Shown here: positions 1-64,000 of the stretch, in pieces
How the letters are laid out: every line of letters starts with the position of its first letter
How positions within the stretch are numbered: the stretch's first letter is position 1
From: Candidatus Melainabacteria bacterium 17Bon1m
GTDB lineage: Bacteria; Cyanobacteriota; Vampirovibrionia; Obscuribacterales; Obscuribacteraceae
Assembly: GCA_032128875.1 (NCBI GenBank)
Contig: JAVLKG010000001.1
Span: forward strand, 384,001 to 448,000
DNA: 64,000 nucleotides
Reading direction: 5' to 3'
Translations under genes and position numbers: made by a program
Notes under the pieces: model-generated
What the model saw: the letters and a program-made list of their open reading frames with translations, nothing else
The model's database searches: none
What the model was told of the DNA's origin: nothing

Positions 1-995
1 CTTTCGAATTCGCTGGACTTGTTGCCTTCTCTTATGTCTTTAAGTGCGTTTACTGTTGCTTCTGCATCGGATTTTAAAACAATTTCCAGGCAGTTTTTAC
101 CAACCAATTCCGCCGGTTCGAATCCGAACATTGGCTTCGCCGCAGGACTCAGCTTTGTGAAGTTACCGTCCCTATCCAGGGAGAATATGACGTCGGCTGC
201 GTTTTCCACGAACGCCCGTTCTTTTCTGGCTGCAGCATTTAAAGCATTCGCCATTTCTTTGAATACTCTATCCAAGTGCGACAATTCGTCATTGCCGGAA
301 AGCGGCGGATTAAGTGGTTGCCCGCGTCCAAGTCGCACAGAATTGTCCATCAAGATGGCAAGACGACTTGTAACTTCTTTGTTGAAATTTACTACTAGAA
401 GAACTGAGACGACAATTGTCACTCCGACTAACGAATAGAGAAGCATCTTTATCTTCTCACGCAGCTCGGATTGAGTCTGTGGACTGGTCTTCTCAATTTC
501 GCGCTCTACGGACAAGATGGCTTCGAGTTCGGTAATCAGATCGCGCAAGATCATTTTAAGTGCGGGGAGTTCTGACGCGAGAGCGAGGTCGCCGCCCTGC
601 CTGAACATTCGCTTCACCTGTTTAAGTTTTTCCGCGCTGCAACCTGCCTTGCGCTGCAATTCTCTTAAGTGATTCATTTCCTGCGGATTGTCCGCGAGCA
701 ATCTCTCGAGTGGCGGCACCTCTCGCTCGAATCCTTCGCGCAGAGAATAGGTCGCCTCCATCTTTCGCCCGGTGCCGATTAGCCCTTCGGCGGTCACCCC
801 TGCTATATAACCAATAATGAGTCTATGAATCTGATTTACGTGGTGAATGATCTCGCGCGCGCGGACTTCCTTTTCCCGCTCTTTCTCGGTCTCGTCCAGC
901 AGTTTTCCCAACATTGAGACGAATGTGAGCTGCACGCAGAGCGGCACCGCCACAAGAAAGAACACCTTTTGAGAAAGTTTTAGACCCGGCTGCAT
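1..995 (-). CDS. Membrane sensor protein (TM-periplasmic-TM-HAMP-PAS), probably a histidine kinase; runs off the left edge
   Basis: Not in the ORF track because it is open at the edge. Manual translation from the ATG at 995 gives MQPGLKLSQKVFFLVAVPLCVQLTFVSML (TM), then HAMP-like RLAILMDNSVRLGRGQPLNPPLSGNDELSHLDRVFKEMA, then PAS-like FVENAADVIFSLDRDGNFTKLSPAAKPMFGFEPAELVGKN. No kinase domain is visible inside the window. Confidence 0.8.
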   Translation of the reverse strand, partial: MQPGLKLSQKVFFLVAVPLCVQLTFVSMLGKLLDETEKEREKEVRAREIIHHVNQIHRLIIGYIAGVTAEGLIGTGRKMEATYSLREGFEREVPPLERLLADNPQEMNHLRELQRKAGCSAEKLKQVKRMFRQGGDLALASELPALKMILRDLITELEAILSVEREIEKTSPQTQSELREKIKMLLYSLVGVTIVVSVLLVVNFNKEVTSRLAILMDNSVRLGRGQPLNPPLSGNDELSHLDRVFKEMANALNAAARKERAFVENAADVIFSLDRDGNFTKLSPAAKPMFGFEPAELVGKNCLEIVLKSDAEATVNALKDIREGNKSSEFE

Positions 996-1267
996 GGTCG
1001 GCCCCGCCAGCTACGCCTCATTACTATATATAGCTTACCCAATTTCGCCGCCTGTCCGGGCTCGAAAAGGTTGCCAGGTGGATTTGGGGGATTGTCACGT
1101 GAGTGTCATTTTTGGACCCTAATCTTCTCGGCAACCCTCAGATAACCAGCTGGACCACTTTCGGCACCCAGCATTCCCAGTCCAACACTTACTACCGATC
1201 TCCATAGCCTTAGCCCGATGCACGAACCCTGCATCAGCTGAGAGCGTTTCACCCCAGGAGGAACACC

Positions 1268-3079
1268 ATGACACGTCAGGTGGAAAACTTTAACGCGTGC
1301 CCAGAACGCCAGCCGCAAACTACCGACCACTTGTGTAACGAGGTTTACACCCCAGAGAACAGAAATCAACTCTGCGGACCGAAGAAGCCGGAGACCAATT
1401 GCAATTCAGATGACGACTTCAATAGTTTTCTTTCTGACAATCTAAGCCAGAACATTTACGATGGTGGTTGTGGCAATCAAGGCGACAACAAATATCTGAA
1501 GAACATCGATAAGGGACAGAAGTCACTTGGTAAAGCAACAACGGACCTCGAACAAGCACTTTCTGCGCTAGATAACGGAGATACCAGTGGCGCTCAAAAG
1601 CAAATTGAAGATGCACTTAAGCGCAGTGGAAAAGCTGTAGACAGATTCGAGAGTGCAAATGAGAAGCACAAGGGTGGTGGCGCAAATGGTGCTTACGGTG
1701 AAGATGGACTGAAAGATGGATCGCGCGAAATCAATGGATCTCGCGATGAGATGAAGAATGCGCTCGACTTACTAAAATGTGGAAAAACTGGAGCAGCATA
1801 CGAATCGATTCGCAATGCTTTGAACGGGCTCAAGTCCGGTGGTGAGGAAGTTCAAGCGGGTGAAGATGCTTTGACTGGCAGAAAGCCGGTGAACACAGCA
1901 CGTGGTCGCGAAGCTGCATCGGACCGAGAATTCAAGGAAGGTGCTAAAGAGTTCGATCGCACCGGCGACGCATTGGAAGACGCACTTAACTCACTCGATC
2001 ATGGTGACAAAGGCAGCGCAATGCGTGATTTGGAGCGCAGCCAGCGCAGCTTGGGAGAAGGACAAAACAACTACAGAGACGGTTTGAGACTCAATCAACT
2101 GGGTGACGAATCTGGTGTGAAGAAAGGTCTGGAAACGTCCAAGAGTGTAGACCAATCAATTGACGCGGCAATGCAACTGTTGGAGGCTGGTTGCGCAAGA
2201 GAAGCGAAGCAGATGATTCAAGAAGCGATGAGTCGCCTTGAGAAAAGTACTGATCAACTCGCTCAAGGAGTCGAAAAGCAAGACAACGTTTATGACTTCC
2301 GTCCTGGCGATCGTAGCCAAGCTGGACGAGATATTACCTTACCAGGTGACTACGGCAACAATAATCGTGATTGGCAGGATAGATTGAGACCGATTGACCG
2401 TGACAGAATTACTCTGTTCCCTGGTGAATTTGGTATCACTGACTTCCTCAACGGAAGCAGCGACAATCGTGGTACCAACTGGCAAGATTACAACCAAGAT
2501 CGTCGTGACCCGATGGATTTCAATCCTCTCGATCCCGCTGGACTCTTTGGTGATAACTTCAACCCGCTAGACCCGGCTGGTCTGTTTGGAAACAACAGAG
2601 ATGGTGGCTTTAATCCGTTAGATCCTGCGGGCTTGTTTGGAAACAACGGAGATGGTGGCTTTAATCCGCTAGATCCTGCTGGTCTGTTCGGCAACAATGA
2701 CGGAGGGTTCAATCCGCTCGATCCTATCGGCTTGTTCGACCAAGGTGGCAAGAACGGTGGTTTCAACCCTCTCGATCCGATTGGATTGTTCGATAAGGGC
2801 GGCAAGAATGGTGGCTTCAATCCGCTTGATCCAGCCGGTTTGCTTGGTGGCAAAGATGGTGGCTTCGATCCACTCGATCCAGCCGGTTTGCTTGGTGGCA
2901 AAGATGGTGGCTTCAATCCGCTTGATCCAGCCGGTTTGCTTGGTGGTAAAGACGGTGGCTTCAATCCGCTCGATCCTGCCGGACTTCTGTCGAGCAACGA
3001 TAAAGGCAACGACAGCCCACTCGACATACTGAACCCTGTAAAAATCACCAAGAAAATCTTTGGAGGACTCTTCGGTTAA
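1268..3079 (+). CDS. Hypothetical protein with helical repeats and ten C-terminal F[ND]PLDPxGL repeats
   Basis: 603-aa ORF with strong RBS (AGGAGG) and a downstream terminator. Repeats are visible in the translation. Confidence 0.85.
   Translation: MTRQVENFNACPERQPQTTDHLCNEVYTPENRNQLCGPKKPETNCNSDDDFNSFLSDNLSQNIYDGGCGNQGDNKYLKNIDKGQKSLGKATTDLEQALSALDNGDTSGAQKQIEDALKRSGKAVDRFESANEKHKGGGANGAYGEDGLKDGSREINGSRDEMKNALDLLKCGKTGAAYESIRNALNGLKSGGEEVQAGEDALTGRKPVNTARGREAASDREFKEGAKEFDRTGDALEDALNSLDHGDKGSAMRDLERSQRSLGEGQNNYRDGLRLNQLGDESGVKKGLETSKSVDQSIDAAMQLLEAGCAREAKQMIQEAMSRLEKSTDQLAQGVEKQDNVYDFRPGDRSQAGRDITLPGDYGNNNRDWQDRLRPIDRDRITLFPGEFGITDFLNGSSDNRGTNWQDYNQDRRDPMDFNPLDPAGLFGDNFNPLDPAGLFGNNRDGGFNPLDPAGLFGNNGDGGFNPLDPAGLFGNNDGGFNPLDPIGLFDQGGKNGGFNPLDPIGLFDKGGKNGGFNPLDPAGLLGGKDGGFDPLDPAGLLGGKDGGFNPLDPAGLLGGKDGGFNPLDPAGLLSSNDKGNDSPLDILNPVKITKKIFGGLFG
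2519..2989 (+). repeat. Intragenic tandem peptide repeat, 10 x F[ND]PLDP[AI]GL[FL] with G/N/D/K linkers
   Basis: Counted in the translation. Codons vary between copies, and the last copies are near-identical at DNA level. Confidence 0.95.
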
Positions 3080-3172
3080 TCGTTGGAGACGCTACAAACG
3101 GGTTACTAAAAACAGAAGGACTCAATAAATTCGACTACTACAAAGACTTACTACAAGGATCGGTTTATTGCG

Positions 3173-3207
3173 AGAAGGAGAGGGCGCTACGGCGTCCTCT
3201 CTTCTTT
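3173..3207 (+). terminator. Probable intrinsic terminator
   Basis: Hairpin agaaggagagggcgc-tacg-gcgtcctctcttct followed by tt, downstream of 1268..3079. Confidence 0.6.
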
Positions 3208-3231
3208 AGCGAAACCAACTTAAGTAATCGG

Positions 3232-3291
3232 CGGGCGGCATGAATGCCGCCCCTACAGTCGCCCCCGTAGGGGCGGCATTCATGCCGCCCG
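3232..3291. repeat. REP doublet (REPIN-like): two inverted GTAG-type REPs
   Basis: GTAGGGGCGGCATTCATGCCGCCCG at 3267-3291 and its exact reverse complement at 3232-3256, with a 10-bp spacer. Each copy is a GTAG tetranucleotide followed by a GC-rich palindrome. Confidence 0.8.
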
Positions 3292-3359
3292 TTCCTATAG
3301 ACAAGGAGTTCCTATCGTCGAGGAATTTCTACCGACGAGGAATTTCTACCGACAAGGAA
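3292..3359. repeat. 4 x 17-bp tandem repeat
   Basis: ttcctatagacaaggag / ttcctatcgtcgaggaa / tttctaccgacgaggaa / tttctaccgacaaggaa. Confidence 0.85.
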
Positions 3360-3413
3360 TTGCATTCCCTGATGAGTTGATTTTGCAAGGGAATGTGTTT
3401 CGCAAAAGTTAGC

Positions 3414-4091
3414 TTAGTCAGTGACGAGTTTGTAGCCGACGCCGTAAATGTTTTCTAGCATCGATGGTTGCCCTTCGATATCAATCTTTTGGCGCAAACG
3501 TTTTACACATGTGCGCACTGTTTCTGGACCAACGTTTGATTCCGATTTCCAAACGCGATCCAAAAGGTTTTGCGCACTAAAAACTTGATTTGGGTGGCGC
3601 ATCAAATGTTCGAGCAAAGCGAACTCTTTCGGGTGCAAGGTAATTTCTTTTCCGTCGCGCGTCAATTTATGCGCCGAAGGGTCGAGCACCAATCCACCCG
3701 CCTCCAAAACATTGCTCGGCGCCGTTGAGCCCGAGCGTCTCAATAACGCGCGCACTCTTGCCGAAAGTTCTTTCAAGTGGAAAGGTTTCGTCAAATAGTC
3801 GTCTGCGCCGCTGTCGAGCCCTTTTTCTTTCTCGTCGATGGTGTCTTTGCCGGTGAGCATCAAAATTGGCGTGGTGCCACCTTTGAAGCGAAACTCCTTG
3901 CAAAGCTCAACGCCCGTGACTCCGGGAAGTCCCCAATCGAGAACGATTACGTCGTAGTGATAGTTGTTCAGCAATTCACGCGCGTCTTCGCCGTTGTAGG
4001 CGCATTCGAGCGTGTGGTATTCGCCTGACAAGCTGTCCGAAACCAAGTCAGCAAGCAGTTTGTCGTCATCAACTACGAGGATTTTTGCCAT
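3414..4091 (-). CDS. OmpR/PhoB-family response regulator
   Basis: Receiver domain (ILVVDDD, LDWGLPG, GADDYLTKPF) plus winged helix (KEFALLEHL, RLRQKID, YGVGYK). Confidence 0.95.
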   Translation of the reverse strand: MAKILVVDDDKLLADLVSDSLSGEYHTLECAYNGEDARELLNNYHYDVIVLDWGLPGVTGVELCKEFRFKGGTTPILMLTGKDTIDEKEKGLDSGADDYLTKPFHLKELSARVRALLRRSGSTAPSNVLEAGGLVLDPSAHKLTRDGKEITLHPKEFALLEHLMRHPNQVFSAQNLLDRVWKSESNVGPETVRTCVKRLRQKIDIEGQPSMLENIYGVGYKLVTD

Positions 4092-4264
4092 CTGACTAGA
4101 AACGGGGACCCGCTACAAAAAGGGAATGACTGTATGTCATGAATTTAGCCCATTCTGCGCTTATGTTCAATCTCTGGCTTGGTTTACAAGAGGGGTTTGC
4201 TTGAAGTTCTCGACGGGCGCCTAACTCAGCGCCAACTTGACCTAGCCCAGCACCAACCAGCTAT

Positions 4265-4321
4265 CCGAGCATCAACCGGTTCATAGCCGAGCATCAACCA
4301 GTTCTTAGCCGAGCATCAACC
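4265..4321. repeat. 3 x 22-bp-period tandem repeat overlapping the 3' end of 4305..5999
   Basis: Core ccgagcatcaacc at 4265, 4287 and 4309. Confidence 0.8.
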
Positions 4322-5999
4322 GGCGCGCGCTGTACCAGCCGTCGCCCGAGCCGCCCCACCAGTTGTTGACCAGGAATCTGTCCGTCTTGGGATCGTAATC
4401 GTCGATTGCCATGGCGTGTCCGGGGATGATATATCCGACCGAGCCATTTTTGAGTTGTCTGATCAAGCTTTCTTTTCTGTAGCGTCCACCTGTCCAGGTG
4501 TCGTGAATTGCCATTTTTTGTCCGGTCGCCATCATGCGAACGTATTCCATTTGGTCGTTCGTGGTGCCGGGGAAGTTGCCGCCGTTGCTCTTGTAACCAA
4601 GCGTTGCCATCGCGGCGAATTGGAAGAGTTGGTTGGAGTATGTGCGGTGATATGTGGGCTGATATTTGATTTGGTTTGCGCCTAGTTCGACTACTCGTTT
4701 TTGTCCGTTCTTTGTATTGCCTCGCGAAGTGACGCAACCAGTCGTCAGCGCTTCTCTCAACCAGCGGGTCAAATCTTGCGGGCGGCGCTGTGCGAGTGTG
4801 TCTTCAACGGAGTTGAGTGCGCAGGTCCCAACCGGACCTTGGTTAATGTACTTGGTCGGGTTTGCTAATTCCATGAGTTCTGTTTCGACTGCTAATCGGC
4901 GTTCGCCATGTGTAACGCGTTTTGCATTGCCCTTGGGCTCATCGGTGAAAACGCGGCAGAGATTTCTATAGGATTCAGCGATATCGTCTGGTGATGCGGC
5001 TTTCCATCCCTTGTCACGAAAACGTTGTTGACGCGCCTCGAACTTGTCCATCCACGAATCGATTGTACTTTCGCTGCCTTTGAAAACACCATGTCGGGCT
5101 GCGATTTTGATGAAGTCTTCGCGAGCGGTTGCGAGGTCGGCGCTGCCGTACTCGCTCGGTCCGACCATGAAGTTGGTGACGATTTCTTGATAGGCGAGAT
5201 TTCCGTCGTCCATGATTTGGACGTTCTTGCGCCAGGTTGTTTTGTTGGTGCCTTCAGTGTGAGTGACAAACTTTTCTGTGTCGCCAATTCTGTCTGAAAT
5301 TTGTACGACTTGTCCGCCCATGGCGGTTTGATACCGTTCTACAATTTGTGTTGCTTTTGTTGGTTTGCTTTCGTCGGTGTATTTGTACTCGATGATAGAA
5401 CCGTCTGCCTTAATCACGCTTTCTAAGCGCGAAGTCGCCTTGCCGTTTACATCGACAACTTCGTGAGTAGTGTTGGTGAAATCAGAGTGCATTGTGGAAA
5501 CGCGTTTGCCATCATCGGAAGCAATCATTACGTTGCCGATGTTCTCACCTTTCTGCACAACCTGAATTCGTGAAGCCAATGCTTTCAAGTCATCATCTTG
5601 AGTGCTTCCGCTCAAGTCGATGACTGACTCTTGTCCATTCATTTTGGTCGTGATTTTCTCTACCAGTGGAGCACCATTGGCGTCGAGTTTTACTTTGTTG
5701 TTTTCGTCTCTTTGATATTCGATAGACTGAGAATTTTCTCCTTTTCGCACTTCCGTTACGAAGCCACCTTCCAGCTTTACGAAAGAGCCATCACGCTTTT
5801 TCATCTCTACTGGCGGTTCTGTTATTTCGCTTCCAGGTCCGCGCACTTCGGTTCTGTCCATTACAACGGGTGTTTCCGTTTTGCTGGACAAATCCACATT
5901 CCAATTTGGCCGTTGATTCTCGGGTGGAACGTACTTTTCGGATTGCTGGTCGCCGACGCCGGCTTCATACGGCTTGGCTGTTGTTGTTCGGTTGCTCAT
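4305..5999 (-). CDS. Hypothetical protein with a C-terminal papain-like (clan CA) cysteine protease domain
   Basis: NQGPVGTCAL (oxyanion Gln and catalytic Cys), GHAMAI (His), LVNNWWG (Asn-x-W-W-G). Confidence 0.7.
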   Translation of the reverse strand: MSNRTTTAKPYEAGVGDQQSEKYVPPENQRPNWNVDLSSKTETPVVMDRTEVRGPGSEITEPPVEMKKRDGSFVKLEGGFVTEVRKGENSQSIEYQRDENNKVKLDANGAPLVEKITTKMNGQESVIDLSGSTQDDDLKALASRIQVVQKGENIGNVMIASDDGKRVSTMHSDFTNTTHEVVDVNGKATSRLESVIKADGSIIEYKYTDESKPTKATQIVERYQTAMGGQVVQISDRIGDTEKFVTHTEGTNKTTWRKNVQIMDDGNLAYQEIVTNFMVGPSEYGSADLATAREDFIKIAARHGVFKGSESTIDSWMDKFEARQQRFRDKGWKAASPDDIAESYRNLCRVFTDEPKGNAKRVTHGERRLAVETELMELANPTKYINQGPVGTCALNSVEDTLAQRRPQDLTRWLREALTTGCVTSRGNTKNGQKRVVELGANQIKYQPTYHRTYSNQLFQFAAMATLGYKSNGGNFPGTTNDQMEYVRMMATGQKMAIHDTWTGGRYRKESLIRQLKNGSVGYIIPGHAMAIDDYDPKTDRFLVNNWWGGSGDGWYSARRLMLG

Positions 6000-6184
6000 A
6001 ATTCTTGCGGCTTAGATGGGTGCGCCGCTAGCGGAGGGAGTGATGCCGTTGAATGTTTTTTCTGCTATGCCGATCTCTGCGTCCGAAGCTTTTTCAGCTT
6101 TCTTATGGAGAATTCCAAAATAACTTCGGAGCAGATTCGGTTGGTTTGGCGAACTTTATAGAGACTGACTTTTGATTTGGACCA

Positions 6185-6240
6185 GGCGACGCATGGCGTC
6201 TCCCCTAAGGTTTTCTTGGGCGTGTGCAACACGCCCCCAC
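6185..6240 (-). repeat. Two degenerate GTAG-family REP-like palindromes
   Basis: The minus strand reads GTGGGGGCGTGTTGCACACGCCC and TTAGGGGAGACGCCATGCGTCGCC, the same architecture as the REP at 3267. Confidence 0.55.
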
Positions 6241-6244
6241 GCTT

Positions 6245-7756
6245 CTACGATTTGCGTTTTGCCTGAGCTTGCGCTTTAGCGTTGTTATTGTTGTTGATCA
6301 GATCAACGAACTTGATGATTTCAGTTTCTTTCGGCGGTGTGGGGTTGCGTTGCAAATCTGCAATCAACTTGTCGCCGTTGTCCTTCTTCACCTTCTCGAG
6401 ATCTGGTTGACCGCCCTGGCTGCTGTCATACTTCTTCGCTGTTTCGACCAACTGCGAGTTTCTGATTGCCGCTTCCAACGCTGAGTTGTTTTCGAACATC
6501 GCGTGGACATCGGTTGTGTTGGCTTCGCCGTGCGCTGCCTTGTCGTAGAAGTTTGCAAATGCTCCCGAGAATTGCTCCAGTTTGGCTGGATCGTTGCAGA
6601 TGGTTTCCATATTGTTGCCGAAGTCGGTGAGCGCTTTAGCGCCTTCAGTGTCACCTTGTTTTTCGAGTGCGGCAGCGCGATCACTAATGTTTTTCTTGAT
6701 GTCTTTGCCGTGAGCCTTCATGTACTCTTGCAGCTTCTTCATCTTCTCTGGTGACCACGGTGGATCGCCGAGTTCTGCCAGGAGTTCGGGCGGCAACATT
6801 GATGCCATCATCCAATTGGCGTAGTGATTTGCGTGCATGTCGCCCATTGCGGTGGACATGTCTTTCAGAGCCTGGAATCCACGTTCTTTGTATGCGCCGT
6901 TGTCGGTGCCCGGATCAATTTTGTCGTCCTGCTCTGGCCCCAATTCGTCATCCGGATTGAGGTCGTTGCCACCACCGCCGCCGCCGCCATCGCAGCCGCC
7001 ACCACCGCCACCACCACCGTCCGGCAATTCCGGATCATCAGGAAGCTGCTCATCCTCTGGATCTTTCTGATCAGCTGGTTTGTAGCGCTCACGGAATCTG
7101 TCGCGGTAGTCGGCAGAAAGCAAGTCACCGCCGTTGGAATCTTTTCCGCTGTCGATGCGTGGAGTGCAATTGGGGCACTTGTCGTGGATCATGGTGCCCA
7201 AGTCATCGATGACTTTCTCTGTTAGTTTTGGATCCGCGCCTGCTTCTACCTGCACGTTGTATTGACTGAGCGGTTTGTCTCCATCGTTGAGTCCTTTGGC
7301 CATGTCCACTGTGCCGTCTGCCTTGATGACGATGTCGGCTGGCTGTGAATCATTCTTAGGTTGAACGTTAATGGCTGGCGATTCACCGTCGGCGATCTTG
7401 GGACGTGCCGCATCAACTGCCGGCATACTCTCGTTGACTTGATACTTAGCTGTTTCGTTTGATTTGAATGCGGCTGGCACATCGGCTGTGTTTACTTTCA
7501 CTTCCGGTGATACCACTGCTGGTGTGGCATCGACGACTGCCGGTGTGGCTGGTGCGTCGTATCCTGCGACAGGTCCAAAGCTGACACTGCTCGTATCTGC
7601 AGTAAAGGCTGAGCTGGTGAATGAGTCACTGCTAGTGAAACAAGACCCACTGGAGAATGACGATGTAAAACACGGTTCGAATGATGCTGGGGCGAAGGAC
7701 GCGGCAGGTGCAAACGATGCACCACCATCACCCACTGATCCAATACTGTCGCTCAT
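6245..7756 (-). CDS. Hypothetical protein (low-complexity S/F/A-rich N-terminus, poly-Gly linker, helical C-terminus)
   Basis: 503-aa ORF with RBS GAAGGAGA upstream and a GGGGGGGGCDGGGGGGG linker. Confidence 0.8.
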   Translation of the reverse strand: MSDSIGSVGDGGASFAPAASFAPASFEPCFTSSFSSGSCFTSSDSFTSSAFTADTSSVSFGPVAGYDAPATPAVVDATPAVVSPEVKVNTADVPAAFKSNETAKYQVNESMPAVDAARPKIADGESPAINVQPKNDSQPADIVIKADGTVDMAKGLNDGDKPLSQYNVQVEAGADPKLTEKVIDDLGTMIHDKCPNCTPRIDSGKDSNGGDLLSADYRDRFRERYKPADQKDPEDEQLPDDPELPDGGGGGGGGCDGGGGGGGNDLNPDDELGPEQDDKIDPGTDNGAYKERGFQALKDMSTAMGDMHANHYANWMMASMLPPELLAELGDPPWSPEKMKKLQEYMKAHGKDIKKNISDRAAALEKQGDTEGAKALTDFGNNMETICNDPAKLEQFSGAFANFYDKAAHGEANTTDVHAMFENNSALEAAIRNSQLVETAKKYDSSQGGQPDLEKVKKDNGDKLIADLQRNPTPPKETEIIKFVDLINNNNNAKAQAQAKRKS

Positions 7757-8283
7757 AACTTTTAAATCTCCTTCCTTTTAGTGGAGTGGGGCTCCCCTCC
7801 TCAAGCAGCAGCTCTGCCAGGCGTTGGCAGTGCTATTTGGAAGATTGCTTGATAGAGCCCGGTTACAGGATGGGGGTCCTGATTGTCGTGAGAATGCCGG
7901 GTTCGTGCTCTGGAAAAATGGAGCAAGAGGGAGGACGGGGCGCAAGTGCATCCATCGTGCCGAACATCCGGTTTCCCGTCTGTTCAACTCGTCGTGTGTT
8001 GTTGCGCTCCTCTAAGTTATTTTTGCGGTATTGCAATTTTGTGGCACGACGATGGGAGGATTCCCACCCTGCCCACTGGCTGCCAAGAAGCGGGGTTTAA
8101 TCTTTCGCATTTCCTGTTTCCAAAGCGCATTGAAGGGCGCATGAAACCGTCGGCTTTTCGGACCCCGCCGTGGTACATAGTAAAGTGGATTTGCCGGACG
8201 CTTGAGTCTGGAGTTTTGTCTGTAATAGTCTGTAAAGTCTTACAGAGTTTAGGTTTTGGGCCGTCTGACGATAGAGTGCGGAG

Positions 8284-9510
8284 ATGGACGCCGAGTCTAC
8301 CCTGAGAAATGTCGAGCAACTCGCCTCGCCGGCGACCAACCGGTTTGAGGTTGGTCAGATTCTTGATGGAAAGTTTGAGATTCTCTCCCTTCTCGGGCGT
8401 GGCGGCATGGGTTCGGTCTATCGAGCCAAGCACCTTCTATTAAATATGGAAGTTGCCCTCAAGACTTTGGACACTGAGCGTCTTAACGATGCGACATCTT
8501 CCCGCCGATTTCAAACTGAAGCGAAAGCTGCCTTTTCACTTAAGCATCCTAATTTAGTGAAAGTTCATGACTATGGCGTCTTGGAAGACGGGCATCCTTT
8601 TTTTGTGATGGAACTTGTTAAAGGCAAAACCTTACAGGCCTTGATTAAGGAACGCGGGCAGTTGAGCTTGCAAGAAATCGCCGCCATTTTTCCACAGATT
8701 TGTTTTGGTCTTGCGCATGCACATGAACAGCAAGTCGTGCACCGTGATATGAAGCCCGCCAACATTATGATTGTTGATGGAATAGAACTCAGCAAAGAGG
8801 GAAGCGTAAAAATTCTCGATTTCGGCATTGCAAAGATTGTTGGTGTCGATCGTGGTGAAATGCAGACTCTCACTCAGACAGGCGAAATATTTGGCAGCCC
8901 GTCTTATATGAGTCCTGAACAGTGCTCGGGAGGTGCTATTGACCAACGAAGCGATGTCTACTCCGTTGGTTGTGTCCTATTCGAAGCGCTGACAGGCACG
9001 CCACCTTTTTCGGGCACCAATGCATTGCGTACGATGATGCAGCACGTGAGCTACCCGGCACCATCACTGAAAGAGGCTGCACTCGGAGCGGAATTTCCAG
9101 AGGCGATTGAGCAAATCGTCAAAAGGATGTTAGCGAAGTCGCCTGCGGATCGCTACTCGGAAATGGGCGTGGTAGCACACGATTTATATGTGGTGTGTGG
9201 ACGTCCGGAGAGCTCGAATGCAGACACGGTGCAAACAACCAAGCGCCTTAAGGAAAGTGTCTCTGCGCCGAAGAGCACGAATATTTCTCTAACCTACCTT
9301 CAATTAGGTGCGGCTATTTTTGCCACCATTCTCGTATCTGTTTTGGGGACTCTGTTGTACGAACAGTTCAACGTTCGAGAAGTTACACCGTCTTCTGAAG
9401 AAATTGACTCGATGAAAAAACTCGAGTCCTCATTGAAAGGAGCACCGAAAGCTTGGTCCTTAATTACTAACCCCACGGCTGATGCTGCAGTATTGGTTCA
9501 TAGGAAATAG
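8284..9510 (+). CDS. Hanks-type Ser/Thr protein kinase with one TM helix and a short C-terminal tail
   Basis: LGRGGMGSVY, VALK, HRDMKPAN, DFG, YMSPEQ, SDVYSVG; hydrophobic segment LGAAIFATILVSVLGTLLY. Confidence 0.93.
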   Translation: MDAESTLRNVEQLASPATNRFEVGQILDGKFEILSLLGRGGMGSVYRAKHLLLNMEVALKTLDTERLNDATSSRRFQTEAKAAFSLKHPNLVKVHDYGVLEDGHPFFVMELVKGKTLQALIKERGQLSLQEIAAIFPQICFGLAHAHEQQVVHRDMKPANIMIVDGIELSKEGSVKILDFGIAKIVGVDRGEMQTLTQTGEIFGSPSYMSPEQCSGGAIDQRSDVYSVGCVLFEALTGTPPFSGTNALRTMMQHVSYPAPSLKEAALGAEFPEAIEQIVKRMLAKSPADRYSEMGVVAHDLYVVCGRPESSNADTVQTTKRLKESVSAPKSTNISLTYLQLGAAIFATILVSVLGTLLYEQFNVREVTPSSEEIDSMKKLESSLKGAPKAWSLITNPTADAAVLVHRK

Positions 9511-9512
9511 CG

Positions 9513-11609
9513 ATGGACCAAGATACTACACCGACAAACTTAGAGCAAAATGAACCGCAGGATGGCAGTCCGTTTGAGATTGGAAAAGTGCTTGATGGCA
9601 AGTACGAAATCGTTGCTCTTTTGGGCAAAGGCGGAATGGGCTCTGTTTATCGGGTGCGGCATAAGCTATTGAATGTTGAGTTGGCACTGAAAACGCTTGA
9701 TTCGCAACGATTGAATGACGCCAATTCTTCTCGCAGATTTCAAACGGAAGCGAAAGCAGCATTCTCGTTGAAACACCCTAATCTGGTAAAAGTACATGAT
9801 TTCGGCGTTTTAGAAAATGGACACCCATTTCTCGTCATGGACTGGGTGCAAGGAAAAACTCTCCAAGCAATGATCAAAGAGCGCGGACACTTTACGGTGG
9901 AAGAGATCGAACCTGTCTTTGCGCAACTGTGTTTTGGTTTGGCATATGCACATCGCCAGCAGGTGGTGCACCGTGATATCAAGCCCGCCAATATTATGGT
10001 TGTTGAAGGGATGGATTTCAAAGAAGAAGGCAGTGTCAAAATTCTTGATTTTGGAATTGCAAAGATCGTCAATGAAGATCGTAATGAAATGGACGCGCTT
10101 ACGCAAACTGGCGAGATCTTCGGAAGTCCTTTGTACATGAGCCCCGAGCAGTGTGCAGGTGAAACCATTGATCAGCGGAGCGATATCTATTCATTAGGTT
10201 GCGTGCTATTTGAAGCAATAACAGGAACGCCACCACTTGTTGGAACCAACCCCCTGCGCACCATGATGCTTCACGTTAATGAAAAAGCTCCTACGCTAAA
10301 GGAAGCGACACTTGGTTCTCAGTTTTCGCCAGCCGTCGAGCAGATACTTGCGAAATTGTTGGCAAAGTCACCAGCCGATCGGTATTGCGATCTGGGTGTT
10401 GTTGCTCACGAATTGCACAAGGCGTGCACGAGCACTTCCTTTGAAGTTGAAGGTGCGCAAAGCGAATCGAATGCTTTTGTTTCTGTTCGAAAGAAAGGAA
10501 CAGTTATTTTTAGTCGCACTCAACTTGTCGCTGTATTGGCATTTACGGCAATTGTTTCTATTTACTCGACACTTGGAGTTACCGACTATCTTCGAGGGCA
10601 AGCTGCGGCTGCCGCAATGAAAAAGGATGTTCAGATTAAGGAGTATTGGCATGGCGAGTCAGAGGTTGAAAGATCAGGTCGCGAGCATAGTTTGAAGCAA
10701 ATTGCATTGCACAAAACCGCATTCGAGAAAGTCTCTAAAATCACCGCAATACCTTTCGATGATGATAATGGTATTCACAAACGGAAAGTTGTATTTCCCG
10801 AGCTTAGAATGGGCGCCACCAGGCACGGTGCTCCTGATATTGAAGGAACTAGAGGCATCAGTAAGGATCCTGCTACAAAAGAACGAATATTTCCAGCGTG
10901 GGGTCCAATTATTTTCAACGTAAACAAGTCCATAGACATGTTTGCGCTTCCAAACTACTTTGTTTACGACAAGATAGATCCGGAGTTGTTTTCTGGCCTG
11001 GATTATGAGGATGTTGGGTACAAGAATAGCGATTTGGTAGTAGCAACTACAATTTCGCCAGACGTTGCTCCTGGTGTTGCGCACTTATTCGAGGTCATTA
11101 CCAAGTGGAAGAATCTGGAGTTTGTCAATTTTAGAGATGTAGAAATAACAAAGGCGATGCTGTCAGCGTTGAACAATTGTCCAAAGCTGACATTCCTGGT
11201 TCTGCATACAAATAACTATGATTCTGTTTTGGTGGCACGACAACCATTTTTGAAAAGGCTAGACAGACTGACTCTCATACACGGTAATGCCAGCCCTATA
11301 CTGAAAGCTCTTTCTCATTCGCACGCTATCAAAAAGCTGGTTTTAGGAGATCACTCGACGGTCAACGTCGATGCCACCACTTCATTGCGGAAGTGTTCGC
11401 ACATTGATTTATTGGTATATGGTCAATACAAATATGATGACGACAGGATCATTCGCGCACTTTCGTCTCTTCGTAATGTTTCCAGGATTAGTTTTATAAA
11501 CGGCGCTCTATCAGCGGGGCAATTGGCAATGCTCAAAGAAAGTTGGGTTTCAGTGCCTGCGCATCAGGAGCACATGCAGGACTTCGTGCCGCGAACAAAG
11601 CCCCATTAG
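9513..11609 (+). CDS. Hanks-type Ser/Thr protein kinase with TM helix and LRR-like C-terminal domain
   Basis: LGKGGMGSVY, HRDIKPAN, DFG, YMSPEQ; TM LVAVLAFTAIVSIY; LRR-like segments (KNLEFVNF, PKLTFLVL, KRLDRLTL, IKKLVL). Confidence 0.93.
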   Translation: MDQDTTPTNLEQNEPQDGSPFEIGKVLDGKYEIVALLGKGGMGSVYRVRHKLLNVELALKTLDSQRLNDANSSRRFQTEAKAAFSLKHPNLVKVHDFGVLENGHPFLVMDWVQGKTLQAMIKERGHFTVEEIEPVFAQLCFGLAYAHRQQVVHRDIKPANIMVVEGMDFKEEGSVKILDFGIAKIVNEDRNEMDALTQTGEIFGSPLYMSPEQCAGETIDQRSDIYSLGCVLFEAITGTPPLVGTNPLRTMMLHVNEKAPTLKEATLGSQFSPAVEQILAKLLAKSPADRYCDLGVVAHELHKACTSTSFEVEGAQSESNAFVSVRKKGTVIFSRTQLVAVLAFTAIVSIYSTLGVTDYLRGQAAAAAMKKDVQIKEYWHGESEVERSGREHSLKQIALHKTAFEKVSKITAIPFDDDNGIHKRKVVFPELRMGATRHGAPDIEGTRGISKDPATKERIFPAWGPIIFNVNKSIDMFALPNYFVYDKIDPELFSGLDYEDVGYKNSDLVVATTISPDVAPGVAHLFEVITKWKNLEFVNFRDVEITKAMLSALNNCPKLTFLVLHTNNYDSVLVARQPFLKRLDRLTLIHGNASPILKALSHSHAIKKLVLGDHSTVNVDATTSLRKCSHIDLLVYGQYKYDDDRIIRALSSLRNVSRISFINGALSAGQLAMLKESWVSVPAHQEHMQDFVPRTKPH

Positions 11610-12275
11610 CTATTCTGCGGAGCTTTCTTTGTCTTGCGCAAGTTTGGCGTCAACTAGTTCTTGCAGCGCAATTACGACATCATCGAATTCCAAGGGTTTG
11701 AAGTTCTTTCCGCCGAGAATTTCTTGCCAAATCAACCATGCGACAAAACTACCGCAGCAAATGTGCGCTGTAGCAAGCGGGTTGTTTAGTTTCATTTCTT
11801 TGTGTTTTGCAAAATAACCACTCGCAAGCTCCATGCCCTTGAGAATAACTGTTTTTACATAGAGGGTCGCCAGCTCTGGAAAACGTTCGGATTCTCCGAT
11901 AACTACACGCAGGAGCGCACGATATTCAGCTGATTGAGAGAGCATTCTAAATTTCTGAGTCAGCAGTTTGACGAATTCGTCCGGTGGCAAGCTGTGCAAG
12001 AGTTGCTCGAATTCCGGAGTATCGGCTTGCATTCTTTTGAAAGTAACTTCCTCGATGATTGCAGCGAAAAGTTCTTCTTTGTCTTTGAAGTGACTATAAA
12101 TCGTTGCTTTGATAACGTCGGCTTCAGCGGCGACGCGATTCATGCTTGTGCTCGCATATCCGTTTTCCAGGAAAACCTTAATTGCCGCTTGAACAATCTG
12201 GTCCTTCTTGCTGCGCGGGCGACCGCCGCCAATTACGGCGGGTGCGCTGGAGCCAGAGTCTCGTTTGTCTTGCAT
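11610..12275 (-). CDS. TetR/AcrR-family transcriptional regulator
   Basis: IVQAAIKVFLENGYASTSMNRVAAEADVIKATIYSHFKDKEELF helix-turn-helix. Confidence 0.93.
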   Translation of the reverse strand: MQDKRDSGSSAPAVIGGGRPRSKKDQIVQAAIKVFLENGYASTSMNRVAAEADVIKATIYSHFKDKEELFAAIIEEVTFKRMQADTPEFEQLLHSLPPDEFVKLLTQKFRMLSQSAEYRALLRVVIGESERFPELATLYVKTVILKGMELASGYFAKHKEMKLNNPLATAHICCGSFVAWLIWQEILGGKNFKPLEFDDVVIALQELVDAKLAQDKESSAE

Positions 12276-12437
12276 AGCGTTTTGGGCTATTCCTTATATT
12301 TAGGGCTGAAGTCCGAAGCCTCGAAACTTTGTGTTCTACAATGGGTCATTACTATTGAAAACTGGCTGGTAAAAGTCTGAAAAGCCTTGTGTTTCAAGCG
12401 CTTAAGCGAAAAAGTCGGATTTAACTAGGAATTATCC

Positions 12438-12454
12438 ATACCGGTTGGTATACT
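12438..12454. promoter_or_regulatory. Candidate TetR operator overlapping a -10-like TATACT
   Basis: Palindrome ATACC-GGTT-GGTAT (12438-12451) between the divergent tetR and exporter. A similar ACTGGCTGGTA lies at 12361-12371. Confidence 0.5.
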
Positions 12455-12491
12455 AGCATCAGAAGCACCCAGTTGGCAACCCTCCAAAGTC

Positions 12492-13754
12492 ATGTTGAAA
12501 ACCCGAGACCAATCAACAAATGACGCCGGCCAAAGCGCCCCGCCCCGGGAGCACCATGCCGGCCCGCTGCCAAAACGTGTGCTTCTCGCGTTTGTTGTCG
12601 TCGCCGTTGCCGGCGGCGCCTATTTTTTCTTCAATAAGCCTCTGCAGCAGCCGACGAACTCGCTTCATGTAAGTGGACGTATCGAGGGTTATGAGACGAA
12701 CATCGGACCCAAGATTGGCGGGCGTGTGGACTTTGTCGCAAAGCGAGAAGGCGAGCTGGTAAAACGCGGCGAGCTTCTGGTGAAACTGTCAGACGATGAT
12801 GTGCAAGCGCAGTTGCGCGGGGCAGAAGCTCGAGTTTTAAGTTCGCAGGAAAAAGCGAGCGAGGCTCACTATCAGCTTTCCGTCGTTGATAATCAAATTG
12901 CTGAGGCTCAAGTGAGAGTTGCGCAGTCGAAAGAAGATACTACAGCCCAAGTTGATCAGGCTGAAGCGAATGTTGCCACCACTGAGGCAAAAGTTGCTGA
13001 AGCAGAAGCGCTTCTCTCTCAGGCAAGGTCTGAATTAGAGATGGCTACTCTGCGTAACGAACGTTATGCATCACTAGTTCAAGATAAAGCTGTCACACTT
13101 GATGAAGCAGATCAGGCTCGTACCGGAAAGGACAATGCAATCGCATTAGTCGGTTCGCGCAAAGCAAATCTTGAAGCGGCGCGCAAGCAACTGCGTGTTG
13201 CGAAAGCCGGACTCGAGATGGCGAAAACGTCGCGTCTAAATCCGCAGATGCGCAATGCTCAACTGGCTGTTCTTAAGCAACAGCGCATTCAGGCTCAATT
13301 CAAAGAGAAGAGCGCAGAGCACGAAGTGAAGAATGCAAAGTCTGAAGCAGAGCAAGTTAAGGCGAATATTGCCTACCTCAACGTTAACAGTCCAATCGAT
13401 GGCGTAGTCACGGCTCGTTCTGTAGAACCCGGTGCGGTAGTGGTGCCTGGACAGAATCTACTTTCTCTCATCGACCTGGATCGAGTGTATTTGCGTGGTT
13501 TCGTTCCTGAAGGCGACATTGGCAAAATTCGCATCGGACAAGCAGCAAGTGTTTATCTTGATAGTCAGCCGAAGACGCCACTGGAGGGCGAAGTCATTCA
13601 AATAGATCCGGAAGGTTCTTTCACTCCGGAGAACATCTATTTCAAAGAAGACCGCGTCAAGCAAGTTTTTGGTATCAAGATTTTGCTCAAGCACCCTGAT
13701 CGTTTTGCAAAACCCGGCATGCCCGCAGATGCTGAAATCTCGCTTGTGAAGTAA
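12492..13754 (+). CDS. HlyD-family periplasmic adaptor (YbhG-like)
   Basis: N-terminal TM, SGRIEG, coiled coil, SPIDGVV, FTPENI, KPGMPAD. Confidence 0.92.
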   Translation: MLKTRDQSTNDAGQSAPPREHHAGPLPKRVLLAFVVVAVAGGAYFFFNKPLQQPTNSLHVSGRIEGYETNIGPKIGGRVDFVAKREGELVKRGELLVKLSDDDVQAQLRGAEARVLSSQEKASEAHYQLSVVDNQIAEAQVRVAQSKEDTTAQVDQAEANVATTEAKVAEAEALLSQARSELEMATLRNERYASLVQDKAVTLDEADQARTGKDNAIALVGSRKANLEAARKQLRVAKAGLEMAKTSRLNPQMRNAQLAVLKQQRIQAQFKEKSAEHEVKNAKSEAEQVKANIAYLNVNSPIDGVVTARSVEPGAVVVPGQNLLSLIDLDRVYLRGFVPEGDIGKIRIGQAASVYLDSQPKTPLEGEVIQIDPEGSFTPENIYFKEDRVKQVFGIKILLKHPDRFAKPGMPADAEISLVK

Positions 13755-13760
13755 ACAACC

Positions 13761-15695
13761 GTGAATGCAGAGCCACTGGTTACTGTCAAAAGTTTAGAAA
13801 AAAACTACGGGCAAACGCGAGCCGTTCGAGATCTCAATTTCTCCATAAACCCTGGGGAATTGTTCGGATTAATCGGACCGGATGGTGCCGGCAAGACAAC
13901 CACGTTTCACATACTGGGCGGCATTATGAATGCAACCTCCGGAGAAGTGCTGGCGCTTGGTAAAAAGCCGCGCGATGTGCGCCTTGAGATTGGCTATCTG
14001 ACGCAGCAATTTTCTTTGTATCAAGATCTGAGTATCGATGAAAATCTGAAATATGTGGCTGGCATTCGTGAAGTTCCGCCCGCTGAGTTTGAAGAGCGTT
14101 CTACCAAATATCTTCGTGCCATGGATCTCTTACGTTTTAGAGATAGACTAGCCGGTAAGCTTTCAGGCGGAATGAAGCAGAAATTGGCCCTCTGTTGTGC
14201 ACTGATGGCAAGCCCGAAGATTCTTTTGCTCGATGAGCCGACAACTGGTGTCGACCCAGTTTCGCGTCGTGAATTCTGGGATTTACTTGCCACGGTGGTC
14301 GGGGATGGCGTGTCTGTTGCTGTAGCTACGCCATATCTTGATGAAGCCGAGCGATGCAATCGGCTGATCCTGATGCACGAAGGCGAGATCCAGGAAATGG
14401 GCTCTGTGCCTGAACTCAAGGCTGGCTTGCATATGAAACGCCTTGAAGTGCGTGGTGGCAGATTGGAAAAGCTGGAAAGAAATCTCTGGGCATTACCTTC
14501 TGCTAGTGAGAAAATCAAGGACATTCAGGCCTTTGGTGACAGGCTCGATGTTCTCACTGCCCAGGTTGAGGAAGCGGAAGTCCTGATAAAAACCGCCGGA
14601 GCAGCCGTGCAGTCAGGCGAAATAAGCATCGAAGTTCAGGAGCCGACGCTGGAAAATGTCTTCGTTAACCGCTTGAAAGGTAAGGTTCATGTCGATACCG
14701 AAACCCGCTATCCGCTGGTTGAAAAGCCGGCAAAGGCGGCAGATGAAGAAGCAATTGCCGCAAGGAATATATTCAAGATTTTTGGTGACTTCAAAGCCGT
14801 AAACAATGTCAGCTTGTCGGTGAAATACGGCGAAATTTATGGCTTGCTCGGAGCGAATGGTGCAGGTAAAACAACGACCATTAAGATGCTTTGCGGTTTG
14901 ATAAAACCGACTCAAGGCGACATGGTGCTTTGCGGAGCCAAGAGCAATCTGCGCAGCCCAGCTCTAAGAGAGCGACTCGGCTACATGAGTCAGAAATTTA
15001 CTTTGTACGATGACCTGACGATTTTAGAGAATCTTGAATTTTATTGTGGTGTATATCAAGTAAAGGACAGGCTTAAGAACGAAAGAATAAATTGGGTTCT
15101 TGCGAATTCCGGATTGAAGGGGCAGGAAGGAATGCTGACCGGGCGCCTTCCAGGTGGATGGAAACAGCGGCTTTCGTTCGGTGCAGCGGTGATGCACCAA
15201 CCGGAAGTGCTATTCCTTGATGAGCCCACATCCGGTGTTGATCCTTTAGCGCGCCGTGAGATGTGGCGCATGATTCGTGAGTTTGCGAGTGATGGCACTG
15301 CGGTGCTTGTGACTACTCACTTTCTAGAAGAAGCCGAACATTGCAGCCAACTTGGCTTCATGGTCGCCGGAGAATTGGTGGCAGAGGGCTCGCCCAGTGG
15401 TATCAAAGAAAGTCAGCCCGGGCAGTTGCTGGAGATGCGGTTTTCGAATCAACAAGCCGCCTACGAACTCTTGCGCACTACTCTTGAATCTTGGCGAGTC
15501 ACTGTTTTCGCTGATTCCCTGCACATCGTTGTCGATGACCCGGACACAGAGCTTTCGAAGATCATCAATGTTGCAAAAGGCGCTGGCATAGAAGTAGTTG
15601 AAGCTCGACCTTTGCCGTTCAGCCTGGAAGATTCTTTCATCTCAATTGTAAAACGCGCTTCTAATGGAAACGGAGCCAAGGTGAGTGCCGCATGA
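13761..15695 (+). CDS. ABC transporter ATPase with two NBDs (YbhF-like)
   Basis: GPDGAGKTT, LSGGMKQ, LDEPTTGVDP; second NBD GANGAGKTT, LDEPTSGVDP. Confidence 0.95.
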   Translation: MNAEPLVTVKSLEKNYGQTRAVRDLNFSINPGELFGLIGPDGAGKTTTFHILGGIMNATSGEVLALGKKPRDVRLEIGYLTQQFSLYQDLSIDENLKYVAGIREVPPAEFEERSTKYLRAMDLLRFRDRLAGKLSGGMKQKLALCCALMASPKILLLDEPTTGVDPVSRREFWDLLATVVGDGVSVAVATPYLDEAERCNRLILMHEGEIQEMGSVPELKAGLHMKRLEVRGGRLEKLERNLWALPSASEKIKDIQAFGDRLDVLTAQVEEAEVLIKTAGAAVQSGEISIEVQEPTLENVFVNRLKGKVHVDTETRYPLVEKPAKAADEEAIAARNIFKIFGDFKAVNNVSLSVKYGEIYGLLGANGAGKTTTIKMLCGLIKPTQGDMVLCGAKSNLRSPALRERLGYMSQKFTLYDDLTILENLEFYCGVYQVKDRLKNERINWVLANSGLKGQEGMLTGRLPGGWKQRLSFGAAVMHQPEVLFLDEPTSGVDPLARREMWRMIREFASDGTAVLVTTHFLEEAEHCSQLGFMVAGELVAEGSPSGIKESQPGQLLEMRFSNQQAAYELLRTTLESWRVTVFADSLHIVVDDPDTELSKIINVAKGAGIEVVEARPLPFSLEDSFISIVKRASNGNGAKVSAA

Positions 15696-16801
15696 AAAGA
15701 ATTCTGGCTCAGTGTATGAAAGAACTCGCGCAATTCCGGCGCGATCGCCTCACTCTAGCGTTGGCATTTTTCTTGCCGCTGGTGGCGCTTTTGTTGTACG
15801 GATATGCTACGAGGCTGGAAGCGAAAGACATTCCGGTTGCAGTGAAAAATTTCGATAACAGTGCGCTCAGCCGCGACTATCTCGATGCGTTGTTCAATAA
15901 TGGGCAATTAAAGCTTGTTCGCTGGGCGCCTGGTGATGCGATGCGGCAACTTGACCTTGGCGATGCAAAGGCTGCTATCGTTATTCCCCCTGAATTTTCT
16001 CGCAAGATCCGACAGAACATCGCTGCTGATATTCAAGTGCTCGTGGATGGCACCGACGTGAATAACGCCCGCGTTGTGAAGAATAGTATTCTTGCCACCA
16101 CGCAATATTTTGTCCGCTCGCACAAACTAAATCCACCGAATGACAAATCGCTGCTCAAGACTGATGTTCGCTTATGGTTTAATCCGGGCAGAAAAGAGGC
16201 TCTCTATGTCGCACCGGGGGCAGTGGCGATCAACCTTTGGATTTTCCCCTGCCTGCTGGCAGCACTGGCGATGGCACGCGAGCGAGAGTATGGCACGATG
16301 ATGCAGCTCTATACTTCTTCGATTACGTCTTTCCAGCTTGTTGCAGGCAAAGCTCTTGCTTATTGGTTGGTCGGTATGATTCAAGCGGCGATGATGCTGG
16401 CGTTGGCTATTACACTTTTCGGAATTCGCCTGGTTGGAAATGTACCGGTCTACCTGGTGTCACTTTCTGTGTTCATTTTTAGCTCTGTTTTGTTCGGACT
16501 TCTGATGGGGGCTCGCGCGCAGACCCAGAGTGCGGCAGTTCAGATGGTGGCAACTGCAGGTTTTACCACTGCGTTGCTGTTGTCCGGGTTCATTTATCCG
16601 GTGAGAAATATTACCTGGCCACTTTCACTCATATCGTATGTGGTGCCGGCTCGCTACTTCGTGGAGGCCTCTAGAAATGCTTTTGTCCGCGGCAGTGATG
16701 CGCTTAGCCAAATTCAGATTCCTATTTACCTGACGCTCTGCGCGGTGGCCTTTTACTTGATCGCCAGCAGAGTATTGCGCAAGATGCAGATGGACGCATA
16801 A
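15692..16801 (+). CDS. ABC-2 type permease (YbhS-like)
   Basis: MKELAQFRRD, VDGTD, REREYGT; six-TM pattern. Confidence 0.92.
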   Translation: MKRILAQCMKELAQFRRDRLTLALAFFLPLVALLLYGYATRLEAKDIPVAVKNFDNSALSRDYLDALFNNGQLKLVRWAPGDAMRQLDLGDAKAAIVIPPEFSRKIRQNIAADIQVLVDGTDVNNARVVKNSILATTQYFVRSHKLNPPNDKSLLKTDVRLWFNPGRKEALYVAPGAVAINLWIFPCLLAALAMAREREYGTMMQLYTSSITSFQLVAGKALAYWLVGMIQAAMMLALAITLFGIRLVGNVPVYLVSLSVFIFSSVLFGLLMGARAQTQSAAVQMVATAGFTTALLLSGFIYPVRNITWPLSLISYVVPARYFVEASRNAFVRGSDALSQIQIPIYLTLCAVAFYLIASRVLRKMQMDA

Positions 16802-16803
16802 TC

Positions 16804-17934
16804 ATGCCTATTGGACCACTAGTTAAAACTACACGGCTGGGTGCTCTTGCGCGCAAAGAAATGCGTCAAATCATGCGCGACAAGCAGCTTATCTTCATAC
16901 TTTTCATGATGCCGCTTATTCAACTATGTATATATGGATATGCGCTTAGTCCGGACGTCAACCATTTGAGAATGGGCGTTGTCGATCATTCTTCGTCGCT
17001 GATCAGTAGAGGATTTATCTCAGCATTAGTTGAAAATGGTGTGTTCGATGTTCTTGACTCAGGCGGAGACGAGAAGACTTTAGGAGCTAAGGTGCGCGGC
17101 GGTAAGTTGGATGTTGGTGTGGTCATTCCTCCTGAATTGGAGCGCAATTACAAGTCTAATAAAGTCACTAATATTCAGGTTTTGCTCGATGGGGTGGATG
17201 CGAATACTGCCGGCATTGCCATGGCATACATAGGGCAGATTGTGATGACTTACGATCGTTTGATTCGAACCGGCTCGCAATTTCCCAACCAGCGAGCTGC
17301 GCCGCAAGTGAGTTTTGTCTACAATCAGGGACTCGTGAGCAACTGGTTTTTCGTACCAGGTGTTATTGCGTTAGTCTTAAATCTGGTTAGCACTCTGGTA
17401 TCAAGTGCAGCAGTCGTCCGTGAAAAGGACTCAGGAACACTCGAACAGTTGCTGATGACACCGGTCAGCTCATTTCAAATCCTGACGGCAAAGATTATCC
17501 CGCTTGCCGTTTTACTACTCATCAATGTTTCTGTCAGCCTGACCCTGAGCACATTCCTCTTTCATGTTCCATTCCGTGGCAATTTGTTTGTTTTCTTCGC
17601 AGTATCACTGCTCTACATAATTGTCGGAATCTCAATTGGGATTTTTCTTGCTGCCGTTAGTGAGAATCAGCGCCAGACGCTTCTAACCTCATTTTTCGTC
17701 AACCTTCCGGTTATTCAGCTTTCCGGTGCGATCTCACCTTTGGAGAGCATGCCACCCTTTTTCCAATGGCTTTCGTTGCTTGATCCGCTGAGATACTACT
17801 GCAGTTGTGTACGCGCAATACTGCTCAAAGGTGCAGGCTTCGAGTCCATATGGCGTGATGTTTTAGCGCTGGCGATCTTTGCTGTTGCACTGCTATGGAT
17901 GAGTTCCACGCGTTTTAGAGAACAGCTCAAATAG
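16804..17934 (+). CDS. ABC-2 type permease (YbhR-like)
   Basis: RKEMRQIMRD, LDGVDAN, VREKDSGTLEQLLMTP. Confidence 0.92.
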   Translation: MPIGPLVKTTRLGALARKEMRQIMRDKQLIFILFMMPLIQLCIYGYALSPDVNHLRMGVVDHSSSLISRGFISALVENGVFDVLDSGGDEKTLGAKVRGGKLDVGVVIPPELERNYKSNKVTNIQVLLDGVDANTAGIAMAYIGQIVMTYDRLIRTGSQFPNQRAAPQVSFVYNQGLVSNWFFVPGVIALVLNLVSTLVSSAAVVREKDSGTLEQLLMTPVSSFQILTAKIIPLAVLLLINVSVSLTLSTFLFHVPFRGNLFVFFAVSLLYIIVGISIGIFLAAVSENQRQTLLTSFFVNLPVIQLSGAISPLESMPPFFQWLSLLDPLRYYCSCVRAILLKGAGFESIWRDVLALAIFAVALLWMSSTRFREQLK

Positions 17935-17943
17935 CGCAACGCT

Positions 17944-18261
17944 CTACAGTTCGTTGAGAGTTTTCTGCAGATCGATCAAGTGATTGTTGAATATCTCTTT
18001 TGCTACGTCCAACAAACGAAAGACAGTTGGATCGCTGCATGAATAGTAAATGTTGTTGCCTTGCTTTCGCGATACGACCAAATTCTTCGAGCGAAGCACG
18101 GCCAGCTGCTGCGAGATATTCGGCAGTTCTACATCCAAACGGTCGCGAATCTCAGAGACTGTTAATTCCTCTGTTCTGAGTTCATCAAGGATTCTTATGC
18201 GCAGCGGATTTGCAAGCGCTTTGAAAAACTCTGCTTTGAAGTTGACGAGTTTGTCTGGCAT
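17944..18261 (-). CDS. ArsR/SmtB-family regulator (Rv0081-like)
   Basis: Probable start MPDKL at 18261. FKAEFFKALANPLRIRIL...NISQQLAVLR resembles M. tuberculosis Rv0081 as recalled (LKAEFFKTLAHPARIRIL...NLSQQLGVLR). Confidence 0.88.
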   Translation of the reverse strand: MPDKLVNFKAEFFKALANPLRIRILDELRTEELTVSEIRDRLDVELPNISQQLAVLRSKNLVVSRKQGNNIYYSCSDPTVFRLLDVAKEIFNNHLIDLQKTLNEL

Positions 18262-18556
18262 GGGTCGTTTTCTGGATCTGGAGCTTGTCGTTATCAATAG
18301 TATTCTAGTCCCATGCTTGAAGTAAACGGGCAAATCATCCTGGCGTCCTTTGGCTGCCAAGGTCTGCGCTTTTGCGCTCTGGCTCTAAATTGTCGGGTCA
18401 CCTGTAAGAATCACATAAGGAGCGGTGGGGTTAGGGTTTGTACCGCTCCAAATGTGTTCTTTGGAACTCCCATCAAGCTATTATCAAGATTTACATCTTT
18501 TGAAACCAAGTTGAAAGCAAAGCTTATATGCGTCACCGTCCCGGGTTCCTTTTGCT

Positions 18557-19198
18557 CTAGGGAAGATTTTTAATTAGCTCCGTTGGTACCTTTGAGTCTT
18601 GTGGTAAATTCTTCGCTTCTTCGGCATACCACTTAGGAATGTACAGTCTGCTGTCGTGTAAGCAGACGAATAAAGGAGCAACGGTCAACTTGCGAAAGAC
18701 ATTAGTGAGGCGGATGTACTCTGCCTGCAAAGCATCTAGCTCATCATTGATAGCATGACGGCTAGCTTGTTTTGAAACATATTCTTCGGCAATTTCTGGA
18801 TCCCATCCCTGGTCGATAAAAGCTTGCACTACGGATGGTGCTTTCTCGTAAACCTTGGACATCCCACAATCGTTATGTCCGATCATTATCAAATATTTGA
18901 CGCCTTGTGACAGCGTATATCCGACGCTGAATTCTGAGCCGATTACTCTGCCACTGGCGCGCCGAATAACATATGCGTACATTCGTGGAACAGGAAGCGC
19001 ATAGCGAAACTCGATGCATGTAGCGATCAACAGTTCTACTTTTCCTGTAGATACAATTGGCCATCCAAAATTTTGCGCCATGATGAATGATTCAATTGGA
19101 GTATCTCTCCATGCCTCGGGAATCTCCTCGCGCGACTTAACTTCAATCAAAGACTCTTTGTATTTGTCGTCTGATCGTACTGGAGGAGGAATATTCAT
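18557..19198 (-). CDS. Beta-carbonic anhydrase-like protein
   Basis: Probable start MNIPPP at 19198. Zn-ligand pattern TCIEFR ... IGHNDCG; the canonical CxDxR has Asp replaced by Glu. Confidence 0.75.
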   Translation of the reverse strand: MNIPPPVRSDDKYKESLIEVKSREEIPEAWRDTPIESFIMAQNFGWPIVSTGKVELLIATCIEFRYALPVPRMYAYVIRRASGRVIGSEFSVGYTLSQGVKYLIMIGHNDCGMSKVYEKAPSVVQAFIDQGWDPEIAEEYVSKQASRHAINDELDALQAEYIRLTNVFRKLTVAPLFVCLHDSRLYIPKWYAEEAKNLPQDSKVPTELIKNLP

Positions 19199-19232
19199 TT
19201 GCGTTTCCAAAGTGGTGTGGTGTGGGTGAGCG

Positions 19233-19853
19233 TTAGTGGCATTCGTCGTCCGGAAATACCCAGAAGCTCTCGGTCTGCGGATCGTATGTTGCGTTTTCCA
19301 TGGTGTCATCATGGTTGATCCATGCATGAAATTTGAGATTGCCTTCCTGCGCTGCTTTCGATATTTTAGGCAGTTTCAGAAGTTCTGAAAGTTCTCTGAG
19401 AACAAAATCTTCAACTGCACGTTGAAAGACGTGTTTGTCGAATTTGTCTCCAAATCTTTCTTTTATGGCATTCCTTGTGCCAGACACTCTGCGAATCACT
19501 TCGTTATATATGTTTGTCGAAGGCCCGTCCGCCGATGGGTCGCTGCGCAAACCAACTTCAATGATTTCGCAGCCGTAGTGCCCATATACGATGACGTCGC
19601 TTATCTGTTTGCTGGCGACAAGGTCTTCGAGCCCTCCGCAGTCGTCAACGCAACCACCGAGGTTTTGCCAGGTGAAGATTGGTAATTTTGGATCTGCTGG
19701 AAATACTGAATTGATGTTGCACATCTCGGAGCAGCAGATTACCGCCACGCCGGTGGAAGTGCCGCCGGTAAGCCTTTTATTGATTTGCGACCGAGAAGTC
19801 GGTTCGATTAGGCGGATCGAAGTTTCGTCAAGAATGCCGGCTAACGTTTTCAT
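19233..19853 (-). CDS. Divergent beta-carbonic anhydrase-like protein
   Basis: Probable start MKTLAG at 19853. ICCSEM, QNLGG, IVYGHYGC, and C-terminal GNLKFHAWI typical of beta-CA. The Asp-Arg dyad is not conserved. Confidence 0.65.
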   Translation of the reverse strand: MKTLAGILDETSIRLIEPTSRSQINKRLTGGTSTGVAVICCSEMCNINSVFPADPKLPIFTWQNLGGCVDDCGGLEDLVASKQISDVIVYGHYGCEIIEVGLRSDPSADGPSTNIYNEVIRRVSGTRNAIKERFGDKFDKHVFQRAVEDFVLRELSELLKLPKISKAAQEGNLKFHAWINHDDTMENATYDPQTESFWVFPDDECH

Positions 19854-19913
19854 ATCGACTGAACACCTATGGCGCACGGATACGGTTGTTTGGAATTGTA
19901 ACACTATTAGAGC

Positions 19914-19931
19914 AATTGCGCAATTACGCAA
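19914..19931. promoter_or_regulatory. Palindrome between the divergent CA/ArsR and Ehr operons (candidate ArsR operator)
   Basis: AATTGCGCAATT (19914-19925) overlapping TTGCG-N6-CGCAA (19916-19931). Confidence 0.5.
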
Positions 19932-19981
19932 GTAGTTTAATACATAATGTTACTAGGCAGGACTTTCGCGGCAGTCTTTGA

Positions 19982-21952
19982 ATGAATTCGCAGGTTGTGT
20001 TTCTGGAGTCATTGTTTCTACTGGTGTCAGCAGCAGTTGCTGCATTTGCTCTTAGTCACAAGAGCCAAGTTTCCGACAAAGCCATGTCATATCTCCTTTG
20101 TGCAATCGCTTCATTCGCGATTGCCGTTTCGTTTTTAGGCGGCGGTCAGATAGTCAGCTATGAAACGAGCGCGCCATTAATGCTCGGCGTGTTTCCCCTG
20201 ACGTTTTTGCTGGACGGGCTGAGCCGATTTTTTGTGGCAATCCTGAGCGCCATCCTCTTTGCCATCGGGCTATTCTCGCCGGGCTATCTTTCGCACTTAA
20301 AAGGAAAGATCTCAGGCGGGCAATATTGGATCGCATTCTTTCTGCTCGCACTTTCGATGTTCGGAGTTGTGTTGAGTGCTGATGCCATCACTTTCATCGT
20401 GATGTGGGAAATTATGTCGCTTTCCTCCGCTGCGCTTGTTGCTAGTGATCACACGCATCAATCAGTGCAGAAAGCTGCTCTAATTTATTTAGGCGCCACT
20501 CGAACAGCTAGTGGCTTGCTGTGCGGCGGCTTTCTATGGATGCACTCTTTGACTGGAAGTTGGAATTTCGCTTCCTGGAATTTCGCGCAGCCTCATGCAA
20601 TTTTTCCTGCCCTGCTTATATTGCTCGGATTTTGTATCAAAGCCGGCGTCTGGCCGTTTCACATCTGGTTGCCTTATACGTACCCTGCTGCACCAGCCAC
20701 CGTGTCTGCCGCGATGAGCGGTTTTTTGGTCAAGCTTCCTATATATGGATTGATTCGAATTCTGATTCAAGGTGGCTTGTCTTCGCCTGAGATTATCAAT
20801 CTTATGTTTGTCTTGGGCGCGATTTCTTCTTTCTGGGGAGTGTTGTTCGCTCTTGTTCAAAACGATTTGAAACGCCTTCTAGCCTATTCGAGTATTGAAA
20901 ACATCGGTCTTATTCTTCTTTCTTTGGCTATTTCTCTAAAAGCCCGCGCTGCCAACTTGCCCTTAATCGCTGACGTGGCGATGGTGGCAGCAATCTTTCA
21001 TTGCCTCAATCATGGCGCAATCAAGTCACTATTATTCCTGTCTGCTGGTGCTGTGGATGCGATGGCGCATTCACGCGATCTCCATCGGTTGGGCGGTTTG
21101 GCGAAGCGGATGCCTTGGACCATGGCGTGTTTTTTCATCGGCGCCTTTTCAATCTGTTCTATTCCGCCTATGAATGGCTTCGCAAGCAAATGGTTGCTCT
21201 ATCAAAGCTTGTTCAAAAGCACCCTACTTTTTGGCTCTTACCTTGATCGCGGTTTGTTTCTCACGGCGATTTGCCTTTTGTCAGCAGTCGGCGCGCTGGC
21301 TATTGCAGTTTTTGTCAAGGCGATGGGTGTCGTCTTCCTTGGCATGAGCAGAAGCCATGCCGCAGAACATGCTGTAGAAGCTAGTCCCGGCATGCTTTGC
21401 GCTCAGGTTCTGCTGGCTGCATGTTGTGCAGGTCTGGGCGTCTTTGCGCCTAACCTGGTCAGTCAAATTACAAAGATCGCATCCTCTTCGACGCGACCAA
21501 TTACCACTGCTCCGATTGATTTCGCGCTGCCAATTCCATTGCTTGCTGGGACATTGTTTGCAACGGGATTGGTTATCTACGTTGTTTTTTTGCAGAGTTC
21601 TAAAGTCCGAACTTTCAAAACGTGGGATTGTGGTTTTGGACCACTAACTCCAAAAACCCAGGCATCGTCTGATTCTTTCGCACAACCGTTGGCTCGCATT
21701 TTTCGCCCGTTTTTGAAATACGAAACGAACGCCACGATATCCGGGCGCGATCGTCGCCATTTCCCAGAACAAATAAATGTCGAAGTAAAAATCGTTTCGA
21801 TACTAGAATCACGCGTTTATTTGCCTTGTCTAGCGGTGATCAGTTATCTCGCAAGAGGACTGGCAAAATTGCAAGCAGGAAGCATTCATCTTTATCTTGT
21901 GTATGTCTGCTCGACACTCATAATCCTTTTGGCACTAGGGACTATTCTATGA
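19982..21952 (+). CDS. hyfB: HyfB/NuoL-like antiporter subunit of an Ehr complex
   Basis: WEIMS, KAGVWPFHIWLP, KRLLAYSSIENIG, WDCG. Confidence 0.88.
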   Translation: MNSQVVFLESLFLLVSAAVAAFALSHKSQVSDKAMSYLLCAIASFAIAVSFLGGGQIVSYETSAPLMLGVFPLTFLLDGLSRFFVAILSAILFAIGLFSPGYLSHLKGKISGGQYWIAFFLLALSMFGVVLSADAITFIVMWEIMSLSSAALVASDHTHQSVQKAALIYLGATRTASGLLCGGFLWMHSLTGSWNFASWNFAQPHAIFPALLILLGFCIKAGVWPFHIWLPYTYPAAPATVSAAMSGFLVKLPIYGLIRILIQGGLSSPEIINLMFVLGAISSFWGVLFALVQNDLKRLLAYSSIENIGLILLSLAISLKARAANLPLIADVAMVAAIFHCLNHGAIKSLLFLSAGAVDAMAHSRDLHRLGGLAKRMPWTMACFFIGAFSICSIPPMNGFASKWLLYQSLFKSTLLFGSYLDRGLFLTAICLLSAVGALAIAVFVKAMGVVFLGMSRSHAAEHAVEASPGMLCAQVLLAACCAGLGVFAPNLVSQITKIASSSTRPITTAPIDFALPIPLLAGTLFATGLVIYVVFLQSSKVRTFKTWDCGFGPLTPKTQASSDSFAQPLARIFRPFLKYETNATISGRDRRHFPEQINVEVKIVSILESRVYLPCLAVISYLARGLAKLQAGSIHLYLVYVCSTLIILLALGTIL

Positions 21953-22950
21953 ATGACATAAGCACTCATGTTCTTAGAAGCTGCTCTCATTGGATTCTCT
22001 TTGTCTCAAGCATAGTAATACTCCCACCTGTGTGCTTAACACTCATCAGAAAAACCAAGGCTCGCCTGCAAAGTCGAGTTGGTCCGCCGCTTCTTCAGCC
22101 TTTTTACGATTTGATCAAACTTTACCGCAAAAGTGAAACCGTCAGTTCTACGATGTCTGGAGTGTTCAGACTTGCTTCTGTCGCCGGGCTTGCCACCATC
22201 ATTTTGCTTGCCTGGCTGACTCCGTGGCTGTCGTACAAGCCTTGGAGCCCCAGCGCCGATTTATTCCTCATTATTTATCTCTTTGCTCTGGCGCGTGTGT
22301 TCTCTCTTTTAGGCGCGCTGGATTCAGGCTCTGCGTTTGGCGCTTTCGGCGCAAGCAGAGAAGTAACTCTCGGGCTCCTTGTCGAGCCGGCGTTGATGCT
22401 TGGTCTTGTTGCTCTGGGTTTGTTTTGCGGAAGCAGTGACCTGCGAATGATTTTTTCGTACCCTCATGCGATTGGCGTTGGAGCCGCAGCGGTTACTGGT
22501 GCCGCATCTGGTGCCGGAGCCGCCGGCATTTGGCTGCTGGTTGGAATTGCGATTTTGCTGGCGAGCTTAATAGAGCTCTCTCGGATGCCTGTGGACGATC
22601 CAACTACGCACCTCGAGTTGACGATGGTTCATGAGGCCATGGTGCTCGAAGCATCTGGGCGCAATCTGGCGTTAATTGAGTTTGCCCATGCCCTTAGAAT
22701 GAGCATCTTCTTCGGTTTGTCGGCTCAGTGCTTCGTCCATGCACTGGCTTCTGTTTGTCACATCAATACATTGACTCAAGGAATTCTGAGCGTTGTTGGC
22801 ATATGTGGCATCGCAATTTTTGTTGGGGTGCTGGAAAGTCTCGCGGTCAAATTGCAGTGGCGGAAAGTTCCTGAATTCGTCGCTTATGTCGTCTCGATGA
22901 GCCTCCTTGCAGCTTTTGTCGCAGCCGGAAGTGGAGGCATCAAATTATGA
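21949..22950 (+). CDS. hyfC: HyfC/HycD (NuoH-like) membrane subunit
   Basis: Start MNDIS overlaps the hyfB stop. RVGPPLLQPFYDLIKL, GASRE, RMPVDDPTTHLELTMVHEAM. Confidence 0.88.
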   Translation: MNDISTHVLRSCSHWILFVSSIVILPPVCLTLIRKTKARLQSRVGPPLLQPFYDLIKLYRKSETVSSTMSGVFRLASVAGLATIILLAWLTPWLSYKPWSPSADLFLIIYLFALARVFSLLGALDSGSAFGAFGASREVTLGLLVEPALMLGLVALGLFCGSSDLRMIFSYPHAIGVGAAAVTGAASGAGAAGIWLLVGIAILLASLIELSRMPVDDPTTHLELTMVHEAMVLEASGRNLALIEFAHALRMSIFFGLSAQCFVHALASVCHINTLTQGILSVVGICGIAIFVGVLESLAVKLQWRKVPEFVAYVVSMSLLAAFVAAGSGGIKL

Positions 22951-23594
22951 TTTCTGCGATCAACCTTTGTGTTCTTTGCGCAGCGGTGCTTGCCTGCCTG
23001 ATGGTCGGGTCTTTGCACTTGAGGCTCAATCTATTTCTGTACGGGGTAGAAACGCTCTTTATCGCAGCTGCAACAGTTCTCACTGCCAATGCCCATGGGG
23101 ACGCGAGCCTGATCTGCATTGCGATGATGATTGGAACTTTGAAAGCTTTAGGAGTTCCTTTTTTCCTGCTCAAAACCAGCGAGAAGCTGAATGTTCATCG
23201 CGATGTCGGTGCGATGATTACGCCACCGTTGGCAATGCATTTGTCTATTGTTCTTTTCGCTTTGAGTTTTGTTTTGACTCAAAATATTCCCACACCGCAG
23301 TTGGTGGTCAACGGCTGGTATGGAGCTGCTGCAGGTATTTCGCTTCTTTTCACCGGTCTTGTCATTATGCTGACCAGGAGATTGGCTATCGGGCAGATTC
23401 TCGGTTTTCTCGTAATTGAAAACGGTATCTATGTGTTTGCGCTCACCCAGACGCTCGGTATGCCAATGCTCGTCGAAATGGGAATTTTGCTGGACATGCT
23501 CGTTGGCGTTATGGTGTGTGGGGTTTTGGTGTTCAAAATTCAAAAGAGTTTTGAACACATCGATGTCGCACTTCTTACTGATTTGAAGGAGTGA
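22947..23594 (+). CDS. hyfE: HyfE membrane subunit
   Basis: QILGFLVIENGI, VEMGILLD, C-terminal LTDLKE. Confidence 0.85.
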   Translation: MISAINLCVLCAAVLACLMVGSLHLRLNLFLYGVETLFIAAATVLTANAHGDASLICIAMMIGTLKALGVPFFLLKTSEKLNVHRDVGAMITPPLAMHLSIVLFALSFVLTQNIPTPQLVVNGWYGAAAGISLLFTGLVIMLTRRLAIGQILGFLVIENGIYVFALTQTLGMPMLVEMGILLDMLVGVMVCGVLVFKIQKSFEHIDVALLTDLKE

Positions 23595-23595
23595 G

Positions 23596-25032
23596 ATGGA
23601 GCTTTTCTTCACCCTTTGTGCTTTACCTGTATTTGGTGCCATCTGGGCAGCGAAGTGCCGGCACCTTGAAAAAGTGCGTAGCTCCGTCACCTTGCTCATC
23701 TGGCTTCAGGTTATTGCTACCGCAATTTTGATTGGACCGCTTCTGCGCGGTGATGCTTCGCTGCTTAGATTCACAGCCGACTTTGCTCTGGATAGAAGTG
23801 CTGCTTGCTTTTTGTTGTTGACCAATTTTGTCGCAGCTTGCTCGCTTACTCATGCTCCTACTTTCTTTCGCAATGAGAGTGTGATTGCAGGCAAAATTAT
23901 TCCGCCGTTGCACGAACGCTTTTTCTATGTGTCTTCTCTGCTTTTCGTTCTTGCTATGAATTTTGTCTTTATGGCGGACAATCTCGGACTCCTCTGGGTG
24001 AGCATTGAGGCTACAACCATTTTCTCTGCTGGGCTTGTCTATTTTTCGCGAGACAAACATGCATTGGAGGCGACTTGGAAATACTTGATGGTATGCAGCG
24101 TCGGCATCGCATTTGCATTGTTGGGAACGATTTTGATCTTCGCATCGAGCCAGCATGGTGCCATTGATGGCGGGTCGTTAAACGTAAGAATGTTGATTGG
24201 CTGTGCGGGGCGCCTCGAGCCAAAACTATTAGAGCTCGGCTATATCTTTTGCTTGCTGGGCTACGGCACCAAAGCCGGCATTTTCCCTCTCCACACGTGG
24301 CTGCCCGACGCGCATTCTGAAGCGCCTGCTCCTGCATCTGCCATGCTGTCCGGGGCACTTCTCAACTGTGCGCTCTTCGCGATTTGGCGTGTTACAGAAC
24401 TAGTAAAACTTACAGAGCATCACGCTATTTGCGAATCAATTCCTATTTTCTGGGGCGCGCTCACGGCATTGGCCGCGGGGTTATTTCTTGTGCACCAGTA
24501 TGGTATCAAGAGGCTTTGGGCGTATTCGAGCATTGAAAATGTCGGAATAATGCTGGTTGCGATTGGGCTTGGATCGCCCATGCTATTTTTTCTCCAAGCG
24601 CTTAATCACAGTATTGCAAAGGTCGCCTTATTTCTTCTGTCGGGAAATATAATTCAATATTTTGGCACCAAAGATCTCAGCAAGATACGCGGACTATTAA
24701 AAGTCAGTCCGACATGCGGCATTCTCTTGGCGGTCTGCGCTGCAGCTGTTACGGGCATGCCTCCCTTTGGTGCTTTCATTGCAGAGTGGTTGATTCTTGC
24801 AAAATCTGCTGATGCGATGCAAGGAATCTCTGTCGCTATTCTGCTCATCGCTCTTGCGATTAGCTTTGTCGCTGTCAGTATTCACGTCTCTCGAATTCTC
24901 TGGGGCTCTGCAAAGCCGGAATTGACTCAATCGAGATCAATCTCTCGATACCTCATTCCTTCGATTCTTGGAATTTGTACCATTGTGCTCGGTTTGACGG
25001 CAGTTCCTTTGATTTTGGTAAAACCTCTATGA
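23596..25032 (+). CDS. hyfF: HyfF antiporter-like subunit
   Basis: WVSIEATT, ALEATWKY, GYGTKAGIFPLHTWLPDAHSEAP. Confidence 0.88.
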   Translation: MELFFTLCALPVFGAIWAAKCRHLEKVRSSVTLLIWLQVIATAILIGPLLRGDASLLRFTADFALDRSAACFLLLTNFVAACSLTHAPTFFRNESVIAGKIIPPLHERFFYVSSLLFVLAMNFVFMADNLGLLWVSIEATTIFSAGLVYFSRDKHALEATWKYLMVCSVGIAFALLGTILIFASSQHGAIDGGSLNVRMLIGCAGRLEPKLLELGYIFCLLGYGTKAGIFPLHTWLPDAHSEAPAPASAMLSGALLNCALFAIWRVTELVKLTEHHAICESIPIFWGALTALAAGLFLVHQYGIKRLWAYSSIENVGIMLVAIGLGSPMLFFLQALNHSIAKVALFLLSGNIIQYFGTKDLSKIRGLLKVSPTCGILLAVCAAAVTGMPPFGAFIAEWLILAKSADAMQGISVAILLIALAISFVAVSIHVSRILWGSAKPELTQSRSISRYLIPSILGICTIVLGLTAVPLILVKPL

Positions 25033-26507
25033 AACTCGAGCGCGACAATGTCAAACTTGACGAGCGGATCGATACGCTCCGCCCGCTCTTGCACCAGAGT
25101 GGCAATCGCCTTGGATTGATATCGTCAATCGACGGTAAACAACTGATTTCACTTTTGCTCAATACCTCAGAGAACAGAGCCGTTTGCTGGGAAAGTCCTT
25201 TGCAAACGAATCGCTATCATTCATTAGCTCCCGTAATTTCGCAGGCTCATTGGTTCGAGCGAACTTTGTGGGATATGTTTGGACTCGAGCCGGAAAATCA
25301 TCCGCGCTTGAAGCACAACCTGCTGCACGAAGCTTATTCAACCGATCTCATTCCCTTGTTGGCTGAAGAATCGGTGTCGTCAAATGGCAAGCCGCGAGAA
25401 TACTTGCCGATGGCGGTGAAGGGCGATGGAATTTACGAGATTCCGGTCGGACCAATCCATGCTGGGATTATCGAGCCCGGGCACTTTCGCTTTAGTTGTT
25501 TGGGCGAAGTGATTTTCAATCTGGAAATCAGGCTTGGATATGTGCACCGCGGCGTCGAGAAGAGAATGTGCGAGCTGCCGTGGCGCAAGATGCGATTTCT
25601 GGCAGAAGCTGCCGCGAGCGACAGCGCCGCCGCTTATGCTCTTGCGCATTCGATAGCGGTGGAAAGTTGTTTTGATGTTGCAGTCTCTTACAAAGCTGAT
25701 TTTCTGCGAACGATATCACTCGAGATTGAAAGAATTGCCATGCATATCAATGATCTTGGCGGGCTGGCAGGAGACATTGGATTTCTCGCCATATCTTCAA
25801 CGATGGGCAGACTCAGAGGCACTGCTCTTTCCATGGCAGAGCAGTTGACCGGAAGCCGACTCCAAAGAGGCTTTATCTGCCCTGGAGGTGTGGTCTTTGA
25901 TCCGAGCGATAAATTGAAGAGTATCAAAGCTACGGCGAATTGGTTGAGAAAGGAGCTAAAACCAGTCATCTCATTTTTTATGTCTAATGAAGTTGTTCGC
26001 GATCGTATGGAAAATGTCGGAAAGGTATCGCCTCGTCTTGCCGCTGATTTCGGACTCGTTGGCCCTGCAGGCAGAGCCAGCGATCAGAAGTATGATGCGC
26101 GCCATCATTTTGTGCACGGAGTATATCCGAGGGTTCGTGTGCCGATTGCGATGGAAATTGGTGGTGATGTTCTCAGTCGTGCAAAGGTGCGTATTGCCGA
26201 ACTCGAATCGAGCCTCTTTCTCGTAGAACAACTGATTGATGGTCTTCCTGAAGGCGACGTTTGCACTAAATTGCCTGATGCACTGCCGAACAACGCATCT
26301 GGAATCGGAATAGTCGAATCTCACAGAGGTGAGCTGATTCATTTGATCTTCACCGATTCACAAGGGCAGTGCTGCCGCTATGCCATTAAAGATGCAAGTG
26401 TCAATAATTGGACTGGCTTGGCAATCGCAGTGCGAAACAATCTTGTCTCTGACTTTCCGCTGTGCAACAAAAGCTTCGGCTTGTCGTACAGCGGTCATGA
26501 CCTGTGA
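25029..26507 (+). CDS. HyfG/HycE-like large subunit lacking [NiFe]-binding motifs (Ehr type)
   Basis: Start MKLERD at 25029. VGPIHAGIIEPGHFRF, LGYVHRGVEK. The L1 region reads EAAASD with no CxxC, and the C-terminus DFPLCNKSFGLSYSGHDL has no DPCxxC. Confidence 0.88.
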   Translation: MKLERDNVKLDERIDTLRPLLHQSGNRLGLISSIDGKQLISLLLNTSENRAVCWESPLQTNRYHSLAPVISQAHWFERTLWDMFGLEPENHPRLKHNLLHEAYSTDLIPLLAEESVSSNGKPREYLPMAVKGDGIYEIPVGPIHAGIIEPGHFRFSCLGEVIFNLEIRLGYVHRGVEKRMCELPWRKMRFLAEAAASDSAAAYALAHSIAVESCFDVAVSYKADFLRTISLEIERIAMHINDLGGLAGDIGFLAISSTMGRLRGTALSMAEQLTGSRLQRGFICPGGVVFDPSDKLKSIKATANWLRKELKPVISFFMSNEVVRDRMENVGKVSPRLAADFGLVGPAGRASDQKYDARHHFVHGVYPRVRVPIAMEIGGDVLSRAKVRIAELESSLFLVEQLIDGLPEGDVCTKLPDALPNNASGIGIVESHRGELIHLIFTDSQGQCCRYAIKDASVNNWTGLAIAVRNNLVSDFPLCNKSFGLSYSGHDL

Positions 26508-26516
26508 GGTGTCTGC

Positions 26517-27287
26517 ATGCTGAGACTTTTGGGTTTTCTTTTAAATCAAAGCGTAGTCACATCAAAGGACTACTGCTCGCCATCTGTAGATTCTCTTGGA
26601 TTGCCTTCTTTAGGTAATCAAACTTGCATCGGCACGAGTTGCACACAATGCAGCGCTGTCTGTCCAACCGACGCGATTGCAGTGGCTGACTGCTCTAACG
26701 GCGGCAACGTCTCCCTTGACCTCGGCGCTTGCATCGGCTGCGGTGAATGCATAAGAGCGTGTCCGGAAGGGACTTTGGTGGCAAACAAAAATCCGTCGGT
26801 GGCGCGATTTAAGCGGGAAGACTTGATTATCTCAAATGTTGAAAAACGGCAAACGCAAGAAGCATCAATTGAGCCGAGTATATTCGCCAGGTCTATAGCG
26901 TGCCGTGTTGTGTCTACCGGATGCAGCGCCTGCGATCTTGAAGTTGCCGCCTGCGGAAACTCGATCTTCGATATGGAGCGATACGGCATAAATGTTGTCG
27001 CTTCTCCTCGCTTTGCCGATGTTCTTCTTGTCACTGGTCCAGTCCCTAAGGCTATGCACGAAGCTCTCAAATCCTGCTATGAGCAGATGGCGGAACCAAG
27101 ACGTGTAATTGCTGTAGGCACATGTGCAATTTCCGGAGGATTGCATAAAGGTGGCTATGCAGAAGCAAATGGAGTGGAAAGTTTATTGCCCGTCGATCTG
27201 TTTATTCCTGGATGTCCGCCGCATCCCTGGAGCATCATCGACGGTATTAGAAAAGTGATGAGCGGTTCTGTCGAGCGGGGTGCTTAA
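26517..27287 (+). CDS. Ehr small subunit: 2x[4Fe-4S] ferredoxin fused to a HyfI/NuoB-like domain
   Basis: CTQCSAVCP, CIGCGECIRACP; GCSACDLE, SPRFADVLLVTGPV, GTCAISGG, IPGCPP. Confidence 0.88.
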   Translation: MLRLLGFLLNQSVVTSKDYCSPSVDSLGLPSLGNQTCIGTSCTQCSAVCPTDAIAVADCSNGGNVSLDLGACIGCGECIRACPEGTLVANKNPSVARFKREDLIISNVEKRQTQEASIEPSIFARSIACRVVSTGCSACDLEVAACGNSIFDMERYGINVVASPRFADVLLVTGPVPKAMHEALKSCYEQMAEPRRVIAVGTCAISGGLHKGGYAEANGVESLLPVDLFIPGCPPHPWSIIDGIRKVMSGSVERGA

Positions 27288-27818
27288 ATGAGTGCAAGAG
27301 AATACCTTGTCGAAGAAAGCCTGCGTGACGGGCGAGTTGTAACGGTGCAACGAGTCAAGCCTGATGAACCTGATACGCGTGAGCAAGACTCTTATTCTCT
27401 AAGTCGAAGTGCTTTGTTTCATAAGTTCTTGATGCCCGATCGCGAACTGGACGAACGGGAACTGATCGCCTTTACCGATAGTAATTTATTCCAGCAGACA
27501 GCGCTCTTCTTGTGCGTTGAGTCGGATGGAAAGCCCGTACCTGTTGGATGCGGGCAATACGTGAGAAACAATCGGCCTGATACTTCAAGTAGTGCGGAAT
27601 TGACAATTGGAGTTAGTGCTGATTATCCACGGACCGAACTTAAAGCGATCTTGCTTCGGCACCTGATCAAACTTGCTAAATCTGAAGGCGTGACAGCTTT
27701 CACCACCGCTTATCCAGCGAATTCGATTGTACTATTTGATGCCCTTCGCGAGATTGACCAAAGCGTCATCTCGGTCTATGCAGCAGGAGCCTTTAGTTTG
27801 CTCCTGCCGATTTCATAG
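27288..27818 (+). CDS. GNAT-fold protein with degenerate acetyl-CoA motif
   Basis: Colinear with 38787..39335 (LRDGRxV, SAELTIGVS, LLRHLIKLA) but has YPRTELK in place of FQGLGIA. Confidence 0.65.
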   Translation: MSAREYLVEESLRDGRVVTVQRVKPDEPDTREQDSYSLSRSALFHKFLMPDRELDERELIAFTDSNLFQQTALFLCVESDGKPVPVGCGQYVRNNRPDTSSSAELTIGVSADYPRTELKAILLRHLIKLAKSEGVTAFTTAYPANSIVLFDALREIDQSVISVYAAGAFSLLLPIS

Positions 27819-27823
27819 AGCTG

Positions 27824-28285
27824 CTACCCACTCACGTGCTCGCTAACCTGGTGGCATTGCGCTGCTTTTTCGCAGAGTGGAACTGAAGATGTTGGCTGTG
27901 CCAGGATGTCTTCGATGTTTGTTTCCGCAAAGCTCTTTTCGATAATCGCAGTTGCATCGTCAATTTTCTTGTGCAACGCACACAGGTTCGAGCCATGAGT
28001 TTCCAATCCTAGAGGGCAGGACCTTATTCGTTCAATCGGATCTACAGCCTGCAAAATTTCCAATGCAGTGATTTCTTTTGGTTGTTTGGCAAGGGCAAAT
28101 CCGCCACCACAACCTCTTTGGGATTGTACGAGGTTTGCCCTTACCAGCGCCTGCATTACCTTTGACAGGTACGCAGGCGGAACCTTTGTAGCTGCCGCAA
28201 TTTGTTTTGTTGTAAACGCAGTGGTTCTATTCATTGCTAAAAATACAATCGCACGAAGTGCGTATTCTGCGGTATGGGAAATCAC
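27824..28285 (-). CDS. Rrf2-family transcriptional regulator
   Basis: TAEYALRA, PPAYLSKVMQAL, SQRGCGGGFAL; putative cluster ligands in CPLGLETHGSNLCALH and PLC. Confidence 0.92.
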   Translation of the reverse strand: MISHTAEYALRAIVFLAMNRTTAFTTKQIAAATKVPPAYLSKVMQALVRANLVQSQRGCGGGFALAKQPKEITALEILQAVDPIERIRSCPLGLETHGSNLCALHKKIDDATAIIEKSFAETNIEDILAQPTSSVPLCEKAAQCHQVSEHVSG

Positions 28286-28298
28286 GGCTCTTTATCCT

Positions 28299-29285
28299 TT
28301 ATAAGACTGCTTGTGTCTGCTTTGCATTGCTACCAGCTGAATTGAATAGCTCAAGTGCTCTCGGGAAAAGAATGTTGTTTTCCTTGTGCACGTGTTGATG
28401 CATTTCCGATTCGAGCTGAGCAAGCGAGCACAAAAGCAGTTTGTATGTGCTGCATGCATCTGCCGGAGCAGTGAACGAATTGGTTAGATGACGCATTCGA
28501 CTCAGCTCAGCGCCTGCGTCGTCATGCTCTTTCGTCATCATGGCGATTGGATGTTCAAGTCCGTTACCGCAGCCGGCATATTTCGCCTGCTTCGACTCGA
28601 TAGCGCAAATGCTGGGAAACAAAATCAATTCTTCCTTCTGCATATGCATCTCTTGCTCTTCTTTGAAGCGAGCAAACAGTTCCTGGATCTCGATCATCTC
28701 AGGATGCCTTCGTCCATGAACTCTGGCTACTTTCTCTGTAAGCGCTTGAATACGGCTCAATTCCAATCGCATTGGATTGTGATAACCAGAGACAAGATGC
28801 TCAGTTAAATCCTTCAGGCTCGAGCGCTTCCAATCTTGCTCGCCATTTATATTTGTTTGTGTTTGCGATGCGACCTTCAAATCGCTCAAAACCTCGTCGA
28901 CGTTTACGCCTCGTCTTTTGCAGGCTTCCGCCAAGGTTGCTTTGCCTCCGCAACAAAAATCAATTCCGTATTGCTCTAGAGTGCACGCACAAGCAGGAAA
29001 CTCCGCGACGATTTCGCCGACCATAGATTCGCTGGTAATGCGAAAATTCGCTGCGTTTACTTCTGCCTTTGTCTTTGCGTGCGGGACGCAAGTTTGCTCG
29101 TAGACAGCGAGACTTACGCAAGAGCATGGCTGAAACATATCTTTTTGAGAACCGCATTCCGGGCAATTCCACTCGTCTGGCAAGTCTTCGAATTTGACTG
29201 AGGGAGCAAGATTTTGCCTTGGTTCGCCTATTGTTTCGTCATAAATGTAATTGCATACTGTGCAAATTGTTTTAGCTTTAGACAT
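28299..29285 (-). CDS. ric: Rubredoxin fused to RIC/YtfE di-iron Fe-S repair protein
   Basis: CTVC...WNCPECG rubredoxin; IDFCCGG; KVARVHG, HMQKEELILFP, EHDDAG, HVHKENNILFP. Start taken at MSKAK (29285). Confidence 0.9.
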   Translation of the reverse strand: MSKAKTICTVCNYIYDETIGEPRQNLAPSVKFEDLPDEWNCPECGSQKDMFQPCSCVSLAVYEQTCVPHAKTKAEVNAANFRITSESMVGEIVAEFPACACTLEQYGIDFCCGGKATLAEACKRRGVNVDEVLSDLKVASQTQTNINGEQDWKRSSLKDLTEHLVSGYHNPMRLELSRIQALTEKVARVHGRRHPEMIEIQELFARFKEEQEMHMQKEELILFPSICAIESKQAKYAGCGNGLEHPIAMMTKEHDDAGAELSRMRHLTNSFTAPADACSTYKLLLCSLAQLESEMHQHVHKENNILFPRALELFNSAGSNAKQTQAVL

Positions 29286-29473
29286 GATGACCTCCACCGC
29301 TTCTTCACTTTTGGACCTCTGTGTCCAGATTAGCTCTTTGCGGCAAGTCTTCTATCGTTCTCAGGTATGATTTCGCAGCAATGCCCATTGAGCGAATTAA
29401 GCATGGAAGAAAATGGGCACATCCTCGCTTTTGCTCAAGCGGCGTGAAAGTAGTTTTTTACCAGAGAGCAAAA

Positions 29474-30292
29474 CTATTTCGCTTCTTTGGGCAAGGTCAG
29501 CAAGTATGAGCGAATATCATCGGCTTCTTTGTCTGAAAGACCGGTTGCTTGTTTTTTCATGACTGGGGAAGAAACCACCCCTTTCAATATTTTTTGTATG
29601 TCATTTTCACTTAATCGCGAACCTAAGCCGGCAAGGTCTGGTCCAAAGCGATCTTTCGTCCCATCAAGCGAGTGGCAGGCCGCGCAACCCAAACCGAAAA
29701 ATAACTCTTTGCCTCTTTGCGATGCTGCACTTGGTGCGCTCGCTTTCCAATCTTTTGAAAGTACATGCTGAACCTTCTCGACTTTGTGGTGAGATACGGA
29801 AAAACCACCTTTAGGTTCGGCAAGCGTCAGAAGATAGTCGGCTATCTGTTCTGCCTGAGCGTTGGTCAGCCCGGGGTGGGGCATGATGTTGCTTCTTTCT
29901 TTTAGGATTGTTGGAAAGGATTTGTAAACTCTATCGGGATCACTGAGATGAGCTACCAGCCACGTCCTGCCTCTGTAGGCTCCGATTCCGTCCAAAGGTG
30001 GTCCTAATTCACCTCCAATTCCTGCCACCGCATGGCACTGCATGCAATCAAGCTGCTTGTATATAAGCAAACCGTTACGACTGCTGCTATTTGCTTTTTT
30101 GGGTTTGTATCCTGTTGCCGGAAAGTTGTAGCGCTTGATAGTGCCGGCGCACTGATCATCTTCACTTTGAGCGTCACTTATCGGTTTTATCGCGTTAGGA
30201 AAACCGGGCAGTGCATGAGCGTGGTCATTGCATAGAGTTGCGATTGCGATTGCAACCAAAGAGGTCAAAATTCGCACAAATGGCTGCTTCAT
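29474..30292 (-). CDS. Exported di-haem c-type cytochrome
   Basis: Probable start MKQPFVR (30292) with a signal peptide ending AHA; CMQCH and CAACH, GPPL/GPDL, distal Met motifs. Confidence 0.85.
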   Translation of the reverse strand: MKQPFVRILTSLVAIAIATLCNDHAHALPGFPNAIKPISDAQSEDDQCAGTIKRYNFPATGYKPKKANSSSRNGLLIYKQLDCMQCHAVAGIGGELGPPLDGIGAYRGRTWLVAHLSDPDRVYKSFPTILKERSNIMPHPGLTNAQAEQIADYLLTLAEPKGGFSVSHHKVEKVQHVLSKDWKASAPSAASQRGKELFFGLGCAACHSLDGTKDRFGPDLAGLGSRLSENDIQKILKGVVSSPVMKKQATGLSDKEADDIRSYLLTLPKEAK

Positions 30293-30312
30293 TACTTCCC
30301 TCGCTTGCTCGA

Positions 30313-32559
30313 TCAGTTTGTAGACTGAGTTTCCGTCCCAACAGCTTTGCGCAAATGCAGCGCTCCACGCAGGACAAGAAGAACCAGGGGCAGAATTCCG
30401 CCCACCACAAATGTCATATCTCCGATTACACGCAACCAAGTAAACATCTGGAACTGGCTGGAATGAATGAAGTCATAGCTGCGGGCAAACCAGAAGCCGT
30501 TTGTGTAACTTGCAAGCATTTGAATGACGCCTGCCGGAAAGATGTTCAGCAAGAGCATCAGCATCAAGCCAATATTCAAGCTCCAAAAGGAAATCGCGCA
30601 GAGTTTGTTGCTCCATGCGTCTTCCGTCATTAGATAGCGCGTGCAGAAAAGTACGGCGGCGACTGCGAGCATGCCGTAAACACCCATGAGTGCTGCGTGC
30701 CCGTGATTGGATGTCAGATATGTTGCGTGCTCATAATAACTGACAATCGGTGTATTAATGAGGAAGCCGAAGACACCGGCACCCAGGAAATTCCAGAATC
30801 CAACGGCAATGAGAAACATCATCGCCCAATAGTGCGAGAAGTTTTTGATAGATCCCTCGACCTTTGCAAGATGCACAAATTTCCATGCTTCCATGGTCAG
30901 CAATGTGAGCGGAACCACCTCAAGGGCAGAGAACATCGAGCCGAGCGCCATGTTGATCGCCGGTTGGGCGGTCCAGTAGTAGTGGTGCCCGATCCCGATG
31001 ATTCCACTGCCTAGATAGAGAATGATGTCGACATAAATTACTGACAGCGCAGATCGTTCGGACACCATACCAAGGCTGCAGAAGAAGTACGCAACGATGA
31101 TTGTCGTGTACAACTCGAAAATACCTTCTACCCAGAGGTGTACGACCCACCAGCGCCAGAAATCTGCAACCGCGAAATTGGTACCCGGGTGATACATGAG
31201 CCCAAAGGAGAAGAAAAGCGGGATTGCCATAACGCCGTACAAAAGCATATACGGCAGACTGCCCTTGTCTTTTCCTTTGAGCAGAGGGCTGATGCTGCGG
31301 AAAACAATCACAGCCCAAAGCACCATGCCGATTGTGAGCAGTATTTGCCAGAATCTTCCTAGTTCTAAATACTCCCATCCCTGGTGCCCAAACCAAAACC
31401 ATAAATTGCCGAGCATGTTTTTGATGCCCATCCACTCACCACCGATACTGCCGACGGCAACAATCAGAATGGCGATAAAAAGTACTTTTACGAGCCAGTG
31501 TTGACCTGCTGGTTCATTTTTTGATAGCAGTGGTGCCATAAACATACCTGCCGCCAGCCAAGCGGTTGCAATCCAAAAAATGGAGAGTTGCAAGTGCCAG
31601 CTGCGCGTGATGCTGTAAGGCAAAAGGTCTCGAATATCAAATCCATATAGTCCGCCCGCTTCGACGATATAGTGAGCGGTGACAACTCCAAATGCCGTTT
31701 GAAAGAGAAAGAGCAGAACAACGACGATGAAGTATGGATAAATTGAAGTTTGAGAGCGAAACGGCTTAAACGATTTCACGTTATCTATAAGCGTGGTACC
31801 GTCTGGAGCCCAGCCTAGATTGGGAAACGCACTCATAAGAAATTGAGTCAAACCTATGCCGCCGACCAGCATGATCAAACTCATTGCACTCCAGAGAAAA
31901 ATTTGCCAATTTGGTGCGTTGCCAACAAGTTCTTCCGGCGGCCAATTATTCGTGAAGGTGAAGTCTTTTCCCGGACGATTGGTAGAGCATGCCCAAGCTG
32001 ACCAGGCAAAAAAGCGCGTCAACTGCAGCCTTTCATTCTCGTCTTGTATGTAATTGGCTGGAAGTGGGAGCTTGCTGTCAGTTGTAAATTCTGAATCGAA
32101 GTGTTTGATATTGGCTTTGTACGCTTCAACTTGATTCTCGCTGAAAGTAAGATTTTTACTTTGTTGATCGTAGCGATTTTGTTTGAGTTCGGTGGCCAGC
32201 CCACTTTTCAAATCGCCTTGTTCTGCTGCAGACAGTTTTGAATAAGCTTTGCCAAAGCGCTTTAGAGACTCCTTTTCTAATGCCGTTTCTGCTTCAAGGT
32301 GCAAGTATTCCGCAGAAAAATCCGGACCGTTGTATGCCCCATGTCCAAACACTGAGCCAACGTCCATCAGTCCATACTTCTGAAAAACACCTTGTCCTGC
32401 AAGTATGTCTTCTCCTGTGAAAAGCGTTGCTCCGCTTTGGTCTACCACTCTTTCCGGAATCGGAGGAGCCTGTGTGCTGGTTTCGTGACCCATGAATATC
32501 AGTGTCGAAAAACCAAGAATCAAAACGAGCAATACGCTCAGTTTCCATCTCCAAGACAT
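30313..32559 (-). CDS. norB: Quinol-dependent nitric oxide reductase (qNor)
   Basis: GSVFGHGAY, FTNNWP, WHLQLSIFWI, WRWWVVHLWVEGIFE, GHHYYW, NHGHAALMGVYG, WLRVIGD. Alternative start at 32583. Confidence 0.95.
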   Translation of the reverse strand: MSWRWKLSVLLVLILGFSTLIFMGHETSTQAPPIPERVVDQSGATLFTGEDILAGQGVFQKYGLMDVGSVFGHGAYNGPDFSAEYLHLEAETALEKESLKRFGKAYSKLSAAEQGDLKSGLATELKQNRYDQQSKNLTFSENQVEAYKANIKHFDSEFTTDSKLPLPANYIQDENERLQLTRFFAWSAWACSTNRPGKDFTFTNNWPPEELVGNAPNWQIFLWSAMSLIMLVGGIGLTQFLMSAFPNLGWAPDGTTLIDNVKSFKPFRSQTSIYPYFIVVVLLFLFQTAFGVVTAHYIVEAGGLYGFDIRDLLPYSITRSWHLQLSIFWIATAWLAAGMFMAPLLSKNEPAGQHWLVKVLFIAILIVAVGSIGGEWMGIKNMLGNLWFWFGHQGWEYLELGRFWQILLTIGMVLWAVIVFRSISPLLKGKDKGSLPYMLLYGVMAIPLFFSFGLMYHPGTNFAVADFWRWWVVHLWVEGIFELYTTIIVAYFFCSLGMVSERSALSVIYVDIILYLGSGIIGIGHHYYWTAQPAINMALGSMFSALEVVPLTLLTMEAWKFVHLAKVEGSIKNFSHYWAMMFLIAVGFWNFLGAGVFGFLINTPIVSYYEHATYLTSNHGHAALMGVYGMLAVAAVLFCTRYLMTEDAWSNKLCAISFWSLNIGLMLMLLLNIFPAGVIQMLASYTNGFWFARSYDFIHSSQFQMFTWLRVIGDMTFVVGGILPLVLLVLRGALHLRKAVGTETQSTN

Positions 32560-32743
32560 GCAATTCTCCCCGCTCTTTAGCATTCGCGAATTTAGGACAA
32601 AAGGCTCCGAATAGATGTTAGCAAGGAAAGCTGCTCTCTAACTTTCTGACTGTGGAATAACTCAGAGACTTCGTATAATTAAGGTAAGAATTGTGGATGT
32701 TTGTGTCTGCAAGACTTGTTTGAAAAATACGCATTGCAAATCA

Positions 32744-32779
32744 AAATTGATAGGCGACGGAAGAGCCGCCTATCAATTT
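32744..32779 (-). terminator. Hairpin downstream of the globin gene
   Basis: aaattgataggcg-N10-cgcctatcaattt. Confidence 0.55.
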
Positions 32780-32830
32780 CTCCTTCACTCGTTTTGCGAC
32801 GAGAGTCGCTCTACGAGCTAAATCATTGTT

Positions 32831-33361
32831 CTAACGTGCTGATTTCGCTACTGCGCCTTCTAAGACCCAAGGCCGCGGATCGTTTTTCTTGAATCCGTTC
32901 GGCTCGAATCCAGCTGCAGTAAGTTCTGCCTGGAATTTCTCGGGATTGTCTGCAGCTTCAATCATAATGTCGCTAACTGTTTTCATCGCCGCTTCCCAGG
33001 TGGCGCGCATTTCATCTGTCCACTCACCTTCTTTGCTGAGATGCTCCGCAAGAACAGCTACTAGATTTTCAGCCACTGCGCCATAGTGCGCATTCTCAGT
33101 CTTGTACTTCAGGTGGCGGATTCCCATTGCGTGCAAGAACGGCAAAAGCATGTCTGGTTTTTCAACCGCCGCCACTATCGACGCAATAGATGCAAGTAAT
33201 TTCTTGTGCTGTTCTTCTGGCGGTGTTGAAAACAGTGGACGAACGCTTGGATATTTCTCGAATAAGCGTGAATAGAAGCTCATTCCCAATGCGGTAGCAC
33301 CACCATTTTCCACTTTTGCACGCTCGAAAGTTTCGCGCAGCAATGCGACGTTAAGCGACAT
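32831..33361 (-). CDS. Single-domain globin (flavohaemoglobin/Vitreoscilla-like 3/3 fold, no reductase domain)
   Basis: FYSRLFEKYPSVRPLF, QHKKL, MGIRHLKY (proximal His), HYGAV, WTDEMRATW. Confidence 0.9.
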   Translation of the reverse strand: MSLNVALLRETFERAKVENGGATALGMSFYSRLFEKYPSVRPLFSTPPEEQHKKLLASIASIVAAVEKPDMLLPFLHAMGIRHLKYKTENAHYGAVAENLVAVLAEHLSKEGEWTDEMRATWEAAMKTVSDIMIEAADNPEKFQAELTAAGFEPNGFKKNDPRPWVLEGAVAKSAR

Positions 33362-33401
33362 TGAATTTGACTCCTTCTAAATTTTTTAAACCCGCTAAGA
33401 C

Positions 33402-33818
33402 CTACGATGCTTTCGCCAGAGGGAATTCGGATTCCATTCCCGCTTCTTCCGCCATTTTTTCGCCGATGCCCGCATTTTCTGCTTCGAGCTGTGGCTCAGC
33501 TGGTGTTTCAAACTGCTCTGCATCTTCAACAAGATCAGCGCCTTCTTCCAGTCTTCCGTTGATGACAACGTCGAACAATCCGAAGACAAGCAATCCAGCA
33601 CTAGCTCCGACCGCTGCACCAGCGGCGATGGCATTGATCAATGTTGGAACTATCATCGAATCTTTCAATAAGATGGCCGTTAAGTAGCCACCAATTACGG
33701 TTCCTGCAATGATTGAGACCACAAATCCCTTCAACACTGGCTTTTCCGTTGATATTGCAAACGGTGGAGTAAACTTGTTCATTTTTCCGTTCATATAAAG
33801 TTGAGCAAACATGGTCAT
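33402..33818 (-). CDS. Small two-TM membrane protein with acidic tail
   Basis: RBS GAGGGG, two hydrophobic Gly/Ala-rich helices, co-oriented just upstream of the globin. Confidence 0.65.
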   Translation of the reverse strand: MTMFAQLYMNGKMNKFTPPFAISTEKPVLKGFVVSIIAGTVIGGYLTAILLKDSMIVPTLINAIAAGAAVGASAGLLVFGLFDVVINGRLEEGADLVEDAEQFETPAEPQLEAENAGIGEKMAEEAGMESEFPLAKAS

Positions 33819-34116
33819 TACCCCTCGAATTCCTTGAGCCGGCTATGAATCTCGAATCACTTAGAGCATGCCGTGGCTCAACAGTAAGATGGTCGCACCA
33901 GTGCGGTTCGCCCCCATCGTTCTCAAGGTTGAGTGTGCGAGCGCTGATCGCTGCCGCCGAGGTAAAGCCGCCACTGGCGGAGGCTTTCGTGCTTTCGTAA
34001 AGTCATCAATAGTCCTTTAGTATGAGTGCCGGATTTTCAGTAACAATAGATTGATGACAGTCCTAGGAACGATATAAACGGTCCGGTGAAAGAACATACT
34101 GAAAAGGTATTGCCTC

Positions 34117-36951
34117 ATGAGGTCCGTTATGTCGAAGGGACTCGCCGACCCAGTCTTTCACGCCGACAGTATTGCCGCAAACTCTAGTGAAAAGCAGATG
34201 CCGAACATTGAAAATGCCGAAGAAAGTGCTGAACCAGGTGCCGGCTCTATCATTCCGGCTTTGCCCGACAAGCCGTTCTTGCTTTCGATCGAGCGAGCAT
34301 CTTTATTGCCTGCACAACAAGTTGCTGCTCGTCTTGAGACTGACGTAGCGCTCGGTTTGAGCCTAGATGAAGCCGCAAGCCGGTTAGAAAGGTTTGGCAC
34401 CAATGAGCTTGGCAAAAGGGTTCAAATCAATCCTATTCATCTATTCTTCAATCAATTTATTTCTACAGTCGTGGCATTGCTTCTCGTCGCGGCAGGCGTT
34501 TCTGAATTTGCCGGTGAGCACATGCAAGCGGCCGGTATTGCCATTGCAGTCTTAATTAATGCTATTGTCGGTTTTATCACTGAGTACAAAGCCGCTGTGT
34601 CTCTGGCTGCGCTGGAAAAGCTCTCCGGTCCCGTAGCGCGTGTGCGTCGAGGCGGGCAAGATTTCGAAGTTCCAGCGGCCGAGATTGTTCCTGGCGATAT
34701 TTTGATCATGGAAGAGGGATCTCGTGTGCCCGCGGACGTCCGGCTGGTCACTTCCTCTTCGCTCAGCCTGGACGAATCGATGCTCTCCGGCGAGAGTATT
34801 CCGGTCTACAAATCTAGCGAATTAGGCGATTCGACCGAGCAAGTTACAGTCGCCTATCAAGGTACTCTGATTCTGAAAGGTCGTGCGAAAGGTGTCGTCG
34901 TCGCCACCGGTAGCAATACCAAATTAGGTCAGCTTGGACATTCACTCACCGAAATTCGCACAAAGTCCACGCCACTTCAAGACGACCTGGAGAAACTTGG
35001 CCGCCAGTTGAGTTTGTTCACCGTCGTGATTTGCGCTGTGTTGTTTGGCTTGGGTTTGCTCCATGGCGAAAAATTGTGGGAAATGGTGCAAGTTTCAATC
35101 GCACTGGCCGTTGCTGCAATCCCCGAGGGGTTGCCTGTAGTTGCGACGCTCGCATTGGCTTCCGGCACCAATCGCATGGTTAAACTTGGAGCGTTGATTA
35201 GAAAGTTGAGTGCGGTAGAAACCCTCGGTTGCACGGAGATAATCTGCACCGACAAGACAGGAACACTTACTCAAAATCAAATGACGGTCACGGATATTGT
35301 TCTTGATGGACGTGAAATAAATGTGTCCGGATTGGGATACACACCTGAGGGTGATTTCCACGAAAACAATTGCGTGGTGCTGGAAGAGGAAAGGTCGTTC
35401 TTAAAACCACTTTTGACTGCGGCCGTTCTTTGCAATGATGCAAAACTTGAGATGCATGAGGACTCCAAGTGGCATATTCACGGAGATCCTACCGAAGGGG
35501 CGCTGCTTACTGTCGGGCTTAAGGCCGGCATTGAGCAGAAGAGCCAGCGAGATGAGTTGCCACGGCAGCATGAGTTTCCGTTCGAGCTCAGCCGTAAGCG
35601 CATGACCACGATTCACCAATCGCAAGGAGGCGATTTCCTTGCTTACACCAAGGGCGCGCCGGAAACTGTGCTGTCTTTGTGCAAAAACTATTTAAGCGCG
35701 GATGGTGTGGCGCAACTCGATGAAACACGCAGAAACTGGTTTCTCGAAAAGAATCTAGAACTGGCGAGTAAGGGACTGCGAGTTCTGGGATTGGCGGCAA
35801 GAGATCTGGCGGGTAAGAAAGTTTCAGCGCACTCCGATGCTGAAACAGATATGACATTTTTAGGGCTGATTGGGATGGCTGATCGTCCAAAAGAAGGTGT
35901 TCTCGAAGCAATCGAAGAATGCAAGCGTGCCGGCATCAAAGTAGTGATGGTAACTGGAGACCATCCCGCAACAGCCGTTTCAATAGCGCGCGACTTGAAT
36001 ATCGTGCCATTTTGTTCTACGGAGGCTGCTCATAAGGTAGTAGTCGGCAGCGAGCTTGAACAGTTAGGCGCGAGCGAAATTGGCGCACGCCTGGCCGATT
36101 GTAGCGTCCTTGCACGTGTTCAGCCGGAGGCAAAGCTTTCCATTGTTCGTGCGTTGCAGTCCAGTGGAAAAGTCGTCGCTATGACAGGTGATGGTATCAA
36201 CGACGCACCCGCGTTACAGCAGTCCGATATCGGCGTCGCGATGGGGAAATCGGGTACTTCCCTTGCGCGCGAAGCCTCCGATATGGTCATTACCGACGAT
36301 AATTTCAGCACAATTGTCCATGCAATCGAGCAGGGTCGTGTCATTTATGCCAATATATCTTGCGCCGTTGCCTATCTACTTACTGCCAGCCTGGCGTCTG
36401 TTCTTACCGTGGCGGCTGCTGTTGTTTTCGATACGGGGCTGCCCCTGTCACCACTTCAATTGTTGTGGTTGAACCTGATTATGCATATCTTTCCTGGACT
36501 TGGTCTTGTTCTGCAGCGTGGTCGTCCAGGCATCATGCGGGAAGCACCTCGCGGAAGAAAGCAATCTCTTCTCGGAAAGAGAGAGTATACGCATATAGTG
36601 TTGCGCTCGCTGGTTGTTTCTCTTTTGACTATTTTTGCTGCACAAAACGTACAAGGGCAATCGCTGGAATATGTAAGAACGGTTGTTTTGGCGACGATTT
36701 CGATTGCACTACTTCTGCAAGCTTGGTCTTGGTTGGCATTCAAGCGTAACGCGGATGATTGGTCATATCTAAGCAGCGTTGCAATGTACATCAACACGGC
36801 CCTGGGTATCGCTTTGCTTTTGTTGGCGGTTCTTTTCCCTCCGATGCAAGCAATCCTTGGTACGGTTTGCTTGAGCAACGCACACTGGGGAATGGTTATT
36901 CTCTTTGCACTCTTCGGCTACTTGCTCACTTCTATCATTCAGGATTATTAG
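34117..36951 (+). CDS. Cation-transporting P-type ATPase (type II, CtpF/PacL-like)
   Basis: SGES, IPEGLP, DKTGTLT, KGAPE, TGDH, TGDGINDAPAL, QLLWLNL. Confidence 0.95.
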   Translation: MRSVMSKGLADPVFHADSIAANSSEKQMPNIENAEESAEPGAGSIIPALPDKPFLLSIERASLLPAQQVAARLETDVALGLSLDEAASRLERFGTNELGKRVQINPIHLFFNQFISTVVALLLVAAGVSEFAGEHMQAAGIAIAVLINAIVGFITEYKAAVSLAALEKLSGPVARVRRGGQDFEVPAAEIVPGDILIMEEGSRVPADVRLVTSSSLSLDESMLSGESIPVYKSSELGDSTEQVTVAYQGTLILKGRAKGVVVATGSNTKLGQLGHSLTEIRTKSTPLQDDLEKLGRQLSLFTVVICAVLFGLGLLHGEKLWEMVQVSIALAVAAIPEGLPVVATLALASGTNRMVKLGALIRKLSAVETLGCTEIICTDKTGTLTQNQMTVTDIVLDGREINVSGLGYTPEGDFHENNCVVLEEERSFLKPLLTAAVLCNDAKLEMHEDSKWHIHGDPTEGALLTVGLKAGIEQKSQRDELPRQHEFPFELSRKRMTTIHQSQGGDFLAYTKGAPETVLSLCKNYLSADGVAQLDETRRNWFLEKNLELASKGLRVLGLAARDLAGKKVSAHSDAETDMTFLGLIGMADRPKEGVLEAIEECKRAGIKVVMVTGDHPATAVSIARDLNIVPFCSTEAAHKVVVGSELEQLGASEIGARLADCSVLARVQPEAKLSIVRALQSSGKVVAMTGDGINDAPALQQSDIGVAMGKSGTSLAREASDMVITDDNFSTIVHAIEQGRVIYANISCAVAYLLTASLASVLTVAAAVVFDTGLPLSPLQLLWLNLIMHIFPGLGLVLQRGRPGIMREAPRGRKQSLLGKREYTHIVLRSLVVSLLTIFAAQNVQGQSLEYVRTVVLATISIALLLQAWSWLAFKRNADDWSYLSSVAMYINTALGIALLLLAVLFPPMQAILGTVCLSNAHWGMVILFALFGYLLTSIIQDY

Positions 36952-37061
36952 TGAGCACTGTTCGGAAGAATGACTCTGGAATAGTTCAGCAGAATGATAA
37001 TTGAATGTCTGATCGCAGTCACAATTGTAGAATTCAAATTCATTAGCACTTGAGGTTGGAT

Positions 37062-37514
37062 ATGAAAGTACTAATTGCGCAAGACGAATCAGAATGCTCG
37101 AAGACCGCTCTTGAGTCGGTGTTGAACAGAACCTGGCCGGAGAATTCGCAATTCCGACTTGTAAATGTCCATGAGCCGATTCATGGCTACGACCCAGTGA
37201 TTTACACTCCTCATTCCATAGTGTCGCTGAAAGAGGCGGACAAAGAGATTTACGCCGCCAAGGAAGCACAGCTCAAAAAGAGTCTCGAGCTTCTGAAAAC
37301 AAAGTTCAATGATTGTGAAGTCTGTGGAGAGGTTTTAACCGGGCATCCGAAAGACCGCATTATTGAAGACGCTGAAGGTTGGGGGGCGGATCTTATTGTT
37401 GTTGGTACACATAGCAGAAAGGGATTTGCCCGCGCTTTCCTTGGTAGTGTCGCTTCTGAGGTGGCAAGCCAAGCAGATTGCTCGGTAGAGATTGTAAGAG
37501 AGAGAAAACACTAA
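37062..37514 (+). CDS. Universal stress protein
   Basis: MKVLIAQD...ADLIVVGTHSRKG...LGSVASEV. Confidence 0.92.
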   Translation: MKVLIAQDESECSKTALESVLNRTWPENSQFRLVNVHEPIHGYDPVIYTPHSIVSLKEADKEIYAAKEAQLKKSLELLKTKFNDCEVCGEVLTGHPKDRIIEDAEGWGADLIVVGTHSRKGFARAFLGSVASEVASQADCSVEIVRERKH

Positions 37515-37531
37515 GCGAATCGAGAGAACAA

Positions 37532-37948
37532 ATGACACACCGAACACAAGTTACATTCAAGAACATGAAACATTCGCCTGCAATCGAAGACATGGCCAGG
37601 CAGCATAGCGACAAGCTCAGCAAATACTACGACGGCATTCAGAGCTGTCGAGTAACTATCGAGATACCACATCAGAAGCACGAAAAGGGCAATGTCTTTC
37701 AGGTGCGGATTGATATGACTGTACCTAAGGCTGAACTTGTTGTTGAGACTAAAGCAACCAACAGCCCTGAGTATGAAAAAATCGAAGTCGCGCTTAATGA
37801 CTCATTCGACATGGCAAAACGCCGACTTGAAGACTATTCTCGCAAGCGGCGCGGCATGGTGAAGAAACATGCTGAACACGGCAACAAGGATGAAGAGTCC
37901 GAGATCCGCGCAATTGAAAGAGAACAGATGGAAGAGTTTATGAGGTAG
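37532..37948 (+). CDS. HPF/RaiA-family ribosome-associated protein
   Basis: QVTFKNMKHSPAIE, SCRVTIE, FQVRIDMTVP, ALNDSFDMAKRRLEDY. Confidence 0.85.
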   Translation: MTHRTQVTFKNMKHSPAIEDMARQHSDKLSKYYDGIQSCRVTIEIPHQKHEKGNVFQVRIDMTVPKAELVVETKATNSPEYEKIEVALNDSFDMAKRRLEDYSRKRRGMVKKHAEHGNKDEESEIRAIEREQMEEFMR

Positions 37949-38263
37949 AGAAGATAGAGAGTGTTGAGAAAGATCTGGATTACAGGCAAGGAGAAGAGTT
38001 GGATAGTGTTGCCACCCCCGCGAAGTCTGGCTCTACTGAAAGACCGCAATAGTCCTTTGGAGCGATGCGCGAGCTTAAACGACGTAGCGACGCTATCTGG
38101 ATTGTCGACAAATTAGTCCGAAAAAACGATGGACGATTAGCTGGGTGGTGGAAAAATACAGATACGACGCAGGTTCTCCAGTGAGAGCGACCAGGGATGG
38201 TTACTGCCGAGGGCGGCACCGGCCCTGCGAACAATTTACATAACTCGGATGTGGAGCGGAGAA

Positions 38264-38773
38264 ATGAAAATACTTGTTGCTATTGATGACGATTCCCTCT
38301 GTGGCACAGTGATTGATTTTGTCGCCAGGGTATTTTCTCATCACGCCACTATCGTAAAGCTTCTCCATGTAGTCCAGCCGTCGCCGGTAGTTGACACTGC
38401 GACTTCGCTTTGCGGACATGGAGAAAATCATCAAATACTGGAGCAGAGAGTTCAACAGGCTTCGGCATTCTTAAAGACGCTGCAAAAAGATTTGCGCTCA
38501 AAAATGCTACCGTCTGAGCCCGTTGAAGTTTCTGTCTTATTGGGTACTCCTCATCGCGTCATTCTTGATTGTGCCGAAGAGTTCGGTGCCGACCTTATTG
38601 TGATCGGTTCTCATGGTCATGGAGACCTGTCGCGACTGAAGATTAACAGCGTCTCCTATGCAGTTCTCTCCCACGCCGATTGTGCTGTTACCATAGTTAA
38701 AGCGCAGCAGGTGTTTCAAAACGAAGATGCAACCGAAACCTCATTACCGAAGTCAGCCCGGCTACTAGCTTAG
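38264..38773 (+). CDS. Universal stress protein
   Basis: MKILVAID...ADLIVIGSHGHG...SVSYAVLSHADCAV. Confidence 0.9.
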   Translation: MKILVAIDDDSLCGTVIDFVARVFSHHATIVKLLHVVQPSPVVDTATSLCGHGENHQILEQRVQQASAFLKTLQKDLRSKMLPSEPVEVSVLLGTPHRVILDCAEEFGADLIVIGSHGHGDLSRLKINSVSYAVLSHADCAVTIVKAQQVFQNEDATETSLPKSARLLA

Positions 38774-38786
38774 AACTCATCGCAGA

Positions 38787-39335
38787 ATGCAGCTTGAAAT
38801 GACAAAACTGAAGACCTCCCACTATCGTGTGTTGGAAACTTTGCGCGACGGACGTGAGGTGGAGATTAGGTCGATTGTTCCTCAAGACAAAAAGGTTCTT
38901 GCTGAAGGAATGCATCACCTCAGCCCGACTTCTTTGTATTACAGATTCCTCACTCCCAAAAGGGAGCTGACCGAGAAAGAGCTTTCCTACTTCACAGAAG
39001 TGGATTTCTTGCACCATGTTGCGCTCCTTGCTGCCGTAGAGCAAGATGGCAGTTATCTGCCTGCAGGAGTTGGTCGTTATGTGATGTCTAATTCTGCCGA
39101 TTCAACATGCGCCGAACTTGCTTTTGCTGTGAGCGAGGAATTTCAAGGATTGGGCATTGCTACATTGCTTTTGAAGCATCTCACTTTGATAGCCAGGGAA
39201 AATGGTCTCAAGGCATTTTCTGCGCTCGTCCTGGCGGATAACAGGAAGATGTTAGAAGTTTTCAAAAACTGCAACTTGGAAATGACCACAAAAGCGAACA
39301 ATGCAGGTGTATTAGAAATAAGACTGGAAATCTGA
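38787..39335 (+). CDS. GNAT N-acetyltransferase (resembles the GNAT domain of Pat-type protein acetyltransferases)
   Basis: LSPTSLYYRF, AELAFAVSEEFQGLGIATLLL, VLADNRKMLEVF. Confidence 0.88.
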   Translation: MQLEMTKLKTSHYRVLETLRDGREVEIRSIVPQDKKVLAEGMHHLSPTSLYYRFLTPKRELTEKELSYFTEVDFLHHVALLAAVEQDGSYLPAGVGRYVMSNSADSTCAELAFAVSEEFQGLGIATLLLKHLTLIARENGLKAFSALVLADNRKMLEVFKNCNLEMTTKANNAGVLEIRLEI

Positions 39336-39427
39336 TACCGAAGGATGAAATCTAATCATCCGCAAAGATCATGCACTTAATTTTGTTGCGCTGCACAATG
39401 GTCACTGAAGCGCACATGTATTGAGGA

Positions 39428-39901
39428 ATGGTCATGATTACCAGGATTTTGATACCGGTTGAAGATCTTCTTTTCGAAGAAGAGATAAGAGAGTTTTTGG
39501 TGCAGCTAAGCACATTGGCAATCAAGCTGAAAGTTTTGCATGTCATCGATGCGAATGAAGTTGTGCTCCAATGGCCCAGCGCAGAATACGAACGTGAATC
39601 GGTAGCTCTCGTGCGCACAATATGCGAGAACCTGAAGAACTATTTTCCTGGTGTAGATGTAGTCTCTTCAGTCCGCGAAGGTATCGTTAAAGAAGAGATT
39701 GCAAAAGAAGCTGAATCCTTTCAAGCCGATTTGATCCTGATGGGTTCGCATGGAAGAAAAGGCTTAGGGAAGTTTCTTTTGGGAAGTACCGCCAAGGACG
39801 TAATACCTCTCTCGCCTTGCTCAGTGGTACTATTGCGAACCAAGAAATCTGGTGTTAAGAAAACTAAGGTGGCAGAAGCATCAACGGCTCACCAAGACTG
39901 A
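39428..39901 (+). CDS. Universal stress protein
   Basis: RILIPVE...ADLILMGSHGRKGLGKFLLGS...PCSV. Confidence 0.9.
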   Translation: MVMITRILIPVEDLLFEEEIREFLVQLSTLAIKLKVLHVIDANEVVLQWPSAEYERESVALVRTICENLKNYFPGVDVVSSVREGIVKEEIAKEAESFQADLILMGSHGRKGLGKFLLGSTAKDVIPLSPCSVVLLRTKKSGVKKTKVAEASTAHQD

Positions 39902-39933
39902 AGGTCCGCTGTTCACCGAATTGCTAAGAAAGA

Positions 39934-39955
39934 GGGCACGTCGTCGGACGTGCCC
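39934..39955 (-). terminator. Hairpin between the convergent usp and hsp20 genes
   Basis: gggcacgtc-gtcg-gacgtgccc followed by a T-rich tract on the minus strand. Confidence 0.55.
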
Positions 39956-39981
39956 CATTCCTTTTGTGCGAGCTTGGTTCT

Positions 39982-40482
39982 TTATCCCGCTTTTACTTCG
40001 ATCTTTTTGCCATCGGCAAGAGCATCTTTTGCCTTAGGCATAACTACTTTCAAAACACCGTTCTTGTAGGAGGCTTCGATGCTGTCTTTTTCCACTGTGC
40101 ATGGCAAAGGCAAGAGGCGATAGAACGAGCCGTAACTTCTCTCCATTCTGTAATAGTTTTTGTCCTTTTCCTCTTTTTCGGAATGCTTCTCACCCTTGAT
40201 CGAAAGTGCATTGCCTTCCACTTTTACCTCAATGTCTTTCATTTCGACGCCGGGGAGTTCAGCAGACACTTCGATGGTTTTTTCGCTATCCTTCATGTCT
40301 ACTTTTGCATTGAAGTCAGAAACCGGCTCCAGCCAGAAGGTACGAGCAAAAGGAAGTCCGCTCTTAAATTCATCAAAGAGATGATTCATCTCCTCTTGCA
40401 AAGCGTGAAACGGGTGAGATTTTCGAGGTGTAATTCCAGTCGATTCCTTTTTTGTTTCCTTTACTGGTGTAGTTGTTGTCAT
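39982..40482 (-). CDS. Hsp20/alpha-crystallin small heat-shock protein
   Basis: AELPGV, LSIKGEK, ERSYGSFYR, ASYKNGVLKVVMPK. Confidence 0.95.
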   Translation of the reverse strand: MTTTTPVKETKKESTGITPRKSHPFHALQEEMNHLFDEFKSGLPFARTFWLEPVSDFNAKVDMKDSEKTIEVSAELPGVEMKDIEVKVEGNALSIKGEKHSEKEEKDKNYYRMERSYGSFYRLLPLPCTVEKDSIEASYKNGVLKVVMPKAKDALADGKKIEVKAG

Positions 40483-40758
40483 AATCCTTCTCCTTCTAAG
40501 ACGGGATTTTTTTCAGTATTCTGTTACTGCAACCAAAGAGCAACCTGGACATATCTTGACTCAATCAACTTTGCGTCAGCATCTGCTCAAAGGCTGATAC
40601 TAATCATCAAAAGAATGATTGCATCGCTTCGCGACTGTCGATCTCGTGTGAATCAGGGTTTCGGCTTATTTCTCAGGTACTCATCATACCTGCGAATGAA
40701 GTCACTATAGAGATATTGCTTCTATGCTTGGGAGTACTGCCAATGCTTGGAGTTTTCG

Positions 40759-42105
40759 ATGAAGAAGAAAGAGAAAAGCGGTCGCAAAGACTATCGCATG
40801 CGTAGTGCAATGGTCGACGGTAACTACGACAGTAAACATTGGGAATACGACCACCATCTCGTGCCTCCGATTTCGTCATCAGTTGCCTATCGGCTTAGTT
40901 CGGTGCACAGGGGCGAAGAAGGATTTGCTCAATTTGGTGAAGTTGCAGATCTGCAGAATGATCCTATTTTCGTGTATGACAGGCTTGATGAGCCTTCACG
41001 TGGCATGCTCGAGGAAAAACTAGCCTATGCGGAGTCAGGTGATATTGCCGTTTCTTTTGCCACAGGAATGGCTGCCATAAGCGCCGCTTTGTCGATTCTG
41101 ACGAGGCAAGGCGATCAAATCGTTGCTCACAATACACTATATGGCTGTACCTTCAGTCTTCTGTCTCACTGGTTTCCTAAATATGGAATTGAAACGAAAT
41201 TCGTCGATCTGAGATCAAGTGAAAATCTGCTGTCATCCATAACTTCTCGAACCAGGGTTGTTTACCTTGAAACCCCAGTAAACCCTACATTGGATATCAT
41301 CGACATTCGAGCGCTAAAAAACTGTGTTTCCGAAGCTAATAAAACGAGAGCCGACCAAGAGAAGATCGTTATTGTTGTCGATAACACATTTGCTACACCC
41401 TTTTGTCAGCGACCGTTGACTCTAGGCGCGGATATTGTTGTGCATAGTCTGACAAAGAACATTGCCGGCTTCGGAACCGACATGGGTGGAGCTGTTATCG
41501 CAGCTTCGAAATATCAACGAGATTTACTTCTCTATAGAAAAGACTTTGGCGGCGTGCTTTCTCCGCGTTCTGCCTGGCCTATTCTTGTGTACGGGTTGCC
41601 GACTCTGGCCGCGCGGATGGTCAATCAGCAAAAGTCCGCGATACACATTGCGCGTTTTCTTGAAAAGCACCCTTTGGTAAAAAGAGTACTGTATCCCGGA
41701 CTTAAATCATTTCCTCAAAAGCAACTTGCAGAATTACAAATGGTAAGTTGCGACGGGCGCTTCGCTCCAGGCTCGGTACTTTATTTCGAACTGAAAGCAG
41801 GTACGAGCACAGAAGAGGAAAAGACAGCTGAGCTTTTTATTGATGACGTCGCCAGGAGTTCGCGCTGTATAAATCTGGCGGTAAGTCTGGGGCAAGTGCG
41901 TACACTGATAGAAGCGCCATACTCAATGACTCATTCAGCTTTGCCTGCAGATTTTAAAGACGCGATTGGAATCTCGCCGTCGGGAATACGCTTGTCTTTG
42001 GGATTGGAAGACTGGCACGATATCGAAGCCGACTTGAAGGCGTCGCTTGATCGTACGGAGATTATGCTGAAATTGCATTCTCATGCAACCTATCCTTCTC
42101 TATAA
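40759..42105 (+). CDS. PLP-dependent Cys/Met metabolism enzyme, probably methionine gamma-lyase
   Basis: FATGMAAI, LYGCTF (Cys typical of MGL), ETPVNP, VDNTFATP, HSLTK, AVSLG, IRLSLGLE. Confidence 0.85.
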   Translation: MKKKEKSGRKDYRMRSAMVDGNYDSKHWEYDHHLVPPISSSVAYRLSSVHRGEEGFAQFGEVADLQNDPIFVYDRLDEPSRGMLEEKLAYAESGDIAVSFATGMAAISAALSILTRQGDQIVAHNTLYGCTFSLLSHWFPKYGIETKFVDLRSSENLLSSITSRTRVVYLETPVNPTLDIIDIRALKNCVSEANKTRADQEKIVIVVDNTFATPFCQRPLTLGADIVVHSLTKNIAGFGTDMGGAVIAASKYQRDLLLYRKDFGGVLSPRSAWPILVYGLPTLAARMVNQQKSAIHIARFLEKHPLVKRVLYPGLKSFPQKQLAELQMVSCDGRFAPGSVLYFELKAGTSTEEEKTAELFIDDVARSSRCINLAVSLGQVRTLIEAPYSMTHSALPADFKDAIGISPSGIRLSLGLEDWHDIEADLKASLDRTEIMLKLHSHATYPSL

Positions 42106-42141
42106 CTCTTAAATTTCGGATTCTCAAAACCTATAAAAAAG

Positions 42142-42180
42142 AGAAAGAAGACCGAGAGCTGTCTCGGTCTTTTTTCTTTT
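42142..42180. terminator. Bidirectional intrinsic terminator
   Basis: aagaccgaga-gctg-tctcggtctt flanked by A and T tracts between convergent genes. Confidence 0.75.
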
Positions 42181-42203
42181 ACCTCTATATGAATAATTGT
42201 CTA

Positions 42204-42632
42204 TTAGACCAAGCTGCAATACATTGGATGAGATGCTTCCTGCGGGCCCGGACAAGTCTCATTTTTTCTCTCTCCCTTCTGAAATATGTCGCGGCCTGTC
42301 CAGGTCGATTTCCAACTTTGAGATTTCTTTTGCTGCGCATCGGCAACCATCTGCCAACTTGCCTCGAATGAATTCTCCTCGTTATCGACAAATTGACCTA
42401 TCCATGTTGTTATAGTTTTGTGATTGGAAAAGGCCACGCTAAAGCAGAACACATCACCAACTGCAAAGCCGGTTAGAGGATATGTCGTGGCTGAGTCTTC
42501 ACGCGAGATTACGCCGCTCATGAAACAACCGGTAATTTTGCCAGATTCATCCACTTCAATATGCATCTGAGAATTGTGTTGGTTGTGCCAGATGCCTGAC
42601 AAAAGCTTTTGAACTTCTTCTTTGGTCTTCAT
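42204..42632 (-). CDS. Avidin/streptavidin-family protein without signal peptide
   Basis: SGIWHNQHNS, GKITGCFMS, YPLTG, FSVAF, ITTWIGQ, ASWQM, WKSTWTGRDIF align with streptavidin GTWYNQLGS, GALTGTYES, YVLTG, WTVAW, ATTWSGQ, TQWLL, WKSTLVGHDTF. Confidence 0.85.
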   Translation of the reverse strand: MKTKEEVQKLLSGIWHNQHNSQMHIEVDESGKITGCFMSGVISREDSATTYPLTGFAVGDVFCFSVAFSNHKTITTWIGQFVDNEENSFEASWQMVADAQQKKSQSWKSTWTGRDIFQKGERKNETCPGPQEASHPMYCSLV

Positions 42633-42854
42633 TTCTTTTACTCCACAGAACCTCAACAATCATCCAACTGAAATAAGAAAGCTGTATGGACTCAAGGAAC
42701 GATCTGCCATGAGTCTTTTGGATGATAGTCCACATACTTTTAGTTGCCGTTGCTTCCTTATGGAAGATATCTCCCTCCAATGATTCTTGGGGACGATATC
42801 GCATCGCGTGTAATGAATTAGATTGCAAGAAAGCAGCTGTATCGGGTTTACGTT

Positions 42855-43097
42855 ATGCACGACGGTATCTTCGACTTCTATTTTTGCGACAAATGCCGAG
42901 CGTATGTTCTTGACGAAAAGCAAGGTGACGCCAAGCGCGGCATTTTGCCAAACACAGCCGTTCAACGACTCGCGACTAACTGGAAATGCCCGATATGCGG
43001 CGGTACTTCGGATGAGCTGAGAGCAGTGACGATGTTCGATCATATAAGGAAGAGTGACGTCCTAACACCATCGTTTACTGCTACGAAATCGATCTAA
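42855..43097 (+). CDS. Rubredoxin-like protein
   Basis: YFCDKCRAYVLDEKQGD...GILPNT...NWKCPICG. Confidence 0.8.
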   Translation: MHDGIFDFYFCDKCRAYVLDEKQGDAKRGILPNTAVQRLATNWKCPICGGTSDELRAVTMFDHIRKSDVLTPSFTATKSI

Positions 43098-43114
43098 ACA
43101 AGTGGAGATTTGAC

Positions 43115-44473
43115 ATGTTACAGACGTCCGGGACGCCAATGGCACCTGATTCCCAAGTAAGCAAACAGGTTCGTCGTCATGCGGTTCCTTTCACCGGCGA
43201 GAAGAATGAGCTGAATAGTCTTATGGAGTTGATTGGAGAGTCTTCTTTCGTTTTGATAGGAGAAGCTTCGCATGGCACGCATGAATACTATAAAACGAGA
43301 ATTGACCTGACAAAGAGATTAATCGAAGAAAAGGGCTTCAACGTTGTTTGTGCTGAAGCCGACTGGCCTGATGCTTTACGAGTCAATCGCTACGTAAAAG
43401 GTATAAGCGATGATAAGAGCGCTGTCTCCGCATTGGCTGGTTTTCAGCGTTTTCCCACTTGGCTGTGGCGAAATGCAGATGTCCTCTCTTTTGTCGAATG
43501 GTTGAAGACCTACAACGAAACGTTTGGCAGGTTTGATCAAAAGGTTGGCTTCTATGGGCTGGATCTATACAGCCTTTACCGCTCTATTGAAGCCATCATC
43601 AATTACCTCCAACCAATCGATCCCGATGCCGCAGATAGAGCAAGGGAGAGATACAGCTGCCTTTCGGCCTACGGTTATGACGAGCAGGCGTATGGTTATG
43701 CTGCAGCCCTTGGCTTAGCCAGAGAATGTGAGGAAAACATACTCAATCAGTTGGTCGAATTGCAAAAGAAAGAACTTGATTATTTGAAGAAGGACGGACC
43801 GAGAGCAAAAGAAGAATTCTTCTTCGCTGAGCAAAATGCCATTCTTGTTGCCCATGCGCAAGCATATTATCGCGAGATGTTCCGAGGGCGCATGAGTACC
43901 TGGAATCTGCGAGACACCCACATGATGAAAACACTTCTCAATTTGCGGGACCATATGAAAGAATCTGGCACTCAGATGAAAGCTGTAATCTGGGCTCATA
44001 ATTCGCACCTTGGCGACGCTCGGGCGACAGAAATGTCCAGTCGCGGTGAGCTTAATTTAGGACAGCTAGTTCGACAACATCTTGGTGAGAATTGCTGTCT
44101 CATCGGCTTTAGCGGCAATTCAGGAACAGTTACAGCTGCGTCGAAATGGGGTGGCCCGGCTGAAAGGAAAAATGTTAGACCAGGCATGATCGGCAGTTTT
44201 GAGAATTTATTCTCTAAGGTGGATCTGCCTGCCTTTATCTTGCCATTCAGAGCGACCGACTTGATCAACGGGCTTAGACATCCGAGGCTTCAGCGAGCAA
44301 TCGGAGTTTTGTATATTCCAGAGACGGAAAGATACAGCCACTATTTCTTTTCGACACTGCCCAAGCAGTTTGACGCTCTCATTCATTTTCAGGAGACTCA
44401 GGCTGTCGAACCACTTGAGCGTAATGCTCTGTGGACGGAAGGCGAGACAAGGATAGAAGACCTTGTTGACTGA
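43115..44473 (+). CDS. Erythromycin esterase-family protein
   Basis: LIGEASHGTHEYY, AEADWPDA, FPTWLWRN, FYGLDLYS, WNLRD, WAHNSHLGDARAT, QRAIGVLY. Confidence 0.92.
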   Translation: MLQTSGTPMAPDSQVSKQVRRHAVPFTGEKNELNSLMELIGESSFVLIGEASHGTHEYYKTRIDLTKRLIEEKGFNVVCAEADWPDALRVNRYVKGISDDKSAVSALAGFQRFPTWLWRNADVLSFVEWLKTYNETFGRFDQKVGFYGLDLYSLYRSIEAIINYLQPIDPDAADRARERYSCLSAYGYDEQAYGYAAALGLARECEENILNQLVELQKKELDYLKKDGPRAKEEFFFAEQNAILVAHAQAYYREMFRGRMSTWNLRDTHMMKTLLNLRDHMKESGTQMKAVIWAHNSHLGDARATEMSSRGELNLGQLVRQHLGENCCLIGFSGNSGTVTAASKWGGPAERKNVRPGMIGSFENLFSKVDLPAFILPFRATDLINGLRHPRLQRAIGVLYIPETERYSHYFFSTLPKQFDALIHFQETQAVEPLERNALWTEGETRIEDLVD

Positions 44474-44583
44474 GTTCACCACGTCTAAGCGATCATGTTC
44501 AACTAAATAACGCGACTAAGCCTCAATTGAATGAGTTGAGTGCGTTTCGTGGACATTCATAATCAAAGAGCAAGGAGTTTCTG

Positions 44584-45276
44584 ATGCGCACGAAAAATGT
44601 CGATAGATGGGTCCGAGAAGCCGTTCAGATTGACGCTGGTGACCAATGCCTTCATGGGAATCTATGTATTCCGCCTCAGGCAAAGGGACTGATTGCCTTC
44701 GTGCATGGTAGCGGAAGCAGCAGGTTCAGTACGCGCAATTTATTTGTGGCAGAGTTCTTGAATGAAAGAGGTTTTGCCACTTTGCTGTTCGATCTACTGA
44801 GCAGTTCAGAAGAGCAAATAGACAATGTGACCGCGCGCTACAGATTTGATATTCCGCTCTTGTCGCGCAGAGTCATGCACGTAACTGAATGGATTCAAAA
44901 TGAACCAAGAACTCAGCAACTTTCAATCGGCTATTTCGGTGCTAGCACTGGAGCCGCCGCAGCACTGGTTTCAGCTTCCAACGTAGGCACTCGTGTAAAG
45001 GCAGTTGTTTCCAGAGGTGGAAGACCGGATTTGGCATCGGGACATCTTTCAAGGGTTGATTGTCCAACTTTATTTTTAGTGGGCGAAAGAGACACTGATG
45101 TTCTAAAGCTCAATCTTAAGGCTCTGGCACTCTTGCCTGAAACGACAGTCAAGGACATCGAAATCGTCCCGGATGCTACACATCTCTTTGAGGAGCCGGG
45201 CGCTCTTGCAGTAGTTGCTAACGCTGCTGCACGCTGGTATAGCACCTACCTAAATAAAAAGATTTGCCGAGCCTGA
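44584..45276 (+). CDS. Dienelactone hydrolase-like alpha/beta hydrolase
   Basis: HGSGSSRFSTRN, GYFGASTGAAAAL, VSRGGRPDL, ATHLFEEPG. Confidence 0.9.
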   Translation: MRTKNVDRWVREAVQIDAGDQCLHGNLCIPPQAKGLIAFVHGSGSSRFSTRNLFVAEFLNERGFATLLFDLLSSSEEQIDNVTARYRFDIPLLSRRVMHVTEWIQNEPRTQQLSIGYFGASTGAAAALVSASNVGTRVKAVVSRGGRPDLASGHLSRVDCPTLFLVGERDTDVLKLNLKALALLPETTVKDIEIVPDATHLFEEPGALAVVANAAARWYSTYLNKKICRA

Positions 45277-45951
45277 TGCCGGCTTTACGTGATGACTGGC
45301 ATTGCGCATTGCTGAGACCACCTCTTGGTCAGTAGTTTGCTCGAAATTCAAATAATGCTGGCCCACTGAGTTGAACAACTCAGGCACGCTAAGTGAAATA
45401 ACCTCATCAGCATACTTGCTAAGTAAACGCACACTTTCCTGACTCATAACCGGCGCCGCCATAACTATATACCTGGCACCTCTTCGCTTGGCGGTTTTCA
45501 ACGCACATGCTGCTGTCATTCCTGTAGCAACACCATCGTCAATCACAATCACTAATTTCCCTTCAAATGATGTTCTTTCAGTGCCAGCCAACTTATAAAA
45601 CCGGCTTTCACGCTCTTTTGTTGATGAGAGAAGTTTTTCGCTTTCACGTTCCACGTAGGCTTTCCAATCAGGACTATGAGGTATGCCTGCGTTCAGAACT
45701 ACGACTCCTTCGGACGAAACCGCGCCCATTGCATATTCCGGCTCGTTTGGAAAAGGAAGCTTCTTCGCTGCGATGATTTCCAGTGGAGCGCTCAGTCTGC
45801 GTGCCACTTCCTGAGCTACCGGCGCACCGCCTCTGGGTAACGCAACGACGACAACGGGTAAAGCCTTCGTCTCATTGCTTAATCTCGATAGCCTGCGCAC
45901 TAACTCTTCAGCCAGTAACTTACCTGCAGACACGCGGTCACTGAATTGCAT
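45250..45951 (-). CDS. Phosphoribosyltransferase-family protein
   Basis: FSDRVSAGKLLA, ALPRGG, VIVIDDGVATGMT, VGQHYLNFEQTTDQEV. Confidence 0.9.
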   Translation of the reverse strand: MQFSDRVSAGKLLAEELVRRLSRLSNETKALPVVVVALPRGGAPVAQEVARRLSAPLEIIAAKKLPFPNEPEYAMGAVSSEGVVVLNAGIPHSPDWKAYVERESEKLLSSTKERESRFYKLAGTERTSFEGKLVIVIDDGVATGMTAACALKTAKRRGARYIVMAAPVMSQESVRLLSKYADEVISLSVPELFNSVGQHYLNFEQTTDQEVVSAMRNASHHVKPASGSANLFI

Positions 45952-45991
45952 AGCTCAGCTCCTATCTTGTCAAACTGCGTTATTAGCAGTT

Positions 45992-46222
45992 TTAGGAATC
46001 TAATTTTCGTTCTGCTTCTTCGTCCTGCTTTTCTTTCATCAGTTCCCTCGCTCTGTCAGCACGAAGAATTGCCAGCACTCCCAGCCCGCCGTTTTTCCAC
46101 AGCTTGGCTAAATTTGTTTTGCAGGTCTGCATTCCGAATGTTCGCATATCCATAGATCTAAGGACTGTAGGTTTTTGCAGCCAACGGGATTCGTCCGCAT
46201 CTTCATTAGTTTGGTTGTTCAT
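45992..46222 (-). CDS. Small hypothetical protein
   Basis: 76-aa ORF with RBS-like AAGGGA, directly upstream of the PRTase. Confidence 0.5.
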   Translation of the reverse strand: MNNQTNEDADESRWLQKPTVLRSMDMRTFGMQTCKTNLAKLWKNGGLGVLAILRADRARELMKEKQDEEAERKLDS

Positions 46223-46431
46223 TTTTCTAGTCCCTTAGAACCTTCACCTTTACATTGTCAAATACTTCTCAGCGAACAGCATCCTCCACAGAGATGATCC
46301 CTGCAAAGCCGGGTTTTTCCGGTTGGACTCATACCAAAGATGAGTGCAAAACTCCGACTTTTAGATAGTACGAAATTCAAAATCAGGCGCCAAGATATTA
46401 ATGAACGCCGCTGCCCTAAGGAAGGTGCAAA

Positions 46432-46968
46432 ATGCCAATATCAGATTGCTGCCCCAAAGAGGTTTTTGACAAACTGTCAAAAGGGGAAGATATCCAGCTT
46501 GTAGATGTGCGAGAACCGGATGAATACAGTGCGGTCAAAGTCGAACACTCTCTGCACTTGCCCCTTTCTCGCCTTTCTCAAAGCACATCAATTTTGTCCA
46601 GAAGAAAAGACATTTACCTCTTGTGTCGAAGTGGCAAGCGCGCTGATACTGCCGCTCAACGCCTTGAGCAACTTGGTTTTGATCGCCTGCATGTTGTTAA
46701 GGGCGGGCTCGACGCCTGGGTAAGAAGTGATCTTCCGGTCGAAGGAACAGGATTGCATGTTTGGCCCCTGGAAAGGCAAGTCAGATTCACTGCGGGACTT
46801 TTAGTTCTTGTGGGAATTATTCTGTCTTATTCAATAAACTCAAATTGGATTTTTCTCTCTTGTGTTGTCGCTCTCGGCATGGTCATGTCAGCTATGACCG
46901 GAACTTGTGGGATGGCGAACGTTTTGAGAATGATGCCCTGGAATTGCCAACATCAACGCCAATCGTAA
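46432..46968 (+). CDS. Rhodanese domain plus DUF2892 membrane domain (YgaP-like)
   Basis: VDVREPDEY, LLCRSGKRA, GGLDAW; LERQVRFTAG...TGTCGMANVLRMMPWN. Confidence 0.9.
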   Translation: MPISDCCPKEVFDKLSKGEDIQLVDVREPDEYSAVKVEHSLHLPLSRLSQSTSILSRRKDIYLLCRSGKRADTAAQRLEQLGFDRLHVVKGGLDAWVRSDLPVEGTGLHVWPLERQVRFTAGLLVLVGIILSYSINSNWIFLSCVVALGMVMSAMTGTCGMANVLRMMPWNCQHQRQS

Positions 46969-47036
46969 TGATACCTAAGAAGGAGGTGTGTTGCCTTTTG
47001 CTTAAGTAGGCTGGTTGAGAATAGAGGAGATACTCA

Positions 47037-47840
47037 ATGAAATCGGGCCGAAAAGTCAGTGTATTGCTCACTTTGGCATTTCTAATCAGCGCGAATGTTC
47101 TGCCTGCATTTGCGTTGGATGTTCCTCCTCCTCAGTGGCAACAATGGCAGCAAATCGAACTTTTAGATCCCGAAGATACGGAAATTGCTCTGCGAGCTGC
47201 TTTGCTTTTGACAAAGGAAAAAGAGCAGCAGCTGCTCATAATTCAGGCTCTGTCAGATCTTTGTCATGAGCAAAAACGATACGAAGAGGAGAGAGACTTT
47301 CTTCTTTCCTGGATATCACTTGCACAACAGGTGCAACCTTTTCCTGCTGTAAATTGTGCTACTCAAAATCTTAGATTGTCCTACGCTTATTTTGTTTTGA
47401 AGGACTATGAAAAAGCAGAGACCGCTGCAAAGACATCACTTCAAATGTTCAAGCAAAGTTGCAGTGAAAGCTCACCTAACGTTGCCCTTGCATTGAATAA
47501 TCTCGCCTGGGTGCAAATGAAGTTGAATAAGAGCGCTGACGCAGAAGCAAATATCCTTGAGGCACTTGCGATACTGAAAGTGGTAGCAGGCGAGAAGAGT
47601 ATGATTTATGGCTTGCTCTCAGAAAACCTTGCGGTTCTTTACGAGCAGACCAATAATCGGGAGGCCGCAATTCGGCTCTATAAAAACTCACTTCGTATTT
47701 TGAAGAAGTTTTTGGACAAGGAAGATTCTATAATCGTCGATCTGCGGCAGCATATCGAAGAGCAAAGCTCATTGCTCGCGGCATCGAAAGGGCACAGCGA
47801 GAAGAAAAAATTGGCTCGGCACAAAGAGACTCAAAAATAG
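47037..47840 (+). CDS. Exported TPR-repeat protein
   Basis: Signal peptide ending AFA; TPR motifs ALALNNLAWV and ENLAVLYEQ. Confidence 0.8.
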   Translation: MKSGRKVSVLLTLAFLISANVLPAFALDVPPPQWQQWQQIELLDPEDTEIALRAALLLTKEKEQQLLIIQALSDLCHEQKRYEEERDFLLSWISLAQQVQPFPAVNCATQNLRLSYAYFVLKDYEKAETAAKTSLQMFKQSCSESSPNVALALNNLAWVQMKLNKSADAEANILEALAILKVVAGEKSMIYGLLSENLAVLYEQTNNREAAIRLYKNSLRILKKFLDKEDSIIVDLRQHIEEQSSLLAASKGHSEKKKLARHKETQK

Positions 47841-47852
47841 AGGAGAAAGGCA

Positions 47853-48071
47853 ATGTCCAAGGAAAAAGGAAGTAGCACCAAAACGGCTGAACACGATAAG
47901 AAACATGCGCACAATGTCGGGCATGTTGTAGTCCATGCGACTCCTGTTTGCACCGAGATTATCTCAGAACGCGCCTATCAGTTATTCGAAAGACGTGGGT
48001 GTGTTCACGGTTTTGACGTGCAGGACTGGATAGAGGCTGAAAAGCAATTGATGGAAGAAGTTCTGAACTAG
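47853..48071 (+). CDS. DUF2934-like small protein
   Basis: ISERAYQLFERRGCVHGFDVQDWIEAE; RBS AGGAG. Confidence 0.8.
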   Translation: MSKEKGSSTKTAEHDKKHAHNVGHVVVHATPVCTEIISERAYQLFERRGCVHGFDVQDWIEAEKQLMEEVLN

Positions 48072-48124
48072 GAGTTCGTGTCTTCTATGCTATGCTCATT
48101 CGACCTGACTGCAATGGAGCGTCT

Positions 48125-48409
48125 ATGTCGAAGTTTTTGGTAATGTGGAATCTTGACCTGGGCCGCGTTGGGCCTGACGCAGTGAAAGCTGTACTCTCAA
48201 TGCCATCGTACGCAGAGCGGATGAAGAAGCAAAATAAGCTCGTCCATCGCTACCATCTTGTCGGAAAGCATGGTGGCGCCTGGATATACAACGCAGACAG
48301 CAACGAAGACCTGGAGCGATGTCTGGCTCAATCTCCAGTATACAACTTGGCAAATTTCGATGTTTATCCACTGGCTGAGATGCCAGAACCGCCAGCACAA
48401 GATGCCTAG
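48125..48409 (+). CDS. Small muconolactone-isomerase-like (ferredoxin-fold) protein
   Basis: MSKFLVMW...YHLVGKHGGAWIYNADSNEDLERCLAQSPVY...VYPLAE. Confidence 0.6.
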   Translation: MSKFLVMWNLDLGRVGPDAVKAVLSMPSYAERMKKQNKLVHRYHLVGKHGGAWIYNADSNEDLERCLAQSPVYNLANFDVYPLAEMPEPPAQDA

Positions 48410-48415
48410 TGCTAT

Positions 48416-49474
48416 CTAACATATTCGAGGTAGCTGGTCGCCTGATAGCTTGTCGACTATCCTTCTGCCGCCGATAACGGATTTTAAGACGACTCGCTCG
48501 GGGTGGTCGCTGACTATTTTTCCGACTATCTTTGCTCCGTCACCATAAGGAGACGCCTGGATTATACTCACTGCTTCTTCGGCGCGTTGTGCTTCTACGA
48601 TAGCTACCAGACGACCTTCACAGGCCACGTACAAAGGATCGAGCCCAAGGATTTCGCAGGCGGCTCTCACTTTAGGATCGACAGGCACAGTTGATTCATC
48701 TATTTCAATTCCAACCGCTGATGAATGAGCAATTTCATTGAGTACGCTTGCTAAGCCCCCTCTCGTTAAGTCGCGCATAGAATGAAGTGAATCGCCAATA
48801 CTGAGTAGGTTTTGACACATCATATTTAGTGGCGCGCTGTCACTTTCTATTGTCGTCTCAAATTCCAACTCATGGCGCGCTGCCATGATCGCCATACCGT
48901 GACGTCCAATATCGCCGGATAAAATTATTGCGTCACCAGCTTTCGCCCTTGATGCCGAAGGGATTTTAGATTGAGTAATTAAGCCTACACCTGTAGTTGT
49001 GATGAATAGCTTATCTGCGCAGCCTTTGTTTACTACTTTAGTATCGGCAGCAATAAGGACTACGCCCGATTCCTTACTGGCTGACTGCATTGAGCGCACA
49101 ACCGTTTCTAAAGATTCGCGGTCAAATCCCTCTTCGAGGATGAACGCGGCAGAAAGATAAAGTGGCTTGGCTCCGCGCATGCACAGGTCATTTACCGTGC
49201 CGTGCACACTAAGAGAGCCTATGTTTCCTCCCGGAAAAATGATTGGACTGACTACATAAGAATCTGTAGTGACAGCAATCCTATCTTTGTCGAGAAAAAC
49301 CGTTGCTGCATCTTCCTTTTCAAGCAACTGCTCGCTGTCGAAAAAAGGCAGGAAGACCTGGTCGATTAACTGATCTGTTAATCTGCCGCCACTACCGTGC
49401 CCCAATTTGACCATCGTCAATTCATTCTTTGGAGTCGGGCAGGACACCGAAAAACTATCGTCTGCTTTTGTCAA
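48416..49474 (-). CDS. hypE: Hydrogenase maturation protein HypE
   Basis: TTG start after GAGGAG; LGHGSGG, TTDSYVV, DTKVV, RDLTRGG, C-terminal LPRIC. Confidence 0.95.
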   Translation of the reverse strand: MTKADDSFSVSCPTPKNELTMVKLGHGSGGRLTDQLIDQVFLPFFDSEQLLEKEDAATVFLDKDRIAVTTDSYVVSPIIFPGGNIGSLSVHGTVNDLCMRGAKPLYLSAAFILEEGFDRESLETVVRSMQSASKESGVVLIAADTKVVNKGCADKLFITTTGVGLITQSKIPSASRAKAGDAIILSGDIGRHGMAIMAARHELEFETTIESDSAPLNMMCQNLLSIGDSLHSMRDLTRGGLASVLNEIAHSSAVGIEIDESTVPVDPKVRAACEILGLDPLYVACEGRLVAIVEAQRAEEAVSIIQASPYGDGAKIVGKIVSDHPERVVLKSVIGGRRIVDKLSGDQLPRIC

Positions 49475-49485
49475 AACAGTTCTCC

Positions 49486-50583
49486 TCAGGATTTTGGGTC
49501 CAGCCGTGAATAACGAAAGTAGGCGGCACAAGTGCCTTCTGATGACACCATGGTGGCACCCAGAGGATGCTCCGGGGTACATTCTCGCCCAAAGGCCGGA
49601 CAATCCAATGGTTTTTTTATGCCTCGCAGAACGTCGCCGCTGATGCACACTTCCGGTTCTAGTACAGGTACATTATTTGTGGAAAAGGCCAAGTCTGCAT
49701 CAAAGCGAGCATATTTCTGGTGAAGCCGATATCCGCTATTGGCGATTAATCCCAGCCCACGCCACGCCTGGTCGCAAACTACAAATACATCTTCGAGTAT
49801 CGACTGGGCATTTTTATTTCCTTCTTTTGTAACGGCTCTGGCGTATTGATTGTCCACGTGTGCCTGCCCGTTTTCTAGCTGTGATACCAATCTCGAAATT
49901 CCCTCGAGTATGTCGGTCGGCTCGAATCCAGTTATGACAATCGGAATTTTGTATTGTTCTGCGAGTTTTTCATATTGCGACCACCCCATGATTGAGCAAA
50001 CATGACCTGGTCCTAAAAATCCCTGCACCCGATTGTCCGGGTATTCGAGCAATCTCCTTATAACGGGCGGCACTGTTACGTGTGACGAGAGCAAGAAGAA
50101 GTTGTTCAAATTGAGGCGTTCTGCTTGCTTTATTGTCATTGCATTCGCAGGAGCAGTCGTCTCAAATCCAATTGCCAGAAATACAACTTTTTTGTCTTTG
50201 TTTTGCGAGGCAATTTTGAGGCAGTCCAGGGGCGAATAGATTATGCGAACGTCGCCACCTTGTGCTTTAACATCTAATAGATCCATCCTGCTTCCGGGCA
50301 CGCGCAGCATGTCTCCATATGAACATAAAATGACGTCTTCCTGGCTTGCGATGGCTGTGGCCTTGTCGATAATCTCGACTCCCGTAACGCAGACAGGACA
50401 GCCAGGTCCGTGTAGAAGTTCAATCTCCGGTGGCAGTAAATCGGTAATCCCGTATTGCATGATTGCATGTGTTTGACCACCACAAACTTCCATGATTTGC
50501 CAGTTTTGCCTGGTTTTCCTGCTAATTTCTCGTGAAAGTTCACGAGCTCGTTTTTCCGTTCTGAATTCGTCAACGTACCGCAT
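49486..50583 (-). CDS. hypD: Hydrogenase maturation protein HypD
   Basis: [39 protein letters not shown]. Confidence 0.96.
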
Positions 50584-50836
50584 TTTCGCTGCCCTTTTCA
50601 CCAAGTTCGGATGTTTTTTCTTCATCAGTCAGAGATGAAAGCGTTAGCAACGCTTCTTTCTCGTCAATTACACTCAGTGCAAATCCGACATGGACAAGCA
50701 CATACTCGCCCACTTGAGCGGACGGACAGTACTCCAGACAGACAATACGCTTTAGACCGGCGAAGTCGACTTTGCACATTCGAAGGCCGTCTTGCTCAAA
50801 TATAGATTCGACTATTCCTGGAATGGCAAGACACAT
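50570..50836 (-). CDS. hypC: Hydrogenase chaperone HypC
   Basis: [20 protein letters not shown]. Confidence 0.95.
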
Positions 50837-50847
50837 AAGTATGCTCC

Positions 50848-53148
50848 TTACGCAAAGTTCGACAAGCCGATTACCGCTTGTCCGAAGGACAGTCCACCGT
50901 CGTTAGCTGGAATGATAGATGGCGTGAATACATTGAAACCACATTCTTCCAAATTCTCTCTGACATCTTTCAGCAGCAGTGTGTTTTGAAACACTCCACC
51001 GGACAGGCAAATATCCCCCACTCCTATATTTGACCTGACTTTTAACAATACATCGCTGATTGCAGCGCTTAGAGTCTGGTGAAATATACGTGCCGCGCAC
51101 GCTTTGGAAATACCACTGTTCAATGCGGTCTGCATCGACTTTAGTATTAAGGTCGATTTTACGATATGCACGTTGTTTTCACTTGGTGCAGCAAAATCAT
51201 ACAGCCTATGTTCTCTGCATTTGCATTGGCGGGCCAAAGCTTCTAGTTCCATTGCGGCCTGTCCTTCGTAAGTAGGCTTGCAGCGATGGTCGATTAAAAC
51301 AGCTGCCGCATCGAATAAGCGTCCACAGCTCGACGTGAGCGGACAATTGATACCGCTGCGAATTTGCTTTCTGACCGTGTTTACCGTCCCTTGTCCGTGG
51401 ATACATTCTAATTCGCTGAGAAATTCGTCGAATTCATTCTGCCCCGCTTTCATTTGCTCTAAATAACCGAGCGCCATTCGCCAGGGATTTTTTGCCGCCA
51501 GATCTCCTCCAGGTAGAGGAACATTCTCCAAATGTGCAAGACGTGTGAATTCTCTGTAGGTACAAAGCAAAAACTCACCGCCCCAAATGTTGCCATCAAT
51601 GCCCAGTCCCATGCCATCAAAAACAACCGCAACGGCTTTTTGAACTTTATGCTCGGCCATTACACTGACGGCGTGGGCATGATGATGCTGAACCCTTATG
51701 AGTGGCAGCTTCAATCTCTCTGACATTTTTTCTGCAATTTGAGCTGTCTTGTAGTCGGGGTGCAGATCGGATATCAAAAGATCGGGTTTGCACTCAAACA
51801 AATCTAGATAGAGTTTAAGAGTATTTTCGTAATTTTCCATTCTTTCTAGCGTCGCAATGTCACCCAGATGTTGACTGATCGTTGCATTATTGTTTTGAGT
51901 GATGCAGAAGGTATTCTTTAAGTGAGCGCCAAAAGCAATTGCTGATTTGCCGGTTTCAAAAGGAAGAGCAACTCTGCCCGGCGTCATCCCTCTTGCCGCG
52001 CGTATGGTCAGCTTCCTATCGGAATCAAATCGCACTATAGAATCGTCGTATCCCGAAAGTATTTGTCTATCGTGCGAAAGCACTCCAATTTCAACAAACT
52101 CGCGTTCAGCATCATCGTCTCGAGTGAAGATTGGCAGTCCTTCATCATTTGCACTAGTGGCAATAAGCGGAAAGTCAGTCGCACCCAAAAGCAGGTAATG
52201 AAGCGGCGAATTCGGCAGCATTGCTCCTATTTCATCCAACCCTGAGTTGATGCACTTCGATAATTCCTGGCCGTCTCTTTGTTTGAGTAATACAATTGGT
52301 CGAACTGGACTGTTGAGAAGCTTTTTCTCAGAATTACTAATCTGACAATAGGCTTCCACTTCTTGCATATCGTGAAACATTACAGCCAGTGGCTTGTCTT
52401 TGCGATTTTTGAGACTTCTAATTTTTTTTACAACTGCATCTTCCTTTGCATTGCCCATCAGGTGGTAGCCGCCCAGACCTTTTACAGCAACTATTTCGTT
52501 GTCGAGCAATGCTTGTTGAGCTCTTTGAAGGGCATCACTTCCAATAATTGGTGTTTCTTTCTTTTGTTTGAAAGTTAACTTCGGACCGCATAACTCACAG
52601 GCGTTGGGCTGGGCGTGAAATCTCCTGTCTGACGGAGTTTTATACTCTTGCAGGCACAGCGAACACATTGCGAACGCTCTCATCGTGGTCGATTGTCTGT
52701 CATAAGGAAGCTTTTCGATGATGGTGAAACGTGGTCCGCAGTTTGTGCAATTGATAAATGGATACTGGTAGCGCCTGTTCTCCTCTGAAAACAACTCTTT
52801 CAGGCATTCTTCGCAAACGGCGGTGTCGAGCGGAATTTGTCGTGAATCCGCCAAGCTGTCCTGGCTATCGATAATTTGGAATTCCGACTCTCCTAAATTC
52901 ACGGGGAAGTCAGAGACATCCAATTCAGTAATTGACGCTAAAGGTGGCAAACTCCTATGAAAACTATCGATGAAGTTTTCAATGTCTTGCAGCTCTCCTT
53001 GAATCTCTATATCGACAGCACCGCCTAAATTGCAGACAAAGCCCGTCAAGAGGTGCTTTTGCGCCAGATTGAATACGAAAGGTCGAAAGCCTACGCCTTG
53101 CACGAGCCCTTTGGCGTGGAGCTTTCGTCTGGATAAGGTCTTTTGCAT
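50848..53148 (-). CDS. hypF: Carbamoyltransferase HypF
   Basis: GLVQGVGFRPF, CTNCGPR, RRFHAQPNAC, QHHHAH, SSCGRLFDA, PANDGGLSFGQ. Confidence 0.96.
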   Translation of the reverse strand: MQKTLSRRKLHAKGLVQGVGFRPFVFNLAQKHLLTGFVCNLGGAVDIEIQGELQDIENFIDSFHRSLPPLASITELDVSDFPVNLGESEFQIIDSQDSLADSRQIPLDTAVCEECLKELFSEENRRYQYPFINCTNCGPRFTIIEKLPYDRQSTTMRAFAMCSLCLQEYKTPSDRRFHAQPNACELCGPKLTFKQKKETPIIGSDALQRAQQALLDNEIVAVKGLGGYHLMGNAKEDAVVKKIRSLKNRKDKPLAVMFHDMQEVEAYCQISNSEKKLLNSPVRPIVLLKQRDGQELSKCINSGLDEIGAMLPNSPLHYLLLGATDFPLIATSANDEGLPIFTRDDDAEREFVEIGVLSHDRQILSGYDDSIVRFDSDRKLTIRAARGMTPGRVALPFETGKSAIAFGAHLKNTFCITQNNNATISQHLGDIATLERMENYENTLKLYLDLFECKPDLLISDLHPDYKTAQIAEKMSERLKLPLIRVQHHHAHAVSVMAEHKVQKAVAVVFDGMGLGIDGNIWGGEFLLCTYREFTRLAHLENVPLPGGDLAAKNPWRMALGYLEQMKAGQNEFDEFLSELECIHGQGTVNTVRKQIRSGINCPLTSSCGRLFDAAAVLIDHRCKPTYEGQAAMELEALARQCKCREHRLYDFAAPSENNVHIVKSTLILKSMQTALNSGISKACAARIFHQTLSAAISDVLLKVRSNIGVGDICLSGGVFQNTLLLKDVRENLEECGFNVFTPSIIPANDGGLSFGQAVIGLSNFA

Positions 53149-53352
53149 GCTTAAAAGCCAGCCGTTCTATAGGCTCCCATTTTGGCACATCCTCCCAAAG
53201 TATGACTTTCTTTCAAAGTGGCGTTTTTCTGCTCATAATCGGAATGGTCCAGACGAACGATATGTTCCAGCCTGAAATTGGACAAAATGGTACTTGGATG
53301 CTGCCATGGGCGTCGCTTCTAATTCGGCGTCCGATTTCCTGGAGGAGAGACA

Positions 53353-53793
53353 ATGAAGGTTTTGATTGCTGCTGAAGAATCAGAATGCTCCAGACGAGCG
53401 GTCCAAGCAGTGTTGGAAAGACAGTGGCCAGAAGATTCGCAATTTAGAGTGATAAATGTCTGTGAATCATTTCCGGTTTTGGGCGCAAAGATTCGACCAA
53501 CTTATGTAATGGCTGAAAATGAGATGCTCAGACAAAAGAAATCCCAAGTACGTATGGACATCGTCGAGCTTCGCAAAGTCTATCCGGTCAATCTGGTTAG
53601 TGGAGATGTCCTTAAGGGCGACCCGTGCGCGTGCATACTCGAAGAAGCAAAAGATTGGGGCGCGGACCTGATTATCCTTGGCACCCATGGAAGAGAGGGC
53701 ATTTCGCGTGCCTTTCTGGGCAGTGTGGCAGAAGGTGTTGCCGGAAATGCCGGCTGTTCTGTCGAGGTAGTCAAAGCAAAAAGAACGCACTGA
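53353..53793 (+). CDS. Universal stress protein
   Basis: MKVLIAAE...ADLIILGTHGREG...LGSVAEGV. Confidence 0.92.
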   Translation: MKVLIAAEESECSRRAVQAVLERQWPEDSQFRVINVCESFPVLGAKIRPTYVMAENEMLRQKKSQVRMDIVELRKVYPVNLVSGDVLKGDPCACILEEAKDWGADLIILGTHGREGISRAFLGSVAEGVAGNAGCSVEVVKAKRTH

Positions 53794-53817
53794 TTAAGTT
53801 ACAGGAGAAGTTTTCTG

Positions 53818-54273
53818 ATGAAAGTTTTAATTGCTGTTGAAGAATCTGAATGCTCGAGGCTTGCGCTCGAGTCGGTGGTAAAGCGACATTGGCCGGAAGG
53901 TTCCCAATTTAGGGTAATTAGTGTCGTCGAGCCGATGCCATTTTACGGAGCGGAAATTTACTCTCCTCACGTAATCAACTCTATTGTCGAGGCTGAAAAA
54001 GAGGTTAGTAATCGCAAGCGTCAACTCGTGAAAGAGGACGTCGAGCTTCTGAAGGCGGCACATTCTGCGGATTCAGTGAGTGGGGATGTTCTCGCCGGCG
54101 ATGTTCGTCACTGTATTCTCGATGAATCTAAAGAATGGGGCGCTGATTTAATTGTCTTAGGCTCTCATGCAAGAAAAGGTTTCTCCAAGCTCTTTCTGGG
54201 CAGTGTGGCGGAAGGCGTCGCCGGCAATGCTGATTGCTCGGTGGAGATAGTAAAAGGCAAAATCACGCACTAA
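53818..54273 (+). CDS. Universal stress protein
   Basis: MKVLIAVE...ADLIVLGSHARKG...LGSVAEGV. Confidence 0.92.
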   Translation: MKVLIAVEESECSRLALESVVKRHWPEGSQFRVISVVEPMPFYGAEIYSPHVINSIVEAEKEVSNRKRQLVKEDVELLKAAHSADSVSGDVLAGDVRHCILDESKEWGADLIVLGSHARKGFSKLFLGSVAEGVAGNADCSVEIVKGKITH

Positions 54274-54293
54274 AAATACAGAGAGGCAGAGAC

Positions 54294-54791
54294 ATGAAAG
54301 TCATTATTGCGGTCGACGAATCGACCTATGGAAAGAAAATTATAGAGGCAATTGCTCATCGCAAATGGCAGCCTGATACTGCATTTCGAATCATTTCGGT
54401 GGTTGAGCCCGTTGCTTGGGAAGAAGTGGAAAATGAAAATTGGACAGATTTGTCCAAAAATATGTTTGAGAAAAGAAAGAGAAACGCCACTAAGCTTTGC
54501 CTAGAGCTCAAAAAGACTCTTGAATTACAGCATCCTGATTGCACCGTCCATTACGATGTGCTGGAAGGAAGCCCCAGAAAAGAGATTATTAAAGCGGCTG
54601 TTGACTGGATGGCCGACAAGATTCTAATCGGAGCACATGGCCATGACCTTTGCGACCGTTTTGTTTGGGGCGGAGTCTCACGAGCTGTTGCAGTTGCCGC
54701 ACCTTGTTCTGTGGAAATAGTTCGTCCTTATACACCCCACAAAAGGGACGACGCAAAGAAGGACAAAGTGTCTGAGAAAGCTACCGTCTAG
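54294..54791 (+). CDS. Universal stress protein
   Basis: MKVIIAVD...ADKILIGAHG...APCSVEIVR. Confidence 0.9.
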   Translation: MKVIIAVDESTYGKKIIEAIAHRKWQPDTAFRIISVVEPVAWEEVENENWTDLSKNMFEKRKRNATKLCLELKKTLELQHPDCTVHYDVLEGSPRKEIIKAAVDWMADKILIGAHGHDLCDRFVWGGVSRAVAVAAPCSVEIVRPYTPHKRDDAKKDKVSEKATV

Positions 54792-54936
54792 GGTAGGTCC
54801 GGAGCATCCCTTGGAATAACCGCCAAGAACCGTCCCCAAGAATTCTCTAACGATCATTCCTCAGAAGCATGCGACGTTCGACACTTGCAGGCAGAATGTA
54901 AAAACAAATCGGCATTCCAGGAAAGAAGTGATTGAT

Positions 54937-55479
54937 ATGTATGCACTTAAACACTCAGAATATCCCCATTGCTCCCACTCTGAGCAAGAGTCGCCTTCGG
55001 GGCTTTGCATAATAACGATCGGCAATAATCTGAGGGGCGACGACGGCATCGCCATGAAAATATGCGATAAGCTGCCGCCAACTCTTGTTGATGACGTTTG
55101 CAGATTTGATCTTGGGACCTACACGAGCTACCTGGGTTCCTGTCTACAAGGACACAAAGCTGCCATTATCATCGACTCGACGAGTAATTCGTGCATGCCC
55201 GGCTCCATTACAATCGTCGATTTGAAAGCATACCTTGAAGACCAGAAGGGCTCCGCATTTGGAGTGAAAACTACTCATGGTTTTTCTCTTGTAGACGAGC
55301 TGAAATTGCTTAGCGAAGTCTCTGAGCTGCCCGATAGACTGATGCTTCTTGGAGTTGAAATCAAGGATGTCAACTCTGATAAAGTAAGTCCTGCTCTTCA
55401 ATCAAAAGTGCCGCGATTAGTGTCTAATCTGTCATTCCTTGTGGAGAGAATTTTGGAGACTCTAAAGAAGAATGCATGA
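54937..55479 (+). CDS. Hydrogenase maturation endopeptidase
   Basis: IGNNLRGDDGIA, IIIDS, TTHGFSL. Confidence 0.9.
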   Translation: MYALKHSEYPHCSHSEQESPSGLCIITIGNNLRGDDGIAMKICDKLPPTLVDDVCRFDLGTYTSYLGSCLQGHKAAIIIDSTSNSCMPGSITIVDLKAYLEDQKGSAFGVKTTHGFSLVDELKLLSEVSELPDRLMLLGVEIKDVNSDKVSPALQSKVPRLVSNLSFLVERILETLKKNA

Positions 55480-55861
55480 GGCAACGATTGCGCAATCGAT
55501 TCTCAACATAGTCACCGACAGACTAAAATCTGTCGGTGTTGATGCTTGCGCCTTAAGCGTCGAGATCGTCTTAGGTGAGTTTCGCAATGTTGACCCGGAG
55601 TCTCTAAGCTTCGCTTTCGATAGTATGAAAGATCTTTGTCCTGCAACTTCAAATTGCCGACTGGATATCAACGTGATCAATGCTTCAGCGCTGTGTTCGG
55701 AAAATGCGCACAATTATAGACCCGTCGCTGAACTAGCGTATCGATGCCCGGCATGCGATGGCGGTATTGCGAAGATGGTGCATGGTGAGGAATTAGATGT
55801 GGTAAATCTGATCATCGAAGTTGCAAATGAGGAGAAAAAACATGCACGAATCGCCGGATGA
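55472..55861 (+). CDS. hypA: Nickel metallochaperone HypA
   Basis: MHEATIA, VDPESLSFAF, CPAC, GEEL. Confidence 0.92.
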   Translation: MHEATIAQSILNIVTDRLKSVGVDACALSVEIVLGEFRNVDPESLSFAFDSMKDLCPATSNCRLDINVINASALCSENAHNYRPVAELAYRCPACDGGIAKMVHGEELDVVNLIIEVANEEKKHARIAG

Positions 55862-56549
55862 ACACGCTCTTGAGCGCATCCTTGGTAAAAACGAGGAGAT
55901 GGCTGAGCACAACAGCGATCATTTTCAGCGCTCCAAGACATGCGTGTTTAATCTTATGAGCGCCCCGGGTGCTGGAAAGACAACTCTTCTCGAGGCAACG
56001 CTGAGAAGCACTAAGAAGCAATTTACGTCTGCCGTTATCGAAGGCGATATGGTTGGCGATCTAGATGCAGACAGAATCAAAGCATTAAATGTGCCTGTGT
56101 ATCAAATCTCAACAGGGCGCAGTTGCCATCTCGATGCGCAGATGGTGGGTCGTTTGCTGCATGCAGAGAGCATTGTGGCCACACAGGCTCTTTTTATCGA
56201 GAACGTTGGAAATCTTGTTTGTCCAGCCGAGTTTCCACTGGGAGAATTTCGTCGCGTCGTTCTTCTATCTGTGACAGAGGGTGATGACAAGCCAATAAAA
56301 TATCCGGTAATTTTCCGAAACTGCGACCTGGTTGTATTCACAAAATGTGATCTGCTTGAGTATGTCAATTTCGATTTGAGTGCCGCTGAGAAGAATTTGA
56401 AGGCTCTCAATCCCAAACTAAAAACGCTGCGGGTATCATCGAAGACAGGCGATGGCATCGACGAATGGATAAATTGGCTGAACAACCAAATGACTGAGTA
56501 TCAGGCTCAACTTAAAAACGAACACCATGTGCATCACGCTGCCCACTAA
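55842..56549 (+). CDS. hypB: Nickel GTPase HypB
   Basis: SAPGAGKTTLL, CHLDA, ENVGNLVCP, TEGDDKPIKYP; His-rich C-terminal tail. Confidence 0.95.
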   Translation: MHESPDEHALERILGKNEEMAEHNSDHFQRSKTCVFNLMSAPGAGKTTLLEATLRSTKKQFTSAVIEGDMVGDLDADRIKALNVPVYQISTGRSCHLDAQMVGRLLHAESIVATQALFIENVGNLVCPAEFPLGEFRRVVLLSVTEGDDKPIKYPVIFRNCDLVVFTKCDLLEYVNFDLSAAEKNLKALNPKLKTLRVSSKTGDGIDEWINWLNNQMTEYQAQLKNEHHVHHAAH

Positions 56550-56745
56550 GGTTCTTTCTCTGGAAGGAAATAACGCCAGAGTTGATATTGCCGGACACGA
56601 GAGGAAAATTTTTATTCCCTTCGATAACGTGTTTCCTGGTCAATGGGTTCTCGTTTACGCCGGCGCTGCCATCGCAGTCATCGACGAGAAAGAAGCTCTC
56701 GAAATACTCGGATATTTGGACAGAGCCGCCAATTTGATGTCCTGA
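56527..56745 (+). CDS. hypC: Second HypC/HupF-family chaperone
   Basis: MCITLPTKV, PGQWVLVYAGAAI. Confidence 0.8.
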   Translation: MCITLPTKVLSLEGNNARVDIAGHERKIFIPFDNVFPGQWVLVYAGAAIAVIDEKEALEILGYLDRAANLMS

Positions 56746-56761
56746 TCATAGGTCCGCTTTG

Positions 56762-56779
56762 GTCATACTTAAGTATGAC
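56762..56779. promoter_or_regulatory. Perfect 18-bp palindrome, strongest copy of the TCAT-N7/8-ATGA motif
   Basis: GTCATACTT|AAGTATGAC, upstream of the hydrogenase operon. Confidence 0.65.
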
Positions 56780-56906
56780 TTTTGTCTGATACTTTGAGCC
56801 GATATGCCATGCTGCAAAAGGCGGTATCTTAAGGGTGCAGAGAAACCCAAGGTGGAGAAAAAAGACTCCCCGCGGGCAGCAGGCACCAGAGCTATGCTCA
56901 GAGCCT

Positions 56907-56937
56907 GAAGACGCCAGTATTACTGGCGTCTTCTTTT
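56907..56937 (+). terminator. Intrinsic terminator
   Basis: gaagacgccagta-t-tactggcgtcttc followed by tttt. Confidence 0.75.
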
Positions 56938-57069
56938 GTGTCGTGGTGATTGCGCTATAAGTAGCCTCGCAGTTCGGCACTTTTTTCTTATTAGTCCTGC
57001 CGAACGATACTTTAGAAGACATATTCGTCTGTAATGGTTGTGTTCGCCCCTTACGGCTCGACCCTGAAG

Positions 57070-58107
57070 ATGTCCCGAACTTTTCTATTACCAAAATCAC
57101 GATTCTGCGAGTTTTTCAGCTATTTGAAAGGGCTCGGCAAATTTTTTGCGCCTGTTCGCGTTTCCGAGCAGTCGTTTTCATTCAAGGAAATTGAAAACGA
57201 AGGCGAAATTGCTTGGGATGCACTAAGAACAATACTCCCGCCGAAGAAGTTCTTTTACCCGCAAAGGGAAACAGTGCTTAAGTACGATGGAAACGAAGTC
57301 AAAGCGACTGTTCCGGAAGACAATTTTCAAATCATTTTTGGCGTCCATCCGTGCGATCTGGCGGGTCTTGGAATTATGGACACCATTTTTGAGGCAGCTC
57401 CCAGCGATACTCATTACACAAAGCGGCGAGAACAAAGTCTTGTTATAGGTTTGTCTTGTATGCCGGACAAGTTTTGCTTTTGTCAGTCGATGGGAACTTC
57501 TTGCCCAACCAAAGGGTACGATCTTTTCTTGACTGATTTACGCGATGCTTTTTTCGGACAAGTTGACACCGCTCGCGCTGAGCAGGTACTGGCCGGCTGC
57601 GATCATTTGTTTTCGCCTGTTTCGGAAAATGATAAAGACAGCTACAAAGAATTTTGGATAGAGCGCGATAAGGCATTTACAAACGGTTTTGAGCCCGACA
57701 ATTTGCGCTCCACCCTAGATATGGAATGGGACAATCCACTATGGGATGAGCTGGGCAAAAGGTGCTTGAGTTGCGGCAATTGCACTCCTGTTTGTCCCAC
57801 TTGCTATTGTTTCGACCTTGTCGATATCGCCAATTTGAATGGACAGTCGGGAGAAAGACAGCGGGAATGGGATAGCTGTCAATTCGTTGGTTTTGCACAA
57901 GTTGCTGGTGACTACAATTTCCGACCGACACCGGTGGATCGTCTCAAATTTTGGTATCGCCACAAGTTGCATGGTTTTGACGATCCTTACGGATTCAAGA
58001 CGTGTGTTGGCTGCGGAAGATGCACGGTTTCATGTCCTTCCGGGATAGATGACATTGTCGACGTTGTGAAAAGGCTTCAAGGAAATAATGAACAATCCAA
58101 TAAGTAA
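57070..58107 (+). CDS. Group 3b [NiFe]-hydrogenase beta (Fe-S) subunit
   Basis: PPKKFFYP, GVHPCD, CLSCGNCTPVCPTCYC, WDSC, CVGCGRCTVSCP. Confidence 0.9.
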   Translation: MSRTFLLPKSRFCEFFSYLKGLGKFFAPVRVSEQSFSFKEIENEGEIAWDALRTILPPKKFFYPQRETVLKYDGNEVKATVPEDNFQIIFGVHPCDLAGLGIMDTIFEAAPSDTHYTKRREQSLVIGLSCMPDKFCFCQSMGTSCPTKGYDLFLTDLRDAFFGQVDTARAEQVLAGCDHLFSPVSENDKDSYKEFWIERDKAFTNGFEPDNLRSTLDMEWDNPLWDELGKRCLSCGNCTPVCPTCYCFDLVDIANLNGQSGERQREWDSCQFVGFAQVAGDYNFRPTPVDRLKFWYRHKLHGFDDPYGFKTCVGCGRCTVSCPSGIDDIVDVVKRLQGNNEQSNK

Positions 58108-58942
58108 TTCGCGGTGTCCTCTTACACCATCTCGTGGCGTTATTCGCTCGATAATTCCGATGGCCAGTGATAACACCTTGTTTCAAATTACTGTCGAAGA
58201 AGATGGTCTTAACAATTGTATGCCAGGACAGTTCGTCCAGCTCTGGGTTCCTGGTGTCGGAGAGTCTCCTATTTCGGTCTGCTCCGGTCATGTCGGCGCA
58301 ACGATTGAACTGACTGTGCGCAAAGTAGGTCGAGTGACCAGTGCACTCTTTCAAATGAATGAGGGCGATTGGGTGGGCCTTCGCGGACCCTATGGAAATG
58401 GCTTTCCAGTCGAGCAGTACAAAGGAAAAGATCTTTGCTTGATTGCAGGGGGACTGGGGGTTGCGCCGATTAGATCCCTCTGGCAATACGTCCTTGATCA
58501 CAGAGAAAACTTTGGAAAAATCACTTTGATTTATGGCATGCGACATTCAATAGATCTGCTTTTCAGAAGCGAGTTCAAAATGCTATTGAGACGCAGAGAT
58601 ATGGATGTTTTCATCGCCGCTGAAGAATTGTGTGGTCCCGCTTTACCACCAATTTCTGTGCAATTGGGGCGTGTTACGGACATGATCAAGGCGGCTTCTC
58701 TCTCTCCTTGCGTTGAGGTTGCGGTGTGTGGACCACCTGTCATGTACAAGTACGTTATTAATGAACTGAAAGCAAAAGATATAGCGGAATCTCAGATTTG
58801 GCTGTCTTTAGAGCGGCATATGAAGTGTGGTATTGGCAAATGTGGACATTGTTTTATCGGTGGAGCGTTTGCTTGCAAAGCGGGGCCCGTTTTCAATTTG
58901 CCGCAGTTGCGTTTACTTCCTGAAGCAGTTGAGTGTGCTTGA
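58088..58942 (+). CDS. Group 3b hydrogenase gamma (FAD/NAD(P)-binding, 2Fe-2S) subunit
   Basis: PGQF, GESPIS, RGPYGNGF, AGGLGVAP, CGPPVM, ERHMKCGIGKCGHC. Confidence 0.92.
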   Translation: MNNPISNSRCPLTPSRGVIRSIIPMASDNTLFQITVEEDGLNNCMPGQFVQLWVPGVGESPISVCSGHVGATIELTVRKVGRVTSALFQMNEGDWVGLRGPYGNGFPVEQYKGKDLCLIAGGLGVAPIRSLWQYVLDHRENFGKITLIYGMRHSIDLLFRSEFKMLLRRRDMDVFIAAEELCGPALPPISVQLGRVTDMIKAASLSPCVEVAVCGPPVMYKYVINELKAKDIAESQIWLSLERHMKCGIGKCGHCFIGGAFACKAGPVFNLPQLRLLPEAVECA

Positions 58943-58944
58943 AG

Positions 58945-59703
58945 ATGGAAACGAATCCGCGTCCTTGCATTGCAGTAGAAGGGCTGACTGGGTGTGCCGG
59001 TGAGCTTCTTGTGATATTGGAAAATCTTGATAAATTGCTTCCCTTTGTCAGGGTGGCGAGCTTTCCTTTTGCGCAGAGCCAAAATGATGATGGTCCCGTT
59101 GATATCGCTTTTGTGGAAGGAAGCGTCAGCCAGCCGCATGACTTGGAAAAACTAAAAAGAATCCGTGCTAAAGCAAGGTGGCTTGTTGCTGTCGGGAATT
59201 GCGCGGTCTGGGGTTGCGTACAAGGAGGCGCCTGCGCAAAATGCAAAGTCACCGAGATGCTCGAAGCGGTCTATGGACAGCACAGCGAGATTCAAGCTCT
59301 TGAGTCCAAACCCCTTGATGCATACGTCAATGTCGATGTGAAACTTTCCGGTTGTCCTATAGACAAAACACAGTTTTTGTCAGTCACTGCCAGTTTGCTG
59401 AAAGATCACCTGCCTTACATCACTCACAAACCTGTTTGCCTGGAATGCAAGCTGAAGGAGAATCCTTGTGTGTTGATTGAGAAAAACCTACCCTGCCTGG
59501 GACCCGTTACCGCAGCAGGATGCGGTGCCCTTTGTCCAAGCCTGGGCGCTGCCTGTTATGGCTGCTGGGGACCCAGCCAAGACCCGCAAATGGATGCTAT
59601 GGCAACGATACTAAGCGAGAAAGGTTATGAAGCACTGGAGATAATGAATAGACTTAAGACATTTGGAGCCCCGGCTCATCTTTTTGAACGTATGAATGTT
59701 TAG
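58945..59703 (+). CDS. Group 3b hydrogenase delta (small) subunit
   Basis: LTGCAGE, FVEGSV, GNCA, GCP, PVCLECK, CLGPVTAAGCGALCP, CYGCWG. Confidence 0.9.
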   Translation: METNPRPCIAVEGLTGCAGELLVILENLDKLLPFVRVASFPFAQSQNDDGPVDIAFVEGSVSQPHDLEKLKRIRAKARWLVAVGNCAVWGCVQGGACAKCKVTEMLEAVYGQHSEIQALESKPLDAYVNVDVKLSGCPIDKTQFLSVTASLLKDHLPYITHKPVCLECKLKENPCVLIEKNLPCLGPVTAAGCGALCPSLGAACYGCWGPSQDPQMDAMATILSEKGYEALEIMNRLKTFGAPAHLFERMNV

Positions 59704-59762
59704 GTGAATCCATTGGGATTCTTTTCATATAGACTTAATTGATTTGGGCGAAGGAAAGGCAC

Positions 59763-61064
59763 ATGAGCGACGTCGAAAAGAAGATCATTCAAATACCGGA
59801 AATTACCCGAGTAGAAGGTCATGCTGCTGTCGAAATAGACATTGAAGACGGTAATGTGAAAGACGTACGGCTTGACGTCTTTGAAGGTACGCGTTTTTTC
59901 GAGCGCATTGTTCTCGGCCATAAATACGACGAACTTGCGCATATAACATCGCGTGTTTGTGCCATATGTTCCACAGGGCACGTGCTTGCCGCCATATTTG
60001 CAGTAGAGCGGATCTTTTCTTTTACTCCAACTCCCATTGAAACGAAATTGCGCGAACTAATGCACTTGGGCATGATTATTGAATCGCATGCCACTCATGT
60101 TTGCGCTCTGGCCTTGCCCGACTTTTTAAAAACTCCTGATCTTGCATCTTTTGCCGGACAGCATAAAGAGAAATTTCTTCTCTGGACTCATCTGCGCAAT
60201 CTTGGCGCGGAAATTCAAACTGCTGTAGGAGGAAGACCTTTCCATCCAGTCAATTTGCATGTCTCAGGTTTGTCAAAAATTCCCTCAACCGCTTCATTAG
60301 AAGGTGTCAAAGCAGACCTTAAACGCTCGTTGGACGAAGCGATTTTACTGGCGGAACTGGTTTTATCTTTTGCGCCACCGGTAGAAAGACTGACGGAGCC
60401 ATATTTTTTAGCGCTCATTCCACACGACGACAAATACGGATACTTTGGCGAGACTATACAGTCGAGTGAAGGATGGCAGAGATCTTGCCAGGAATACAAA
60501 GAGTATCTGGACGAGCAGGTCGTTGAATATAGCCATGCGAAACGCTCACTGGTGAAAGGAAAGCCTGTGATGGTCGGTGCAATGGCCCGGTTGGCACTGT
60601 TTGGTAAAAGGCTTACAAGAGAAGCTCTGAATGTCTATCAGGAGACACCACTCTTCAAAGGCGACAGTAATTCCATATGGAACAATGCCGCCCAAGCAAT
60701 TGAAATAATCCAGGCAATCGAAAGAGCAATTGAAATCGTCGATGAAGTCGAGGCTCTTAAGAAAGAACAGTCTGCCGAGAAGAAGCCGCTCGAAATTGTT
60801 GCGGGAAGTGCCACTGGCGCCGTCGAATGTCCTCGCGGCACGCTTTATCACTATTACGAAATCGACGAAAACGGCGTCATTCGTGCGGCAGACATGATCA
60901 CGCCATCGGCGCAAAATACTGCCCGAATCGAACTGGACATCAAAGAAGTGGTCAGTCAAAGCAAAGAAAAAGAAATGCTCGGACCACATCTCGAAACGCT
61001 CGTAAGAGCCTATGATCCGTGCAACACCTGTGCCACCCACATGGTGGCAATCAACTGGAAGTAA
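59763..61064 (+). CDS. Group 3b [NiFe]-hydrogenase alpha (large) subunit
   Basis: TRVEGH, L1 SRVCAICSTGH, ECPRGTL, L2 RAYDPCNTCATH plus a short cleavable tail. Confidence 0.95.
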   Translation: MSDVEKKIIQIPEITRVEGHAAVEIDIEDGNVKDVRLDVFEGTRFFERIVLGHKYDELAHITSRVCAICSTGHVLAAIFAVERIFSFTPTPIETKLRELMHLGMIIESHATHVCALALPDFLKTPDLASFAGQHKEKFLLWTHLRNLGAEIQTAVGGRPFHPVNLHVSGLSKIPSTASLEGVKADLKRSLDEAILLAELVLSFAPPVERLTEPYFLALIPHDDKYGYFGETIQSSEGWQRSCQEYKEYLDEQVVEYSHAKRSLVKGKPVMVGAMARLALFGKRLTREALNVYQETPLFKGDSNSIWNNAAQAIEIIQAIERAIEIVDEVEALKKEQSAEKKPLEIVAGSATGAVECPRGTLYHYYEIDENGVIRAADMITPSAQNTARIELDIKEVVSQSKEKEMLGPHLETLVRAYDPCNTCATHMVAINWK

Positions 61065-61080
61065 TTAGAGGGGGTAAGAA

Positions 61081-62400
61081 ATGCTGCAGGAAACTCAGGA
61101 AAGAGGTTCTTGGATTAATGACTATCGAAGGAAAGTAGTCTCAGTCGATGAGGCTATGAAAGCAGTCAACTCTCTCGATCGCGTCTATGTTCATTCCAAT
61201 GCTGCAGCGCCTCAAGTTCTGCTTGAGGGGCTTGTCAGACGTGCTGACCAACTAACCGGTGTCAAAATCTATCAGCTTCTCACGCTTGGCAAGGCTGACT
61301 ATGCGCTGGCTAAATACAGCAATTCATTTTCCGTTAACTCATTTTTCATCGGAGCCAATGTCAGAGAAGCTGTCAACGCAGGACGAGCGGATTATATACC
61401 TGTTTTCTTGAGTGAAATACCGGGCTTATTCATGTCAGGTGAGATTCCACTCGATGTTTGCCTCCTGCAAGTATCCCCGCCCGATGCCCACGGGTTTTGC
61501 AGCTATGGAGTATCTGTTGATTGCACCATTGCGGCGCGAAAGAAATCGCGCCTAGTAATTGCTGAAATAAATAAACAGATGCCGCGCACTCTTGGCCGCT
61601 CGTTCGTTCATGTTTCGCGCCTCGATCACATTGTCGAGACAGACCATCCTCTTCCTGAACTCGCCTCGGAGACCGGCACAGCTGTCGAGCGCGCCATCGG
61701 TGCGAATGTTGCCACACTGATCGAAGACGGCGCCACTCTGCAGCTCGGCATTGGAGCAATTCCCAACGCTGTTCTTGCCAATCTGCATGAGAAGCGAAAT
61801 CTCGGCGTGCACAGTGAAATGTTATCTGATGGAGTCATTGATTTGATTGAAAGAGGCGTTGTCACCAACGATGCAAAAACTGTATTGCCAGGAAAAGTGG
61901 CAGTCTCCTTTGTGATGGGAAGCAAGCGCCTTTATGACTTTGTCGACAATAACCCGCTGGTTGAATTTCAGACCAGCGATTATATTAACGACCCGTTTGT
62001 GATATCACAAAACTACAAAATGACGGCCGTCAATTCCGCATTGCAAGTCGATGTAACAGGTCAAATTGCTGCCGACACCATAGGCAATGTTTTGTACAGC
62101 GGCTTTGGCGGACAAGTAGATTTCATTCGCGGGGCTGCCCGTGCCAAAGACGGAAAGGCAATTATCGCACTGCCTTCGACCGCCAAGGGTGGCAAGATAT
62201 CTCGCATCAGCGCCATGCTAAATCCAGCTTCAGGAGTGGTGACATCACGCGCCGACGTTCACTATGTAGTCACCGAATATGGTATTGCGCAATTGAGTGG
62301 AAAAACTTTGAAAGAAAGAGCGAAGGCGCTCATCTCAATAGCTCATCCTGATTTCAGGACCGAGATTGCTAGTCAGTGCGCAGCATATTCCTGGTATTGA
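61081..62400 (+). CDS. Acetyl-CoA hydrolase/CoA-transferase family protein
   Basis: VSPPDAHGFCSYG, LQLGIGAIP, LGVHSEM, SGFGGQVDFIRGA, VVTEYG. Confidence 0.93.
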   Translation: MLQETQERGSWINDYRRKVVSVDEAMKAVNSLDRVYVHSNAAAPQVLLEGLVRRADQLTGVKIYQLLTLGKADYALAKYSNSFSVNSFFIGANVREAVNAGRADYIPVFLSEIPGLFMSGEIPLDVCLLQVSPPDAHGFCSYGVSVDCTIAARKKSRLVIAEINKQMPRTLGRSFVHVSRLDHIVETDHPLPELASETGTAVERAIGANVATLIEDGATLQLGIGAIPNAVLANLHEKRNLGVHSEMLSDGVIDLIERGVVTNDAKTVLPGKVAVSFVMGSKRLYDFVDNNPLVEFQTSDYINDPFVISQNYKMTAVNSALQVDVTGQIAADTIGNVLYSGFGGQVDFIRGAARAKDGKAIIALPSTAKGGKISRISAMLNPASGVVTSRADVHYVVTEYGIAQLSGKTLKERAKALISIAHPDFRTEIASQCAAYSWY

Positions 62401-62409
62401 TTTTATTCA

Positions 62410-63801
62410 TCAAAGCTCGATTACGTCACCAATAGATGGCACGTCTGCTTTGACTTGAAAGCTTTCTTCTACCTTGAAGCGCAATTCATTGAGCTGATGC
62501 GGCTCTCCATGCGTGAGAAACAACTTGGTCTTGTGCCGTGCCAGAGGCTCCAGCCAGCGAAGCAGATCGTTTTGTCCGGCATGTGCGCTGAATCCTTGCA
62601 CAGACTTTATTTTCGCCCGTACAAAAACAGTCTGCCCCATTATCTTGACTGGATTTGCACCATCTATTAGTCGGCGCCCAAAAGATTCCCTAGCTTGATA
62701 GCCGACAATCAGAACAAGAGTATTCGGCAGACCGAGATTGTGCCTCAGATGGTGTAGTATGCGCCCTGCATCGCACATGCCGGCGCCGGCCATGATAAGG
62801 CAGGGACCCTCCACGTCGTTGAGAGCCTGTGATTCCAAGGCTGTGGTGCACAATTTCAAATTTGGCAGGTAATGATAGATATTGTCGCCCGAAAAAAAAT
62901 CTCTTGCGTCTTCGTCCAATAGATCGGTATGTCGAGAGTAAATCTGTGTGGCAGCAAGCGCCATGGGACTGTCGAGATAGACAGGTATTCGCTTCAATTC
63001 CCCTTTTCTGAAAAGGTCGAACAAATGAAACAACAGTTGTTGTGTTCGTCCAACAGCAAATGTCGGAACTAAAATTTTTCCTTTATTTTCAATTGCTTCA
63101 TTTATGCAATTCCTCAGCTCGGCTACTGTTTCTTCGTAGGGGGGATGGTTTCTTCCACCGTAGGTTGACTCCATAAAGACAGCATCTGCTCGGTCTATCT
63201 CCGCTGGATCGCGATTAAGAGGAATATCCCACTGCCCTAGATCTCCCGAAAATATAAGTCTTCGTTTGCCGCCGTTTTGACCAGCCACCATAATGACGCT
63301 TGAGGAGCCAAGAATATGCCCTGCTTCTACAAGTTCTACATTAGTCTCAGGCGCGACAGGAAACCATTTATTGTATTTTTGGGGAGAAAACAGTTTGAAC
63401 ACGCGCTCAACATCACTCAGATTGAACAATGGTTTTACTGCTTGTTGCCCTGCTTTTGCCCTTTTCCTGTTTTCTCTATCCGTATCGTCAACTTGTATTT
63501 TCGCCGCATCTGTAAGTATCAATCGCGCGATGTCCAGAGTCGCGTCTGTTCCGTAAATTTTCCTTTGAAATCCGTTTTTTACAAGAAGAGGTAAACGCCC
63601 GCAATGATCCAGGTGTCCGTGCGTTAACACCACGGCATCAAGCTCTTTGGGCTTGATAGATGCAGGAATGAAGTTTAAGCGCTCCAGGTGCTTTGAGCCT
63701 TGAAACATACCGCAGTCAACGAGCAATCGCGCATTGCCTGTCTCAATGAGATAGCAAGATCCCGTTACTTCGTTTGCGGCTCCATGCAGAGTTACAAACA
63801 T
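62410..63801 (-). CDS. MBL-fold beta-CASP nuclease (RNA-specificity domain)
   Basis: GAANEVTGSC, THGHLDHCG, AGHILGS, FSGDLG, MESTYG, FSAHAGQ, THGE. Confidence 0.93.
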   Translation of the reverse strand: MFVTLHGAANEVTGSCYLIETGNARLLVDCGMFQGSKHLERLNFIPASIKPKELDAVVLTHGHLDHCGRLPLLVKNGFQRKIYGTDATLDIARLILTDAAKIQVDDTDRENRKRAKAGQQAVKPLFNLSDVERVFKLFSPQKYNKWFPVAPETNVELVEAGHILGSSSVIMVAGQNGGKRRLIFSGDLGQWDIPLNRDPAEIDRADAVFMESTYGGRNHPPYEETVAELRNCINEAIENKGKILVPTFAVGRTQQLLFHLFDLFRKGELKRIPVYLDSPMALAATQIYSRHTDLLDEDARDFFSGDNIYHYLPNLKLCTTALESQALNDVEGPCLIMAGAGMCDAGRILHHLRHNLGLPNTLVLIVGYQARESFGRRLIDGANPVKIMGQTVFVRAKIKSVQGFSAHAGQNDLLRWLEPLARHKTKLFLTHGEPHQLNELRFKVEESFQVKADVPSIGDVIEL

Positions 63802-64000
63802 CTTCTTTATTTGAGGCTCGATAGATATTCGGCAATACTATCAATGTCTTTCTCACTCAGTGATGAAGGCGGCATAATCAGACCCCGTTCTCCATACTCT
63901 CTGCCGCTCTTTCCTAAAAGAAGCTCTGCATTGGATATACTCTCAGCCAGATAGTCCTTTTCATGCCGTGAGCCTATACCGTCAAAGGCTGGAGCGAATT

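Follow-up and report, generated by a model that had tools for sequence, protein, structure and literature searches.

Genes of the island

The island extends over about 66 kb, from position 17944 of the window (the whole stretch of 64,000 nucleotides that was analysed) to about 83700, corresponding to 401.9–467.7 kb of contig C1. The window holds the larger share, the cluster runs about 20 kb beyond its end (base 64000), and looser outlier genes were found up to about 502 kb on the contig. Positions past 64000 are given as the contig position minus 384000 and refer to loci L040 (C1:448001–462000) and L042 (C1:462001–482000). Using Pfam, NCBIfam and direct reading we located every gene family named in the original prediction at the place given for it, and the guess that the DNA came from Vampirovibrionia was borne out. 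In three runs labelled RNA the region was present as contigs of 7–30 kb with even depth.

The left end of the island is occupied by an ArsR/SmtB-family regulator (17944–18360, minus strand; Pfam HTH_20/HTH_5), which matched an NCBIfam metalloregulator subfamily above cut-off and a BigR-like one below it. On the same strand lie a solid beta-carbonic anhydrase gene (19233–19931; Pro_CA, E 6.5e-9) and a second, weak one (18557–19327; Pro_CA, E 0.016, below cut-off). They are followed on the plus strand by a six-gene Ehr-like operon (19982–27287), whose products are NuoL-, NuoH-, unknown, NuoN-, NuoCD- and ferredoxin-NuoB-like by Pfam. No CxxC motif was found anywhere in its large-subunit-like protein, and the operon is predicted to encode a hydrogenase-related, non-hydrogenase membrane complex of Ehr type. 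The nitric oxide (NO)-detoxification block on the minus strand includes a rubredoxin-RIC gene for di-iron Fe-S repair (28299–29297; NCBIfam RIC, 242 bits, above the cut-off of 204.7) and, after it in the gene order, an Rrf2-family regulator (27824–28285; Pfam, E 1.9e-31). It also contains cytochrome c (29474–30439; Cytochrom_C), the quinol-type NO reductase qNor (30313–32583; NorB_cytochrome_c-like and COX1) and a single-domain globin (32831–33361; Pfam Globin). A conserved gene for an unknown protein of 138 aa, unk138, lies on this strand within 29474–33818, and its position beside the P-ATPase gene recurs in the relatives' loci L001 and L075.

A type II, IIA-like P-type ATPase (34117–36951, plus strand; Pfam) had its best NCBIfam match, below cut-off, to the IIA PMR1/SERCA type. 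Six single-domain universal stress proteins (USPs; Pfam) are encoded on the plus strand, starting at 37050 (USP1), 38249 (USP2), 39428 (USP3), 53353 (USP4), 53818 (USP5) and 54234 (USP6). Among them lie HPF (S30AE; 37478–37948, plus strand, Pfam), for which a hibernation factor of known structure was found as a match (E 1.8e-19), and a unit of USP2, a GNAT acetyltransferase and USP3 (38249–39901, plus strand, Pfam). An Hsp20 gene (39982–40482, minus strand; HSP20 domain) diverges from that of a methionine-gamma-lyase-like Cys/Met PLP enzyme (40747–42105, plus strand; Cys_Met_Meta_PP). An avidin-family gene (42204–42659, minus strand, Pfam) likewise diverges from an esterase operon headed by a rubredoxin gene absent from the original list (42855–43097, plus strand, Pfam). 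The operon continues with erythromycin-esterase (43115–44473) and dienelactone-hydrolase (44584–45276) family genes, both on the plus strand (Pfam), and a PRTase-domain gene lies on the minus strand at 45250–45951 (Pribosyltran, E 3.5e-13). This esterase/hydrolase/PRTase trio stands side by side in other phyla as well, and in an Arthrobacter MAG the hydrolase and PRTase are fused in one protein. Rhodanese-YgaP, TPR and muconolactone-isomerase-like proteins are encoded within 46432–48409 (plus strand, Pfam), where translation also gave a small ORF (47853–48071, plus strand) that by eye resembles DUF2934.

Maturation genes surround USP4 to USP6: hypE, hypD, hypC and hypF on the minus strand (48416–53148), which are missing at the corresponding place in the closest relative, L001, and a hycI-type protease gene, hypA and hypB on the plus strand (54928–56549; all Pfam). 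They are followed by a four-subunit [NiFe] hydrogenase, HyhB, G, S and L (57034–61064, plus strand). HyhL contains both CxxC motifs (RVCAICSTGH and DPCNTCATH), and the best NCBIfam matches of the four subunits were the sulfhydrogenase (group 3b) HydB/G/D/A models, all below their equivalog cut-offs; the enzyme is of group 3b type. An acetyl-CoA hydrolase/transferase family gene (61081–62400, plus strand) and a beta-CASP metallo-beta-lactamase RNase gene (62410–63801, minus strand; both Pfam) end the window. These two accompany the Hyh genes or the sensor pair described below in L003, L005, L065, L066, L072 and L076.

Beyond the window lie a tandem USP gene (67538–68617, minus strand, Pfam), the sensor pair and, within 71385–83722, three further USP genes (one tandem) and PEP synthase (Pfam). 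The same interval encodes two conserved proteins of unknown function, 138 and 193 aa long, as well as USP9, USP10, FtsH and an MgtA-type P-ATPase (Pfam). PEP synthase and the Mg ATPase (type IIIB) scored above their NCBIfam cut-offs. Of 31 USP-domain matches in the whole genome of 7.55 Mb, 14 fall within 45 kb.

A palindrome shared by transcription units

From RIC (29353) onwards, most transcription units are preceded by a 6-4-6 palindrome, TCATCC-N4-GGATGA, with the consensus AATCATCC-N4-GGATGATT. Among hexamers enriched between genes in relatives, GGATGA/TCATCC came first (42 copies in intergenic and 125 in coding sequence, the latter about 13 times larger), and the pattern occurred 323 times in 61 genomes against 42 times for a reversed control. 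A frequent form in the source genus is ATAGTCC-N4-GTATGA, and many sites there are asymmetric variants of only 10–14 bits. A matrix built solely from 22 loci of other genera gave 92 hits of at least 13 bits in the source genome, 13 of them in the island where 0.89 were expected (about 15-fold). Several hits of the matrix are artefacts of coding sequence, such as that at 58345 in hyhG and those on the REC ‘DVILMDV’ codons.

In the window a site of 18.9 bits at 42779–42798 shares the divergent avidin/rubredoxin region with one of 12.9 bits at 42708–42727. The divergent unk138/P-ATPase promoter region likewise contains two sites (33915–33934, 15.2 bits; 34008–34027, 13.3 bits), and the sequence AATAGTCCTTTAGTATGA from these sites (33915–34027) is repeated identically upstream of USP9. 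Single sites precede USP1 (36980–36999, 13.5 bits) and hycI (54852–54871, 12.1 bits), and the USP2/USP3 unit has two (38048–38067, 10.2 bits; 39354–39373, 14.8 bits). Two further sites in the divergent hypF/USP4 region (53188–53207, 11.5 bits; 53243–53262, 14.2 bits) are kept in L001, and the site between Hsp20 and the PLP-enzyme gene (40682–40701) lies 53–63 nt before the latter in the window, L002 and L006. Variant sites were found upstream of the Hyh genes (56990–57009, 10.5 bits) and at 78025 and 78134. Across several genera the sites lie about 15–330 nt upstream of orthologous genes.

All 20 window hits of at least 9.5 bits fall between 29353 and 60432, and none of them lies in the ArsR/carbonic anhydrase/Ehr block (17944–27818), so that this block may be outside the shared regulon. 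The membership of ArsR, with the shared operator absent nearby, is doubtful; the block is probably an operator-free neighbour under its own ArsR-type control. It is also conceivable, if improbable, that two or three independent regulons lie side by side and form no single programme: one for NO stress (Rrf2/NsrR-like, RIC, qNor, globin), an ArsR-controlled one for Ehr and carbonic anhydrase, and one for USPs and hydrogenase. Besides the operator-free ArsR block, this fits the NO block having its own Rrf2 regulator and qNor and globin having no strong site of their own, the RIC promoter alone in that block having one. Against such a division, that RIC-Rrf2 site (29353–29372) reaches 16.2 bits, and in L002 a site of 22.3 bits lies 326 nt ahead of an Rrf2 orthologue. 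Moreover, qNor, cytochrome c and Rrf2 travel together with esterase, Hsp20 and ArsR in L002, and in L063, where ArsR again adjoins the Ehr genes, the two lie within 10 kb of the kinase.

A globin-coupled kinase and its neighbouring regulator

A haem kinase and a NarL-type regulator, which had been suggested as things to look for outside the window, were found about 5 kb past its end as a divergent pair. The kinase (69772–71388, plus strand) is a globin-coupled sensor histidine kinase with the Pfam architecture Protoglobin-PAS-HisKA-HATPase; its globin domain was aligned to the solved structures 2w31, 1or4 and 5ohe, and the His and Tyr columns are conserved. The candidate regulator (68919–69680, minus strand) is a NarL/FixJ-type response regulator (REC and GerE, Pfam), with PDB matches to VraR (7e-46), NarL (1.5e-34) and DevR (7e-31), the last ranking sixth among its solved relatives. 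Kinase orthologues were detected in 57 of 61 Obscuribacterales genomes (52 full-length, 5 contig-cut) and, at E ≤ 1e-90, in none of 150 other genomes of the phylum. The regulator was adjacent to and divergent from the kinase in all 16 loci examined. The clustering is kept in relatives, where the island genes stand around the pair in shuffled order; in 14 of the 16 loci, five or more genes of island families were found within 10 kb. Chance co-location with zero co-regulation is contradicted by this synteny over 16 genomes, by the concentration of USPs and by the enrichment of an independently built matrix, and is scarcely credible.

The link between this regulator and the palindrome is an association, and the regulator is a putative binder. 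The palindrome could instead co-regulate the units through another factor; one of four regulator paralogues, the circuit of the sigma factor nearby or a dimeric HTH protein of another kind would be candidates. The signal would in that case not be a gas but a general stress (energy, stationary phase, desiccation). We regard this as unlikely. The pattern is present (2–5 copies) in all four genomes lacking a detected full kinase (G007, G015, G022, G054) and absent from nine kinase-bearing ones (G010, G036, G039, G041, G043, G050, G001, G003, G005), and the kinase–regulator intergenic region of the source genome contains no site. That genome has at least four full-length regulator paralogues, and its best site, of 23.6 bits, is found 86 nt ahead of one that is 54% identical to the regulator, with a nearly identical recognition helix, and adjoins two USPs and a sigma factor; the site is kept in all five genomes of the genus. 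Hsp20, USPs and FtsH serve other stresses too. On the other side, that best site also ties the palindrome to the family of the regulator, the pair is embedded among island genes in nearly all genera examined, and in many genomes strong sites are concentrated within about 1.5 kb of it. The 6-4-6 geometry suits GerE-type dimers, as in the ComA and NreC boxes, and the presence of genes for a fermentative hydrogenase, qNor, hemerythrin and globin speaks for O2 and NO. Further top sites of the genome stand before a gene for hemerythrin and before a Rieske/cytochrome b operon that has a second Hsp20 nearby.

Relation to the DosR regulon and proposed role

The overlap with the mycobacterial DosR regulon that had been proposed is borne out at the level of families: USPs, a small heat-shock protein, a type II P-ATPase, an S30AE/HPF protein, ArsR with an Ehr-type complex, the esterase/PRTase/hydrolase set and a group 3b hydrogenase. 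PEP synthase, just past the window, matches MSMEG_3934 of M. smegmatis. Pfam searches with the island ORFs gave no match to the nitroreductase, Tgs, NarK2/NarX or NrdZ families. A true DosR/DosS/DosT system, inherited or transferred from Actinobacteria, would account for this overlap with the published regulon and for a NarL-type output with DevR among its solved relatives. It is nevertheless contradicted on three defining features and very improbable. The DosR sensor is a GAF-GAF HisKA_3 kinase, whereas that of the island is a globin-coupled HisKA kinase; the genome encodes its five HisKA_3 kinases away from the island, and by Pfam they have no GAF or haem/gas-sensor domain, the only sensor domain found being CHASE2. 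The island palindrome differs from the DosR box, whose core gave one hit at up to two mismatches against 1.33 expected, outside the island. The esterase is no nearer to an actinobacterial copy (38% identity) than to Bacillota or Bacteroidota copies (35–44%), and the only solved relative of the tandem USP at E ≤ 1e-6 is a Thermus protein. The DosR-equivalent mechanism of the original prediction is thus not upheld: the likeness lies in recruited gene families and in logic (a haem kinase with a GerE-type regulator), not in orthology.

The same prediction described the genes as clustered rather than scattered; the clustering is real, but it is not new. Published analogues are a 31-gene hypoxia cluster in M. 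smegmatis (PMC2799521), a species in which Hyh and PEP synthase are DosR-controlled, the 50-gene lxa locus of Burkholderia (B. cenocepacia; PMC3721108) and an oxygen regulon with a globin-kinase in M. xanthus. The clustered M. smegmatis analogue comprises msmeg_3926–3955.

We favour, with a probability of about 0.6 and from sequence comparison, the reading that the island is a gas-responsive stress and persistence regulon found throughout the order Obscuribacterales. The kinase would sense O2 through its haem, perhaps NO or CO also, and set the phosphorylation of the regulator, which, itself or through its paralogues, would bind the palindrome and switch on several modules together. These would include ribosome hibernation (HPF); USPs, Hsp20, FtsH and cation pumps; the group 3b hydrogenase, as a fermentative enzyme that evolves H2, together with the genes for its maturation; PEP synthase and CoA-transferase; some of the NO-detoxification block; and the uncharacterised rubredoxin-esterase-hydrolase-PRTase set. 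The switch could have either sign: the kinase might need O2 for its activity or be active in its absence, and the regulator might activate or repress. O2 is reported to activate the solved globin kinase AfGcHK, the opposite of DosT/FixL logic, and induction by hypoxia would therefore require a repressor or an inverted switch.

The host is a non-photosynthetic relative of cyanobacteria, in whose DNA a family search found no photosystem reaction-centre family, and dozens of its genes for stress, hydrogen and nitric oxide form one block. Low-oxygen survival programmes of such a kind are known; what is new is the apparent wiring, in which this block adjoins a haem-based gas sensor.

Gene content of the island and its continuation

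The genome that contains the window as C1:384001-448000 (7.55 Mb in 35 contigs, 93% complete) has its closest protein relatives in Candidatus Melainabacteria, Obscuribacterales, Obscuribacteraceae, the Obscuribacterales being placed under Candidatus Melainabacteria, and no photosystem reaction-centre family was found in it; the guess of a vampirovibrionian lineage made in the original prediction therefore holds. Pfam, NCBIfam and direct reading placed every gene family named there at its expected position, with the correction that the Hsp20 gene (39982-40482) lies on the minus strand. The second carbonic anhydrase was only weakly matched (E 0.016). Missed in the earlier reading were a rubredoxin gene (42855-43097, plus strand), which is the first gene of the esterase operon, a 76-aa ORF (45992-46222, minus strand) upstream of the PRTase gene and kept in the related loci L001 and L006, and a 72-aa ORF (47853-48071, plus strand) that is DUF2934-like by eye. 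A small muconolactone-isomerase-like protein (48092-48409) is a conserved companion of the hyp genes: it adjoins hypE in the window and again in family f2, which is distant (L078:11990).

The hydrogenase genes (Hyh, 57034-61064) form a four-subunit HyhBGSL/HydBGDA operon by Pfam, and HyhL carries both the N- and the C-terminal CxxC Ni-Fe ligand motifs (RVCAICSTGH and DPCNTCATH), the combination that marks group 3b. For all four subunits the best NCBIfam model was a subunit of the sulfhydrogenase, the group 3b prototype, with each match below the equivalog cut-off. The hydrogenase-related Ehr operon (19982-27287) encodes NuoL/H/N/CD/B-like subunits (Pfam). Excerpts of PMC6349859 define Ehr by group-4-like subunits with a large subunit that lacks the Ni-Fe cysteines. 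Since the 510-aa NuoCD-like protein is without any CxxC, the complex is an Ehr and not a true group 4 hydrogenase, and the label originally given to it was right. ArsR regulators and rhodanese-YgaP membrane proteins recur together in the window (17944-18360 and 46432-46968), as a divergent pair elsewhere on the same contig (L084, G000:C1:593900-594950) and as neighbours in the relative locus L034. The ArsR scores as BigR-like, below the cut-off, and the sequences hint at a possible role in sulfide/persulfide sensing, not an Rv0081-like one. In the left part of the window, the intergenic stretches 3080-3413 and 4092-4304 contain GC-rich hairpins (GGCGGGCGGCATGAATGCCGCC...) and short tandem repeats (CGAGGAATTTCTACCGA twice; AGCATCAACC-type), and the two large ORFs 4305-5999 and 6245-7756, which match no Pfam family, are in a region of strong AT skew (-0.25).

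A further 34 kb beyond the window was retrieved and scanned for domains. The island continues with an acyl ligase, a C92 peptidase, a cytochrome c and a tandem USP, followed by a REC-GerE regulator (68919-69680, minus strand, in coordinates continued from the window) divergent from a Protoglobin-PAS-HisKA-HATPase kinase (69772-71388, plus strand). After the kinase come three USP genes (one of them tandem), a PEP synthase, two conserved unknowns and a further USP, then an MgtA-type P-ATPase, a USP and FtsH. A looser outer tail holds hemerythrin, USP, ArsR and SulP transporter genes and a regulator paralogue (75% identical), then a third type II ATPase. Nearly half of the USP-domain matches of the genome (14 of 31) fall within C1:421065-465737. 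The statement that no dosRST-like genes are present inside the window is thus true, and the analogue lies 5 kb past the window end. The search that had been proposed for the rest of the contig, for a haem GAF/PAS kinase and a NarL-type regulator, did find such a pair, but with a sensor made of globin and PAS and not of GAF. Recent horizontal acquisition of the island was rejected, as its G+C (0.45-0.50) matches the genome's and it is spread across the order.

A globin-coupled kinase and its divergent regulator

The kinase comprises Protoglobin (E 2.5e-36), PAS, HisKA and HATPase_c domains (Pfam). Its globin could be aligned to three sensor globins of solved structure, those of Geobacter GCS (2w31), HemAT (1or4) and Anaeromyxobacter AfGcHK (5ohe), and the His and Tyr columns are kept in these alignments; we take the His column to be the proximal haem ligand and the Tyr column the distal O2-contacting residue. 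An N-terminal sensor globin with both columns, joined to a C-terminal HisKA/HATPase, identifies the protein as a globin-coupled histidine kinase, although its globin is only weakly similar to that of AfGcHK (E 0.005). The excerpted literature describes the AfGcHK kinase as activated by O2, and the direction of control by the island kinase is therefore not to be assumed. When the regulator was searched against the PDB, VraR (7e-46), NarL (1.5e-34) and ChrA ranked ahead of DevR (3c3w, 7e-31), which came sixth, so that orthology to DevR is not supported by this search. The best NCBIfam match was the NarL model, below its cut-off, and the score against the FixJ model was 53 bits versus a cut-off of 255.

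The kinase orthologue was present at full length in 52 of 61 genomes of the order and cut by a contig end in 5 more, with matches to the kinase core only in the other 4. Among 150 other genomes of the phylum no kinase match was found at E<=1e-90. To follow the surroundings of the kinase we examined 10 kb on each side in 16 genomes from 12 genera, counting tblastn matches with E<=1e-8 that covered more than half of the query. The regulator was adjacent to and divergent from the kinase in all 16 loci, and at least 5 island-family genes were near the kinase in 14. These families include USPs, P-ATPases, Hyh, hyp, CoA-transferase, FtsH and PEP synthase as well as ArsR-Ehr, esterase/hydrolase/PRTase, HPF and beta-CASP. 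The closest relative (L001, esterase 93% identical) keeps the gene order of the window across 21 kb, except that hypEDCF does not stand between the TPR gene and USP4, while around the kinase the order changes in almost every genus. The clustering, whose absence in relatives would have spoken against the original prediction, is thus kept with its order shuffled, and an association that is kept despite rearrangement is a classic signature of functional coupling.

The trio of erythromycin-esterase, dienelactone-hydrolase and PRTase genes is far more widespread than the island, being adjacent in Verrucomicrobiota, in Bacteroidota and in a Drouetiella cyanobacterium, there in the company of two Hsp20 genes, a USP, rubredoxin and PEP synthase. 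An Arthrobacter MAG has the PRTase fused to the hydrolase, reminiscent of the fusions of domains in Rv2030c and Rv0571c that excerpts of PMC4410610 and PMC5309233 report.

A palindromic operator before island operons

Inspection by eye had revealed GTCC-N6-AACGAT in common to four promoters. The first motif, GTCC-N5/6-ACGAT, was not enriched (85 matches genome-wide versus about 115 naively expected), nor was TAGTCC alone in the loci of relatives (75 matches versus 152 at uniform composition). In a dyad count AATAGTCCTT stood out in three island promoters. Comparison of hexamers in intergenic and coding DNA ranked GGATGA/TCATCC at the top in the relatives' loci and GTATGA in this genus, and the contexts of these hexamers revealed a 6-4-6 palindrome, AATCATCC-N4-GGATGATT, of which GTCC-N5/6-ACGAT is a genus-specific, partly asymmetric variant. 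That variant was superseded by a 20-nt matrix built from 22 loci of other genera only, with the window, L001 and the locus L075 left out to avoid circularity.

Scanning of the genome with this matrix gave 92 matches of >=13 bits, 13 of them within C1:401944-475000 versus 0.89 expected; at >=11 bits there were 19 matches versus 1.8 expected. All 20 matches of >=9.5 bits in the window lie between 29353 and 60432, some of the matrix matches being coding-sequence artefacts. Candidate sites are found about 15-330 nt upstream of RIC, the P-ATPase, USP1, USP2, USP3, Hsp20/PLP enzyme, avidin/rubredoxin-esterase, hypF/USP4, hycI and hyhB. At >=9.5 bits no site was found in the left flank of the window or in the ArsR/CA/Ehr block, and on sequence grounds the membership of the Ehr block in the island regulon appears doubtful. 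Orthologous genes in other genera are also preceded by operator sites, and ahead of the PLP enzyme gene the operator lies at 53-63 nt in three genomes. Across 61 genomes the pattern TCATYC-N4-GRATGA occurred 323 times versus 42 for the reversed control; family f2 and genus g6 had no copy of it.

At 23.6 bits the highest-scoring site in the genome is 86 nt upstream of a regulator paralogue, 54% identical, on another contig (L079, G000:C4:236428-238629). The paralogue, with a USP pair as neighbours, is divergent from a sigma-70-family gene, and the divergent genes share this site. It is retained throughout the 5 genomes of the genus, and the cluster is possibly a second tier of the circuit. Outside the island, further top sites lie ahead of a hemerythrin gene that neighbours an ArsR/rhodanese pair, and ahead of a Rieske/cytochrome b operon close to another Hsp20. 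No autoregulatory site was found in the DNA between kinase and regulator, and the matches within the REC coding region are codon artefacts. Of the 61 genomes, the 4 without a detected kinase all had the palindrome pattern and 9 with a kinase lacked it, so that kinase and motif showed no clean correlation across this set. Motif divergence or incomplete genomes may explain the mismatch, and a binding factor other than the regulator would explain it too. Binding of the operator by the regulator is accordingly put forward as a candidate relationship, through guilt by association.

Two further observations concern sites of this kind. A second element proximal to Hsp20 (40560-40600) reads AATCAT(A/T)CTTT(T/C/G)GAT..., followed by ATATCAGCC and CAGGTTGC; it is also found upstream of Hsp20 in the loci L001, L002, L005 and L034 and resembles the operator shortened by 1 nt at its centre. 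A variant site is one possible reading, a distinct control element, perhaps for heat shock, another. The two small conserved Pfam-less proteins past the kinase (L040:12464-13458, equivalent to window 76464-77458), one of 138 aa with a CCECC motif and one of 193 aa with sub-threshold resolvase-N likeness, adjoin the kinase in L063, L072, L075 and L076, and in several genera the strongest operator sites (23-24 bits) precede them.

Public runs labelled as transcriptomic RNA-Seq (X2-X4) contain 100% of the sampled words and cover the region (window 10000-29999) as contigs of 7-30 kb with flat depth over island and non-island genes. They share their sample with a DNA run, and the libraries probably carry much genomic DNA. 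Because of these long contigs of flat depth no inference on expression was drawn from the runs.

Relation to known low-oxygen systems

The mycobacterial DosR regulon and the island, compared at family level, have about ten families in common (excerpts of PMC2799521, bioRxiv 10.1101/2023.09.11.557286, PMC4410610 and PMC5309233). Both join a haem-based sensor kinase, predicted as such here, to a regulator with GerE output. Many USPs, a cation P-ATPase and an alpha-crystallin occur in both, as do a ribosome factor of the S30AE type, proteins of the PRTase/erythromycin-esterase/hydrolase kind, an ArsR together with an Ehr/hyc-like operon, and a 3b hydrogenase of fermentative type along with a PEP synthase. 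In excerpts of the bioRxiv report Hyh and a PEP synthase are DosR products. In M. smegmatis, according to excerpts of PMC2799521, a 31-gene hypoxia cluster comprises Hyd3/Hyh and a P-ATPase next to DevRS, and the clustered set is msmeg_3926-3955, which includes the Hyh group 3b hydrogenase.

The two systems differ in their sensors, globin and PAS in the island versus GAF-GAF in DosS/DosT, and in the phosphoacceptor domain, HisKA versus HisKA_3. All 5 HisKA_3 kinases of the genome lie outside the island, and Pfam detected no GAF or haem/gas-sensor domain in them, CHASE2 being the only sensor domain. The island operator TCATCC-N4-GGATGA differs from the mycobacterial DosR box, which we take to be a palindrome with a GGGACT..AGTCCC core. 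At <=2 mismatches the 64 kb contained one match to that box (1.33 expected), at 1513, outside the island. Unlike in mycobacteria, the esterase, hydrolase and PRTase each have a gene of their own, and the island has qNor/RIC/globin, avidin, carbonic anhydrase, rhodanese and FtsH in addition, whereas nitroreductase, Tgs, NarK2/X, NrdZ and CBS families were not among its Pfam matches. The best PDB matches of the tandem USP, HPF and esterase were non-mycobacterial only. The likeness to DosR therefore holds for content and logic and fails on sensor domain, phosphoacceptor, regulator orthology and operator. Of the equivalent dormancy programme that had been proposed, an analogous programme is partly supported, with dormancy as its putative role and the Ehr block a doubtful member, and a DosR system is not; the clustering that had been set against the scattered mycobacterial genes is real but not new, given the M. 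smegmatis cluster and the lxa locus.

The lxa locus of B. cenocepacia, in excerpts of PMC3721108, spans 50.7 kb with six USPs, an alpha-crystallin protein, a cation ATPase and a shared promoter motif; its authors already pointed out the overlap with the DosR regulon, and low-oxygen induction and a deletion phenotype were measured. The island likewise combines several USPs, an sHsp and a cation ATPase in one contiguous block with a common promoter motif. However, the lxa motif is FNR/Anr-like (TGA-N6-TCA), in contrast to the enriched TCATCC-N4-GGATGA, and the island, which is known from sequence alone, has an embedded globin kinase/NarL pair and hydrogenase and NO-reductase modules that lxa, as excerpted, does not. 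In M. xanthus the globin-coupled kinase NmpU controls a small oxygen-utilisation regulon that includes a USP, a P-type ATPase and a high-affinity oxidase (excerpts of PMC11841059). An N-terminal sensor globin and a C-terminal kinase are common to the island kinase, AfGcHK and NmpU, the island kinase having an extra PAS domain. The NmpU pathway, as excerpted, is a phosphorelay ending in an NtrC-like regulator, whereas the island has an adjoining GerE-type predicted DNA binder and a candidate regulon that is much larger and clustered. FixL-FixJ of rhizobia also pairs a haem sensor kinase with HisKA and a REC-GerE regulator, as predicted for the island, but the haem of FixL sits in a PAS domain, and FixJ works mainly via FixK/NifA cascades.

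Taken together, the original observation was confirmed and extended, and its interpretation is partly supported. Our joint reading, to which we give slightly less than an even chance, is that throughout this order of non-photosynthetic relatives of the cyanobacteria a globin-coupled kinase that senses O2 controls at least a dozen operons (more than 60 genes), via a directly DNA-binding NarL-type regulator and an undescribed 6-4-6 palindrome, a system assembled independently of DosRST, FNR and FixLJ-FixK. Literature searches turned up no account of a hypoxia regulon from these bacteria, and four features appear to be new: the lineage itself, the wiring by globin kinase and NarL-type regulator, the operator and the conservation across the order. 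If the reading is true, these bacteria use the same 'hypoxic persistence toolkit' as mycobacteria, with the enigmatic esterase/hydrolase/PRTase module included, and the regulon would be the first of appreciable size, defined by its operator, to be assigned to a globin-coupled kinase. The low-oxygen island that recurs in bacteria, with wirings by DosRST, FNR/Anr and FixLJ, would also gain a fourth wiring, which argues that the content (USPs, sHsp, HPF, cation pumps, 3b hydrogenase and esterase/hydrolase/PRTase) is a convergent toolkit. The rubredoxin-esterase-hydrolase-PRTase module, uncharacterised even in mycobacteria, would gain a second well-defined regulatory context. As the Obscuribacterales are uncultured, a genome-derived regulon that comes with a named sensor, its regulator and some 20 operator sites mapped in each genome is directly testable. 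It would give a handle on how these facultative aerobes survive anoxia in sludge, aquifers and drinking-water systems, and a view of oxygen sensing in the sister lineage of the oxygenic cyanobacteria.
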